Program-made: the position numbers and the translations under genes
Notes under the pieces: model-generated
What the model was told of the DNA's origin: nothing
Database searches by the model: none
Seen by the model: only the letters and a program-made list of their open reading frames with translations
In this document: in pieces, positions 1 through 64,000 of the stretch
How positions within the stretch are numbered: position 1 is the stretch's first letter
Layout of the letters: each line of letters opens with the position of its first letter
Origin: Amoebophrya sp. A120
Lineage: Eukaryota > Protista > Dinoflagellata
Direction of reading: 5' to 3'
Length of the DNA stretch: 64,000 nt
Assembly (NCBI GenBank): GCA_905178155.1
Contig: CAJINV010000007.1
Coordinates: 3,986,265-4,050,264 of the forward strand

Positions 1-21
1 GGTCGGGACGTTTTTCCTCAG

Positions 22-3000
22 GATACGACTCCGCAGCTTTGGCGTCTGCCGGCCTTCCCGCTGATACGACTACTCCGTGTTGCACTGTCTACACCGGTGC
101 CGCGTTCCGCGGAGTTGCTTTTGGTAGTGGTAGTAGTTGGAAAGTTCACTATAGCCATTTGATTCACATGGACCCTGCCTCGACGGGCGCCTGGGACGTG
201 ACGCCGATCCCCTACGGCGGATGGATGGATGAAACCGACAATACCCACGACCACTACGGCCCCTGTGCTGTGCTTGGCGCCACGGGCACGCTTTTCACCG
301 CCACCGGCGGCACGTACGACAACACCGTGGACCCCTGCGCTAAGCTGGCTGCGGAGAAAGGAAAGACGGGCTTCCTCATTGGGAACCACGACGACCCCTC
401 TTCTCCGTGCTGTACACTGTATGCGGAGACCCAAGGGGACATGCGGTGGGGAGAAGAGGCGATGCCCACTGGAGGGAGTGGGGTCGCTTTTTTCTACCGC
501 GTGTACAAATTGAACGGCCCGTCGCTGCTTACGGGCGCGAACCGCGTGCCTGCGGGGCTGGTGCCGCTGGCGGAGGCCGACGTCCGCCGGTTGATGGCCA
601 CGCAGAGCTCGACCTTCACGGACCCTTTTTCCGGCAATATCTGCACCGCGACGAACCCATTGCGCCGCCCGTACAATGACGTTGTGCCGGTAGACTTATT
701 TTCGTCGAAGCAGTACTGTGCGGTAACTGGGGCAGCTGCGTCCACAAATACGTTAGGGAAAACTGTCCCCACTACCGCGGTTTTCCCCAAAGAGAAAATT
801 TTTTTTTCGATCCAAGGGCGACCAGAATGAGCCCTGCATAGCCGACCTACTCCGCGAACAGCCGAGACGCGAAGCCAGGTCCTCCCGGTGGGCTGCTTTA
901 TGGAATGAAAGAAATTAATTAGCTAGTGGCGCGCATTAACTATATTTGCAGATCTTGCATCAATATTTATTTCATTTGAGAAAGGCCTTCACGCTCCGGC
1001 TTCCGGGCCCAGCTTGTCGACCATCCCCTCGGGCAGACCAGCATGGCGACGGTCTCCGGGTCCGATCTCCATGAACCTCGTGTAGAACTGTTACCGCGGA
1101 CGAGGTAACAGAGCAGCAGTATCTTCTCCAGCAACGTGTCCGCGATCAAGCAGGCCCAGGTGATGCAGTTAAGCTTCGCCGCCGTACCGCAAACCCGGAA
1201 AAAGCCGACATAACTACAAACATGAATGCAAATTAATCTGTCAAAAAATAATGCTTTAGTTTTTGTGCGCCACTAGCACTAGCTAATTAACTTTTTTTAA
1301 CTTGCATATCAACCTCGGGGATTATCCTCCTAGGAGAGCCGCAGGTGGATGCCGTCCGGGCAGGTTGCGAAGCCGGGCATCGTGGGGCTGCGCCAGTGCG
1401 TGAAAATTTTTTCTCTTTGGGGAAAACCGGGGTAGTGGGGACAGTTTTCCCTAACGTAACAAATAAACCATGGTGGCAGGTGGAATTTTCGGACGGCAGA
1501 CCGCGGCTCTTGGCGGGATTCCTCTGGTTCCGCCACTTCACAAACCTTGACGCCGAGTTCTCGGAGACCGCGGACGCCATGAAGAACGCTGCCGTGTACG
1601 TCAACGGCGTCCAGGTTGCCACGGTCACGACGGTGGACGCCGCCGCCACCCGGGGGCAATGGGTCAACTTCGACCCGCCAGTGTATGGTTCGAAAGTGCG
1701 CTTGGTGGCGGGGAGCGGCTCGACTGGCCGCCTCCGCTTTTGCGGGTTTCACTTGTACCTGAGCGCCGACGCCAGCCTTGCTAGCACCGCATCGCTGCAG
1801 CTGAGTGCTGTTTTGTTGTTATTGTTTCTTTTGGGTCTGAGCCAGGATACGGCCACATCAACGACGGACCCAAGGAATGTCAGCGGGTTCCGCGCCCTTC
1901 CACGCAACGTAGCCGCGGTGGACTTTGCCGCGCCGGCCTTCTATGGCCCCTGCCCCAACCAGGTGGAGAATCACCGGCTTCTGCCGACGAAGGAAGCGGA
2001 CTTCGATGGCTCTGCGGCCAGCTGTGCGGCCAAGTGCTTAGCCCTGGACGACTGTTCTTTGTTTTCCCTGCTGCTACAAGAGCACCCCCACCGTCCTGCG
2101 GTGATGACAACCCTGCTCGGACCGATCGAGCGAAGCCACGCGTTTAGGTACCAACGCGACGGCGCCGAGTGCTGCAAACTGGAGCCCGGGGACGCGGGCT
2201 GGCAAACGAACGCGCCAACAGGCCTCGCGCCCTTCTCGCTGCATGCCTTTCCGAGCCGGACGACCCCCGTCTGCCCCGCTTTTAGAGCCGGCGGCTGCCA
2301 TGACAAAACAAGTTTGAAGATCTCCGAGACGAACACGAACCGAGAAACAGCGGCGACGTGCGACACCACGTGTCGCAGTCTCACCGACTGCGTTGCGTTC
2401 ATCCACGAGGAGACTATGCAGCAGGACAACAAAAACTGCGAATTTTTTCGGACCGGGTGCACCTCTATGAGCTTGACGTCCGATGGTGCCTGGAAGACTC
2501 AGCAGGTTTTCACGCTGGCCCGCAACGAAGCCGAGTGTCTGGATACGCGGGAGGTGCCTCGCATCGCACACTGTCCGAAAAAGCACAATGGTCATTGCTC
2601 CGTTGACTCGAGCGTTTCCAGCAACAACGTGGACAAGCAGGCTATCCAACGGTACCGCGACCGCGCCTACACGAAAGACGAGTGCCGATACCTGTGTAGT
2701 GTGTCCTCCTACGAAGGAGCTAGCTACACTGTGAACACGAGATGCACGTACTTCTATGTGGGCAAGCCAGACGGCTCCTATCCCGGGTTTTGCGACCTCT
2801 TTCGAGGGACCTGCACCGAGGCCAGCAGTGGGGCAGCCGATTGGGAGGGCTTCTCCATGAGCGAGTGCACGGTACGAGGGCTGCAGCTCGCCACGACTCC
2901 ACCTGACCACGTGGGCGAGGAGAGTTGGGTGGGCCACCGCCTGTATCGGTATCCCGACACGCGGCTGCAATTTCGCGTGAACGGCAGTCCGCCACTGCTC

Positions 3001-6000
3001 GTCAGCGAACTCGACTTGCAGAACACGCCCAACTGCGAAGGCCCGGTGGGGGACCATCACTATTACTTTCAGTGCAGCGGCTACCTTCCCTTCGACGCGG
3101 ACGCCGCGGGCTCTGTGGGAAGTCCGAGCGGGCATCGCCTGATTCGGTACGAGATCACCGGGCGCGAACAGGGGCAGACGGGGAAAGACCTCGGGGGCGA
3201 GGTTTTCTTCCGGTCCATGGAAATCCGGTTCCGTCTGGCCAAAACGGATCTGGGGAGCGACGCGTTCGTTTTCCTCGAGCGGGCGGATGGCGTGCGGTAC
3301 GATGTTTTTCTGGATTCGTCAACGAAATCCCTTCGGACCACGGACACTAGTACCGGCACCGCGGTCGATCCACCGTGGGGTGACTGTGGCACCGGCGACG
3401 CCACGTGCGTGACGCATGCGGCAAGCGGCGTCGCCTTGTCACACGCGAACACGGACTACCTGTTGCGCGTTTCGGTAGATGAGGCGTCGCCTCTTAAACT
3501 CCGGGTAACGCTGAACGGACTGTATACCGTGTACGGGCCCTATTTGTCCAAAGACATCGAGCTCCAACTGGGGGCGAAGAGGATCGTGGCAGTCGGGCTG
3601 GCGCCGGGGAGGAATCGGGTGCAGGTTCTCACCCTGCCGCGGGATTTATTGTCATCGACAGCCTACACTACGACGACGTCCACCAGCACGTCGTCGACAA
3701 CGACACTTCCGACGCCGAAACCGTCCGACGCGGCTTTTCTGACCCCACCGGAGGACTTGAAATTGGTGCCCACCCCGGTGAACCAGCACCCCTCTGCCCT
3801 CCAGCTGCGCACGCCCGGCTTCTTCGTGCGGGTGCTGCCGAAGAAGTACGCCCCTGCTGCGCCGTCGGGTGGGAGTGGGGAGTGGGGAATGTACGGCCAG
3901 GACTCGGATTGTTCGGACCTGCTCAGTGGCGGCCCAGTCGCGGGGACCCTGCACTCCGGGTCCGAGACGTGGGACGGATCTCTCAACACCTGCGCAGCCG
4001 CAACCTCTCAGGTCGGCGGCCACTTTTTTGCGGTGCCGAGCATGCAGAAAACCTCCTCGTCCTCGTACACGAACACCAAAAAGTGTTGCGTCATCTACAA
4101 GGACGTTGAAATGGAATATGCGGACACAGACGACGCTAACTATGACTACATCTCCTACCGCCTGGAGGGACCGAACTCGGGCACTTGGGACCTTGGGTTT
4201 TTCGCATCTGCCAACTGCGGCATTCTTGGAAGTGAATTCAGCTACTCCTACTATGGGCGATGCAATGCGCAGGGGGAGCCGGCGTCTATCCGGCCGTGGC
4301 AGCATGAGGCACCGGGCGAAGTGTTTGACAGAGCTACCGAAGGGGTGGAGGCGTGCGCGGCAGCGGCCTACGCATTGGGGTCCGTGACTTTCCAGGTCGG
4401 GCATCGCTCTTCTGGCACGAACTATCCAAATTGCTGTCGCATTTTTCATGGTTTCCCAAAAGACGAGGACAAGTCGTGCTCTGGGGTGTGGAGCCACCAC
4501 CTTTGGACGTACCAGCTGCACGGCAAAGCCGTCATTGTGCCGGACGGGTTCGCGCTTCAGCGGCAGCGGGCCACCGGGACTTGGGACACCTGCTCCACGC
4601 ACGCCCCGGGCGTGTTGCGTCCCGTGACCTACGCCGTGGTGCCCAGGATTACTGCGGCACCGTCTGAGGTGACGCCGGGACATCCAGAGCCAGGCGTCGT
4701 TGTTTCCGGCGTCGTTGTTTCCGGCGACGAAACTGATGTCGCATCCAACCTTATTGACGGAGACTTCACTACTCAGGTCAAGCATGCCATCGATCCAAGG
4801 GGGGTGATGTATGCACAAATTGATCTTGGCACACTTCTGCCGGGCGGTGAGTCCGGCGGCGCGCCGGTGAATTCGCTTTCGCTCATTTCCGAGGTCGCCA
4901 TCACCGTAAACCATCCGTGTGTTGCATTTACATTTGGGGCCGCAGGTACGACCACCTGTCAATCTAATTATGAGAGTGACCCGGCTGCCTTGCTGTACGT
5001 CGCCGTTGCAAACGACACTTGCGTTGGGCAAAGCGACGGCTGCGCCGCCCAGCTGGCCGACGAGGACAAGACGGTCGTTTGCGAAGCGCTGCAATTTGCT
5101 CCGTATCCACTCACGCACCGTTCCCGGTTTTTTAGAGAGGTGGCGCCGGACATGGCAGAGTTTTACGTGCGCTGCCCCGCCCCATTTTATCCCGCCCGGT
5201 TCGCCACCCTCTTCGTGAAAAACGCGATTGACTTCCGGCTCCGAGAGGCCGTGGTGCGGGGGTATGGTCCGTCCGCACTCCTGCGCGACGTGAACGCGAA
5301 GCGGGCCCAGAAAATGTGGGTCGAGTTTGCTGACGGTTCGGAGCGGCGCATCTCCCGCATCGACTTCTGGAACAAGCCCCACATAGATTGGCAGCGGGCC
5401 GCGGACTTGTATCTGGACGACCAACTTATTGGCGGCTTCGAACCAATCGCCGCGTACTACGCGCCTGGCCACCCCGGGCCGCTGCCCGTTCTGGCAACCA
5501 ACCTTACCGGTGCCGAGCATCCTGGAAACGACCCGCCAGGCTCCCTGTCGCAGTTCTACGCCCACGTGTCCCAGCCGGGCCGGATGGTCCGAGTGTCTCT
5601 CGCGGCGCACAAGAGCCGCCTCACCAAGCAGATCCGGATTCAGGTTGATGCGTCGGCGCGGATCCGTACGTGGCAGACGCGAAGCAGCGTGCAGCTGGGC
5701 GCCATCACGCTCTGCGGGATGGAGGTCTACGCGGCGACCACGACAACTACGACCTATCAAATACAAACATGTCTGGGTCTGGAAGAATCCACCACTTGTT
5801 TGTCATGCATCTTTTTCGAACACGACAAGAATGGTCTCTCTCTCTCGTGCACACAAAAGCATTACAGGTTTTGCGCTGGCCTTTTTATGGTTCTCGCGCA
5901 CGAGAAATTCCGTATTTGCGTAGCAAGAAGATTGCGTAGCAAGAAGAAGGCAGCTCTTGGTGCTCATGCAATACAAGTCTTTGCCTTTTCAAGAATCTGC

Positions 6001-9000
6001 ATGACACGTTTCAATTCTTCCAGACCCAGACATATTTGCACTGCATGCGACCACTTCTAGCACCACCGGCGGGGCGAGTTCTTTGATCGCGTTGTCGGAG
6101 AGGCGGCGGCACTTCTACGGCGCGGTAGACATTACCCCGACCGACGAAGCGCAAGCCTTGGCGTCGAGCGAAGACATGCAGATCGAAAGCTTTGCCAAAC
6201 ACCTCATCGATAATGATTTAATGACGTGGGCTCACACGGACGATATGAATAATCGCGCGCAGCGCTGTCCGTGGTATCAAATCGACCTTGGCGAAGTCAT
6301 GAGCGTCCGCGAACTCGAGCTGGTCTTTTACATGCCGCAGTACCCTGAACTCAAAGATCTGCGGCGGCTGTTTTATGTGGTTGCGCAAAACAGTGCGTCC
6401 GACGCTGAGTGGGACATTCGGAATACCGACCTTGACCGGTATCCAGAGGGGAGTGTGCAAAACGATGAGGGCTTTAGGGCGCTGGTTTTGCCCCCCAACC
6501 TGGGACGGTCCACCTCCGGTCTGTGCGTTACTCAGCCGAGCGGCCACTGCCTGGCGACCGCGGGAATCACGACCCCAGCCTGCCCGAAGCCGCACGAGTT
6601 TCACGTCTGTAGGAGGATTCGACACACCACGACCTTTTTCGGGGACGGGTTTCGAAACAACTTCGTCCCGTGGACGCACTCGAATGGGAATCTGTATCAT
6701 AATGTTACCATCGACTGCGCTGGGCGGCCGGGGCAATTTGCCGTCATCGAGCTTCCGGGTGCACCCGCGGATAAAAAGCGGGTGCTCCCGCGCGTTGCAG
6801 AATTTCGGGTGTTTGGTAACGTGATAACGACGACGACAACAACGACGACCACAACCACTGGGACTTGGACGGATCTCGGCGTTGCCGGGGATTTCTTGGA
6901 CCCGATTTGCGCCGCCGAGTACAGCGGCGGATGCGCCGAGTATGCGACGCTAGGGAGCGGCCAGGGGTGGGCGTACCCGACCGCAGTGGGTACCGGGTGG
7001 CGAGGCTGTGACGCCCTGTGTCGCGCCTCCACTGCCGGCACGGGGTCCATCGCGTCGGATTGCTGGGGCTACGGTATCCAGCTCAGCAACGGAGAATGTT
7101 ACATGATGGCCGCCGGCTGCACCGGCAGTTTTCACAGTGTCAAAAACTGGAGAATGTACAGCTTGACGAGAAACAAGGCCTCCTGCATAGAGGCCGCCAA
7201 AGTGCCCGCGGTCGATCCCAGCCGGTGCGCGGTTACGTACGCCGGCCACTGTGTTCCCGGGGGGGCTTACGCGTCGGAACCCCTCTACAAGGAAGCGGCA
7301 GGAACCGACACCGCCGCTACCATCGTCATCAGCTTGTATGAGGACCGGGCGTACAATCTGAACGAGTGCCGCTACTTGTGTGCGAACACGGACGGGTGCG
7401 TGTCGTTCTTTCTGCAAAAAGCCGTCACGAACTCGGTGCGATTTTGCTACTTGATGCGAGCGGGGTGCGGGACGAGCACAACCGACACTAGTTGGGAAGG
7501 ATACGACATCAGCAGTTGTGCGCTAGAGGCGTCGACCAGCACCACGACAACTACAACAACCACGACCACGCCCGCAAAGGAGCGTCTTCTTCTCGATTGC
7601 GGGGTCAGCCCCGCGGAAGCGGCAGCGGCCATCGAGAGCGCCGGCGCGGCGACCGTGGAAATTTTTCGGCGCCGGGGCCTGCACGTGACGACGGTTGGGG
7701 GCAGCCAGTTCGACGGCGAGGTCCCCGTCGAGTTTGCGGACGACGCGGGCCGGTTCGGCAGCTGCGTGTTGATGGCCCCCTTGGCCGAGTTGGGTATCAC
7801 GCTCGACTGGGAGGCCCAGCGCTGGGGGTACCCCAAGGGCGGCGTGCTGGTGCAGGCGTTTCGGCCCCCGGATTTTCAGACCCCTGTAGCCGCCATGGAC
7901 TGGCTGGAGTACGCCCCAGCGGGGGCCCGCCGCGTGAACAAGTACAATGTTTTATTACAATGAAAAATGCCCCCGCCCCGGAACTCGTAAGTTCTCGTGC
8001 AAAGTTTCCAAAGGAAAGCTTTTTGATTTTGGCGTGCATGAAAGGACTACGAGCCTTTCTGATGGAGAATCTTCTGGATTCGCAAGGTATCTTTTGCATA
8101 TACAGATCCGCTTGCCATTGGGCTCCTTTCCAAAACAGGTTTGAGCTACTCAGCATGGAAAATTTGTGATACTGATATATCTATGCAATAGCAAGACGGG
8201 GAGTGTTTCCATTGGAAAGGTTTGCAATACAAATGGCCGCAAGTTCTGTGGTGGGGGCATTGTTCACTGTAATATGTTTCGCGCCACGTTTTTACGGCGG
8301 ACGGCAAAGCGGTTGTGACCGGGAACCGCACCTGTAGTGCCGCGGCTTCGGCGGGGGAGCAAGAAAAGTGCGCCGCGGTGATATGGCAGGGTCAGGCTGG
8401 AAATGAATCAAAAAAGTTGAAATAATTTACGACGGTGCGGGTCGGAACAAGCACCCACCGCCGATGTCTAAGCGGCGCATGACAATAAATTTTTGCAGCA
8501 ACGAAACCCAACTCGCCGCCCTGTTCGGGCAAAAATAAGAAAACCACTCTATAGTCTGTCGTGCTACTTCAGCAGCTCTATCTCTACCAACCCCAAAGAG
8601 AAAGAAACGCTTTTTTTTTAGTTGCAATCGCTCTCCCGTGCCTGCGTTCTCGTACAGGCGACGTTGTTCGCCTTTGCATTTCATATTTATGCAGTGTAAA
8701 GAACCTAAACCACTTGCATATATTTCAATTCTGCAGATTTCATGCAATGCGCTGGCTTCCATAGATGAACGCGAGTGCGTACTCGGCCGCCGGCAATGTG
8801 TACGGCTGGGAAGTGAACATGCCGGTGCCGGAACGCAAGGACAGCACGAAAGCGCGCCAGCTCCTCCTCCGTTTGCGCCTTGGGGACGTACTCACGTTTT
8901 CGTACCGCCTGGGCAGCGGGGGCGGGCACCAGCTCAGCATCCACGACCTGGCGGTCACCGCGAAGTATCACGTGGCCGCGACCTTGACCGAGCGGGCGGA

Positions 9001-12000
9001 GGACCGGGCGACCTTTCCCTGGGTATTCCAGGACCGGTTTGAGTCCTGCGACGTCACCTGCCGGGACCTGGGGCGGCGGTGCATTGCAGAGGAAATGATG
9101 AAGGTGGATTCCTTGGACAAAGTGAACGAGATCCTGTTCGCGACCGCCGGCCTCAACTGCACTTCTGGTGCCGGGCGTGCGTACGCAAATACTCCGTGTC
9201 TGAATTTGGCGGCAGGATATGAAGGGATGTGCTTCTACCGGGATTCTTCGCACAGCTTGCATGCAATTGACCCAGCCGTCGGCTCGACATGTTGGGCCCA
9301 AGCCCCATATGACTCCCGCCTGACTTTGTGCTATTGCCAAAGATTGGCTGTGCCTCGCGAGGCAACGCAGGTCCAGCTTTTCAAGTCTTTCCACAAAAAT
9401 TGGGTACTGGCTGCGCGGAAAGACTCCTGCAACACCGCCTGTCTGAAGAGCGGCAACCGGGTGTGCAATAGCGAGATGCAATCACAAGTAAACACGCAAG
9501 ACCGCTTCCAGAGGGCCGTGCAACTTGCTACCGGCATCCCGGAGTTTGCCTGCCCCACGGGTCCGTTAGGACACTTGCCGGACGTTCGTCTCGCTGCGCA
9601 TACTGGCGTGCCAATGATCGGCATCGGACGAGCCAACGGAGGGCAGCACTATGGAAAGTGTTTCGTCTACTCGGGCCCGCATTCCTACAACACAGGGCAC
9701 TCCTCGCAGGGCGCCGCTACCGAGGGGGAGATATGGCGTTCTCAAATGTTACATTCTCAACTATTACATAAATTCGTAATGCAAGAATGGCAAAAGTGAA
9801 AGGAAGGGGGAAGGTTGCGCCTTTTGCATTACAGGTTTGGAGCTGATTGCAATGCTATCTAGTGCGTCGAGAGCTTGTCACGCGGAGAAGGCTTGGACTT
9901 GTGAAAAGTGACAGGGTTTTGCATGGCCAACCATGTAACAGCTGAGAGCGATCGCTTGAGAGCCCGTGATAGAGTTTTGCATGGCCAACCATGTAACGGC
10001 TGAGAGTGTATCGCTTGAGAACCCCATAGGAAAAGACCCCGGGGTACAGCAGTTGCCGGTCCAGTGCTGTCCTCGATGATTGGGGTAGACACCTCTGCTA
10101 TTGTATGCATTGCAATACGAATATATGCCTGGGCGTGGGCCTGGAAAAATGCAGATGATATGAGTTGCCCCGTTGTTTTTGGATCTGCCAGAAGGTATGG
10201 AATGCATGCAGAGCGTGGCAAGAACAGGCTCCGTGCTCGTGCCGGGGACTTGCACTCCCTGCCTTGGAGTAATTTGCATGAGAAATTCTAGCCTTTCCAC
10301 CGAGAGTGACGGAGATTAGAGCTGCGCATCGACTTCTGCTGACTATGCGCGACAGGAGGAGACGCTTCGCTTTTCCAAAATTTCTTGCATGACATCACGT
10401 TTGCTGCATCCTGCTTCCAGAGGACCCACACATAATTCATGTTCGCAATGCATATGCGGCGAGAACCTGGAAGAATCCTACCTGCGAGCGCGCAACTACC
10501 ATCGGAACCTTCTGAAGAACGAACCCTATGAAAGCACGCGGGACTGGCGCGACTCCTCGCCGGTGGTGTCACGAGGCCGCGCGTCCAAGTGGATTCTGGG
10601 GGGGGCCGGGCGGTCCTGCTACCAAACGTGTCGCGACGAGGGGCCGGGCCTCTTCTGCGACACCGACGAGCGCATGGCACTAGACGGGGACGCCCGGCTT
10701 CGTGCGGTGCTGAAGGGGCCTGATATAAACCGGCCGGACCTGTGCGACTCGTCCTGGACCGTTGTCGGAAAGCCAGACGGCGGGGTTCCTTCCGTTGACC
10801 CAACCACGAAAGAATGTTACTTCGTGTATGCATTGCAAATACGTGTCGTGGGTCGGCAAATTTGCGCTGCTCCTGATATTGGTGGCAATTATTCTCAGGC
10901 CTGCATGTACGGAATAGAATAAACAGCATGTTGACAAGTTTAGCTTGTCATGCTCTGGCTTCAGCCTTAGGAGTAGGACGAATGAATTCGCAAGAAGCTG
11001 GGGGCACATGATATCCTCAATCTTCCGGAATTAGCACGACAGAAAAAAGCTAGCGACTCTTGCTCCTCGCATTCATGAATCACGGATCTTGTTGTCTTCG
11101 AACTCATGCATGACAAAGTCCACCGGGGGACACAGACAATAACAAATTTGCAATGCATATCGTTGCAGGGAATGCAAGTGCGACGGCTGGCGAAAAGGTC
11201 TGGACAACCCCCGCAAACTGCTACGCTATTCCCAGTATCAAACTCAAGAATGTCTTTTTCTGGGTCTGGAGGAGATAAACAGATGACACTTGTTGTCGTT
11301 CAGTTTTTGCATCTACTGCAAAGTAGTGCAAAGCGATGAGGTCTGAAATTATACAAACGGAGACTGTGGTGGTGGTCAAACTCTGTCAACACGTCCTCTC
11401 CAGACCTAGTCTGCATGAGAGATGGCGCTCTCCCCCGAAGACAAAAACCGTGTTTCTTTTGCTGACCACTACGCATTCAATTTTTACAGAGATTTGATTC
11501 ATTCGCTTTACCTGTTCCAGAAATGAATCCGCATGACAGGTTCCTCGCAGCCTTCCAGAGCCGGACATATTTGTAATGCATACCCAGAGTTGCAACGTCC
11601 CCCCGGCTGCCAGTTTGCTTCTGCAGGATCCCGCGTCTCAGCGACACTTCCTACGCCGTTCCCGACCGCGCATTCCTGTTGCGCTCCAATGATCCGCACT
11701 GGGTGTTGTCGGATCCGGGGGAAACCTGCGTGGTCACCTGTGCTAAGTCCAACCGCCGCATGTGTGATCCCACGAAACAATATGCATTGCAAAAGTACCG
11801 GCATTGTACTAGTTATAAAACAAATGAAATTTTATTTTTTTAGAGAGAAACAAATTTGTCACGCTACTGCGATTAGTGCAAGCGCGATACTTTTGCAGAG
11901 GATATATAAACCGCCCTGTCGCATGTCAGCAAAGTTCTGGACGCGGTCGCCAGCGCGCTCGGGTTGATATCGAATGTAAACATATCTGGTCGGGGCGAGT

Positions 12001-12541
12001 GGTCATGTGTGTCATGCATCTTTTGCATGATCACACAATTTGCTTGGAATGCGCCCAAAAGCATTTCCAGGCTTTGCGGGCGAGGCTTTGAGATGTCTTC
12101 TATCCCGGATTAGCAGCTTGCTCTTTGCGTGGCAAGAAATGGAAACATTGTGGCGCTCAACATGCAAGATTTCGATTATAGATTTTTGCGTGGTCTGGAC
12201 TTAGCATCTACTCAGGTTAACATCCTTTCAGACCAAGACGCATTTACGTACAAACTTAAGTCATTCTCTTCCTTGTCCTGTGCCACGGTCTTGCTTGTTC
12301 CACCAGACAAAACGCCAGAGATATTTGAAGTGCATAGCTTACCTCAGTTGACAATCGCAACCAGTACAGCAGCAACGCAGACGGCGTCCCCAGCATTGAG
12401 CTGCGCCACGGCAACGTGAAATCTTTCAATTCTTCAGCGCAGGAGACACACAGCAAGTGCGCTTTGGTGCAAGACGCCTTCCACGCCCCAGTGTGCTACT
12501 GTCGCGACCCCGACGCCCCGGACTGGGACTTCGCGGTATGA
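22..12541 (+). CDS. 3' part of a giant multi-exon Cys-rich extracellular/surface protein (PAN/Apple-like modules, F5/8 type C/fucolectin-like domains, poly-Thr linkers, four C-terminal Cys repeats); ~2,980 aa in window, 5' end lies upstream
   Basis: Exons 22-748, 1464-5754, 6053-7952, 8280-8381, 8769-9731, 10034-10103, 10460-10826, 11165-11235, 11588-11780, 11910-11967, 12342-12541 join in frame after removing 10 TIR/DR elements. Motifs KPWWQVEF, MYAQIDLG, PWYQIDLGEVMSV; CxxxC...C..F PAN-like units; four WVL..G.(S/T)C...C...C ... C(Y/F)C units. Acceptor ttcctcag at 14-21. The end at TGA 12539-12541 is uncertain because gtatga could be a donor. Confidence 0.8.
749..1463 (+). mobile_element. 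Introner (non-canonical intron), 715 bp, 50-bp TIR
   Basis: TIR tacgttagggaaaactgtccccactacc.cggttttccccaaagagaaaa at 749-798 and 1409-1458 (1 mismatch); DR acaaa/acaaa; removal gives ASTNKPWWQVEF. Confidence 0.92.
5755..6052 (+). mobile_element. Introner, 298 bp (TCTGGGTCTGGA family)
   Basis: IR tacaaacatgtctgggtctggaagaat / attcttccagacccagacatatttgca; DR cgacc/cgacc; joins ORF 1345 to ORF 6083 in frame (TTTTSSTTGG). Confidence 0.88.
7953..8279 (+). mobile_element. Introner, 327 bp
   Basis: IR tattacaatgaaaaatgccccc / gggggcattgttcactgtaata; DR tgttt/tgttt; frame preserved (KYNVSRHVF). Confidence 0.85.
8382..8768 (+). mobile_element. Introner, 387 bp (degenerate TATGGAAG-GTCAGG family)
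   Basis: Left tatggcagggtcaggctggaaat..agttgaaata, right tatttcaatt...cttccata; DR ggtga/gatga; joins ORF 8765 in frame. Confidence 0.75.
9732..10033 (+). mobile_element. Introner, 302 bp (TATGGCGTTCTCAAA family)
   Basis: Left end nearly identical to the element at 15212; right ...gcttgagaaccccata; DR ggaga/ggaaa; gives TEGEKTPGYSSC. Confidence 0.85.
10104..10459 (+). mobile_element. Introner, ~356 bp, decayed DR
   Basis: tatgcattgcaatacgaat / attcatgttcgcaatgcata; DR tattg/tgcgg (degenerate; an end at 10456 is also in frame); joins LCYC to ENLEES. Confidence 0.75.
10827..11164 (+). mobile_element. Introner, 338 bp
   Basis: tatgcattgcaaat / atttgcaatgcata; DR tcgtg/tcgtt; gives ECYFVAGNAS. 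Confidence 0.85.
11236..11587 (+). mobile_element. Introner, 352 bp (TCTGGGTCTGGA family)
   Basis: Left tatcaaact..tctgggtctgga, right tccagagccggacatatttgtaatgcata; DR cccag/cccag; gives AIPRVATSPRLPVCFC. Confidence 0.85.
11781..11909 (+). mobile_element. Introner, 129 bp (TGCAAAAGTA family)
   Basis: tatgcattgcaaaagtac / gatacttttgcagaggata; DR aacaa/tataa; gives CDPTKQTALSHV. Confidence 0.8.
11968..12341 (+). mobile_element. Introner, 374 bp
   Basis: tatcgaatgtaaacatatctgg / ccagagatatttgaagtgcata; DR gttga/gctta; restores GVPSI...PVCYC of the fourth Cys repeat. Confidence 0.75.
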
Positions 12542-15119
12542 AAAAATATATTGATACCGCTGCGACGAAAATACATTTAGAGTCACTAAAAAAAGAGATG
12601 AGCTCACTTCTGAAGGTGAGTTGACCACCGACCCCGCACGACTATCGCGACCCAGGGGGCCACGGGCCCCAATCCCGACGCCAGGGGCACCGTTTGCCTC
12701 ATGGATGGCGCCGCGGCCGAAGCACAGCACCGGCCTAATATGAGCACGGTGCAATCATAATGTCAGCCTCCAGCTTTGATGCTCCTACTCCTTCAAGCTG
12801 CGAGCTGCTTCGAGTTCGATGGTAAAGTTTTTCGATGGACAATGCATGCTTTCCGTTTTCTCTTTTCGTAGCCAAACGATATAGTTTATTTTTCAACCAC
12901 GACTACTACAGAGCGCAAAGAAAAAGTATTCGCAGCTGCAATTTTTTTTGAGTCAGTCCCTCTGGTGCGTGGCTGCGTCTTCTCGGATGAGGATCAGTCA
13001 CACGTCGTGTTTGTTTTTTTTTCTGAACGTCAAAAGTTTCGGAGCGGCCCGACTCTCGGCCCTTTTCAAAATTCGACCTCTGTCTATGAACACCGAAGAG
13101 CAGCAAAGACTGCCAGAATAAATCGCAGAAAGATGCAGAGGCAACGAGCTTTTTTTTCCAAGTCTACTCGCGAGGTGGGCTTTTTGAGTCTGTTTTTGCA
13201 GCTCTTTCCTTCGCATTTTGTAGTTTATAATTTTCAGAAGTTCTTGTGCCGCTCGTTGTCTCCCGATTCTCGTGGAAAAAAGTCGACTCTTACTCACTCA
13301 ATATACAAAATCTTACCACACTTGCAGAAGTGCCCAGTTGCATTTTTTTTGAAGAACGTGATGCGTATACGGGACACAATGACATTGATAACAACTACAC
13401 CGGAACCCGGGTGCTGGTGTGGCCCAATAGGTGCAGTTTGTTTGAAAAAATCGCAAGCATAAGAGGCACCCAGCGTGAACCGAAGCAAACACACAGGCAC
13501 CAGGGCTGCCGCGTGTTGTTTTTATTCTATCTTCCGCTTGATGCAGAAACTGAAAATCAAAATATTAATTAAGATATGTCTACAAAGACCTTGAGCTTGA
13601 CGAGCAGCAGGAGCAGAGCTCTATTAATTTCCTTTTCTGCTCTCATTCTTTATTTGGTTTCTTGTTTTTGAAAGTCACTCCCACACCCACTGCTCTTTTT
13701 CGTTGACGATATTTTTTTTATATATATCATATAGAAGAAGAGGACTTCGATTCCTACCCGCCTTTGGTGCTTTAGTCGCGTATTTTTCTACAAGCAAGAA
13801 TGGGTGATGAAAGAGGGAGTCAACAAAGCTAAAGCTGTACTATGTACATGGCAGGCGAAGGTGTGGCCTCCGTACAGCTTGAATGTGGAAAGGCACAGGC
13901 TTCATTCAACGGGGTCACCTCTATGGCAACAGGGCAGTGGCTTTCAATCCTGCCGTGTGTCGGAGAAGGGTAAGGGAGCATTGCCGACTCAGGCTCCCTA
14001 TCGTCGTCAAGAAATTGATCAAAGAACTTGATCTGTGCACAGAGATGCGTCAGCTTTCGTTTTTCCTAGTATTCCTATTTTCAATTTTCTCGCGCAAATT
14101 TTTTTATAGGAGTCTGCTTTTTGTTGGTTCCAGCTCGCTGTGAGATAGTGAAATCTTGAAATCTATATTGCAGATGTCTGCTCGTCAAAACGTCAAGCAG
14201 CCAACAAGTATCAGCTGTGTCTGCAGCAGGTTGTCGTTTTTTTTTCATCAATCACTGAAAATGAGTTGTATGTAAAGTCTGTAGTATCAGGTGATATGTC
14301 CGAAGCATGAGCCTAAGAGCGAGATGCCAGGTATATCAAAAAATGAAACAAAGCGACTAAGTAGCGCTGCTATTAAAAACAAGTATGTAAATGTTGAATA
14401 GTTGTATGCCTTGTTTTCACTACCCGTAGCAGTGGAAACAAACAGACGGAGGGGCATGCAGGACGAAGATCTCCCAGAGGATGATCTTTGCGGCCAGCGA
14501 AAAAGGTCCACCTTCACACGTAGTAATCGGGCTCTTTTCCAGGAAAATACGGCTCTGGGATTTTCCTTAAACTTCCACCAGTTTCCGTGTCAAGAGCACC
14601 AGCAAGCTTCTTGGGCGGTCCACACTCCAGGAGCTTTTGTGCCCTGTTCCTGTACAACTAACCTGAGAATCTTCCACTGCGTTAGCAGATGAAATGGTCT
14701 CGGTTCTTGCCGACCACTACTTCATCTGGAGGTGGTCTGCTGCTTGCAGCCTATTTCGTCGTCCCACTTGAGTGCTAGTACGCTGATCCAAGATGATCAT
14801 AAACGTTGGCGTGTCGATCTTTTGATTTTTTTTTGTCGTGCCGGTGCCGTGCCTGAGCTAGCAGCTAGGGGCTACAGCTCATTTGATTTGATCAGTGTTT
14901 TTCTCTTCACGCCCGTTTCAATATTATTCTTTGCTCTTTTCTTGGCAAGATGTGATGCCACATTGTTTCCAGATCAACTTCTACACCACGGATCATGTGA
15001 GGAGCGTGGTCTTCGAAAAATAATTTGTGCTTGTCGGTGTAGTAACACAGCAATTTGTTTAAGTTGGGCAAGAGCCTCGAGCTACATGATACGTATAATT
15101 CGCAATTATTGAGAACGAC

Positions 15120-18100
15120 ATGCCTCGAAAACAAGAGCCTTCCTGTTTCTGCTGTCCACGCACGGGTCGTGGGGGCGACGCTCTCACCACAACGTCAATC
15201 GCTCCCACACATATGGCGTTCTCAAACGTTACATTCTCAATTGTTACATGAGTTTGTCATGCAAAACTACCATCATCATCAACAAGGTCAAGCTGCTTCG
15301 CATGACAAATTTGCGAAGGGCTAAACACCACCGAAATCTGCGTGGCATTTGTAATGCAATTTTTGCAATCTTCCCTCTTTGGCTTTTGCCATTCTTGCAT
15401 TACAGATTCATGTAACAGTTGAGAATGTAACGTTTGAGAACACCATAACACAGTTGGAGGCTTTGTTTTGGAAGCGGCGCGTTTTGTCCAACCGATTTTG
15501 GCTCGCCTCCGCACTGGAGGCGTTCCTCCCCGTTCTCATCTTTTTATCCGTGTTGTGCTATTTTTCTCTCTACTACAGAGGTGGTGAAGAAGATGATAAG
15601 AAGTTCGCAGAATTCATCCACCCCGTCCCTGCTGACGAGGGAGGTGGAGCGATTTTCCGTGGCGGTTTGCTGGCGGGAAAAGGAACACCGGAGCACGGAG
15701 GTACGAGTACGGCCGCGTTTCGGTTTGCGCCGTATCGTCGCAGGAGCGCTCACCCTGCCGCGCCAGTCGCTTACACCCAGCCGATACCTCCGCGCGTAAA
15801 GGATGTCCCCCCGAGCGCCGACCTGCGCCAGGAGTCCGACAACCTCTACCCGGGGCAACTTCTTATTTACAAGCGGCCCTTCCTTCGAGACCTGGTAGAG
15901 ACTGCGAATAACGCTGGCGTCCGCCCAACGGACCTCGGGTCGTGGCTCACTTCATCCGCTACGCATTTATCGTCCTTGCGAGATGAAATATTGAACAAGG
16001 ATCAACTACATGTTCCTGTCCAGGAGCATCGTCATGGAATGGCAACAGCACCAGTAGTGCAAGCGAGAAGATCGACAACGTCGTCTCAGTTACGCACCAC
16101 AACGAGGACGGCCGTTGCCGGCCACAAAAACAGATGCAAGCTCTTCGCTTTGATTTCGGACGACCCCCTTTTTATTTCGCAGTTCCAAGCAGACTACAAG
16201 GACGCTTTCCGCACGGATACGACAACAAAAGAAATCTTCGAAGAGCACGGCTGTGCCACAAGCACGACCGGTCGCATGCAGCAAGACGGTGGTGGGACGG
16301 ATGAAGTGGAGGATATAAGAACAAATAGCGCGCCACCAGCTCCTGCAGCAGATGAAGTAGTTCCCCTTGTAGTTTCGGGAACAACTACAACAAGAACGGG
16401 AACTATTGAACATCAACATGTCGCAGCCGCTCCCACGACCACAGCCGGACGAGCGGGTAGTACGACGACAACTTCTAAGGACCACGAGCTGTTGCAGGAC
16501 CCTCCACGCGGCATTTTGCGGGTCTTTTCCTCTCGACAAGAATTTTTTCGCCTGTGGAGCAGGTCCCTGAACATGTTGCGGCGCGAGAACATCAAGTCTC
16601 CTGTGACCACTGCGACCACACTTCTCGCTGGTAGTGTCGGGACACAACAACTTCTACTCGAGCCCCCTCATCAGACCACTGATCCTCCCGCGGCGTTGCA
16701 CGTGGAGAAAGGGCGGCAGGAGCTGCTGGTGGGCGGGCTTACTGCTGGTGAAGACGACCGCGATCATCACGCGGACAGCCGACAAGACGGGCACCACGAC
16801 CTCCAAGGTTCTGATCTTGGTCCTACTTCTGCGGATCTTCATGAGTTTGACTGCACGCACTGGCATTTTTGCTCTGCTGCCTTCTACGCCATTGTTGAGG
16901 TCTTGAAGACCCCTACTGCAGCTGCTCCGAACAGTGGTCCGAAAGACGACCAGCGGCGGACTTTAGCTCGTTCCGGCGAGGTGGAACCAAGCATGACAGA
17001 GCAGGAACTACAAATCGACGAGGCATCAATTCCAATTCATCCTACGCACGACGAGCCGGCGAGCGCTCCGGGCAGCACATCCTTTTCGCTGCCGGCTGGA
17101 CGCAGCGTTCGAATTCAACACGTGGTAGCACGACCGGCTCCGCAAATAGAAAACAACTCTTTAATGCTCCGCGAGCATCAAGAGGATGATCATGATCAGA
17201 TTTATTTGGAAAGAACGCACACGGCCGCGGCCCCGAGCACTAGTTTCGAAAATAATAAGAACACAGCTGCGCCTGTTCGTCATATTAAAGAAGAAGCGCC
17301 GGGGGATCAGGACCGCTTTCAGGAAAGGCAGAACATTTTCCAGGCCGTGGCCCTGTCGCTGCGCAAGCTTGCACGAAGATCAAAATGGCAAGAAGGGGAA
17401 TTAGAAGCAGACGACGAGAGGTTCTTGTTTTCTAGTGGACAAGACACCTCCCCGACCGGCGTCACGGTGCTTCGAGGTTTCTTTCCGAGCTTCCCGCAGA
17501 TTGGCATGCACAGTAGCAGCGTTGGGGGCAACACCTCTGAAGAACAACGTCAGGAGATGTTGGATGACAACACAACCAAAATAGCGAAAGGAGCCAATCT
17601 TTCGCTAAGTGACTGCGAACGAGTGCTCTTGCTCGCCATTTTGTTCTCGTTTCCAGTGGTCTTTTTCCGGACGGTGTTCGAGCTGATTCACGAGCGAAAT
17701 TTAGGACTGAAGGAAACACTCAAGTGTTTTGGACTGCGGGATCGGTTTCACTACTTCTACCGGTTTTGGTGTCCTGACGGCTACGATTGCACGGGAGGTT
17801 TGTTCGTTTTCGCGGTTCTTTCGGCGATTGGGATGCACGTGCTGCTTGTCTTCGCGGACGATTCGTTCTTTCGTCCGGCTGCTCAAGCAGGCAGGCCAGC
17901 GTTTGGATCGGCGGTGCTGGACCTCTTCGCGTCCTTCTGCTCCACCGGCGGGATCGCTTCCCTGGCCAAGTGCACCCTGTTGACGTTTCTGTTCTTCGCG
18001 GCCGTGCGCGCGCAGGCCTCCGCCTGGTCCTGTTTGTGGAGCGAGGCCAACACTGGGGCGGTGTCCGGGTGTCTCGTCTTCGCCGCCCCTCTTTTGTACC

Positions 18101-21100
18101 ACTTGAGCCAGATTTACGGGGCCTGGCATCTTGGCAGTGGCGGGGGCTCGGTGCTAGGGACGAGTCGACGTCCGAGCATTGGCAGAGGCGCAGATCACGA
18201 GGCTGTTGACCACGACGACGGACATCTTTTTAGTAGTTGGAACTCTCCGGATGATCCTCGTCCCGCAGCCACCAGGCTACTGGGGGATCGATATGGAAGT
18301 GTCAGGTTTGAAATCGACAAAGTTGAAATAATTTCTCACGCATAAATTGCAAGGCATGAAGTGCCTCTGTTGCAGGGATCGATGACAAGCGAGGCCGACG
18401 GTCACCCTGTTTGGGGTCGCATGGCAAAAGACGCCTTCCGCCCCGAAACAGCGCAACGAACTGGATTTAGACGGCGCCGCTTGAAAATTGACCTTCCAGC
18501 AACTGGTATCGATTTTATGCATTGCAAGTTACTTATTTCAACTTTGTCGATTTCAAAAATCCTGACACTCCCATAATCGAGAGCGAGATGTTGATACGTT
18601 TTCGGGTGAAATGCAAATGACGGGACCGACATCAACTGCCACTTCTTCGCTCTTCACGTCGATCCTTGTGCCGCACACGGATTTTGTGCACGGAGCCACC
18701 GAACTCCTTGCGTTGCACCGAACGACAAAATTTCAAATTGTTGACCACAGCCAGCACTACAACTACCAAAGGAGCGATGCAACCTCCACCTCAGGACAGC
18801 AGTTACACGACCTGCATCTTCAGAAGAAGCTGCGATCTGCGGCGAAGCTGGAGGGCGAGCGCGAGTTTCACCTGGAGGAAGTGAGCCAGAGCGTGTGCCA
18901 CTTGCTCGCCAGTCTGTGCTTCTACCTGGTGCTCTACTATTACTTGGACCAAACCATTCGCCACGCGAACTGCAGCCGCCAAAAGCCGTGGTTTCTGTTT
19001 ACGAAAAAACACTGGAAGGGCGTGATATTCGGGTACGAGCGGAGTGCGGGAGGTGGGCGTGCCGGGTGGGGAAAACACGGCAAGCAGATGCTCGCAGGAC
19101 GACTGGAAAATAACCATCCGCCATCCTCGTCCAGCCCTACTGTTCCTCGTTCGGCTGTTGCACCACGAGCCCAGCAGCAGAAAAGTTCTGGTGGTGCGCA
19201 GTCCACGCTAGCACAGGAGGACAAGGTCGAGCTGGACGAGAAAACCGAAAACAGAGCTGGTGACGGCTTGTTGCTGGCTGCGTCAGCTCGTCCGGAGGTA
19301 CTTGTGCCAGACGACCGGTCCTCCGACGGCAGAAGCAGCAACAGCTCGTGCTACTCACGCAAGCCGGCAACCGCAGCGGACCTGCAGCAGAAGGTCATGC
19401 GGTTGTGGGAAGAGGATGAAGAGGACGATGATGATGATGATGAAAGCACCGGGCTGATGCACGGATTATTTCCAGAGCAGGACTCGTCTAGGAGCTATCC
19501 TTTCGTAAACAGAGTGCGGGGCTTTCTCGGGGAAGAGGACTACGATTGTAATGGAAACCTGGTGGAACGTCCCCCAGAGCTGTCCAGCGAGGAGATCGCC
19601 CAGCAAGTGCAGCGATTGCGCGACGCACAAGCGCAAGTAGAACTGGATCATGTAAAGGCGCAGCAGGTGAACAATAGTATACAGGGCCGCAGAGAAGTAG
19701 ACGCTGAAGACGCGGTGGGCGAGCATATGAATAATGCGAACGCTCGAGGAGGACGTTCGCAGAGTAAACATCCGCAGCGGGTGGCGCAACTACAGACATC
19801 ACAGCAGCACATGGCAACATCATTACAGCATAATTTTTATCACGAACAGATTCAGGACGAGCGGCTGCTGCGGTGCGAGGTACTGAATCTGATTGCCGAC
19901 ATTCGAGATTTGCGCGTCACCTACAAGCGGACAAAGGTGCTCCGGGGCGTGAATTTGAAAATGTACCCGGGAGAGATTTTCGTACTGCTCGGCCACAACG
20001 GCGCGGGGAAATCGACAACAATGAAGGTTCTTGCAGGGTTTATCTCGGACTATGCCGGCGACGTGTCCATTTTCGGGTACAAGAATCAGATCGAACTGAT
20101 GCGGAAGACTGGGGAAATTGGTTATTGTCCGCAACACTGCTCGTTGTTCGAAGATTTGACGGTGAAATATTCCCTGAAAATTAACCATCCCCATCCAATT
20201 TGTCATGCAAAACATGTAGGAAAGTCTGTGTTTGTCATGCAAAAAGTGGATGGGGATGGTTAATTTTCAGGGAATATGAAAGAGCATCTCCTGTTCTACC
20301 AAAAGTTGAAGCAGCGAAAACGTGGGGGACGTTTGACGACGAGGGCGGGCGTTCGTTCAGTGACGACCAGCGGCGAACAGCGGCAGCACGACGACGACAA
20401 GGGTCATGAAAATGATGAGAATTATTACGTCACAAGCTCTTCAAGAACAACTACAGAAGCTGCTAGTGCCTTGCTGGCGGACCAACTGCTCTCCGATCTC
20501 AGTCCGGAATTGTTCGACTTGCGAGACCAACTGGTGAAGCAGTTGTCGCCGGGCAACCAGCGTCTCCTCACCGTCGCCCTCTCGTTCGTGGGCAATCCGC
20601 GTTTTGTCATTCTCGACGAGCCCACGTCGGGGGTCGACCCCATCACGCAGCAGCAGATTTGGGAGTTTTTGCACAAGTACAAGCGGAGCCGGATCATCAT
20701 GCTCACCACGCACTGCATGTTGGAGGCTGAACGCATCTCCGACCGCGTGGGCATCATGAACGAGGGACAGATCCGGTGCTGGGGCAGCTTCGCGTTCTTG
20801 AAGCGAAAGTTCGACTGTGGCTACAAACTGTTGCTGGAGCTGAACAAGGATTATTTCCTCGAGCGGAAAGTGGAGAGTAGTGCTCTGTTGTCCAAGTTTG
20901 CCGATCCCTTTCAATATAATAACGATCAGGATTACAACTCGCTGGTTCCGGCTCCTGGTGGTGCAACAGCAGAAATATTACACTCGGCAGCTGGTCGTGG
21001 TACTGGTTCTGGTGGTGCTACGAAAATTTCCTCTGCTTACAACCCGGGCAACAACATCGCAGAGATGAAGGTCAATCCCCTAGACGACGACTCTGACGAC

Positions 21101-24100
21101 GGCTTCAACTTTCTCCTCGGGCCCAGTTCCCGCAACCGTCGCGCTTTTGACGCGATGAATAGTCGGAACCCGCCGGGCTATCCAGGAAAAAACACTCATC
21201 CCCCTCGAATTTGTCATGCAAATAAACTTTCATAAAGATAAATTTCTGTGTTTACCATGCAACAAATGGATGGGGATGGGGTGTTTTTCCTGGATAGTAC
21301 GGTGGCGGGAAGATTTGTCGCCCAGCAAAAGCACAGCCACCAAGTTGTCGATACGCAGACGCAGATAAAGGACGAAAAGGACTTTTGTTTCGCGATGCAG
21401 CACGACTTCTTTCCGACGGTTTTTCAAGATTGCGAGGAGTTTTATGACCGACCGCAGTCGCCATTGTTTCCCTTGTACAAGATCAAGACGATCATCGACG
21501 AAGAGAGCAAAGCCAGCACAAGCGGTACAAACGGCTTTCTTGCCGGGCTGCTTTCCGATACAACTTGCCCCTCCGCAGGACCACACAGTGCAGATCATAG
21601 TAGCTCCGCGGTACACTACGAACTTGTGCAAGATTTGGTGACCGGGAAAATATCCATAAAAAAACACTATATCCCCATGTTGATCCTCCAATTACAATTT
21701 GTCAGGCAAGCAATCATGCATGAAAAAAATCCACACGACCACTGCTTGGCATGCAGCTAAGAATGGATGGGGACCATCATCAGGGGTGATGCTTTTTTTT
21801 CTGGATAGAAAAACGAGATCTGCGTCAAGCTCCTTAACAGCCAAGCAGATCTCTCTAGTGGATCTGGTGCTGCGTCCGCGACGTCCAATTGTACAAGCTT
21901 GCTGTCCAGTATTTTGCGCCGCTTCGAAACGGAGTTGAAGCACGGCGTAGAGCTGCAGCCCCCAGCTCCAAAGAAGAACAGACTCGACGGGTCTTCTAAC
22001 CACGCGGAGGTGGACCACGTAGAGGAAGACATCGAACCAATCTTGCAAGGTGGCATCGGGTCGGTTGTAGTCGGTTGTGAGCATAACTTGCTTCAACATA
22101 TGAAAACACGCAACTTGTTTCCCTCCCCCTCATTAGCATGGCCATGGCGTGAGCAGCATCACAGACGACATAAGAAATGATCAAAATGTACTTAGTGCCT
22201 ACTGCGTACTGAAAAATTGTCCTAGCAGGAACTTCAGTGCGGTTCGGGATGCGGGAAACTGTCACACAAAGTGAAGATGCGCGCACGCAGCAACAGCATG
22301 TGGAATTGTTCTGCTTTTGCATGACATCAGTCGAGTGGGACGAGGAGGAGTTGTGCACTCTCATACAGCAGGATAGTACGACGAAGATGAACAAGCTGCA
22401 GGGCGGAGCATTGAATGCTAAGTCGTCGAAGAACTCGAAGATTGCAACTGCTGCTTTCCCAAAAATCGTTTCCAAAGTTTCCATTGAAAATTGCAACTTG
22501 GGCGATGTTTTCCTCAAGATTGCAGCCAGCAGTACAAGTACATCTACAACTTCGGACGACTACTCCACGGCTGGGACTGCAGGAGCCATCTCATCTCCCT
22601 CTGACGATATTGAGCCGGAGGACTACGCAGGACGAGGAGCATGGGACGGAGTCAATTTTTCGCAGAAGGAAGCGAGGAGCCACAAAGTCCCTGCAAACGA
22701 TGAAAATGAATTTAGGACTCAGCAAAGCGTATCTGCAGCTCAATCCATCGTGAAAAGTGCGAAGTATCACTCGATCGACCACGACGGACGAGCACGAACA
22801 ACAAATGCGCGGCCAGGAGGAGCAGGAGGAGCCCCAGCCGCTACTACAAGCACTGCAGCACAGATAGTAAATCGATCTCGGAGCAGGGGCAGCCGCGCTC
22901 TGTCGGTTGCTTCGAGCGGAGCTGTTTCTTTCTACGAGGAAGGAGAAAGTAGAACGAAGACAACTGGGACAAAAACTACAACTGGTTTCGCTTTACCGAC
23001 ACGAAAGAAAAAGCAAAATAATAATTACGGGGAAGATCATCTTCATGTTGAGGATGATTTGTCCAGCAATGCGGACTCCGTGCAGATGTCGCACAAAGCT
23101 CTGGTCGTTTCGAGAAACACCACGGGCCAGAAGTCGCGAAGGAATTCCGTGGGGCTTCTAGCTGGTGAGGAGGCGGCAAACAAGCCTAGAGCAGGAGCAG
23201 GCTTTCTTGGCAGCACCCTGGCTGTGAGAAATCTCATTCCGTTTTTCAATCGGGCCGGCAAGGACCACGAGCAGTGTGCTTCTATTGAGGAAGGTGGCAG
23301 GAGCTTCTCCACGGGTAATCTCAACAACTCCTGCTTCCAAACCTGCCAAAAGCGCATCCGCACCAGCCGTCGCGGGCGTGTTTTCTCTGCGCTGTTCGAA
23401 ATGCGTTGGCTGACCACGCGCCGGGATTTCCAGTCGCTGATCCTGACACTCTTCGTGCCGACGCTGTTTCTCACGCTCGGTTGTCACTTCTTCTATCAGC
23501 AGCGGGCGAAAGTGCTGTGGAGCAGCATGCACGGCCGCCGAGGACCAATAGTGGAGCAAGGAACGGCAGTAGAGGTGTCTTCTTTTTCACTTCCTGCAGC
23601 GGGCAGTCCTGAGGACCCCACGGCACTCGGCTTAGTGTTTCAAGGCAAAAAGCTTCTTGCAGGCATAGCAGGCAACAAGATTTTTAACACCGACCACGCG
23701 TCGGCCTTGCCAACGACTTCCAGTGCGGTTGCGAACCCCGTCGCCGGAGCTCCACCACCACCTGCGCAAAGTAGTAGTAAAAAAGAGGCCCAGGATGTTG
23801 AACGTGATTCACACGACCCAGCACACAATCAACTCCACAACCTCCACGCACTCGGACGAACGAAAACCGAGGCTGCTACGGGCCGCAAGCCGCGCATTTT
23901 GTACGTGCGCGTGCCGAAAGCGAAAGCAACCGGAACTGGGGAACCAGAAAACGAAGTAGATCCTCAGGAGGCTAGAACCTCTCCTGGCACGACACCAGTA
24001 CTACCAGTAAACAATTTCCACGCTGACGTCGCGACGGCGGTGCGGAAATTTGGCTTGAAAAATGTCGAGTACGTAAATCCAAACACAATTTTCGGGAGTA

Positions 24101-27100
24101 ATGCGAATGCTGCGCCCTCCTCGTCCACAGCGACGACAGGAGTAGATTCAGATCGTGCTGAGCAACAGCAGCAGACACCATCCGATTCGAATTTCTTCAA
24201 CATTAACGAGGTTGCCAACCGTCTCGATTTTTTCACGGTCGTCGCAAGTGCGGGAAGTGATGATAGTCAACAACATGCTGCTCCCTTGCCTGTTCAAACT
24301 AGCACGACTGCCGCGGACGACGGTACCACGGCATCGCGTGTCGTCCCACTGTTATCAGGCACATCGGACGAGCAGCAGTTGGCAGCTACGAAAAGGAAGC
24401 TACTGTATCGTGCCTACGTGGCCCAGCGGCTCATGGCGCTCAATGGGATAAGATTCGAGCTCGCGGGAGCAGGAGGAACTGCTGGTGGCACTGCTGTAGT
24501 TGTTGATGGTGCTTCTAGAACAAGAAGCGCAACAAGCGACGTAATAAAGCTCTCCTCTGCTTCTGCTGCCGCCAAAGCCGCGCGAGACTACATGTTACCC
24601 CAATTTGTCAAGGACATGATGGTGGTGCCACCCCCTGTTGCGACGTCAACCTCTGCAGACCACTTGCCGTCTGTCGTCAAAACTTGCACGTCTTCGGACC
24701 GCCCGGCTGGCCAGCTTCGCGGTCCTGGACAAGACTTTCGATCCTTCCGCGACACTTTCAAGGGCGTCTATTCGCTCGCAAAGTTGCAGGACACGGCCGT
24801 GCGAATCTCGGGGGTGTCTGCCGTCCTCATTGCCGAGAGAAAACTTACCTTTCTGGAAGATAGTAGGAGTTCTGGCCGTCGTGACAAGAACGGGAAAACG
24901 TTACAGAGTCAGGAGCAGCTTCCCTTCTGTGCGGTGACAAAAGAAGAGGATATGAAAGTGCATAACTGACAACTTCTCCCCGCCTCATTTGTCATGCAAA
25001 ACCAAAATATTACCAAATCCTAATCCACCCGTTGTCTCTTGGTCTTGCTCTTCGCACTTTTTTGCATGATAGGTTCTGACAGCCCAATAAACAGCGCGAC
25101 CACAATCCTGCGCTATTTTTTCATGCGAAACCTGCATTCTTTTTCTTGCCGACCACCCTTGTACTAACTTTTGCTGTTCATGCCCCGGGGGAGTAGTTGT
25201 GTGCACCCTGATAGCGGAAAAGCAGATTGCAGAGGTGTTTTCATCGACGAAGGAGTCCTCCGCTGTAGTTCGTCATGCTGGGGACCTTGACAGCAGGCGC
25301 ACTGCAGGAGGTCGACGTGCCTCGAAGGTTTTTCGAATTCCGGATCTGGGCAAAAATGAAGAAGACCGACAGCGAGGACCAGATGCTGTCGTGGATTGGA
25401 ATGCCCTGCGGCACATCTGCTGTAAGCTGCATCATGCCCCGAAAGATGAACAAGATAGCGAGGCGCAGCTACTCCAAGGGCAGGCGGCAGCTGCCCACAA
25501 TCTGTTCGCATGTGACGTTAATGGGCTGTTCCTGTCTGTGGGGCTCACGTCCGCGAGGAACAACGACGGCGAGCAAGTACGACAGGGTACTAGCGCGGGA
25601 GAGGATAAAAAGCACGACCAGAGCAAACTGCTGCACCCCACGTACGTCCAGGTCCTACCTTCGCCACAAATAAAGCCGCGGACCAGTAGAGGCGACGCCG
25701 ACGCCACCACTTCATTTGATGGTGCACCGTGTAGAACTCAAAAGCAAGAAGCTGCGACAAGAACCCAGGAGCAACGAGCGGAGAATCATGAACCAGACGA
25801 ACCCGGCTCCGTCACCGCGACGAAAACAAGCAAAGCGGGGTACGTGGTGTTGTCGCAAGACAAGATCCTTCTCAATCTACCGGTTATTGATGCACGGGGG
25901 AACGTATGCATTGCAAATATATCTGGGTCCTCTGTTGAAATTTGTCTTGTCATGCTTATCCGACATGACTGCAGAGATTGTGTTTGTGATGAATGTCGAT
26001 GGTTTGTGATGAATGTCGATGTCCATCAAATTCAAATAAAGGCCTCAGTGTTTGTCATGGAAAGATCGACGTTGCTCGCCATGCGGATGGCGCAACACTA
26101 TAGGCGGCGCTCAATATCTTCTCATGCTTAGCTCCTGTTCCTTGCAGAAGTCCATTTTTCATTTTTCACAGGTGAGCACATACAACGAACTTGAACTTTC
26201 CTGACCCAGACATATTTTCACTCAAGAATAGAACAAGCTGGGTAGAAGTAGTAGCACCGATGAACTACGGGCCCCCTCCCACGTTGTCGTCCCGGTTGCT
26301 GCAGTCGGGTTTGACGCTTTGGGTAGCGGAGTGAAAATTTCCAATTTCTGGTACATGCAAAACAACAATCAAGCTGTGCTCGCACCGCGAGAAGGTGAAT
26401 TTATTGTATCGGACGGCCAAAGCGTTGCGGTTGCGGAAGATGTTGACGAGATGAAATCTGCGTCGAAGCTGGAGCTGGAGTTCCTAACTTACGCACAGGA
26501 ACAACAACAGCGTACAACTTCTCCCGGGGCCGGTGCAACCGGTGGAAAAAGTGAAAGTAAAGAAATTGATGTGAAGACCGCTTCAACAGCTGCTTCCTCG
26601 ATTTTGTTACCTCGCCGTGGAGAAGACGATGTCAGTCGGTGCTACATGCTTCCAGCGCAGGAGCTGCGGAGGTGGAATAATTTTTGCCTGCAACCCACCG
26701 GACCGACGACGACCTCTTCTCTGCTTGGCCCGTTGATCTCTGTGAGGACGTCAACGCCTCTGCTCCTCTGGACCGTGCACTCTCGCAAGCTCCAGCTCGC
26801 TGCCAGCGCCGCTACGGATACGCCCTTCCCGGTGCACCCGCTGGTGACGCTGCGGCAGACGCGAGCCTTTCGGGCAGACTTGGCGATTCTGGATTTCGAA
26901 CAGGAAAACGACATCACGCTGATTACCACTAACGCAGATGAAAACGACGCGAAAAGTTTCCAGGCCTTGCTGCTGTTGTACTCGTCGAATTACTTTTCAA
27001 CATCTTCCAACGGCGGGGGAAAGCTAAAGAACACCGATGGTCGTGAGGATCTTATCGGAACAAGCCCAGACGCGTTTAAAATCACCAGTGCCAGTTTCGG

Positions 27101-30100
27101 CGAATTCGTAGACGACGAAGACGTTGAGCTAGTCGCAGATACTTCTAGTGCTTTACCTAGCTTGATGCAACAGGAAAAACTAGCACCCACTCAAGAGCTT
27201 CTAACTGGTCGGGCGGCACGAGCGCCGCAAATTGAAGGCCCGACACGAGGACGACCAGCAGACAGAACTGCTCTGCCGGGCCAGGCGACCGTGGCACTGC
27301 TCGAGTTGAACAAGAAAATGAAAGGCTTCAAACTGGACGACAGGAACTCTGACTCACTCGTGGTCTCCGATTTGAAGATACTCCCAGCAGCTGGAGATGA
27401 GCAGGCTCAAGACGACGAAACGTTTACGCAGCTGTTGAAACTCAGCTTCATCTTGTCTCTTCTGGTCGGCTTTCTCATCACCTTCTCCATCTTCTTCACG
27501 TCGTATGGTTTGTTGGAAAAGGAATTTTATTCGAAATTGAAACTCCACGTTCTGCTTTCCGGGATTACTCACATGCAGTCTATGCAATACAAATTTCCTG
27601 TACACGTAGAAAATGCAATACGATCGCGAATTTAAGCTAGAGCAACATTATGCCGCTACTTGTCATGCTGAATAGACGCGAGTGAATTTTTTATTTTGGC
27701 CTGAGGCACTGTTAGTGGGTGTCCACTGCGTGATGATAATGATGATGATGATGATGATGCAGAAATAGCCGCGCCTGCACGTTGTGTGCAGAAAATTTCT
27801 TGTGGAGACAGTATTGGTTTGGCGTCTGGATTTGGGACTGGTTGTTTGCGCTTTCCTCCGGTGTCTGCTGGCTGGTGGTGGTGGGATTGTTTGTGTTCGG
27901 AAAGACCACGAGGAATGCAGGGGCTGGTGGACATCATGCGGCAGAAGATAACACAACGGGAGAAGGTACCAGCAGTGGAACAAATCTTCTGTACTACGCG
28001 TTCGCACTGACACTCCTCCTCCATTTCGCCATCACTGCGGCGCTATTTCAGGTATACTTCTTCTCCCATTGCAAAAATGAGCTGTGGCCGCGGATGTTAG
28101 CGCGCTGGTTAAAGAGCGCACAAAACACGAAGCCGTCTGCCGTTCCTTGCAAGAACAAGAATTATGGTGCGGCTCTGCAGAACAAGAACAACGATTTAGC
28201 TCTAGCAGGAGACGTCCACCGGGGCGGCCCCGGTAACTACAGTTTTCGACCACCGCGCCCCCCCCTGGCGCTCGTCCTGGCGGATGACCCCGGCGGCCTC
28301 GGCTCGACAAATTTCATCGGCACGAATAGCAACGGAAACAGCGCTATCCTGTGCAAAAGTAAGTATCGTACTCGTACTAATTGCAATTATGCTTGTTCTT
28401 GACAAATCTTGTCCTGAAGGTCAAACAGCATGAACAATTCCATTTGCCATTCTGAAGTACTTAATTTGTAATGCAATTACCACTAGTACGATGCTTTTGC
28501 AATTCATAAGCGCCAGTTCCTCCGTCATTCGCTGCTCCTGTCCGTCCGTCACCTTCGCCATCCTGTTGGTTTCTAACCTGCTCCTCAGTGTGCTGTTTGC
28601 GTCAAGGGAGTTAGTGAGCAGTAGGGTAGTGGTGCAGGATTTTCTGGACAAGGTAGTTGTGGAGGAGCTGCACGAAGGTCATGACGACCCGCGAGGAGGA
28701 AGCGACGGAGATGGTACTGACCACGGGTCTTACTCGTTTTACGAAGGAATTCTTGCTCAACATCCTCTCGACGAAGCCGAAGATCCTGAGGCACATCAGC
28801 AGCTATCCCCAGAAGTGCCACTGTCGCAATCATCTCATTTGAATAAAATCACGCACCAGCTCGGCGAGGCTCTGTCTCGTGCGAGCAACCTTTTTTTTGC
28901 TGGCTACACCTTCGAACCGCACAACTCGGCCACAGGACCGACGACAACTGCGTTCGTTGATCGCTCCGACGCTTCTGTCGGCGTCTTTCAAGCGGACGCT
29001 ACATCTTCTTCTTCATCTTCATCACCCGAGGAGGAAATAAAAGCGAGAATCATCGACTACGTGGACCGAGCTAGTCAACGCCCGTCCTTGCCAATGGGGA
29101 TTGTTTTCCCGGGAATGGCTTTTCTTTCCGCTGTTGGGAAAGTGTTTTTGCGGAAAATTGTGTTCGAAGACTTCGTCTGGACGGGGCACAAGCACAACGA
29201 TAACGGAGATGGAAATAAACGGAAGACACGGGGGAATAAGAATGAAGCGCTCTCTAGTACCACGCAAGAACAGCTCTCGCGCAATCTATTGCCGGAGCAC
29301 GTCGATCCAAGTGTAGTCCCAGGTTCGCACTTTCTACCAAGTTTGGTGTTTACGAATCGCTTTTCCCGTTGCGAATTGACCGCAAGCGAGGAAAGTAGAC
29401 CCAGTAACGAAATTCAAAATGACGATCACGGTCAGGAGACTACCTCCAGCGGCCCGCCCGGCGCAGCAGCTACAACCCGACCTTGGCCGTTATTCTCCTA
29501 CTTTTGGTATGGCGCAGACTCTACAGAACTTTCTCCAACCCCCAGGCACGTGATTCAATACAGGGTTCCCTGCGCTTTCCGGGATCCAGCGGAGCTCTTC
29601 GCCAGTATTTACCTTAAGACTGGTATGGCTGCCGTGAAGATGTTGAAGAAAGGAGCAGCAAAACTTGCCGACGACCTCACAGGCAGGGTGGTACAAGGAG
29701 CGAAAGCCGCCACGGAGATGAGCAAAGTCGTTCGGTCAGGAGGTGCTAGTGGTCCTTCCCCGTCTACTTCATCTGTGGCCAACATGGACGCCAGCAAGAG
29801 CTTTCTCGAAAAGCGGGCACAAATTGGCGCGCGGCTTTTCGGTGATGACACTGTGGGAGCAGATGAAGAAGATCATGCGACTATTAAAAGTGATTCGGGT
29901 AATATTATCCCGGCCCTTGACGACCGTGATGAACAAGCTGCAACACCCTCTTCTTTTTTGGCAGAGAGCGAGTCAAGAACATCTACTCCTTTAAAGAGCG
30001 GCGTTGACCAGCCAGAACAAGTCCAACAGCAACTACTGCAGAATGGTCGTATTGGGGGACAGGTTGGAGGGAACTTCCTGGCGAAAGTACTAGCTGCGGG

Positions 30101-33100
30101 TCAGGACAAGAACTCCTCCGTGTTGATGCAAGAGGGAGCCAGCCGCGGTCTGACCCGAGGACGAGGCAGCTCAAGAATCGACGCTGCCGAACTAGAAGCA
30201 GCCAGAAACCTGCACGCAGCGGTCGTCGGCGATTACTTCTTTCGATCCTTGACTATTGGAACTGAACTCATCCAGTTGCTACTGTCCTTCGTTTTGTACA
30301 CCTCGCTTTTGATTGTAACTACGCTGTTCACCAGCGTGGTCGTACGGGACCGGCAGAAGTCATCGAGTGGCACAGCCGCGATTGCAGGAACTACAGCTAC
30401 TGCGTTGATGATTACAGCGGATGACGAAAATCAATCCGGTACAAAATATGGGATGAAGAATCAACAACTGCAAGGAACTACGTATGGTCAACAGAACTAC
30501 GCGATGAATACGACAACCGTCTTTCAAGGCATCAAAGCGCGCATCTCGCAGGCGCTGAGCGGGAGGACTTTTACTTGTCGGAACACGTCCTCTTCGTCTT
30601 CGGGTGGAGGGGTGGACCGTCGGCGGAAGATGATGAAGAAACGAGGAATGCTTGCTGGCCCCGGAATAAGTACAAGAACCAATGATCGCTCCAGTCTGGC
30701 GTCAAGTCATCATGCGTGTAAGGCTAGAACCATGGACAACAAAGACAAAACGACCTTGTTTCCGCCCGCGATAACAACCTCGGTTGCCGGTGTCGTAAGT
30801 AAACGCAGCAAGCAGAGCAACAGTACGCCACGGAATGAGGAGGATCACGACGATGACGACTTTCCCGAAGCCGCGGACCTGAGCGAAAGCGACCACGGGG
30901 AGTACAACGCTCAACTTCTGGACGACGAGGAGGAAGAAGATGACTTCAGAATGATGAAAATGAATACTGCACTGGATCATGACATCAACAAGGCGTCTCT
31001 CCAGCACAAGTCTCTCCTCCTCGCGGACACCCTGAGACACGACCAGATTGACAGTGAGTTTGGCCTCCGGAAGATGGGCCTGCTCCCCGCGGGACAAGGC
31101 GACATGATGAACAAGACAGCTGCACATAACTATCCAGCCCGACCACCGGCCACCGCCGGAGGCTCCGTTCGTCGGCCTTCTAGCTACTATGCATTGCAAA
31201 ATTTATTGTCATTAATGGGTAGCACTAGTAGTAATTGCAAGATTTTTGCATGTTGACAGATCTGCCTTCTTTACCTTAGAGAACAAAGTAGTTTGTAGCT
31301 ATGCAATTTGCGCGTGCGCTAAAAATGCTACATACATTTGCACAAATGCATAGCTACCATGGGTCCACGGTTTCCTCTTTCCGCATTCTGGATTCGGAGT
31401 TGCAGGCGGACGCCGGGGTGCTGCGCGAGGTGGCTCGCGTCAGAAAGATGAACGACTTGGTTTTGAAGGAATCCCAGGTCTTGTTCCTGAAAAACGTGAC
31501 GAAACAGTATCCGACCATGGAAAAGCCCGCCGTTTCGAATCTGCACTTTGCGGTCTGCGGCACGACCGGCGATCATCTACTCTCAGGACGAGCTCCTGCA
31601 GGACCAGGGAACAAGACTAGTACACAGCAGAACTTATTTAACACCAACATCAATGCCAAGCACCTTCCGTTCCATCTCCGCCGGTCCCCGACGCTCGCCG
31701 ATGGTGCGGGGGTGTTTGGCTTGCTGGGCCGCAACGGCGCGGGGAAAACCACCCTGTTTAAATTGATCTTGCAACTGGAGAACGCGGACTACGGAGAAAT
31801 TTTCGTGCTCGGCCATAACAACAGCATTGCGGCGAGCAGGAATAAAAGCAAAAACTGCTGCTCGCCGCCACCGTACGAAAAGATCGGCTACTGCCCGCAG
31901 TTTGACGAGTCTTTTCTACCGCAGCTTACCGTGTTTGAAAACCTCCGCTTTTACGGTCAACTGAAACTCAAAGAGAATATGGAAGCGTCAGGTTTGAAAT
32001 CGTCAACGTTGAATATAATTTGTAATGCATAAAATGCGACACAAAAAGTGCCTCCATTGCAGAGGACCCAAGGGAGGCAGATCATAGTCCTGGTAAGGGT
32101 CAATGTCAAAAGTTGGACTGCTAACTAGCATGACAGAAGGCAGCTCCTTTGCCCTAAACCGCGTGACAGACTCGCTTCCACGACCGGGAAAATTTGCCAT
32201 GCACCGACTACAAACTGTGGGTCTAACTGGTATCCGTTTTATGCATGACAAACTATTTCAACTTTGACGATTTCAAACCTGACACATCCAGAGAGAACTT
32301 CTCGAACCTGAAAGTGAACAACCTGATCGCCAAACTTCATCTGCAGCAGTACGCGAACAAGAAAGCCGGGCACTTGTCCGCGGGCGTGCAGCGGAAGGTG
32401 TGCTTCGCGATTTCGCTCATCGCATATGACAGTGCAGCACAACTGCCCCTCCCCCTGATTTGTCATGCAAAATACTCAATCCACCCTTTGTCTCTTGGCA
32501 CTGTTTGCGTGACAAGTTCTGGTAGCCCAAATAGCACTACACGCCAGTGCAAATTTGTCGTGTATTAAAACCGGCACTCTTGCTGATGCTTGTATTGCCG
32601 TTCATGCTATACAAATTAGGGGGAGGGGGAGTACGTAGTTGTGCACTGTCATATCGCAAACCCCCAGATTCTTCTGCTCGACGAGCCCGGCGTGGGATAC
32701 CCCGAGCAAAAATATCCCCACGCCAGAGTTGATTGTCATGCAGATTTGCTATTCCAGGGAGAGGGACACTAGTTGTAATATATGCGCAAGAAGCGCATCA
32801 CCATATAAAAGCAGCGTCTCCAGGTCCAGTCGTCTTCTGCAATTTGTGATGCTGTAAACAGGATAAGGAGCAGACGGCTTTATTGTGATCGACGGCTGTC
32901 CTTGCTAATTAGAAACTGCCCTACAATACGTACAGAGAGGAACTGCTTGGCATGCGTGACTCCCAAAAGAAACTTCTGCATTTGTGTTGCTAAGTTCCCA
33001 ACTTGACTCTGGGGTGGGGACCACGTTTTCGCTCCGGATATGGAAATCGATTTGTTTTCCAAGCAGAAGATGTGGGACGCGGTCAAAGACTGGGCCACTA

Positions 33101-34314
33101 GTCCCCTGGCCGTCGAAAACAAGAACGTCGAAAACATCAATAAGATCGGGGACAAGCTGTGTTTGGTTTCGACCAACAACATGGAGGAGACCAACAACCT
33201 CTGTTCCCAAGTGGCCATCCAAGTGCAGGGGCAATGGAAGTGTCTGGGCGGACTGAAGGAGTTCGAATCCAAGTATGGAGGAGGGTATCAGGTCATCTGC
33301 GACTTTCGCACGCCGGTCGTTTTGCCGAGTGACGCTACTTGTAATGATGGCGCAGTTGCTGCTCCTTCGAGCACAAAAAATACCACACCAGCAGCTTTGA
33401 AAAACAAAACTGAAGGACCTGCACCAGGATTATTGTGCGAGGTGGAACGAGAGCAGTCTACTTCCGCGGCTGTTGCGATCAATATTCCTGGCGACCGTGG
33501 TGGTGTGGAAGCTGATCTTCAAGGTGGCGAAGGCAATACTTCCGAAACCGAAGACGTTTTTCCCACGACAAATTATGCCGGCATGATGGGCGTGGTGAAC
33601 AAGACAAACACGATATCCACAGTAAATGTCGCTCCGCACACGTACTTACGATAAAATGCATCACAAATTTCCCCTTTTTAGAGCATGCCACTTGATGTCG
33701 TGCTGACTAGGACGGAATGCAAGCTTTGTCATGCAGAAACCGCACATAAGCTACACCGTGCGCAGGCAATTTACTGTGGATACACGACAACTTTCGAGTT
33801 CAAGCGTGGTCAGACAACGAACCTTGATGAAGAGTTGCTCCCGTACGACGTCGCAACTAGCAGCAACGCTGGAAGGACTACAAGTGCAAATATGTCTCTC
33901 CTGGGGGACAACCAACACAAGTCCGATGAGATGATGTCGAACAAAGGCGATAGTAACGTTTTGAAGAAAAACAAAAACTTGTTCCAAAATAAAAGCAACA
34001 ACGCCGCAGTATTAACAACTGCAAAAGAGTCGACGAGTAAACGTAAGATTCGCAAGCTCCGCGCGCTGCAGCAGCAGTTGTTGCTGGACATCGAAGAGGA
34101 GCTCGGTTGCGAGTATGAGGTGATGGAAACGAAAGGAACCCAAGTGGTACTCCGATTCCCGACGATCACAGAAGAGTCACCGCTCCAGCTGGTCCGCGCG
34201 CTTCTGGAATTTTTCGAGAAGCAAGAAAGGGAAAACGTGCTGGAGCAGTTTTCCTTCTCGAAAATGCAACTGAAGCACGTTTTCAACAAGTTTGCGGGGG
34301 AGGTGGAGATTTAG
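15120..34314 (+). CDS. ABCA: ABC transporter subfamily A (full transporter, TMD-NBD-TMD-NBD), ~5,248 aa, 16 exons, long low-complexity insertions
   Basis: ATG 15120; exons 15120-15211, 15453-18291, 18581-20167, 20282-21178, 21302-21650, 21813-22098, 22371-24950, 25219-25904, 26236-27580, 27814-28344, 28514-31187, 31358-31977, 32298-32424, 32659-32697, 33046-33613, 33788-34314 sum to 15,747 nt (5,249 codons). N-terminal TQLEALFWKR; ERNLGLKETLKCFGL; NBD1 GHNGAGKST, GYCPQH, LTVKEHL, ILDEPTSGVDP, TTH; NBD2 GRNGAGKTT, GYCPQFD, LSAGVQRK, LLLDEPGVGID; C-terminal LKHVF. Confidence 0.92.
15212..15452 (+). mobile_element. Introner, 241 bp (TATGGCGTTCTCAAA family)
   Basis: TIR tatggcgttctcaaacgttacattctcaa.tgttacatga / tcatgtaacagttgagaatgtaacgtttgagaacaccata; DR acaca/acaca; gives IAPTQLEALFWK. 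Confidence 0.92.
18292..18580 (+). mobile_element. Introner, 289 bp (TATGGAAG-GTCAGG family)
   Basis: tatggaagtgtcaggtttgaaatcgacaaagttgaaataa / ttatttcaactttgtcgatttcaaaaatcctgacactcccata; DR atcga/atcga. Confidence 0.92.
20168..20281 (+). mobile_element. Introner, 114 bp (CATCCCC family)
   Basis: Perfect 30-bp TIR tattccctgaaaattaaccatccccatcca; DR tgaaa/tgaaa; restores the ABCA motif LTVKEHL. Confidence 0.95.
21179..21301 (+). mobile_element. Introner, 123 bp (CATCCCC family), DR fully decayed
   Basis: tatccaggaaaaaacactcatcccc / ggggatggggtgtttttcctggata; flanks cgggc/gtacg; removal of TIR-to-TIR plus 5 nt keeps frame. Confidence 0.8.
21651..21812 (+). mobile_element. Introner, 162 bp (CATCCCC family)
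   Basis: tatccataaaaaaaca / tgcttttttttctggata; DR gaaaa/gaaaa; frame preserved (TGKNEICVK). Confidence 0.85.
22099..22370 (+). mobile_element. Introner, 272 bp (AGTGCACAACT family)
   Basis: tatgaaaacacgcaact / agttgtgcactctcata; DR caaca/cagca; joins ORFs 21899 and 22237 in frame. Confidence 0.8.
24951..25218 (+). mobile_element. Introner, 268 bp (AGTGCACAACT family)
   Basis: tatgaaagtgcataactgacaacttctccccg / cgggggagtagttgtgtgcaccctgata; DR gagga/gcgga; in frame. Confidence 0.8.
25905..26235 (+). mobile_element. Introner, 331 bp (TCTGGGTC family)
   Basis: tatgcattgcaaatatatctgggtc / gacccagacatattttcactcaagaata; DR gaacg/gaaca; in frame. Confidence 0.82.
27581..27813 (+). mobile_element. 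Introner, 233 bp, degenerate right TIR
   Basis: tatgcaatacaaatttcctgtacac / gtgtgcagaaaatttcttgtggaga; DR cagtc/cagta; restores ABCA LSGITHMQYWFG..WD. Confidence 0.8.
28345..28513 (+). mobile_element. Introner, 169 bp (TATCCTGTGCAAAAGTA family)
   Basis: tatcctgtgcaaaagt..tatcgtactcgt / agtacgatgcttttgcaattcata; DR agcgc/agcgc. Confidence 0.88.
31188..31357 (+). mobile_element. Introner, 170 bp
   Basis: tatgcattgcaaaat / atttgcacaaatgcata; DR gctac/gctac; in frame. Confidence 0.85.
31978..32297 (+). mobile_element. Introner, 320 bp (TATGGAAG-GTCAGG family)
   Basis: tatggaagcgtcaggtttgaaatcgtcaacgttgaa / ttcaactttgacgatttcaaacctgacacatccaga; DR gagaa/gagaa. Confidence 0.9.
32425..32658 (+). 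mobile_element. Introner, 234 bp (AGTGCACAACT family)
   Basis: tatgacagtgcagcacaact..cccctccccct / agggggagggggagt..agttgtgcactgtcata; DR tcgca/tcgca; restores SLIANPQILLLDEP. Confidence 0.92.
32698..33045 (+). mobile_element. Introner, 348 bp
   Basis: taccccgagcaaaaatatccccacgccagagt / actctggggtggggaccacgttttcgctccggata; DR tggga/tggaa; restores DEPGVGIDLFSKQKMW. Confidence 0.9.
33614..33787 (+). mobile_element. Introner, 174 bp
   Basis: tatccacagtaaat / atttactgtggata; DR cacga/cacga; in frame. Confidence 0.88.
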
Positions 34315-37300
34315 GGGTGGGAGCAGGAGGGGTAGTTTATTTTGCGATTTTAATATGATGAAGATGCAACTATCTCAGTATGCGACGTTGATGAGATAGT
34401 AAGTACTACATCACCAAAATACTTATGGCCAATGGAGGCCCACCTTGATTCCGCGTCTTTCGCCGGATCATAATGCGCAGTGGTCGTGTTTCACAAATAG
34501 CCCGTCACTGCAGCAGCATGCGCGCTGGCTATGAGTTACTTAGGGCTTTTGGAGGTTTCTCTGCATGTTGAAGGAATGCGTTGGTTCGTAGAGAGTGCCA
34601 TGGCTGGTGCTACGTCGCGATGAGAGTGACGCACCCGCAGCTGGGTGCTTTATACAGAGTACCAGTGTTAAGTGTAGTCATCCCTCTCGAACAATTTTCT
34701 ACGTTTTTCTCTTTTTTGTTTTGTCTTTCGACTGATGCGCCCTGTATCGTGATTTTTCTGAACTGATCATTTTGTAAAGTAAGTACTTATTTTTGGTTCT
34801 GTCCTTCTCCTTTCTCATCTTGCTATGTATCCAATTTTGAAAATACAGTCGGTCGTCTGCAAAATGAAGTACAGTGCGTACGATGGATTACAGCATCACA
34901 ATAACGAACAGCCTGCTTTATTTCTTCTAGAAAAAAAAAACTCGCGGACTCCTTCAAATGCACTGAAAAAATTTTTTTCGTAGTGTGTTTATGATATGTC
35001 TGCAAAACTTCCTGTTTCCTGCTTGTGAAAATGAAAGGATCATGGCCCCGGAAAGAGGACCCCAGTTTGGTTGAAGTCTGTCAGACAACCAAGGGAGTTG
35101 CCGACGTGCTTCGTGTTTTTTGAAAGGCACGGTTTAGGTACCTATGTCAGGCGTCGAAAATGTCTACCACAAAAGTCAGTATGCAGTACTTCGTGCAGTA
35201 ACTTGGTTTTCCGTATCGTCATTTTGTCGCTCGTTATACTTTGTCCGGGGTCTGTACGTAGTGGATTTGTGTTTGCCCGCTGTCGGTGTCAACAGATGCT
35301 CGGTTTTCAGCACTTTCTGTCGTTTATTTCAGCATGAAGGGTCGCTCCGGAGTTCATCTTGCTGGACTAACAAATAGCGAACCAGTCGGTGGGTGATTCT
35401 TTGTCAATGCCAAAGTAGAACACCGCGCAAAAATGGCATTCCCCTTTTCTATGGATTTCGGGATCGGAAAAGTAAAGAAAAAATGAAAAATTCTATGTTT
35501 ACTTTTATTCTGCGATGTAAACGACCACTATTAACGAGTACGGTGCTCGTGCCTCTTGATCCGATAGAGGTCGCTCTTTTCGATGTTGATGGGTCGTCCT
35601 TCGATATGACCCTGTGTATCCCGAGCAGGGCATTTTTCGTTCCTGTAGACTGCGGCAAAAACTTCCAATAGGTAGACCAGAAGGGCAACCAAAAGTGGTC
35701 CGCTTGCTCGCCACAATCGCAGATCGCGTTGCAGTGTTTTAGTTTTTTGAAAGAAATAAACAACTAACACCTTGTCAGAAGCGACGAACCGCACCTTTCA
35801 GTTTTTATTTGAAATTACTCTGGAACAAAGAAAAGGTAAAGGGCGGAACCAAGGGAAAACATAAAACAAGTCTGAGTAAACCAATCGATCCCATGTCGCG
35901 GTCTGAGTCCGCGCAAGCGCAGCTGCTGATTCAGAAATGCGCAGGCGGCAACTTTTTTCCAAGTAGGGTATGGTGGAAGGGGCCCGGGGATCTTCAAAGA
36001 CCAACAGCCGAGCCGGACGAGTAAGTGCATTTGCTTTTTGCAAAATATTAAAGAGTTGCAAGCCCAACAAGCGCAAGCCAGTGTCGGCGTGTCTGTACAA
36101 CGAGTACATCAAGAACGCCAGCGCGCATTAGTTGCATGTCCTCCTCGGGGAAAAAAAGCAAACACAAGCAGGCACAAAGTAAATGAATGTAGTGAAAATC
36201 AAAATAAATTATCAGGTACGACATCAATAGAAGAGTGGACGCAGCAGCATGGAGAGACAAAGGCAGAGGCTTGCTCTTTGGGCCGGATCAGAAAACAAGG
36301 ACAAATCCGTATTGCTAAGTGCTTTTTGTAACTTTCAAAAAATGCAAAAGTGATGCATGATAATTTTATTGTGCGAGAGCAAGTAGACAGCATTATTTAA
36401 GTATACTGTCGCTTGAAAGTTGACCAAACTTCATCGAGGTACCCCATTTGGAGTCACACAATCGTAAAAAAGCAGCCAAGACTAAACGCAGGAAAGGCAC
36501 CACCACATGAGAAGGTATGTGGGATTAATTGCGTGCGTTGCCTTTTCTTTCATGGTCTTTCTTGATGAATGTCCTCTTGTGGACGAAAAATTTATTCAGA
36601 CTTTGTCCCCGATTCGACATACACGAAAAAATCAAAACCGAATTATCCCAGACCCAACCGGACCACTATGACGTGCGACACAAAGACACCATGCTGAACA
36701 AGGCAAAGTCGGCCCGGGCCTTTCCAAGGCAAAATCACGTCCAGGATCTGAAGCGGTACGTGAAGTCACAGACGGTAAACCGTGCATTTAACCGAGACTT
36801 TACCCGGTCCGGGAGCTGCCTCGCGTTCTAGGGAGCAGCTGTCCGGGGTTACTAACTTGCAGCTCCTTATTGAAGCGCTATATTTCCTATACATTTACCC
36901 CTACTTCTAACTTCAGAACAAACGTTACACCTTGTTATGCTTAAGAAAAAGAATACTGTCATCATGATCTTGACCATCACCACGAATATATCAAAGTGAC
37001 TGCGACGGGCAGCGTGAGTGTCGTGATGAAAGAATGTCATGTACCTCTATTAACTCCATCGCGCAAGGCATATTTATGCTGACATTGAGCTACAAGGCCG
37101 CAACTTATGTCGCGCAGTGGGGGGGTGAACGAGTGGACGGGGGGGAAAGAAAAACGCCAGAGGGGCAAGGGAAAAAATTTTTGATGCAGGGCGGGGCCAG
37201 GCATCTGCGCCGCGTCTTGCTGAAAGAACGAAGGCGGAGCGCCATGGCGCTCGTGGTTCCCGTCGTCGTGCGAGCGCGAGGGCCCCGCCCGCACTGGGCG

Positions 37301-38230
37301 CGCGTTTGCGTGGCGGCAAGCCTTAGGCCCAAGCAACAACGCAAAGCGCGGCAGCGGGCGGCCGCCAGTGGACGGGGGAACAGGCCGCGCCATGCGAGGC
37401 GCTGGCGGCAGCGTGACGCCCCGCCCGCGCGTTTGCGGTGTGGCCCGTTCGCGCCGCCTGCCTGTGTGCCCCGCCCCTGTGCGCCTTGGTGCCCCCCCCG
37501 CCCTTCTTCCGCGCGCAGCCTTGCAGAACGAGGGCGCGTTGGGGCCCCTGCCGCGCGCGTGGATGGAGGACGGGCGCCGGGGCGGGGCGCTCATTGCCCT
37601 CCAGGCGCAGGGGCCCACCACCCTCCCCCAGCACCCCCGGACAACAACGGCGCCCCCCGTGTTAGCCCGCAGGCAATCTGTTGCGCCCCCGCCTGCTTCC
37701 CTCGCGCGCACCCTCCAAGACAGAGACGGCGGATGGTGGCGCCCTCTGCCGGCCTCTTCGTGAACAGAGGGAGGGCGCCGGGGAAGGGTGGTGGGCAGCT
37801 GCTCGCCTGCAAGCCTGGCGCTGGGGCGCGACTCCCCCCTCGCGAACAGAGGGAGGGCGCCGGGGGAGGGTGGTGGGCAGCTGCTCGCCTGGTGCTTGGC
37901 CGCCGGTGGCGTTCCCCACACGGCGGCAGACGCCTTTTCAGTTCAATCATTTCCAGCTGGAAATCCAGCTGGAAACATTTGGAAAAGGCACCTGCAACGC
38001 ATTTCCACCTGGAAACGCAGCTGCAGACGCCTTTTCAATGCATTTCCCACCTGGCCTGTTCAAAGTGTTTCCAGCTGGATTTCCAGCTGAAGAGGCCTGC
38101 TCCATTTCTATCTGGGAATCCAGCTGGAAACACTTTGAGAAGGCATCTGCAGCGCGACTGTTGCTGCAATTTCGGGTGGAGATGCCCAAGGGCATTTCCA
38201 GGGGGGATTTCGGGGCTTTTCGCTTTTTTG

Positions 38231-38730
38231 CCCGAATTGCTGTGTTTGGCACAGCAATTCTGGCTACCCAGGGAAAAGATTTCCCAGTAGGGTACTGGGA
38301 GGGTATCAGGATAATGGGGGGGTATTGGCGCAGTGGGAAGGTATGGGCAAGGGAAGGGTGAATTTTGTTTGTTTTCCCCGAATTGTTGTGTTTAGCACAG
38401 CAATCCTGGCTACCCAGGGGAAAGATTTCCCAGTAGGGTACTGGGACGGTATCAGGATGGTGAGGGGATATTGGCACAGTGGGAAGGTACGGGTAAGGGT
38501 AGAGAGAATTTTGTTTGTTTTCCCCGAATTGCTGTGTTTAGCACAGCAATTCTGGCTACCCAGAGGAAAGATTTCCCAGTAGGGTACTGGGAGGGTATCA
38601 GGATAGTGAGGTGATATTGGCACAGTGGGAATGTACGGGCAAGGGGAGGGAGAATTTTGTTTGTGTTCCCCGAGTTGCTGTGTTTAGCACAGCAATTCTG
38701 GCTACCCAGGGGAGAGATTTCTCAGTAGGA
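38231..38730. repeat. 146-bp tandem repeat, ~3.4 copies, two hairpins per unit
   Basis: cccga(a/g)ttg recurs at 38231, 38377, 38523, 38669. Confidence 0.9.
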
Positions 38731-38892
38731 CAGGTGGCAATCCGTGTGCAGCTTGTAGGGATGCGATCGCCGCCTTCGGTCTTCGGCTGCCTGATCGCGC
38801 TGCTCTCCTCGGGCGCGCGATCAGCTGATGTTTTTTTTTCCTTAGGGATTTCAGTAAGGAAGTGCCACGCGATCGCGCAGATCCGAGCGGCC

Positions 38893-38999
38893 CTGCAAAA
38901 TATTTTGCGTTGCAAAATATTTTGGAGCTGCAAAATATTTCGAGCTGCAAAACATTTCGAGCCGCAAAATATTTCGAGCTGCAAAATATTCCGAGCTGC
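38893..38999. repeat. 17-bp tandem repeat gctgcaaaatatttcga running into the gap
   Basis: About six visible units. Confidence 0.85.
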
Positions 39000-39751
39000 N
39001 NNNNNNNNNNNNNNNNNNNNNNNNNNNNNNNNNNNNNNNNNNNNNNNNNNNNNNNNNNNNNNNNNNNNNNNNNNNNNNNNNNNNNNNNNNNNNNNNNNNN
39101 NNNNNNNNNNNNNNNNNNNNNNNNNNNNNNNNNNNNNNNNNNNNNNNNNNNNNNNNNNNNNNNNNNNNNNNNNNNNNNNNNNNNNNNNNNNNNNNNNNNN
39201 NNNNNNNNNNNNNNNNNNNNNNNNNNNNNNNNNNNNNNNNNNNNNNNNNNNNNNNNNNNNNNNNNNNNNNNNNNNNNNNNNNNNNNNNNNNNNNNNNNNN
39301 NNNNNNNNNNNNNNNNNNNNNNNNNNNNNNNNNNNNNNNNNNNNNNNNNNNNNNNNNNNNNNNNNNNNNNNNNNNNNNNNNNNNNNNNNNNNNNNNNNNN
39401 NNNNNNNNNNNNNNNNNNNNNNNNNNNNNNNNNNNNNNNNNNNNNNNNNNNNNNNNNNNNNNNNNNNNNNNNNNNNNNNNNNNNNNNNNNNNNNNNNNNN
39501 NNNNNNNNNNNNNNNNNNNNNNNNNNNNNNNNNNNNNNNNNNNNNNNNNNNNNNNNNNNNNNNNNNNNNNNNNNNNNNNNNNNNNNNNNNNNNNNNNNNN
39601 NNNNNNNNNNNNNNNNNNNNNNNNNNNNNNNNNNNNNNNNNNNNNNNNNNNNNNNNNNNNNNNNNNNNNNNNNNNNNNNNNNNNNNNNNNNNNNNNNNNN
39701 NNNNNNNNNNNNNNNNNNNNNNNNNNNNNNNNNNNNNNNNNNNNNNNNNNN
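39000..39751. other. Assembly gap (N run)
   Basis: Run of n. Confidence 1.
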
Positions 39752-40889
39752 TTGGCCGTTGGCCGTTGGCCGTTGGCCGTTTGCGATTTGGCCGGTTGCC
39801 GTTGGCCGTTGGGCGGTGGGCGATTTCGCAAATCGCGACAGCTTTCGAAAGTTTCAAAATTGCCAAAAAACTTGCGACGTGGGCGGTTTTCTTTCCCGGC
39901 GCAAAATTTTAACTGCCCCCGCTCAGCAATAGGAGTTATAATTTATTGTTTATTCACATTGAACGCTTGAAAAACCTTTACAAACTTTTGGATTGACAGA
40001 AAACCTGTAAAATGCGCCGTAAATGAACCGGAGGAAATGCAAGGATGCTGTAACTATCTTCATCTTCTCTTGACTCCGTGGTAGACACAAGGACATCCCG
40101 ACATTTGTGTACCAGCATTTGCATCGCGTTCCTGTCCGTAGCTTTCTGAGTGGACATACAACTACGCTCCAGAGTGGCGACTAGAAAAAAATAGGTGAGA
40201 GAAGGATAATGTCGTAGGACCACCAGTACCCACTTTCATCTGAGATGAATGAAGAGTGATACCACGCCTGCAGAGCAGGCACTGTTTAGGCCGATGAGCA
40301 AGAAACATGAGAACGATTAACATGCACACTGTGCTGGCAAGAAGGAATTCTTTCGAATAAAGCACGACCTGTGCACCACCTCCCTGGTTTCTCAGTCTCA
40401 ACTAACAGACGTGATCGACTGCGCCACGACATTACCGGGGAAAGTTCTTCTAGCGGAGCAGATCACGACTCTTTCGCAAATTCTGCCGTGGTGTTTTAAG
40501 TACCTCTTCGCCGCGTATCCGAAGACAACCGCTTCGGAAACGCAAAAACCAAGTCGCCACATTGTCAACGTCAAAGGAAAAAATCGCTCGCAAGTTGCTG
40601 CTGAATTTTCCAAGCGCTAACTGCTTCACGACTTGACCGCGCTGCATAAAGCGCACTTTCCCCGACTCGAGTGGAAACAGCTCCCGTGTGACGACCGCGC
40701 AGCTGTTGGTCGTAGAAGTGACTCAACAACTTTTCGCGTTTTCCTTTTCATCTCATCGAGGAAATAAAATTGCTGTACAACTACAGGACGACTAGAATAA
40801 AACGCGTCGGCATCGTCCTCGCACCGAAACTACAATCCATCGGGTTTTGCACGTCGCAGTTACAGCACACCGGAATCAAAATCCGATAA

Positions 40890-42267
<1,378 letters not shown>

Positions 42268-44900
42268 TCGCGGCACTGCACCGCTCGGAACGTCGGACGG
42301 TGGTCGTGAGCCCACAAAGCGCGCCTTGTATTTGTAGGAAGCTTGTAGCCCCTCTTGCAAATTTTTTATGCACTTGCTCAGTGTTGTATATCATGTCGGC
42401 TCAGATGATTAATATGCTTTTTTCTTTACAAAAAACATGCAGTGAGTCTGAGTCACACGGGCAGCGTTCTTACTCCACTGCTGTTGTTTCTCTTATAGCT
42501 ACTTTGAAGATGAAGACCAAGTAAGTTGCTTTAGGTTCGTTAATGATTGAATATACATTGGATGACTGGTTGAAGATTTATTGCTACTTGCAACAAATTG
42601 GCATATTACGGGGCGGGAGGTGAAATTCAGTCTTCTGCTTGGCAAAAAATCAATATTTATTTTCCGCATCATCATCTTGCTGCTAGGTAAATAGCTGCAG
42701 TTTGTAGTTGCCGCCCAGGTGCTTCCACGTATCGTATCCTCACACGACGAAAAATATGAAACCAGATAAAGTTCTTTATCTGCAAGCACTTCTACAACTT
42801 GTCGACTCATTCCCCTCTGTACGTCCGCTTTATCCCGTTGACAAGTTCTCCTCCTGCTCAATCAGTATAAAATAACCACTGTAAAAATCAGAGACAGAGT
42901 CAAGAAGAAGCTGGATTGACCTTCATCGCCTCGAGGACACCCACGAGAACATGAGTACTATCCCGAAAACATTGCATACGCATCACGCAACGTCGTTCTC
43001 ACTTGTTGGCCGACGTTGTAAAAAAAATTGTAAAATTACCGCCATGCAACAAATGCACAATTGTATTTTAGTACACCTCGTCCGATCCGTATTGAAAGAA
43101 AAAACTGTGTTAGTGTAGGTGTTGGAAAAATCACTACTTTTTTTGATATGCAAAACTAAAAAATTCTCAATCTGCGGCGCAATTAGCGACCTGGTATGTG
43201 TTGACGTTTACAAGGTGAGTTTATGTAGTCAAAACTAGCTACGGCTGCTTCGGTATATGTGAATAGTTAAGGAGGCAGGACTCCAAAAGTCCGAACGCTG
43301 AAAGTATAAGGAGGCCGAAAGTTCCAGAACCCTTGCGCGAACGGCGTTGACTGCAATTCGGGCAGGGAAAACAGAAAAGTGAAAGTGTAGGCAACATCCC
43401 GGAAAAGGGAAAATGACGAGTGTAGCAGAGAAACTCTTCTCCTTGGGGGGGTCAAAAGGACCTCCAGAAATTGCACTACACTCGTTCGGATCTCTTTTCC
43501 AAGATGGCCATTTACACTGATTCTTTTTTCTTTTTATAGGTGGGGATTAGGAAAAAGAAAATTGCGAGTGTAGCATTTTCATTCTCGCGCTGGGGGGGTG
43601 GTCGGGGGGGGGTCGAGAAAGTGCCTCCATTTCAACGCGACCTGAAGAGTTGGCTTTGCGCTTACACTCATAAAATTATCTTTTCTTCCTTCAACTCTTC
43701 GGACTTTTCTCTTCTCAAAATGAAAACGCAACAAGTACCGACATGCAGGAGTACTACGACGATGCCCAGCGGGTTTCGAAGTAGAAACATGAGCCCTGCC
43801 CCCTTAACTAGCTAAAGACAATTATTACCGAAGCAGCCGTTAGCTACTTGTATTCCAAGCACCACAACACAGGCAGCATTAAGAAAACCGGACTTGCCTG
43901 CTTTTAAAAAAGTCTTGAACTTTCGCTATTAAAAAATATCGCACTTTCTGAAATGCCTACACTAACACAGTTTTTTCTTTCAATAATCCGTCACTCCTTT
44001 GGCGACGCGGCGTTTTTATTTCTGTCTCCGACCTGGAGTGCCAGGCAGTGGGATACCTACGGGTTCCACTTGTTGGGCTAGTCGTGAAGATGCTATGACA
44101 GACATCATCACAGTTTATTTGCGTTGATGAAAAGGAGAGAGGGTTCGGGTTGGGAGGGCGGACGCCTGGTGTTGAGTGCTACCATGCGACTAGGACGAGA
44201 AGAAGAAGTCTGTCACTCAGATGAGACTAGACTCCGGCGACAGAAGATAACATGCGTGCTCTCGTCCTCTCTCAAAAGCCTTGAGTTGCGGACGACGTGG
44301 TGAAACGTGCGAGGATTCTCCCATGTGAAGATCTTGCTCGCGGTCGCGGCCAGTGCCGGTTATATTAATCTGGCGCTTCTCTATTCCGAAGAACTTGAGT
44401 TTCGAGAAAACTTTCGGGATGAACAAGAGATTTATTCGGACGAAGTAAGTATATGAAACTCCACTAGAGACTGAGAAGAGCAGCTAGTGACAACTTGTTG
44501 TACTTGATTCTTTTCAATGTATTCGAACTCAGCAACTTCTAGCAAATCCAAGGGCGGTGGAAAGTACAATTCCGGCGGAAAAAACCGCAACAAAGGATCA
44601 TCGTCCTCTAAAGCCGGCAGACAATCGGAACTAAAGGGAGAAAAATCCACCAGTGCCGACAGTATTTTATTTTCTGCATTTGAAAAAATAACTCCAGGAG
44701 GTACTAGAGGTTGCTTTCTGAATTCTGATGACAAAAACGGAACCGATGTCGGGTAATGGTGTTGCTGTATGTACTAGATGTAGAGTCGTGTCAGTTCTTT
44801 TCCTTCTCTCGTCAACTTCTAACATCAAACGATAATATCAGACCGTCGCCGCACTCGCCAAACGCAAGCAGAGCACCGAGGAGAGCAGGAACAAGTAGAT

Positions 44901-47313
44901 TTGTCTGCTATTGGAATAACTGTCCGAAGCAATACCAGTCTCGCTGACCCTCGCACAACGGCCCAGAACGCCAGTCGCATCGTCGACCTTGCGGACAATC
45001 AGCATCAAGAAGCCGGTGCTGGTTCTTCGACTTCGAGTCAGCATTTCTACATCGGCTCGAAATCTCCCGTCGACGACGACAATACCACTTCTATCACCCC
45101 TTCGCCATACTTGGACCAACGCTTTGTACCGAGCAACTTCGCGGAGCAGGACGAAGTCTACCGACTGAGATCCTTCCAAGACGATAACGAGGCACTCCTG
45201 GAAGACAACAGCGACGTCACAAATCCCTCCAGCCCGGGCGTGCGAGCGTTGGCTTCGCATTTCGAGCGTATTTACGAGATCAACCAAAGCGACGCGAACG
45301 CTGCCGAATACTTGCGAAGTAACGCCGCCGGGAACAACAACTACACGAGTGCGTCTTCTGCCAGTGCGACCTCGATTAATATCGGAGGCGCGCCGCCGAT
45401 TCGGCAGGTTTTGGGCAGTTTGAACAAAAGCGCTTCTGCAGTAGTTGCAAGTACTGCTGGTAGGATAAATTCTAGCAGTGCACCGGGCACGGGAAAAAAG
45501 GCTTCGTCGTCTGCAAGTAGGCGTGGAAGCAGAAGTAAGTACGATAATAAAGACGCGGACGACGTCGAGGACTACGATTTCAACAAACCGTCTGAACGGA
45601 GTCTCACCTTCTACAACGTAACAGGCGTCGCTGCAAGGGAGTCGCCAGAACCGACGTCTTCGCCGGTGTATTGGCGGAGCAGGTTAGTAGAATGCTGTCG
45701 ATGAAGATGTGCATTTGTTACTTTATTTTCGTCAGTTTTTTTTTATTTGCGTGAAGAGCAACATCTTGAATGGTGTGCAGCTTTGACCACCATGTTGACG
45801 GGTTTTTTGTCCTCAATAGATGCGAAAGATCAGCTGTGAACATTGTAACCACTACAACAGCCCGACCTCCAGTTCATCGTCCGGCGAGGACAAGCTTAGC
45901 ACCTTGAGCCAGCGCCAGCTCCCGCTGCAGAGCACGATAAAATACAAAGGAACGAAGGAGGGACTGGAAATCATCTCCGTGAAGAACTCGAGCTCTTCGA
46001 AGGACACAGTTTCGCACCACGTGGTGGAAGAGCTGGAGCAAAAATTAGACCAGAGCAGCCTTGTCTTAGACGAGCAGCTGCGAGCAGAAGAAGCAGAAGT
46101 AGAAGAAGTGATCGCGGGGAAAAATTATCGGAACGACGCAGAGCAGGAGCAGCCCCCGTCCTCTGCTTCTACTAGTAGTACAAGAAGAGCAGGGACCACG
46201 TCGAAGAAAGCTGAAACGCCTAAGAAGGCAGCGGCAGCCCCTGATCCTGCACCAAGGTCGGTTGTAGTTGCAAGAAGTGCAACCGCTGACGAGGAGACCA
46301 CGACTGCACCGAGAGGAGCAGCTCCGGAAATCAATAAATCTTACGAAGTAGCACAACCACGTCATCAGATCGCCAGCGGCGCTCCGTCTGTAGGTCGGCG
46401 AACCGCGGAAGAGCGCATCGGGTCTTCAAACTTTGGAAGAAGTCGAAGTGCTGAAGGAAATAATAGTTCTACGAGTACTACTTTTGTAGGAGCAGTTGCG
46501 CCGGGAGGTGCTGCAGCAACTACACGAGCGGCGTCTCTTCACTCTCAGGTTGTCGAGCAAGAGCAGAGCAACGGAAGCAGCAGCAACGACCGTGGGAACA
46601 ACAACACCACGAAAAATCGAACAGCGTCAGCCACAACTTCCTCCGGAGGTGCGGCCCCCGTTTCATCTTCAACAGACGGTGGAGCAACAGGAGCCACCAC
46701 GACATATTTTAATCGGGTCTTGACTCTTACCTCCGCGGCCACTACTTTCTTCTCCTCTGAGAAAGGTGTCGCTTCGCCGACTTTGATCCCTGTCGTGCAG
46801 GGCAAGGTGGTCGCTGAGTTAGTTTCATCGTCCTCTTCGGCTACTAGCAGCAAAGCCAGTAATTCCTCCAGCAGCGGTAGCAGTAGCTCGCCGGGCCCCG
46901 GAGGCGTCGAAAGGAGGTACGAGGCAGGAGGAGCTTCTGGTGCGCACAGTTGTCCTCCTGGCGCCGGGCAGCAAGACGAATCACTAACACAGGGCGCAAC
47001 AAGTTCGCCGTCGTTTCTGGAGCGGCTGAAGCACTTCGCGTACTACGACGCAATAGTTGGGGGCAACAAATCGGCGGCCGGTGGAAAGTATGAATTGCAA
47101 AAGGATTGTACTACTCGTATAAATGGTTCATATACAACATCAACTTTCCTCAGCATGAGAACCGGAATTTGTCATGGTGTTTTACCTTAAGGACAAGATT
47201 TGTCATGCATAATTGCAATTAATACGAGTACGATACAGATACTTTTGCACAGGATAGAACGCAACCCCTGAACCTCATGGTGGCAACGCAGCCGGCGAGA
47301 CACACAAGGGAGG
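44901..47313 (+). CDS. Ser/Thr/Ala-rich low-complexity hypothetical protein; exon structure unresolved, possibly frameshifted
   Basis: ORFs 44901-45704 and 45820-47190 have the same composition as local exons. A GT-AG candidate at 45683-45819 does not join them in frame. One introner at 47089. Confidence 0.45.
47089..47261 (+). mobile_element. Introner, 173 bp (TATCCTGTGCAAAAGTA family, reversed orientation)
   Basis: tatgaattgcaaaagga..tactcgtat / atacgagtacgatac..acttttgcacaggata; DR gaaag/gaacg. Confidence 0.82.
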
Positions 47314-48787
47314 TAAAGACTTTTCTGCTAAAAAAAAAACTCATTTATTTAGGCAATATCTGAATAATTATTTCCTTAGCTATAGGCATGCAGCCTCAGA
47401 CTCAGTACAAAACCAAAACGACAACTGCTTTAGGTGCCTTGGTTAGCAATTTCAGTTCTGCATAACTCAATGCGCTGCACAACGAACAAAAGAAAAACTA
47501 CTGCTCCTGCAACCGTGGATGCTATCATGAAACTCTAGACGTACTTCATAAAACCAACCACCAAAGAACGAAGTAGCAAAGTGATCCGTAAAAAAATTGT
47601 TTACCCACCGCGCAGAGGTACAGGCATGGCGCATATGCTTTCGAAAAGGGCAACGGTTTTTTTAACGTCAGAGTGCATGTACAAGTACGTCATCTTGGCG
47701 CTTACGTCATTCAGTAGACCACTCAATGCGAAGATGAAGAAGGAAGTAGATCTATTGTTAGCTAGTGTAGCTTTTTCTACTCTACTTACTTTCCTCAGAC
47801 GTCTATTTTTCACGCTCTCCTCTTTGCAGAACGAGAACGCCTAGAAACACATTGCAGAAGCACGTGACGATCTAGTATCTACACGGACATGCTTTTTGGA
47901 TCTCAGCCCCTCACTTCATTTCGTCAGGATTTGTAATTCCTACGCAGCGTAGTTCGAGTTTGTTACTAAGACGAAAGCACTTTGGTTGATTTGCATTCAC
48001 TCCAATGGTAATCTACGACAGCTTTGTGGTATGAGAAATTGCCATGAATATGCTTTTCATGTTGTATCAACAGGGCTTGCAGAAGCAAGATTAGCAAATG
48101 GCTTAAGAAAAAATTGAATGGCTGGCTTGTGATAGAGGAAGGACAGGAGGACGTACCTTGCGAAAACGCAAGTAGCCGCATTACTCTCCGAAAGCGTCCT
48201 GGTACCTCTGTCGACAGAGGTTACCTACTGTCTAAAGCATATTCGAAGTAGCATGATTTGATTTATTTCAAGTTGTTGAAGTCGATAATTTGTTCACCCA
48301 AACCCTGTGCCTTCAAGAGTTACAACGAATACAAAAGAAAACTACCTCAACAAATATAGAACTTTTACACGTGCCTACTTTCAAGGACCTTTTTCGCGCA
48401 CACCGTATAGTAATTTTATCAGCACAGCTCTGGCCACGGCAGTCAGTCACTAAGGCTGTTTTTACCCCCCGTTTCCTTTCATTTCGAGCAATACGAAACA
48501 AAAGTTTATACGCTTTATTTGTTCGGACAAAGAAACTGAAACTTCTAAATTTTTATCCCTTCCGCTATTTTCCCCGCATCATCGCAACGGTTGTGGCGGT
48601 TTTCCTGTATCTGTATCTGAGAACGGTGATCACATCCACCCGGCGCAGCATAATTGACCGAAGAAAAGATAAAGAAGTAGAGCAACCGCAGTCGAACGTC
48701 AACACTCAAGAGCTTCACCATCGCCGTTCGCGCAGCGCAACGTCCACGAGGATCTTGCGATTGCGCACGACCGAGAGGAGCAACATC

Positions 48788-51700
48788 ATGGGAAGCAAGA
48801 ATAAAGCGAAGCAAAAGCAAAAGCAAAAGCAAAAGCACAAGCACAAGGGGACCGCTTCGGTTGGCGGAAAAAATGGCGAAAAGAAGGAAACACCAACCGC
48901 AGGTGCTTTGTCTACGACGCCCTCACTTCCTGCCTCGTCGTCGACCGCGGCGTCCAACAAGGAAGCGGAAAGCATTAAACTTTCTGATGGAAACGTAGGT
49001 CTTGTCGAGGGGCAACAAGAAGAGGGTACTAGTACTAGTAGTTCTTCTTGCCCGTCCTCAAGCTCCAAAAGTATGGAGGACGAAGAAGATGTTGAACCAA
49101 GCCAGGCATGCTCCAAGAGCCAGGAGGAGACCACAGCACCTCTCGCTCTCCAGCAAAATCCCGTGGCGAGGAGCGAGAGCGAGGACAGCACGACAGAACA
49201 AGTATCAGGACAGCACCAGGAACACGACCAGCAGGAGGACTTGGTGGAGACGAGTGCTGGAGGGGCTGCACAAGCGGAGGCCATCACTGAAGCTGCCGAA
49301 GAAGCGGAGGAGGTGGATTACATTGAACATCGCGACAAAGAACGTCGAGAAGAACCAGAGCGGCTTGACGGTTCCTTTTTTTCCTGTAGTGAAGACGGTG
49401 AGGATGCCCATGCCACTGAACAAGTTGAGGCAGATCCTGAAAGTCTTCCTGTGCAAGAAGAACTAGATGACACGACTCCTGTTGAAGAGACCAGCTTCGC
49501 CACGCCCACGCCCGAAGAAACGGATATCATCTGCGAGAACAATGATACTACTGAGGAACGACCAATGCTGGGGGTACTAGCACAGCAAGAAGAACGAAGT
49601 CGCCCCCTCGCGCCGCTTGAAGTAGTGGAGCTAGGGGACGAGGAAGACAAAGCGAGTGGCAACAGCCCGGAAGTGGAGCGAGGGCCAGGGGACGAACACG
49701 AAGACAAAGCGAGTGGCAACAACCCGGATGATGTGGAGGTGTACGACCAAGAAGATCTCCTGCCCCCGACGCCGGACGTCGATGCGGAGTGCAGCAGCAG
49801 CCCCGGGGCCAAGGCGGCAGGTTGTACAACTGCGTCGCAAGAAGAAGACGAGGAAAGAGACGCGGACCTTCTGGTCGTGAGCAAGAAGATCCCGCCGGGC
49901 GCTGCGGAGGACATGATCAGCGACAATCACCCTCTTGCTGCGGAGGACTCTTTGCGGACCGCAACTTCGGACGAGAACAAGTGCACCCAGAACATTGAAG
50001 AGCCCGAGGATCTTGTAACCTGCAAGAGCACGGCAGCTGGCACCGGCAAGAAGGACAATATTGAACGTGACCAAGTAGTTCAAGAGCAACAGCAATTTGA
50101 AAAAAAAGCAGATCAAGATAAGAACGATACGGATACTCCCTCGGCCAACACTGCGAGTAACAACCAGGAAAATGAATACAAAACCACTACTGTGTCCTCC
50201 GAAGAAGAACAAGAAGAGGAAGGACATCGTGTATACGAAAACGAAGTGGGCAGCGACTGCGACGTAAATCGCCTTCTCGCGATGCACAAATTGTACGGCC
50301 ACCAGGTGAAGTTTTTTTACAAAAGGAGGGGCGGACCGAACGGGGACACAAAAATTCCCGTGCTTCCAGAAGTCCTTTGGAAGAAATCAAAGCAGAGTTC
50401 TTGTTCTGCTACAACTACTTCCGGGACGGCCGGCGACGAGGACAAGACGAAGACCAACACCGCTGCGCGACATCTTCCAGGCCAGAAGGTCGAACCTCAA
50501 ATAACGGAGTCTGATTCTGAAGCTTTGAATAACCATGCCGCGGTTGTCGTGAACCTCTGGAAAGAAGCTGGCTGGAAGCCGACAAAAAAGGTTATTCTTG
50601 GAAAAGAGAGAAATGCTGCAGATCATGTTGACAACAAGCAGCAGCAAACAAAAATCTACCTTGCTGCAAATGGAAATGCAAATGGAACAAACCCGTCTAC
50701 CTCCACTCCTACGGCCTGCTCTCCCTGCTCCGCTACAACCGAAGACGACCACGACGACGACGACGTCGACCAGCTCGAGCTCTCACTCTCACCGCATAGT
50801 TCTTGTCTGGAGGGAAGTACAACAGAGAATGAAGCGGCCGCAGAGCGGGACGACCCTGAGGACGGGAAAGCGAAAGATGCTAAAGTGCGAGATGAAGAGC
50901 AGGGGGAACAGAAAGAAACAGAGAAACACCTACATACACCTGGACAAGAGCAACTTGCCTTTCAAGATGATGAAGCTGGCCTTCTTCACACAGAGGAGGA
51001 TAGTACTGAGAAGGGTGTAGCTCCTCTCGTGAACAAGAAAGCGACTCATAAACGTAGTGAAGGTGTGCCGACGGTTCCAAATGTTGATGAGGTGAACAAC
51101 ATGAATCAACAAGCTCTACCAAGCTATTTCGAGCTGCCGACCGGGCAGTTACCGCCGTGGTTTCTGGCGTTGCAGTACCGCTCTAACGATCCGGCGGATG
51201 ACGAGGGGTTTGTAGAGGTAGAAGTGGATATGGAAGACAGTGACGACCAGGTGGTGGTTCTGAAGAAGGTGTGTAGCACAACTTCGAGTGAAAATATTAA
51301 GTCTGCGACAGCGAGTACGGTAGAAGATCATGAAGAACTACAAATAACAAGTTGCGAAACAAGCAAGAAGATCAAACTGCGTCCCCGCCGTGGTCCGCTG
51401 TCCACAGTTCCGGAAATGCTCCGGCGGACACTAGCGGAGGTGAAGGAATTTAGGAACTCGATTGTGAAGCGGAAACCGGAAGACCGGCCCCGGGAAGTCG
51501 TCAGCAAGTATGGAAAGGTTATTGTCGAATTGGGTAATTTCATCCGCAAAGAAAAGAACAAGCTACTGGATCTGCACAAAAAAGCGGTGGAGAAAGAGTT
51601 CGGTTACGCCTTTCAACAGGAGGACACCAATCCTGACGTTCTACTTCCCAAGGAGGGAGGAGTGCAGGTGCAGCCGGGGGGCGAAAATACAACTACGGAG

Positions 51701-54700
51701 GTGGAAATGAATGCTGCAGAGGATCTTCGAGCAGGTCGTGCTGGTACTTCTTCGTCTAACACATCAACTACGTCTGCTCTACTGGAAGATGAGGAAGCTC
51801 TTCATGTGACAGCTCTTTTGGATCCTCGCCGCTACGAGCCGCGACATGTGCGTCGCCGGTTGGTGCGCGACATTCCGGAGGCCCACTTGGTGGAGGAACT
51901 CGGGAAGTTGGTGGTGAAGGATTGTACTCGGTGCGCCACGTTGGTAAAGAAATACGACTTGGACCAGCTGTTGGGGCCCCTGAATGTGCGAAAAATATTC
52001 GAGCTGAATCCGCTCTGTTACCTGACCACCGAGACCGGCAAGAAAGGGTGGGAGGAGTTGAAAAAGCAGTATCTTCAAGAGCTTGCTCAGCACGGACCCG
52101 TCGGTTATCAAGTACAGGTCGTTGACTATGGTTCTTTTATTCTTGCGACGCCAGAATTTGATGCCGCGGTCGATGTGATGGAAGATGATCGCAAGAACGG
52201 CACAACAAGCCCGGCGCGAGGGCTCGTGCTGCGCAAAGATGAAACAGAACAGCAAGGATCAAGCTTATCGTCCTCGACTTCATCAAGTTCAACAAAAGAC
52301 GAAATAAAAGAAAAAATCCGCAGCGTAAAAAAAGTATACTGCCTCTCGAAGGTGGACTGCAAGCTGATGCAACTGAAGTTCCCGAACTTTCCTTATGCCA
52401 GTCTCTGCTTGGACGCAGTTCGTGTCAAAGATGTCGACAAAGTAGTGCGCAGCGACGAGGGAAATAATAGAAAGGTCGTCGACGAAGACGAGTTTTTTCC
52501 GGCTGAAAACACGACCTTTCGCTTGGAGGAGTGCACAGGAGCTGAGGAAGAGCTGGCGGACGGTGACGAGGAGTCCGACTTGGTAGACGAACAGCCCGAG
52601 GTGGCGGAGATGGTGTTTGCAGCAGCTGCGGAGCTGGAGTTACACAAGGACCTCTGTTACAGTTACGAAGCGACGGAACAGGTCAGGGAGTCACTGGCTA
52701 AGCTGACGGCAAAAATTACTAGGGCTGTACAAGACGATGAACAAGAAGGAGCGCAAGATGAAGCGGCAGCAGCGGCTCCCGCGCCGGCTGCAGCAGCACC
52801 CCAAAGTAGTAGAACTGCAGTTGTTGCGCAGCATCAACTACCGGAGAAGATCGCGTGGCGTAAGGAAAAGAAAAAAAAGAAGGGACCGGTAGGAGCGGCG
52901 GGCTCCTCTTCTGCAGCTTCTTCTAAAAATGCAGGAGCAGCACCAGCTTCAGCTACAGCTACTTCGGGTGGATCATCATCGGGTACTAGTAGCTCGAGCT
53001 CTAGTGTTGCAGGACCACGTGCGCCGATCGATTTTATGAAGAAGGGGAGCAAGAAAAAGATGATCAACTTTTTTTCCGAGGCCTACTGTGTTCCGAGCTG
53101 GGTGCGGAGAACTCCCGGCACGGCCTTCGCCCGCTACTTTCCAGATTTGTTGTTGCCCGAGGCTGCGCAGGTGCAGCACATCAAGACGGAAAGCCTGAAA
53201 CTGGTCACGGACACGTGGGACGATAATTTTCGCTACGGCACTAGCGAGGACACTCACGACCTTGCGAAGCGCACGCCTCTGACCCCGGAGGCGGTCTGCT
53301 ACCCGGAGAAGGGCCTTGTCACCACCCTGGGGCAAAATCGGGAGTTGGTCGAGCGGTGTCTCCCCCTATCGCAGTGGTCTTCGATTTATGCATTGCAAAA
53401 TCAAAATAAGTATCGTTGTACTATACTTCTAGTATCAATCACTTTACAGTGCTGAAGATTTCTGCTCAAAGGCTGAAACGATAATTTGTCATGCATGATC
53501 GCAACTAGTACGAGTAGGAGTACAACGATCGATGCTTTCGCAGGGCATCCGCTTTACCACAGTGCGGCGCTGAATCTCTTCTGGGACATGTACGGACGAG
53601 ACGGCATGCTCGGAACCAGTAAGTTGACGGTCAAGCAGATGTTTGACATGGCCTGCACAAAAAAGATGAAATCCTACCTCGATTTTGCCTCGACGACGAA
53701 ATTTGAGGTTGACCAATCGTGCCACACGGCGCTGGTGGCCACCTGCGAGCAGACGCTGTACCAGGTTTGCCGGTTTGTACAGCGGACTTTGGTCACCACC
53801 GGACAGAAGCGGACCTTGGCCTTACGGGCAGGTCTGTATAACGAGAACTACGTGCCGAACCCGGTGTGCCTCTATTTTTCGAAAAACGCACTTTTCGCCG
53901 AGGTGAAACTGCGCCTGGCGCTGTGGTTCTTCGACTTTTACGAGAGAACGTTCGGAAAAAAGGCTGCGCAAGACCTGAAAGTCCAGCTACAGGCGAGTTT
54001 GTTGCAAAAATTCTTGACCTACTGTGAGGAGGAGAAACTCAAAGTGCTGAAGCAGGGACGAGGAGGACAAACACCAACCCGTCAAGAGCCCTCAGGCAGC
54101 ACGGATGAGAAAGAAGTAGAAGTCCTCGGGGATCATGAAGAGTTCGACAACTTTCGCAAGGTGGATTTACTTGGTCAAGAAGGCGGAGACGTGGGGAATG
54201 TGAAGCTTTACTTCACAGCGGCGAGTCAGATCAGCTGCAAGAACCCGGCAGACGCGAGGATCAACGCGAAGAACATGACTGGAGCGAGTGCGGGTTGTTT
54301 TTACGTGTGCAAGAAAATAAGTGCTGCAGCAGCAGCACCTACCGGGGCGACAGCTACGTCATCTGTAGACGATGAAACATATCCTGTGCAAAAGTATCGT
54401 ACTACGTAGAAATTTCGTGACAAATAATTACCGCAGCATGAGATTGAGAAAGAAATGCGGATTTGCTTTGAGAAAGAGGCTTGCGTTTGTCTTACATGGG
54501 CGCGATTACTACGAGTACGATACTCTTGCAATTCATAAAACATCGATTGGCGTAACGTCCAATTCTACTATTGCCCCGTCAAGCGGATCAAGAAGTAGCT
54601 CCAGTTCTAGCTCAGGTTCTCCCTCATGTTCATCTTCCTCCTCCTCTTCGTCCAGCGCCTTTTCCGCGTGCACCTCCTCCGCCGCATCGTCGAGCAGCAC

Positions 54701-57700
54701 GGTCTATGCATTGCACACATGTAGTCTGGGTCTCAAACAAAACAAGGATGCAAGAAGGTTCGTCATGCTTGTCTCGCATGACTGAAGAGCGTGCGACGCG
54801 TGTCCAAGGAGCGGCGACCCTTTTGCTTGTCAACATGCACGACGCAGCTTGTCTTCATTCGGAAACCGAAACACCAAAGTGCAACACTAAGCCGCGCAAA
54901 TATTTCTCATGCTTACAGAGCATCAGCATTCTTTCACTACAAGGCCGCAGCTTATGTCGCGCAGTGGGAGGGCGAACGAGTGGACAGGGGGGAAAGAAAA
55001 TTCGCCAGAGGATGGGCACGGGGAAAGATTTCTGATGCAGGGTGGGGCCAAGCATCTGCGCCGTTTCTTGTTGAAAGAACCAATGTGGTGCGCCATGGAG
55101 CCCGTGGCCCCCGTCCTTGTGCGAGCGTGAGGACCTCGCCCGCATTGGGCGCGCGCCCTAGGCGGCAAGCCTTAGGCCCAACAACGCCAAGCGCGGCAGC
55201 GGGCGGGCGCCACTGGACGGGGGAAGCAAGAAAGCAGGAGAACAGCCCGCGCCATGCGTGGCATTGGCGCGTGACGCCCCGCCCGCGCGTCTGTTGTGTG
55301 GCCCGTCCGTGAAGCCTGCCGGTGCGCCCCGCGCCGGCCGCTCCTGCACGCCTTGGCGCCCCCACTCCTTCTTCTCCCGCGCGCAGCCTTGCAGAGCAGA
55401 GGCTTGCTGGGGCCCCTGCCGCGCGCGTGGATACATAGAGGACGGGCGCCGGGGCGGGGCATCGCTAGCTTTCGAGGCGCAGGGGCCCACCACCCTCCCC
55501 CCGCACCCCCGGACAGCAGCGGCGCCCCACGCGTTAGCTTGCATGCAATCCGTGCCGCCCCCGGGTCTCCTCGCGCGCAGCTTCCAAGAGGCGGCGGACG
55601 GTGGCGCCCTCTGTCTGCCCGTCTCCTCGTGAAGAGGGGGAGGGCTCCGGGGGAGAGTGTTGGGCTGGCAGCTGCTCGCCTGGTGGCGGGGCGCGGCTTT
55701 GTTTCCCCCGGGGGCGGGCTGATGCTTCCCGGCTTCCTTCGCGGCCCCCTCGTGTTTCCCGCTTTCCATGTGCTTCCCGCCTTCCCCGTGCTTCCCGCCT
55801 TCCCCTTGCTTCCCGCTTTCCCCGTGCTTCCTGCTTTCCCCGTGCTTCCCGCTTTCCCCGTGCTTCCCGCTTTCCCCGTGCTTCCCGCTTTCCCCGTGCT
55901 TCCCGCTTTCCCCGTGCTTCCCGCTTTCCCCGTGCTTCCCGCTTTCCCCGTGCTTCCCGCTTTCCCCGTGCTTCCCGCTTTCCCCGTGCTTCCCGCTTTC
56001 CCCGTGCTTCCCGCTTTCCCCGTGCTTCCCGCTTTCCCCGTGCTTCCCGCTTTCCCCGTGCTTCCCGCTTTCCCCGTGCTTCCCGCTTTCCCCGTGCTTC
56101 CCGCTTTCCCCGTGCTTCCCGCTTTCCCCGTGCTTCCCGCTTTCCCCGTGCTTCCCGCTTTCCCCGTGCTTCCCGCTTTCCCCGTGCTTCCCGCTTTCCC
56201 CGTGCTTCCCGCTTTCCCCGTGCTTCCCGCTTTCCCCGTGCTTCCCGCTTTCCCCGTGCTTCCCGCTTTCCCCGTGCTTCCCGCTTTCCCCGTGCTTCCC
56301 GCTTTCCCCGTGCTTCCCGCTTTCCCCGTGCTTCCCGCTTTCCCCGTGCTTCCCGCTTTCCCCGTGCTTCCCGCTTTCCCCGTGCTTCCCGCTTTCCCCG
56401 TGCTTCCCGCTTTCCCCGTGCTTCCCGCTTTCCCCGTGCTTCCCGCTTTCCCCGTGCTTCCCGCTTTCCCCGTGCTTCCCGCTTTCCCCTTTTCCCCGTG
56501 CTTCCCGATTGCCAAATATTTTGGGGGTTGCCGAATTTTTTGGGGATTGCCAAATATTTTGGGGATTGGGAAATGTTTTGGGGATTGCAAAATATTTCGG
56601 GGATGGCAAAATATTTTGGGGATTGCAAAATATTTCGGGGACTGCAAAATATTTCGGGGATTGCAAAATATTTTGGGGGTCGCAAAAGATTTCGGAGATT
56701 GCAAAATATTTCGGGGATTGCAAAATATTTCGGGGATTGCAAAATATTTCGGGGATTGCAAAACATTTCGGGGATTGCAAAATATTTCGGGGATTGCAAA
56801 ATATTTCGGGGATTGCAAAATATCTCGGGGATTACAAAATATTTCGGGGATTGCAAAATATTTTGACGATTGCAAAATATTTCGGGGATTGCAAAATATT
56901 TCGGGGATTGCAAAATATTTCGGGAATTGCAAAATATTTCGGGGATTGCAAAACATTTTGGGGCGGGAAATATCGGCCGTTGGCCGTTTGCGATTTGTTC
57001 GTTGGCCGTTGGCCGTTTGCGATTTGGGCGCTTGCGATTTGGCCGTTGGCCGCTGGCCGTTTGCGATTTGGCCGCTGGCCGTTTGCGATTTGGCCGTTGG
57101 CCGTTTGCGATTTGGCCGCTGGCCGTTTGCGATTTGGCCGCTGGCCGTTTGCGATTTGGCCGCTGGCCGTTTGCGATTTGGCCNNNNNNNNNNNNNNNNN
57201 NNNNNNNNNNNNNNNNNNNNNNNNNNNNNNNNNNNNNNNNNNNNNNNNNNNNNNNNNNNNNNNNNNNNNNNNNNNNNNNNNNNNNNNNNNNNNNNNNNNN
57301 NNNNNNNNNNNNNNNNNNNNNNNNNNNNNNNNNNNNNNNNNNNNNNNNNNNNNNNNNNNNNNNNNNNNNNNNNNNNNNNNNNNNNNNNNNNNNNNNNNNN
57401 NNNNNNNNNNNNNNNNNNNNNNNNNNNNNNNNNNNNNNNNNNNNNNNNNNNNNNNNNNNNNNNNNNNNNNNNNNNNNNNNNNNNNNNNNNNNNNNNNNNN
57501 NNNNNNNNNNNNNNNNNNNNNNNNNNNNNNNNNNNNNNNNNNNNNNNNNNNNNNNNNNNNNNNNNNNNNNNNNNNNNNNNNNNNNNNNNNNNNNNNNNNN
57601 NNNNNNNNNNNNNNNNNNNNNNNNNNNNNNNNNNNNNNNNNNNNNNNNNNNNNNNNNNNNNNNNNNNNNNNNNNNNNNNNNNNNTGGCCGTTGGCCGTTG

Positions 57701-60700
57701 GCCGTTGGCCGTTGGCCGTTGGCCGTTGGCCGTTGGCCGTTGGGCGGTGAGCGATTTCGCAAATCGCGACAGCTTTAAAAAGTTTGAAAAGTGTTAAAAA
57801 CTTTTCGGCGTGGGCGATTTTCCTCCCTGTTGCAAAATTTTAACTGCCCCCGCTCAGCAATAGGAGTTATAATTCACAACTCAGAATTACAAGCTTCCAG
57901 ACCCAGACACATTTGCATCTGATAAAGTCGCGCAGCTTACCGCTCTGCCGGAATTTGCGTTGGACCGGATGGACCACATCGCGGACCGCTTGTGTCATTT
58001 CGTGTACACGTAAGAGAGTGCACACCTCCTCCTCCCCCGCATTTGGATGGCACCCGCAGCTCTTGCATGACAAATTTGCGACCGATCGCAAGGCTCTCTC
58101 GGCTTCAGGAGTCTGTCACGGAAGCAGCGCCATAGGGCAAAGGTAGTGCTCTGTATTTTGCGTGACAAATGTTTGTGAGGGGAAGTTGTGCACTCTGATA
58201 ACACCCAGGTGGTGCATGAACTGCACGCGGAGGAGAGCATCAGACTGATGGCGACCTGCGTCTTCGCAAACCGGCACTTCATCGGTATGCATTGCAAAAG
58301 TATCGTAAACTCGCCGAAATTGTATCAGTGCAGGTTGCCTCTGCAATGCAATAATGAATGTAATGTAAAAATTCAGTTGAAGAACAAAAAGTAGATTTGT
58401 GATGCACATCTGTAAGGATTACAATAGTCCGAGGATAACTTCAATCTTTTGCAATTCATAATCGACATTGAGCGGCAAATCCACGAGCAGACGCTGGAGT
58501 TTCTCGCGGAGGAGAACAAGCGAAGAAGCTGTCCGACCTTTGCCAACGTGCTCGACTTATCCTGTGTAAAAGTATCGTACTCGTAGTAATCGCAGTCATG
58601 CATTACAAATCTCACTCCTAACCTAAATATCCATTACAAATTCCATTTTTCATGCTGAGGGAATTTGTCATGCGATTTCTACTAGTGCGTTGCTTTTGCA
58701 TTTCATACGACTGGAATTACTCCAGGGCAAGGGAGCAGGTGCGGGAAGAGATCTTGCGGGACGAGCGCAAACTGGTCGGGATGGAGGTCCTTTCAAAGTC
58801 CTCTGCGGAGATCGAACAGCACGAAGATAAAACGCGGACAGAGGGGATAGATGTTGAATCGGAAGATGCTGCTGGCGGTGAACAAGGAGCGCAAGAAGCA
58901 GATGTTGATGAAGAGAAACCAAAAAGACTAGAACGCCGAGAAGATGGTGCATTTTGGAAACTACAACAAGACCCAGGAAATAAAGCCATCAACATCGACG
59001 ACAAACAACGTGTAACCACACTGAAGGCGCCCAAACAAGATGCGGCCACGCTCACAGCAGTGAATGAGCACGGCGAGGCTGCTCTCCACAGCCGGAAAGT
59101 AGCTGCTGCAAAAGAAGGCGAGGAGGTGCATTTCATCTCGACAGAATCAGGCTCCGTGTTAGACAATCTCTTGACAAAAATGTTGGACGGCGACCATTTT
59201 GTAGACAAGATAATCAGCCACGAGAAAAAGCTGACGCGGGAAGAAGAAAACATGTTGTTGCTTCTTTCGCACACTGATTCAGCATCAGCTGCAAATCTTC
59301 CCACGGAGTTTTCTTCTTTCAAAGCGAAGCTGGAAAAAGTCGCCGGAAAAATACATCCAGCCGCGGCCGCTGCAGCAAGTGCTAAAGCTGAACGTGGTAG
59401 GAACAATATCAAACAAGTTGAGTCGACGTCGCGTGGTGGAGCTGGTGCAGCTACATCTGCAGGGAGTAGTACCGCAGCGTCTTCTTCCGCAGCAGTGGTT
59501 CCTGCAGATGATGAGGAGCACAGACCTCCACAGGAGACAAGTGACGCCGGTGCACTGCCGCTAGAGCAGAGCAAGCAAATAAACACGACAAGCAGCTCCA
59601 GCAGCACGGCTGGCAGTGCAACCACTGGCAAGCTGAGCAAAACGCAGAAGAAGAATCTGCGGAAGAAACGGCTGAAGCTGGAGCAAGAGAAACTGGAACA
59701 AGAGCAGCACCAGCGGCAGCAGCAAGAGATAGAAGAACCACTATTAAAAGAGGAAGGAGTAGATTCCTTATCGGTGCTTGAAGACGAGGGCAGCAAAAAA
59801 GTGATCGCGGCAGATGAGACTACTTCTGCCACGGATAGCACAATGGAAGATCCTGTAGATGGCGGGAAAGAGGACAAAGACAAAAAAGCGTTGATACAAT
59901 CGATCCTGCAGAATGGCGGTGATAATATTGAAGAATACATTTTAAAGGTCCTCCAGAACGATTCATCATCTTCTGCTGCTAGAATCAGAAGTATGATTGA
60001 AAATAAAAGAAAAACACTGCCGGATGCTGAGTCTAGAAGTTTATCTCCTCCGGTACTAGAAGAAGTACTAGATAATTCGAGTTGTCCGGGCACGACCAGC
60101 ACGACCGGCCGAACCACCAGCATTGTGCTCTTCCAGAAGTCAGGCAAAGCTAAACTACAGCCTTCGTGTTCTACGAAAGACGTCGTACCAGCTGAACAAG
60201 CTCCTGCTCGCAGTATTCGGGACGAAATGCAAGAGGTCTACAATGCCAGTTCTCCCAGCGGTACTAGCGGCCGGTCCGCAAGGATGCGGAAAGTGATCGG
60301 CAAGGTGCTCCTCGGAGGTGGAAAAAGAAAAACCAGGGACGAGGTGCTGGATCTTCCCGTTAGTCACTTCGGGACCAGCACCGAGGACGCCATGATGACT
60401 TTTTTGATCAATCACTGTCAAGAGGAGCTCGACAGCATGTCCTCTGACGAAGAGCAGGAAAAGACACCGGACTGCGTTGTTTTGCTGCACTCCGAGAAAT
60501 TGGGACGTCGCATGGTCCTAACGAAAAGCGACATTTCGAACGGCTTTCTCCGCTTGAACAAAGTAACCGAGGGCGACTACGTCCAGACCGAGCTGCCGCC
60601 ACCCGGTGTCGAAACGGAGAAGGCGGCGAAGTTGGTAAACAAATTTTGGAAATGGCGGGACTGGGATCCTAAGCTGTTCTCGAGTACCCCGGACGCGCTC

Positions 60701-63700
60701 AAGTTACTGAAGCAGACCGTTAAAGATTTAGTCGCGTCATCGGATTTCGCGCAATTGTTCAAGAATAAAGACGGAACCAAGAAGGATGGAGATGTTGACT
60801 CAACGACCGTCGAAATATCAAAGCGGGAGGAACAGAACAAAGTGTCGTTGACAGCTTCTAAGGGTACTTCTAAGGAGAAGCCGCCTACTGTTGAGCAAAA
60901 AGGAAAGACGGCGGTGGTGGATACTATGAAGGAACTCAAAGACCTACGTCGAGAAAAACAGGAAGAAACTCTCCGCAGTTTCATGCAGAATTTAGACGTC
61001 GCTGCCATGTCTAAAAAGGGCTACACGATAGAGCTGTGTAGCCCAGAAAGGTACCAACAAGTTGTGTCGTCTTGGAAGCTGCAGGATCAGGCTTCTACTT
61101 CCATTGCCACTGCCAAAAATGCTTGCGAGAAGGAAAAAATTGATGACAATGGTTCCAACGCGGGCGACAACACTACTAGTGCTGCAACGAAAACTGCTGC
61201 CTCCTCGTCCTCCAGAAGTTCTTGTAAAAATACTGATCGACGCACAACAACCGGTACTGCTGGCGGCGCAGACCACGAGATTGTTGCAGCAGAAGAAACT
61301 GGCGGGCGGGGCTCAGGTGGTGTTGGGGAAGTAGAAGGTGTGGAACAGCAAGGCGTCAAGACTTGTTCGTCGACGAAACGAAAACCGGAAAAGGCATCGC
61401 TGAAAGAAAAAGACTTTTACGCCCGGATGTTTGCGCGCGACAAGCAAAAAAAGGAGGAGAAGCAACAGGAACAGGAACAGCATCAACAAACTAACTTGCA
61501 AATAAAGGAGTTGCAAGCATCAAGAGTTGTGGACGAGGAGGAGCTTGCGGAGATGGTGGACCAACAGGAGCAGGATGTCATGGGAGATAAGAGACAAGAC
61601 GGCGACCACGAGGAAATGGATGTGGACTCTACTGCTGGACATGAAAACGAAAGCGAGTCCGCAGGTCGTGATCTTGAAAAAAGAAAGACCGACCGTCCGG
61701 ATATGACGGACTTTTTTGAGATTGCAGAAGACGCGGAAGAGGACGAGTGGCTGATTTCCAAGGCGAGCAACGCCAAAAGCGATGAAAGCGCGACTGATCG
61801 ACGCTCTCCTGGTCGTGCACGTAGTCGCTCTGTTTCATCTTCTTCTAGCTGTATTTCCTCGTGCGTGGAAGAAGTGGTAGAAGATCCGATGGCGCAGCCA
61901 AAGTCGCACACAGAGGAGGACTCTTCCATGCTTACAAGTCATATTACCCCTGCAGCCGTTGCGAAGGCTTTGTCTATATTGAAAAAGGGAGCCGACTCTC
62001 CTCTTCGCGCCGTGAACAAGCCACTCGTATCCGCGGCCTCGCAGAAGGACGATGAAATGCAAGACATCAAAACAACTGCCACGCAGCAGGCGAAGAGCAG
62101 CAGCACGACAACCACTAGAAGTGCAGCAGAGGCGGCTGACGTGAATAAACAGAGGACCACAGGAGCCAGCAAAGCGTCAGCCAGTACAACGAAATCTTCG
62201 AAAGCGACACCCGGTGCAGCTTCCGGGAATAAATCGAAGGCGAAAGCCAGTGCAGCTGCATCAAAGTCAAAGAAGTCGAAGGCTACTGCTTCCACCAAAT
62301 CCGGAACCGCTGTCGCTGGTGCAGCCGACGACACAGCGGATGCGGAAAAGGAAGCGGAAAACAAAAAAAAGAAAATAAAAGTAAAGAAAAAGCCTGTCGG
62401 GGAAGCATTGAAAGCGCTTCAGGAAAAAGTTGAAATCAGCGCGGCTGTGGATGTGGTGGTGGAGGAAGATGCTGATGTTGGTGTGGTGGTTGCAGGTAAA
62501 AATATTACAGTAGAAGACGCAGCAGAACAAATTGAGGAACGACCTGCTTTGCCTGTAGCTGAGGAAGACGAAGAGCAAGTACTAGATCATGACCGCAGCA
62601 CATCAACGCCTGTGCCGGCTGCAGCAAAGGAGAATAAAAATGCAAGCAATACGACAGTGGATGTTGACGAAAAAAGGAAAAAGAAGGCGAGCAATCGAGA
62701 CAAGGAAGCATTGGAGAAAAAGGAAAAGAAAAGCAAAAAATTGGCCAAGCGCGAGAAGAAGGAGCAGAAAAAACTCAAAAAGGCTCAGCAGCAGGAACAG
62801 CAGCAGCTCCAGCAGCGGAGTTTATTGTCTGCTGCCGACGGTCGTCATGAACAGCAACAAGGTGAGCAGGAGGGCATTGACGCGCCGGAAGATGAACAAG
62901 ACGACAGCTCTGACGAAGACTTGTCGACCGGGACACCCGCCTGCATCTTTGGGGAGGGGTCAAGATTTGGCTTCCGAAATCTCACGGAGCGGCCGCGGCA
63001 GAAGATCAAAGCTGTTCTTGTTGAAAACCAAATGGTCGACGACGAGGAGGAGGACGAATCAAGTCGGAAGGACGAGCCGGAAGTAGAGTTGCATGTAGCT
63101 GACCTTCTGCTTGAGGGGACCACATTGGAGGAAACAAAATCTGATGAAGCAACTGCGAACGACGAAAAATCAAAATCTGAAAGAACTGCGAACGACGAAA
63201 AAGATGTCGTTGAAATAAACAGAATGCCCATCCTGGCGACGGACGAAGCCACCGGTTGTTCTCATGGTCAAGCTTCTCCAGCAGCTGCTTTGTCCACTGG
63301 CGCAGAACCACCTACGGAGGAAGCGAATCGCGAAGAAAACGAGCAGCAGGAGACGAAGAACGAAACTGCACCGGATGAAACAGTCGAAGGCGAAAGCAAA
63401 ACTGTCAAGGGGCATCAAGATAATGATAATGCGACGACATTAGATGATAAGGAAACGCCCGCGCGCAAGAACTACTTGCAAGTCGTGCAGCAAGAAGCTG
63501 GGCTACAACTACATGGTTGTGATGTTGAGCAGATTAAGCAAGAGGTGACTGATGTGGTTGCTCTTGAAGAAAGTTTGTCCTCCTCAGCGGCGCAAACGAA
63601 AAAGAAAGAGCACGACCACAGCAAGGTCGATCGCCGCGACGATGATATTCCTGCGCAGGGCGAGCAAGAGGACGACTTGGTGGAGCAACACAGAAAAGGT

Positions 63701-64000
63701 CTAGTATCATTTCGAGATCAACAAGAACGTCCTGAAGCGCAAGAACCGTCTGCTCCGAGCAACAAGGACCAACCGGCCGCGGGGGTGTTTGAAGTAGAAG
63801 ATGTGGCCGCGCAAGATGTTGAACCATCGAGATCATTTGACGAACAAGATGAAAGCGGAAACTCATCTTGCGACAGTCACACTTCTAAAGGCTACGACAA
63901 TGAACATGAAGCTCCCGTGATGACGGAGGTGGAGGACGAGTCAGCTCACGAACTGGCGATCATGAAAATGAAATCTCAGCGCGAGGAGGAAATGAAGCAA
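48788..64000 (+). CDS. Giant acidic/charged low-complexity hypothetical protein, >3,700 aa, 3' end beyond window
   Basis: Likely ATG 48788 ([11 protein letters not shown]); exons 48788-53386, 53555-54379, 54543-54704, 57930-58010, 58206-58285, 58466-58557, 58713-64000 join in frame. The last exon appears open to the window edge (spot-checked), which would explain its absence from the ORF track. No domain recognised. Confidence 0.75.
53387..53554 (+). mobile_element. Introner, 168 bp
   Basis: tatgcattgcaaaa..atcgttgtact / agtacaacgatcgatgctttcgcagggcatc; DR cgatt/cgctt; gives SSIYHSAAL. Confidence 0.8.
54380..54542 (+). mobile_element. Introner, 163 bp (TATCCTGTGCAAAAGTA family)
   Basis: tatcctgtgcaaaagtatcgtact / agtacgatactcttgcaattcata; DR aaaca/aaaca. 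Confidence 0.9.
55751..56507. repeat. 18-bp minisatellite (cccgtgcttcccgctttc), about 40 near-perfect copies
   Basis: Directly visible; gives spurious GESGKH/PAFPVL repeat ORFs. Confidence 0.97.
56508..56962. repeat. 19-bp minisatellite (ggggattgcaaaatatttc), over 20 copies
   Basis: Directly visible; shares the tgcaaaatattt core with the 17-bp array at 38893. Confidence 0.95.
56975..57742. repeat. ttggccg heptamer / 22-bp ttggccgctggccgtttgcgat array spanning assembly gap 57184-57684
   Basis: Same array type follows the first gap at 39752-39810. Confidence 0.9.
58011..58205 (+). mobile_element. Introner, 195 bp (AGTGCACAACT family)
   Basis: taagagagtgcacacctcc / ggaagttgtgcactctgata; DR acacg/acacc; gives HFVYTQVVHEL. 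Confidence 0.85.
58286..58465 (+). mobile_element. Introner, 180 bp (TGCAAAAGTA family)
   Basis: tatgcattgcaaaag / cttttgcaattcata; DR atcgg/atcga; gives RHFIDIERQ. Confidence 0.85.
58558..58712 (+). mobile_element. Introner, 155 bp (TATCCTGTGCAAAAGTA family)
   Basis: tatcctgtgtaaaagtatcgtactcgt / actagtgcgttgcttttgcatttcata; DR cgact/cgact; gives VLDWNYSR. Confidence 0.88.

Follow-up and report, generated by a model that had tools for sequence, protein, structure and literature searches.

How three giant genes of the marine parasitic dinoflagellate Amoebophrya sp. A120 can yield continuous proteins when their reading frames are broken repeatedly by inserts that mostly lack GT-AG boundaries, and what in these inserts sets the position of the cut, are the questions raised by this locus. 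We analysed a stretch of 64 kb (64,000 nucleotides, hereafter the window), in which all features given below lie on the forward strand.

Inverted-repeat cassettes in the giant genes

Gene 1 (3-12541) encodes a giant surface-type protein with weak PAN/F5_F8 matches, carries 10 inserts, and its 5' end may precede the window. Gene 2 (15120-34314, counted from a putative first ATG) encodes a giant ABC transporter with two ABC_tran domains, ABCA-like motifs and 15 inserts, while gene 3 (48788-64000), coding for a giant protein without a Pfam match, has 6 inserts and exits the window. An initial annotation had claimed 32 transposon-like introns with terminal inverted repeats (TIRs) and a 5-bp duplication, said to account for every break in the three genes; a script that required TA at the left end located 32 independently, 31 of them in these genes but one (47089-47256, flanked by GAAAG/GAACG) in a fourth. 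All but one of the cassettes measure 109-710 bp, a range equal to the annotated 114-715 bp once 5 nt are added, and the exception is 3,220 bp long. The left end is TAT in 29/32, A occupies positions 11-14 in 18-26 of the 32, and the right end is TA in 27/32, in keeping with what had been said of most right TIRs.

Flank identity over the 32 elements is 0.82 at a duplication length of 5 bp, as compared to 0.24-0.33 at 2-4 and 6-8 bp. The repeat is perfect in 15 elements, has one mismatch in 11 and at least two in 6; the earlier tally of 15/12/5 agrees on the perfect copies, and its other two figures are recovered if the element at 25905 is taken to end at 26230 and not at 26227. A duplication is missing altogether from two elements (21179-21296, where 0/5 bases match, and 25905-26227, where 1/5 do). 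A GT-AG placement is possible in a single element, 25905-26227, which leaves as a 328-nt GT..AG intron; an AT..AC reading is possible in two.

Cutting each element together with 5 nt, i.e., with one repeat copy, gives stop-free frames of 2,986, 5,256 and 3,886 aa (the last exits the window and is thus longer than 3,886), and these carry LTVKEHL and NPQILLLDEPGVGID, both rebuilt as the annotation had it, along with both Walker A motifs. The frames are broken when the element is removed with 3, 4, 6 or 7 nt, and keeping any single element loses the frame in 31/31 cases tested. The Pfam domain ABC_tran is itself split by the element at 20168, with domain positions 1-76 upstream and 76-137 downstream. 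The observation of cassettes with TIRs and a 5-bp duplication, whose removal reopens giant open reading frames, is confirmed.

Individual elements vary in detail. The one at 749-1458 (ACAAA/ACAAA) has a 50-bp TIR with TAC...GTA ends and a nested inverted repeat at 915-1290, that at 5755-6047 (CGACC/CGACC) has the right end TG, and that at 15212-15447 (ACACA/ACACA) is of very high copy. Gene 3 carries elements at 53387-53549 (CGATT/CGCTT, right end TC), 54380-54537 (AAACA/AAACA), 58011-58200 (ACACG/ACACC, TAA start), 58286-58460 (ATCGG/ATCGA) and 58558-58707 (CGACT/CGACT), and the 3.2-kb element at 54705-57924 (CGGTC/AAGTC), an ordinary element of ~290 bp that harbors a 2.9-kb repeat nested at 54937-57874 and containing an assembly gap. 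Relatives at other loci show 66-87% identity and TA..TA termini at 94-95 of 96 ends, and in one element family with copies at other loci the 5-bp repeat is perfect in 30/38. Summed contig depth over element bins in run X1 reaches 32,739 vs. ~45 on exons, a figure that is not a copy number.

Probable removal of the elements in a single register

The evidence for removal consists of assembled contigs from runs X3-X6, all of one sample, whose RNA nature is a guess; runs X10 and X11 gave 0 aligned reads. These probable-RNA contigs skip 22/32 elements: between 7700 and 26800, listed joints account for 14/16 and a loose end for another (the element at 15212 has no listed joint), and a single 6,585-nt contig lacks seven elements between 26805 and 34400, of which four have both edges visible and the other three are deduced from an exact 171-nt length match. 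Run X1, from a different sample, is DNA-like (flat depth of 42-46x) and may itself be the source of the window's assembly; it reads unbroken, with 0 differences, through 8 of the skipped elements. Removal at the RNA level, as previously proposed, is in our judgment very probable.

The TA ends and TIRs would also suit precise DNA-level excision in some life stage, in the manner of ciliate IESs, with transcripts copying an edited genome, and the guessed RNA status of X3-X6 and the difference between samples point the same way. This reading is nevertheless highly improbable, given that 8 elements skipped in X3-X6 are present in X1 contigs, that X3-X6 coverage is patchy and limited to exons, with empty bins, and that end selection is polarised by the direction of transcription. 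To our knowledge, Amoebophrya also has no separate germline nucleus in which the elements could be kept, which counts against it as well.

A hairpin with a direct repeat is the classic setting of template-switching artefacts by reverse transcriptase, and the evidence is all cDNA-type or of unknown type, both of which favor the view that the joints are such artefacts and the genes either pseudogenes or users of other sites. We regard this as very unlikely, since joints with 0 nt of shared sequence occur (21178-21300 and 25904-26231), as do joints at weak hairpins, while retention breaks every frame tested, removal yields frames of 3,000-5,000 aa, and only 1/32 elements offers a GT-AG placement.

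The cut sites lie one base upstream of the left TA and four bases downstream of the right end (N-TAY...ATA-NNNN). Within the duplication the position of most joints is free to slide, and the joints at perfect repeats give the length removed: 327 nt at 7953-8274 (TGTTT/TGTTT), 352 nt at 11236-11582 (CCCAG/CCCAG), 289 nt at 18292-18575 (ATCGA/ATCGA, of a family shared with the 31978 element), 114 nt at 20168-20276 (TGAAA/TGAAA, interrupting LTVKEHL), 162 nt at 21651-21807 (GAAAA/GAAAA), 169 nt at 28345-28508 (AGCGC/AGCGC), 170 nt at 31188-31352 (GCTAC/GCTAC) and 174 nt at 33614-33782 (CACGA/CACGA). At 31978-32292 (GAGAA/GAGAA, right end GA) and 32425-32653 (TCGCA/TCGCA, interrupting the NPQILLLDEP region), removal is deduced from the length of the skipping contig.

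It is the junctions with mismatched flanks that resolve the register. The possible offsets are -3 to 0 at 8382-8763 (GGTGA/GATGA, weak TIR) and 24951-25213 (GAGGA/GCGGA); -1 to 0 at 9732-10028 (GGAGA/GGAAA), 10104-10454 (TATTG/TGCGG), 11968-12336 (GTTGA/GCTTA) and 32698-33040 (TGGGA/TGGAA, TAC start, 3' edge at 33045); -2 to 0 at 11781-11904 (AACAA/TATAA) and at 22099-22365 (CAACA/CAGCA), where the joint is only a 14-nt loose end matching 22371-22384; and -5 to -1 at 10827-11159 (TCGTG/TCGTT) and 27581-27808 (CAGTC/CAGTA, right end GA). The two elements without a duplication in the TIR register have exactly pinned junctions, 21178-21300 with CT..AC ends (CGGGC/GTACG) and 25904-26231 with GT..AG ends (GAACG/ATAGA), and admit -1 alone. 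All 12 of these junctions admit -1, for which the chance is 2.6e-5, or 1.6e-4 allowing any of 6 offsets. When the TIR axis was found without assuming either TA or a duplication, the register fitted 16/20 joints, the most of any offset; in the remaining four, inner TIR segments are shifted by indels or the TIRs are weak, and their terminal pairs do fit in the TA-demanding location.

We hold with high confidence to one fixed cut register, observed in those junctions that are able to resolve it. Because the register also applies to two elements that lack a duplication, the intron is not defined by the duplication, contrary to the initial annotation. The alternative in which the duplication guides the join and the cut varies inside it draws on the 26/32 elements with at most one mismatch, on the sliding of most joints, and on a figure legend according to which the position of the splice sites varies with respect to the hairpin (Farhat et al., 2021, PMC7789003); it seems very unlikely in view of the shared offset and of the two pinned junctions at exactly -1/+4. 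As 1 + 4 = 5, exactly one duplication copy is lost when this register is used, and the protein would not be altered by a new insertion. We have not found the register in print, whereas the element class itself is published for Amoebophrya A120.

Conserved ends and the candidate machinery

The ends were compared in 157 oriented elements from a related lineage, in which the terminal TA is near-invariant and positions 1-2 of the left TIR deviate at 1/314 sites vs. 8.6-17 expected from duplication decay. The fixed signal comprises T at +2, A at +3 and A-T-A at -7 to -5, with T(-6) and A(-5) conserved about as strongly as +2/+3; of the annotated idea that excision proceeds without any fixed signal, then, RNA-level removal stands and the lack of a signal does not. 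The right A(-7) deviates in 0/157 and its left partner in 8/157 (sign test p=0.008; as one of 16 positions examined, the asymmetry is not significant once corrected for 16), and the counts are 0 vs. 5 with positions 1-3 dropped from the detector. A(-7) persists even where it is unpaired (A.C), and the G.U version, which a stem would tolerate, is found in 0/157; in the window, only the element at 749-1458 has G at -7. No consensus of a U2-type branch site surrounds -7, the 157 elements show no purine preference at the exon start, and GT..AG in register occurs at chance level (2/157).

These data bear on what removes the introns. Nearly all spliceosomal proteins and U2/U4/U6 were found in Amoebophrya, though U1 was not, and T at +2 is present in 9/9 predominant A120 and 9/9 A25 non-canonical motifs of Table S4, the A25 repeats beginning with TTA (Farhat et al., 2021, PMC7789003). 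A standard U2 GT/GC-AG intron was rejected, as the base at +1 and the two 3'-terminal bases vary freely and +2 T alone is kept. We lean toward the spliceosome as the catalyst, probably in a modified form that would measure from the element ends rather than read GT-AG, over a layout N-U-A-Y...(N7)AAA...UUU(N7)-A-U-A-N-N-N-N. The 5' end would be a GUA-type donor in which +1 G has been released along with the 3' AG and +2 U kept, and the A at -7, with its polarised conservation, would serve as candidate branch adenosine at a set distance from the 3' cut, an assignment read from sequence that is possible but doubtful. Fixed branch points are known at -6 in Yarrowia and at -8 in Giardia and Trichomonas (positions counted from published distances).

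The same register could be read by dedicated non-spliceosomal machinery, a Euglena-like nuclease and ligase, which would recognise the stem or motifs and free a circular or linear intron. Pairing partners occur at TIR positions 1-3 and 11-13 in 94-100% of the 157 elements, TA stands at both ends, there is neither a branch consensus nor an AG, U1 was not found, and a stem reader would likewise need the conserved T(-6) and A(-5); the nonconventional introns of Euglena, moreover, obey an offset code (5'-N3CDG...CH'GN5-6|R) with trans factors described as unknown in the available text (PMC12501133). A stem reader is, however, at odds with the mismatches, which show no G.U excess over A.C (83 vs. 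85 in the 157 elements, 9 vs. 23 in the window), and with contig-confirmed introns predicted to be unpaired at their ends (8382, 11968, 24951, 25905 and 27581). The same mismatch counts, like the predicted end pairing of only 17/31 window elements, also count against any role of RNA pairing in the explanation that we favor. The +2 T, conserved in both strains, matches a spliceosomal donor, and the retention of unpaired A(-7) likewise speaks against a stem reader. We give such machinery a modest chance.

Transposon introns with a fixed register, likely removed by a modified spliceosome, are on balance the explanation we favor as a whole. Its most specific form is tentative, and we would not call it likely: a U1-less spliceosome would have dropped +1 G and the 3' AG and kept only +2 U, measuring instead from the end of the transposon; its branch point would be the A located three bases into the right repeat, with the cut six bases later, and one transposase family with a common subterminal binding site could insert at any place in a gene, in either orientation, leaving the protein unchanged. 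The last of these would follow from offsets that sum to the 5-bp duplication.

Transposon origin and known intron systems

The elements are best explained as introns derived from non-autonomous transposons, for whose insertion a Ginger-like transposase of the integrase type was likely responsible, with the duplication as insertion product instead of splice signal. In the 157 elements of the related lineage, a near-palindromic, symmetric subterminal motif, TTTGTCATGCA, lies 30-50 nt from both ends; within 27-66 nt it occurs at the 5' end of 116/157 elements and the 3' end of 113/157, vs. 2/409 background tiles, and may be a transposase-binding site common to many families. Open reading frames of the long elements gave no Pfam match to a transposase or integrase, and no element above 800 bp with a perfect repeat was seen in 45 loci. 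The annotated affinity to IS3EU fails on duplication length: the TA..TA termini of IS3EU/GingerRoot are shared by 27/32 window elements, but those groups make a 6-bp duplication, here perfect in 0/32 with identity 0.24, whereas Ginger2 makes 4-5 bp, like the window (Kojima and Bao, 2023, PMC10045372). That the class was already known from Amoebophrya is borne out for A120 itself, where family 38, with TA/TA ends, a 5-bp duplication and a TIR of ~50 bp as at 749-1458, was filed as Ginger; it carries reading frames with Copia/Gypsy likeness, whereas no window element matched a transposase or integrase in Pfam, and its splice sites are given as mixed, with no register in the part available (Gozashti et al., 2025, PMC12130899).

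The data support introns of the Amoebophrya TIR/duplication introner kind, whose terminal dinucleotides are unconstrained both at +1 and on the 3' side. The fixed N-TAY...ATA-NNNN rule makes intron removal directly testable for a class that concerns >60% of these parasites' introns, explains why such insertions do no harm and can spread by tens of thousands, allows base-exact gene models and illustrates the extent to which the chemistry of splice sites can be relaxed. It would be a third offset-based splicing code, beside those of Euglena and Fritillaria.

Among the introners described for A120 and A25, the window elements match those of A120, which have inverted repeats starting with TAT followed by seven variable bases and AAA, direct repeats of 3-5 nt (5 bp in the legend of Fig. 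S19, as in the window), a mean length of 240 nt, RNA support and no transposase inside; the accessible text reports no clear dinucleotide signature and variable splice sites, whereas we find a fixed -1/+4, a constant +2 T and a dispensable duplication (Farhat et al., 2021, PMC7789003). The words "subterminal" and "lariat" are absent from that text, while a shared subterminal motif is present in the elements studied here. Euglena nonconventional introns share a MITE-like origin, inverted motifs at fixed offsets and free dinucleotides, but with N3/N5-6 and CDG/CHG in place of N1/N4 and TAY/ATA, and with a preferred purine at the exon start, lacking here, under a rule tested by knock-in (Nomura et al., 2025, PMC12501133). 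The non-canonical introns of Fritillaria borealis are likewise transposon-derived, with TIRs and a duplication, and the U2 spliceosome removes them; that species retains U1 and has mostly AG-AC/AG-AT ends, whereas in Amoebophrya both terminal dinucleotides are mostly unconstrained and no U1 was found (PMC13326754, PMC11282704).

Elements of the window and their removal from probable RNA

Sequence reading combined with inverted-repeat scans yields 32 cassettes, a set fixed by a script that demanded TA at the left end (looser scans for terminal inverted repeats, TIRs, without the motif returned 552 and 511 rows, mostly chance matches). Gene 1, the giant surface-type gene, holds 10 of them (to 12541), the ABC transporter gene (15120–34314) holds 15, gene 3 (from 48788) holds 6, and a single element (47089–47256) lies in a fourth gene. 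Flank identity over the 32 elements is 0.82 at a duplication length of 5 bp and 0.24–0.33 at all other lengths from 2 to 8. The duplication is perfect in 15 elements, has one mismatch in 11 and more mismatches in 6. The counts of the initial annotation are essentially right. A GT-AG placement is possible for only one of the 32, and an AT-AC placement for two. Once each element is excised together with 5 nt, the frames run without a stop for 2,986, 5,256 and 3,886 aa, while retention of any single element breaks the frame (31/31), which bears out the earlier claim that removal restores the reading frame; the ABC_tran profile (Pfam) is likewise continuous over the element whose left end is at 20168.

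The element list and the prediction of removal were set down ahead of the comparison with sequencing runs, four of which (X3–X6) we guess to be RNA of one sample, represented by contigs only; window stretches lacking contig cover were excluded from the evidence. The raw RNA runs X10 and X11 yielded 0 aligned reads and count neither for nor against removal. Between 7700 and 26800 these runs show joints for 14 of 16 elements, with one further element represented by a 14-nt loose end and no joint listed for the 15212 element. A contig of 6,585 nt from X3 passes over seven elements in 26805–34400, four of them with both edges shown and the other three (31978, 32425 and 32698) through a 171-nt gap, exactly the length predicted. 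The skip length is the element plus 5 in every case, and contig support for removal extends to 22 of the 32 elements, with none for the other 10. Run X1 is probably DNA, since its depth is flat at 42–46, and is possibly the window's own source; it bridges eight of the elements skipped in X3–X6 without any difference, and excision from the DNA is an unlikely account of the joints. The probable-RNA contigs also continue unbroken for about 2 kb beyond the stop of gene 1 (12541–14570), which suggests a long 3' untranslated region.

A single register for the joints

Joints are informative where the two flanks differ, since they cannot then slide freely, and we count the offset as the intron start relative to the left T of the element. 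The allowed offsets are −3 to 0 for the 8382 and 24951 elements, −2 to 0 for 11781 and 22099 (the latter based on the loose end), −1 to 0 for 9732, 10104, 11968 and 32698 (the last based on one edge and the length), −5 to −1 for 10827 and 27581, and exactly −1 for 21179 and 25905. The sole offset common to all 12 mismatched-flank joints is −1 (chance 2.6 × 10−5, or 1.6 × 10−4 for any of six offsets), which makes the intron N + element + NNNN. With the TIR axis located by a scan that assumed neither TA nor a duplication, 16 of 20 joints were compatible with this −1/+4 register and 12 with the runner-up; in the four misses the best-scoring segment was either inner and indel-shifted, or weak. A cut placed 1 nt beyond the left end of the element and 4 nt beyond its right end would take away exactly one copy of the duplication, so that any insertion would be silent.

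In the pinned joints, 21179 and 25905, only 0/5 and 1/5 duplication bases match, and since both thus lack the duplication, it is not the splice signal. Joining guided by the duplication is unlikely for the joints as a whole, as is their origin as an artefact of reverse transcription. The element at 21179–21296 and those at four loci outside the window (L015, L017, L034 and L050) are well preserved and have no flanking duplication; they may have arisen by recombination, from chimeric assembly or through insertion accompanied by deletion of flanking sequence. The intron at 25904–26231, whose right end is decayed, satisfies GT-AG as well as the −1/+4 register, a combination that is at chance level in the larger set described below, and an enrichment of GT..AG in register was rejected.

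Elements from a related lineage

Fifty loci were retrieved by pattern from one element family, and after five chance pattern matches (L001, L020, L027, L030 and L033) were left out, 45 remained. They hold relatives of the window elements at 66–87% identity and on this sequence likeness are assigned to a related lineage; the window's families recur at that identity in another lineage (L002–L050), though published families have been called strain-specific. In 38 complete copies of the pattern family the duplication is perfect in 30, has one mismatch in 4 and is absent in 4. A symmetric detector found 177 elements across 232,845 nt; on the window it recovered 22 of the 32 elements with 1 false call, and on 122,062 nt of shuffled sequence it gave 0 matches. 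The coding strand oriented 157 of the 177 (a method correct for 32/32 window cases), and 20 were unorientable.

In the 157, the duplication bases show no bias and favour neither AG nor purines; a preference for A or purine at the first exon base was rejected, A standing there in 19/32 window elements but in 45/157 elsewhere. TIR pairing is 94–100% at positions 1–3 and 11–13 and 39–65% at positions 4–7. At left positions 1–2, which the detector favours, 1 of 314 sites deviates against the 8.6–17 expected from duplication decay. Position 3 is polarised, the left copy deviating in 8 elements and the right in 0 (p = 0.008; one of 16 positions). A detector without positions 1–3 gave 5 left versus 0 right out of 96, discounting one hit that is probably false, and the window adds 2 versus 0 and one element changed at both ends. 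Because transposition is blind to the direction of transcription, the polarity suggests that RNA processing acts on the A at −7 from the intron 3' end, which is the third base inside the right TIR. A simple stem model is disfavoured by the equality of G.U and A.C mismatches (83 vs. 85 in the 157) and by terminal pairing predicted for only 17 of 31 window elements. The idea that G.U enrichment proves an RNA stem was rejected, as was an A.C excess, which was confined to the window and not repeated in the larger set.

Within the window, the motif TTTGTCATGCA (at most 1 mismatch) is present 30 times, always inside elements. With at most 2 mismatches it lies 27–66 nt from the 5' end in 116/157 elements and from the 3' end in 113/157 (background 2/409 tiles). 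This mirror-symmetric placement suggests a putative DNA-binding site of a shared transposase. We found no long transposase-coding copies among the 45 loci and no Pfam transposase in 8 ORFs of two large repeats or 5 ORFs of the 749 element (3 plus 11 proteins searched), while Rfam and a scan of viral contigs with one family's end each gave 0 matches. The two large repeats (37090–39943 and 54937–57874) are copies of a GC-rich 2.9-kb unit, 79–88% alike at their ends, with tandem arrays, an assembly gap and no Pfam or Rfam match; the second, flanked by TTCAC/TTCAC, sits within the 3.2-kb intron, and the first has no duplication. Nested in the 749–1458 element, the one element with G at −7, is a second inverted-repeat unit (915–1290) with TTAATTAGCTAGTG ends, enclosing a GC-rich 300-nt piece without Pfam match. 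What we take by eye to be a small GTPase-like gene (40900–42260) contains conventional GT-AG introns, and the two intron types therefore coexist; about 40 nt from the end of its third intron lies a degraded version of the subterminal motif.

Mechanism and comparison with known systems

During the second splicing step the +1 G interacts with the 3' AG. In the proposed mechanism the +2 U would be kept and these two partners released together, and because of this joint release, the retained +2 U and the polarised A(−7), a modified spliceosome is the best fit, which we hold with modest confidence. Removal by an enzyme system like that of Euglena, where the accessible text describes a tested offset code and a machinery that is unknown (PMC12501133), seems a distinctly less probable reading. 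The splice rule makes the way these introns are cut out testable.

As to the elements themselves, the passages available from Farhat 2021 (PMC7789003) describe the class, with A120 repeats that start with TAT and 5-bp direct repeats, report no U1 and no A120 transposase, and call the splice sites variable relative to the hairpin. In the accessible part of Gozashti 2025 (PMC12130899), A120 family 38 is filed as Ginger, with a 5-bp duplication and TA/TA ends; the 50-bp TIR of the 749–1458 element resembles this family, and the element is without the subterminal motif. The initial annotation had seen a likeness to IS3EU-type termini, but membership is rejected, since the window duplication is 5 bp and IS3EU/GingerRoot, also TA..TA, is described with 6-bp duplications (PMC10045372, in part). 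The class is thus already known. The fixed register, the +2 T rule and the subterminal motif are unstated in the literature surveyed, mainly open text passages, and no published version of the splice rule came to light there.

For the modified spliceosome, the excerpts available record use of the U2 spliceosome in Fritillaria (PMC13326754) and short fixed branch-to-end distances (PMC2483917). Table S4 of Farhat 2021, as far as accessible, gives T at +2 in 9/9 predominant motifs of A120 and 9/9 of A25, as the −1/+4 rule predicts, an agreement to which aligner preference may contribute.

Follow-up and report, generated by a model that had tools for sequence, protein, structure and literature searches.

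The window analysed here, a stretch of DNA of 64,000 nt, contains 33 elements, each bounded by terminal inverted repeats (TIRs) and flanked by direct repeats of 5 nt. The set was curated from scans, reading by eye and RNA joints. A scan requiring TA..TA ends, an arm match of at least 13/18 and a repeat match of at least 4/5 gave 17 matches, against 0-3 in eight block shuffles. The arms are identical at 11 to 25 of 25 positions, the inverted repeat at the left intron end starts TAT in 30 of the 33 elements, and all 16 copies of the shared inner motif TGTCATGC in the window sit inside elements. The direct repeats are identical in 16 elements and mismatched in 17. The latter figure is the one given in an earlier note on this sequence, which however counted 32 elements starting AT (16), GT (7), CT (6) or TT (3); in our set of 33 the starts are 16, 8, 6 and 3, respectively, under the register described below, and the additional element is probably the intergenic one at 43090. 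With TIRs and target site duplications (TSDs), and being short, non-coding and multi-copy, the elements have the properties of MITEs, that is, of non-autonomous TIR transposons. Introners of the Amoebophrya A120 type have inverted repeats of 8-20 nt that start TAT, and 3-5 nt direct repeats across their borders. The elements share these features and are removed with non GT-AG ends, and very likely belong to this introner kind of the marine parasite (Farhat 2021). The available text of that study (PMC7789003) describes introners with inverted repeats starting TAT, 5-bp direct repeats, a hairpin and non-canonical ends, coexisting with GT-AG introns.

Every gene in the window is on the + strand. 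An ABCA-type transporter gene (15448..34314, PF00005) forms a single open frame of 5220 codons after removal of 14 elements, and taking out those at 18292, 21651 and 22099 keeps this frame. The best match of its protein is Amoebophrya sp. A25 P0001 (51% identity, E 1e-46). A host gene of unknown family (1..12600, end approximate) gives an open frame of 2986 codons after removal of 10 elements, including those at 749 and 5755; its longest exon has no match in Pfam. The gene at 48250-64000 has a frame of 3886 codons once its six elements are removed. A Rab-like gene has, judging from its frame, three ordinary GT-AG introns, which also start GTA. A search of the window against Rfam found nothing, and no snRNA. 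Four elements within 15211..22369 (TIR starts 15212, 18292, 21651 and 22099) and those within 43089..58711 (43090, 53387, 54380, 54705, 58011, 58286 and 58558) were identified from sequence only. The element at 47088..47260 would by the rule below have GT..AC ends; its stem is intact, and a TA-G lying 3 nt further upstream could serve as acceptor instead. A close homologue, P0121 (88% identical), reads GGKQ, which matches retention of at least four left-repeat bases and supports left base 4 at 47089 by comparison only.

Splice junctions were taken from assembled contigs of RNA type, from one sample of one study and unstranded; their RNA status is a guess, and assembled contigs drop rare variants. 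The raw-read runs X8, X9 and X10 have 0, 2 and 2 reads over the stretch. Among the joints listed, 19 of the 23 elements in contig-compared stretches have a joint and four do not, and all 19 joints skip the length from TIR to TIR plus 5 nt. Five further joints (15311-15383, 15312-15387, 18292-21177, 6855-7538 and 9768-15290) were attributed to cross-mapping, either from further copies of the element or from a Thr-codon repeat, and left out. Eight of the spliced introners, within 7952..33786 (TIR starts 7953, 11236, 20168, 28345, 31188, 31978, 32425 and 33614), have identical repeats, so that their joints are uninformative as to register. In the other 11 the repeat copies differ, and the cut can be described by k, the number of left-repeat bases kept (0 to 5). 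Values of k from 0 to 5 fit 2, 2, 4, 5, 11 and 7 of these joints, respectively. Only k=4, in which left bases 1-4 are followed by right base 5 (the 4+1 register), fits all 11, the next best fitting seven; with random registers for each intron, the chance of any single k fitting all 11 is 0.0005. The introns are cut at constant distances from their TIRs, one base ahead of the left one and four bases beyond the right one. This is the single N-TA..NNNN register, with the cut between repeat bases 4 and 5, that had been proposed from the mismatched repeats, and reading the RNA junctions at these introners bore it out. Of the repeat sequence, 4+1 removes exactly the equivalent of one 5-nt copy, so that the frame is restored whichever way round an element inserts.

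Two of the informative joints pin a unique cut, and each of these two admits a canonical reading. In the intron at 21178..21300 (CT..AC; TIR 21179-21296) the repeats CGGGC/GTACG are alike at none of five positions, and the unambiguous joint 21177-21301, found in X1 and X2, allows only 4+1; on the opposite strand the intron reads GT..AG. The intron at 25904..26231 is GT..AG as it stands (joint 25903-26232 in X1-X3, with a register scan and peptides). Here the right end as set by the repeats GAACG/GAACA (ATA at 26228-26230) would put the cut 3 nt beyond the observed one, which leaves a doubled Asn codon, while the ungapped stem register (19/25 vs 10/25) places the right end at GA, 26226-26227, and predicts the observed cut, also an AG. 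This intron fits 4+1 by the stem register only and we keep it as ambiguous.

The remaining nine joints set bounds on k, seven of them allowing k=5 and two k=0. Where the mismatch is at base 5 only, the right base is kept, in the introns at 10826..11163 (GT..GT; TCGTG/TCGTT; joint 10821-11160 in X1-X4) and 27580..27812 (CT..GT; TIR 27581-27808 with a GA right end; CAGTC/CAGTA; joint 27575-27809). The product of the latter is QYW, as expected from the claim that right base 5 is needed for the YW found in 12/12 aligned homologues. Where the mismatch is at bases 1-4 only, the left bases are kept in all seven cases. At least two left bases are exonic at 8381..8767 (AT..TG; GGTGA/GATGA; joint 8378-8766) and 24950..25217 (AT..GG; TIR 24951-25213; GAGGA/GCGGA; joint 24947-25216), and at least four at 9731..10032 (AT..AA; GGAGA/GGAAA; joint 9730-10033 in X1-X4), 10103..10458 (GT..CG; TATTG/TGCGG; joint 10102-10459 in X1, X2 and X4) and 11967..12340 (AT..TT; TIR 11968-12336; GTTGA/GCTTA; joint 11966-12341 in X1-X4). 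At 11780..11908 (AT..TA; TIR 11781-11904; AACAA/TATAA; joint 11778-11908 in X1-X4) at least three are exonic, fewer giving a TAA stop, as had been predicted. At 32697..33044 (AT..GA; TIR 32698-33040; TGGGA/TGGAA; joint 32696-33045) left base 4 supplies the anticipated Gly of DEPGVGID, which equals the A25 orthologue P0001; Gly is present in 209 of 218 DEPxx?xD motifs from 120 homologues. The alternative products, QSW at 27581 and DEPGVE at 32698, did not appear.

All 19 RNA-defined introns start N-T-A (N being A in ten, G in four, C in four and T in one), in agreement with the earlier claim of an invariant T+2/A+3, and they end in 12 different dinucleotides, in agreement with the claim of no fixed AG. 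Positions +1, -2 and -1 are variable. The +1 base, held to be free, does vary among the joints but leans towards A over the elements (16/33, p=0.027), and the first base of the next exon is likewise A-biased (19/33, p=0.0014). The supposed GTATG-like donor holds for T+2/A+3, while +5 is G in only 20/33. The left end is TA in 33/33, whereas the right end, also thought invariant, is TA in 28/33 (GA in three, TG and TC in one each); small as the numbers are, the difference suggests a constraint on the donor side. The introns are not canonical U2-type introns, GT..AG being present in 1/19 spliced introns and 1/33 elements, and for 18/19 the coding strand offers neither a GT/GC-AG nor an AT-AC reading. 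Three of four GT donors, including that of 10103..10458, have a non-AG acceptor, and all seven introns in which an in-frame AG lies 3 nt upstream pass over it, each having a non-G +1. Nor are the introns of the U12 type (AT-AC), for which the consensus is an RTATCCTT donor with an AC/AG acceptor; AT..AC occurs here in 2/33 and the ends spread over 22 classes. No pyrimidine tract is evident at -30..-8 (fraction 0.39-0.65) and there is no clear branch consensus in the right arm. A-7 and A-5 are present in all 19 RNA-defined introns.

The A120 study (PMC7789003), in its available text, finds no clear terminal signature, describes splice sites whose position with respect to the hairpin varies, and gives the borders as unknown, whereas N-TA...(T/G)A-NNNN fits all informative junctions here. 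In its Table S4, in the part available, the leading classes already all begin N-T, although the rule is not drawn from them: nine of nine are N-T..N-N in A120 and nine of nine are TT..NN in A25. As the A25 inverted repeats start TTA, T+2/A+3 is common to two independent element sets, although the read aligner may have skewed the published classes. The non-canonical introns of Fritillaria borealis, as described in the accessible portions of PMC11282704 and PMC13326754, similarly have a TIR/TSD transposon origin and non GT-AG ends, and are removed by a U2-type spliceosome. Their two ends are mostly AG-AC/AG-AT, and about half keep an isosteric first/last pair; the window introns, in contrast, vary at +1, -2 and -1 without covariation and are fixed at +2/+3 and -7/-5. 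The introners of Symbiodinium, Polarella and Aureococcus are also DNA-transposon introns with splice sites in or across the TSD, but according to the available text (10.1101/2020.10.14.339549, PMC9860276) they take a real G(T/C/A) and AG from the TSD and can shift the frame in order to reach these dinucleotides. In the window elements no fixed base is supplied by the target site.

We consider it somewhat more probable than its alternatives combined that what removes these MITE-like insertions at their one register is a U2-type spliceosome, modified so as to read U+2/A+3 and no longer +1, -1 and -2. For A120, U2, U4, U5, U6 and Prp8 are reported, the minor snRNAs are reported absent and U1 was not found, as far as the available text goes (PMC7789003). 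AT5 and the Karlodinium strain splice canonically, and the Karlodinium strain has retained U1. The TIR may supply the donor (N|TAT...) and U+2 may still be held by U6, as in yeast, where U+2 pairs with U6 A51. With U1 not having been found, the end-to-end hairpin might help to define the intron. The position of the acceptor would be reckoned from the end of the right TIR, where A-7/K-6/A-5 may represent a branch adenosine or a protein-binding site, and such counting would replace reading via the G+1:G-1 and branch-A:A-2 pairs. The stem would mask the donor and need unwinding, which counts against a spliceosome.

The same register could be produced by a structure-guided nuclease making a staggered cut at the hairpin base (1 nt 5', 4 nt 3'), the exons being joined by a ligase. 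Folding gave at least six in-register end-to-end pairs in 28 of 32 folded elements, and covariation of the first and last base is absent (G:G or A:C pairs in 7/33, against 6.8 shuffled); both results, like the failure to find U1, are compatible with such a nuclease. So are the euglenid nonconventional introns (PMC11282704), where removal of this kind is suspected: they have an offset end-to-end stem and TSD-like repeats, and lack GT-AG and a pyrimidine tract. Their stem, however, pairs +4..+6 with -8..-6 and they are released as circles, while in the window the stem register pairs +2 with -5. Three spliced introns (8382, 11968 and 24951) have no predicted in-register pair and are still cut in register; together with A-7/A-5 in every RNA-defined intron, this means that a sequence anchor or branch adenosine fits as well as measuring by an RNA stem. 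Moreover, T+2/A+3 is common to ordinary introns and, per the published tables, to A25, and a ruler based on the stem alone needs no strictly conserved left TA beside a tolerant right end. We regard a nuclease as unlikely, if the best placed of the alternatives.

Less probable still is that there is no single register, with the whole left copy kept in some introns and the whole right copy in others, and with the two exact cases being ordinary GT-AG introns, one of them antisense. The looseness of the nine bounding joints, the departure of 25905 from its repeat-defined end, and the published description of borders as variable, with inverted repeats 1-5 nt from the sites (Farhat 2021, PMC7789003, in its available text), would agree with this. 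But the side on which bases are kept follows the position of the mismatch throughout, a single k fits the nine joints by chance in only 0.01 of simulations even when 21179 and 25905 are set aside as canonical-looking, the + strand ABCA frame requires removal of 21179, and ambiguous alignment within direct repeats may itself have given the published variability.

A hairpin with a direct repeat is a classic substrate for template switching, and with the RNA nature of the runs only guessed the joints might be artefacts of reverse-transcriptase jumps or DNA of element-free alleles; this is very improbable, since there are joints between repeats with only 0, 1 or 2 of 5 bases in common, a long reading frame is restored by each joint, and the listed contig pieces show no other letters over kilobases and yet lack five to six consecutive elements. 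A tRNA-type bulge-helix-bulge, in which the offset is likewise 1 nt at the 5' end but some 6 nt at the 3' end and the flanks must be complementary, was discarded by argument alone.

We think it somewhat more likely than not that a spliceosome, or else a new splicing enzyme, gave up G+1, A-2 and G-1 in this lineage and uses U+2/A+3 with a 4-nt ruler from the right end of the transposon, perhaps branching at A-7/A-5, so that any insertion of this transposon family, whatever its target and orientation, would become a perfect intron. The bases at the two ends of the intron, on which splicing in almost all eukaryotes depends, are then likely no longer checked. In Amoebophrya A25 and A120 more than 60% of introns are non-canonical, no U1 was detected and the borders were called unknown, according to the available text (PMC7789003); the fixed register is a usable rule for re-annotating tens of thousands of introns. 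It also explains how a transposon could flood coding sequence without need of particular target sites. If the spliceosomal reading is true, these introns would show, in nature, that splicing can dispense with the terminal pairs seen in the post-catalytic spliceosome structure while U+2 is kept.

The window contains 33 short elements with terminal inverted repeats (TIRs) and 5-nt direct repeats, a strict form of this pattern giving 17 matches in a window scan as against 0-3 in 8 shuffles. Once every element plus 5 nt is excised, three plus-strand genes show open frames of 2986, 5220 and 3886 codons, respectively. The middle gene (15448-34314) encodes an ABCA-type transporter whose top match is an Amoebophrya sp. 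A25 protein (51%); at a predicted length of approximately 5000 residues, compared with approximately 1600-2000 for typical ABCA homologues in the search, it is unusually long because of long low-complexity inserts. All recognisable genes in the window are on the plus strand, in agreement with the unidirectional gene clusters reported, in an abstract, for Amoebophrya. The A120 introners described in the text of Farhat et al. 2021 (PMC7789003) have arms starting with TAT and 5-bp repeats, as do the window elements, and the elements themselves are therefore already known. Two long elements, 43090-43985 (896 bp, which appears to be intergenic) and 749-1458 (710 bp), have arms that match perfectly, contain further inverted repeats nested within them and are flanked by 5-nt repeats identical to each other; they are likely to be young. 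The inner motif TGTCATGC has all 16 of its window copies inside elements, as has its complement 10 of 11, and is possibly a transposase-binding subterminal repeat. A composite repeat of approximately 2.9 kb, containing GC-rich heads, satellite arrays and assembly gaps, occurs at approximately 37090-39945 and 54937-57875, with ends 80-88% alike. The second copy is nested in introner 54705-57924, which it extends to an intron of 3.2 kb; even so, the frame is restored when this intron is taken out.

The regions 14800-34500 (X1 only) and 6600-26500 (X1-X4) were compared with X1-X4, the contig sets of four runs of one sample; these are presumed to be RNA, which is supported by contigs that skip elements. 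Such joints were found at 19 of the 23 elements covered by contigs, and every one skips the TIR element plus 5 nt, measured from the ungapped arm register. Eight joints have identical repeats and are uninformative on k, which counts the bases of the left copy that the mRNA retains. The 11 with mismatched repeats (elements named by TIR start) require k to be at least 2 (8382, 24951), at least 3 (11781), at least 4 (9732, 10104, 11968, 32698), at most 4 (10827, 27581) or exactly 4 (21179, 25905). Only k = 4 is consistent with all of them, k = 5 fitting seven and k = 3 five; under random per-intron registers a common k arose in 0.0005 of simulations, or 0.01 with 21179 and 25905 left out. The junction data from this sample thus support a 4+1 register, left bases 1-4 followed by right base 5. 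The earlier note had proposed this register from the sequence, and its observation is confirmed with small corrections; its protein arguments at 11781, 27581 and 32698 agree with homologues as well as with the joints. Left base 4 at 47089 is backed by a close homologue, as comparative evidence only. Downstream of the first gene's final intron the contigs run gapless for approximately 2.2 kb (12341-14570), ending near 14550-14576 in all four runs, and this stretch is likely a long 3' untranslated region.

According to the text and supplement legends of Farhat et al. (PMC7789003), these introns lack a clear terminal signature, their sites vary relative to the hairpin and their borders are still unknown, and 2024 reviews, among them PMC11282704, restate this position. 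A fixed register was not stated in any paper of the literature searched, subscription papers being mostly outside it, as were Fig. 3 and S19-S25 of Farhat et al. Their text on four-nucleotide direct repeats upstream of the inverted repeat, with Table S4, partly foreshadows the rule.

In the 19 spliced introns, +2 is always T and +3 always A, +4 is T in 18, +5 is G (11), C (6) or T (2), and +1 is A (10), G (4), C (4) or T (1). Positions -7 and -5 are always A, -6 is T (16) or G (3), and the last dinucleotide takes 12 forms. The earlier note's claim of a T+2/A+3 start with no fixed AG stands, but its title overstated two points: the right end is TA in only 28 of 33 elements, and the +1 base, given there as free, is biased to A (p=0.027). 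The next exon also begins with A in 19 of 33 (p=0.0014), and no covariation links the first intron base to the last (7/33 vs 6.8). No GT/GC-AG or AT-AC reading exists on the coding strand, at any equivalent placement, for 18 of the 19. In seven introns with TA-G an in-frame AG 3 nt upstream goes unused, and three of the four GT donors terminate on CG, GT or CA. Elements 25905, 27581 and 31978, from different subfamilies, share a T-to-G change at -6 (right end AGA); no mirror change at +3 was found among the 33 elements.

Some introns are awkward. The 25905 intron is GT..AG, with the direct-repeat copy and ATA 3 nt past the observed cut, a doubled Asn codon in the mRNA, and arm identity of 19/25 at the used register vs 10/25 at the outer one. 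One reading is that 3 nt inserted into the right arm shifted a putative ruler that sets the acceptor; the other is that a G+1 intron with TA-G took an ordinary AG. The contigs are unstranded and 21179 reads as GT..AG on the opposite strand; the plus-strand frame requires its excision.

From the insertion anatomy, register and base frequencies, which were observed directly, we infer a mechanism. Excision by a stem-guided nuclease and a ligase ranks second and is rather unlikely. It would fit the report that U1 was not found in A120 (PMC7789003), and the at least six predicted in-register pairs in 28 of 32 folded elements (the 3.2-kb element was left out of folding), but the cuts at 8382, 11968 and 24951 are in register although these introns have no predicted in-register pair. 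The acceptor may therefore be measured from the stem or from the A-K-A sequence. Mixed registers among introns are improbable, given the single k that fits every informative joint, and we give very little credence to the joints being an artefact.

We lean towards a relaxed U2-type spliceosome, which would remove the window introners with the acceptor set by a ruler counted from the right TIR end. U6 contacts A+3, and short fixed branch-to-acceptor distances exist in some other organisms. As described for the yeast P complex (10.1101/212811), U6 A51 pairs with U+2 and the acceptor is read via G+1:G-1 and branch-A:A-2 pairs; by comparison, the window introns keep U+2 and A+3 and have lost the very bases of the acceptor check. 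A Rab-like gene (PF00071; 40899-42270) has three ordinary plus-strand GT-AG introns (41123-41276, 41457-41632, 41829-42012), all beginning GTA and without TIRs. In Table S4 of Farhat et al. the leading A120 classes all have N-T starts and the leading A25 classes are all TT, and A25 inverted repeats start with TTA (PMC7789003), so T+2/A+3 is common to two unrelated element sets. For A120, U2, U4, U5, U6 and Prp8 have been reported, U1 not having been found. These features, with the reported snRNA set, lead us to put a relaxed U2-type spliceosome first, and the mechanism is directly testable.
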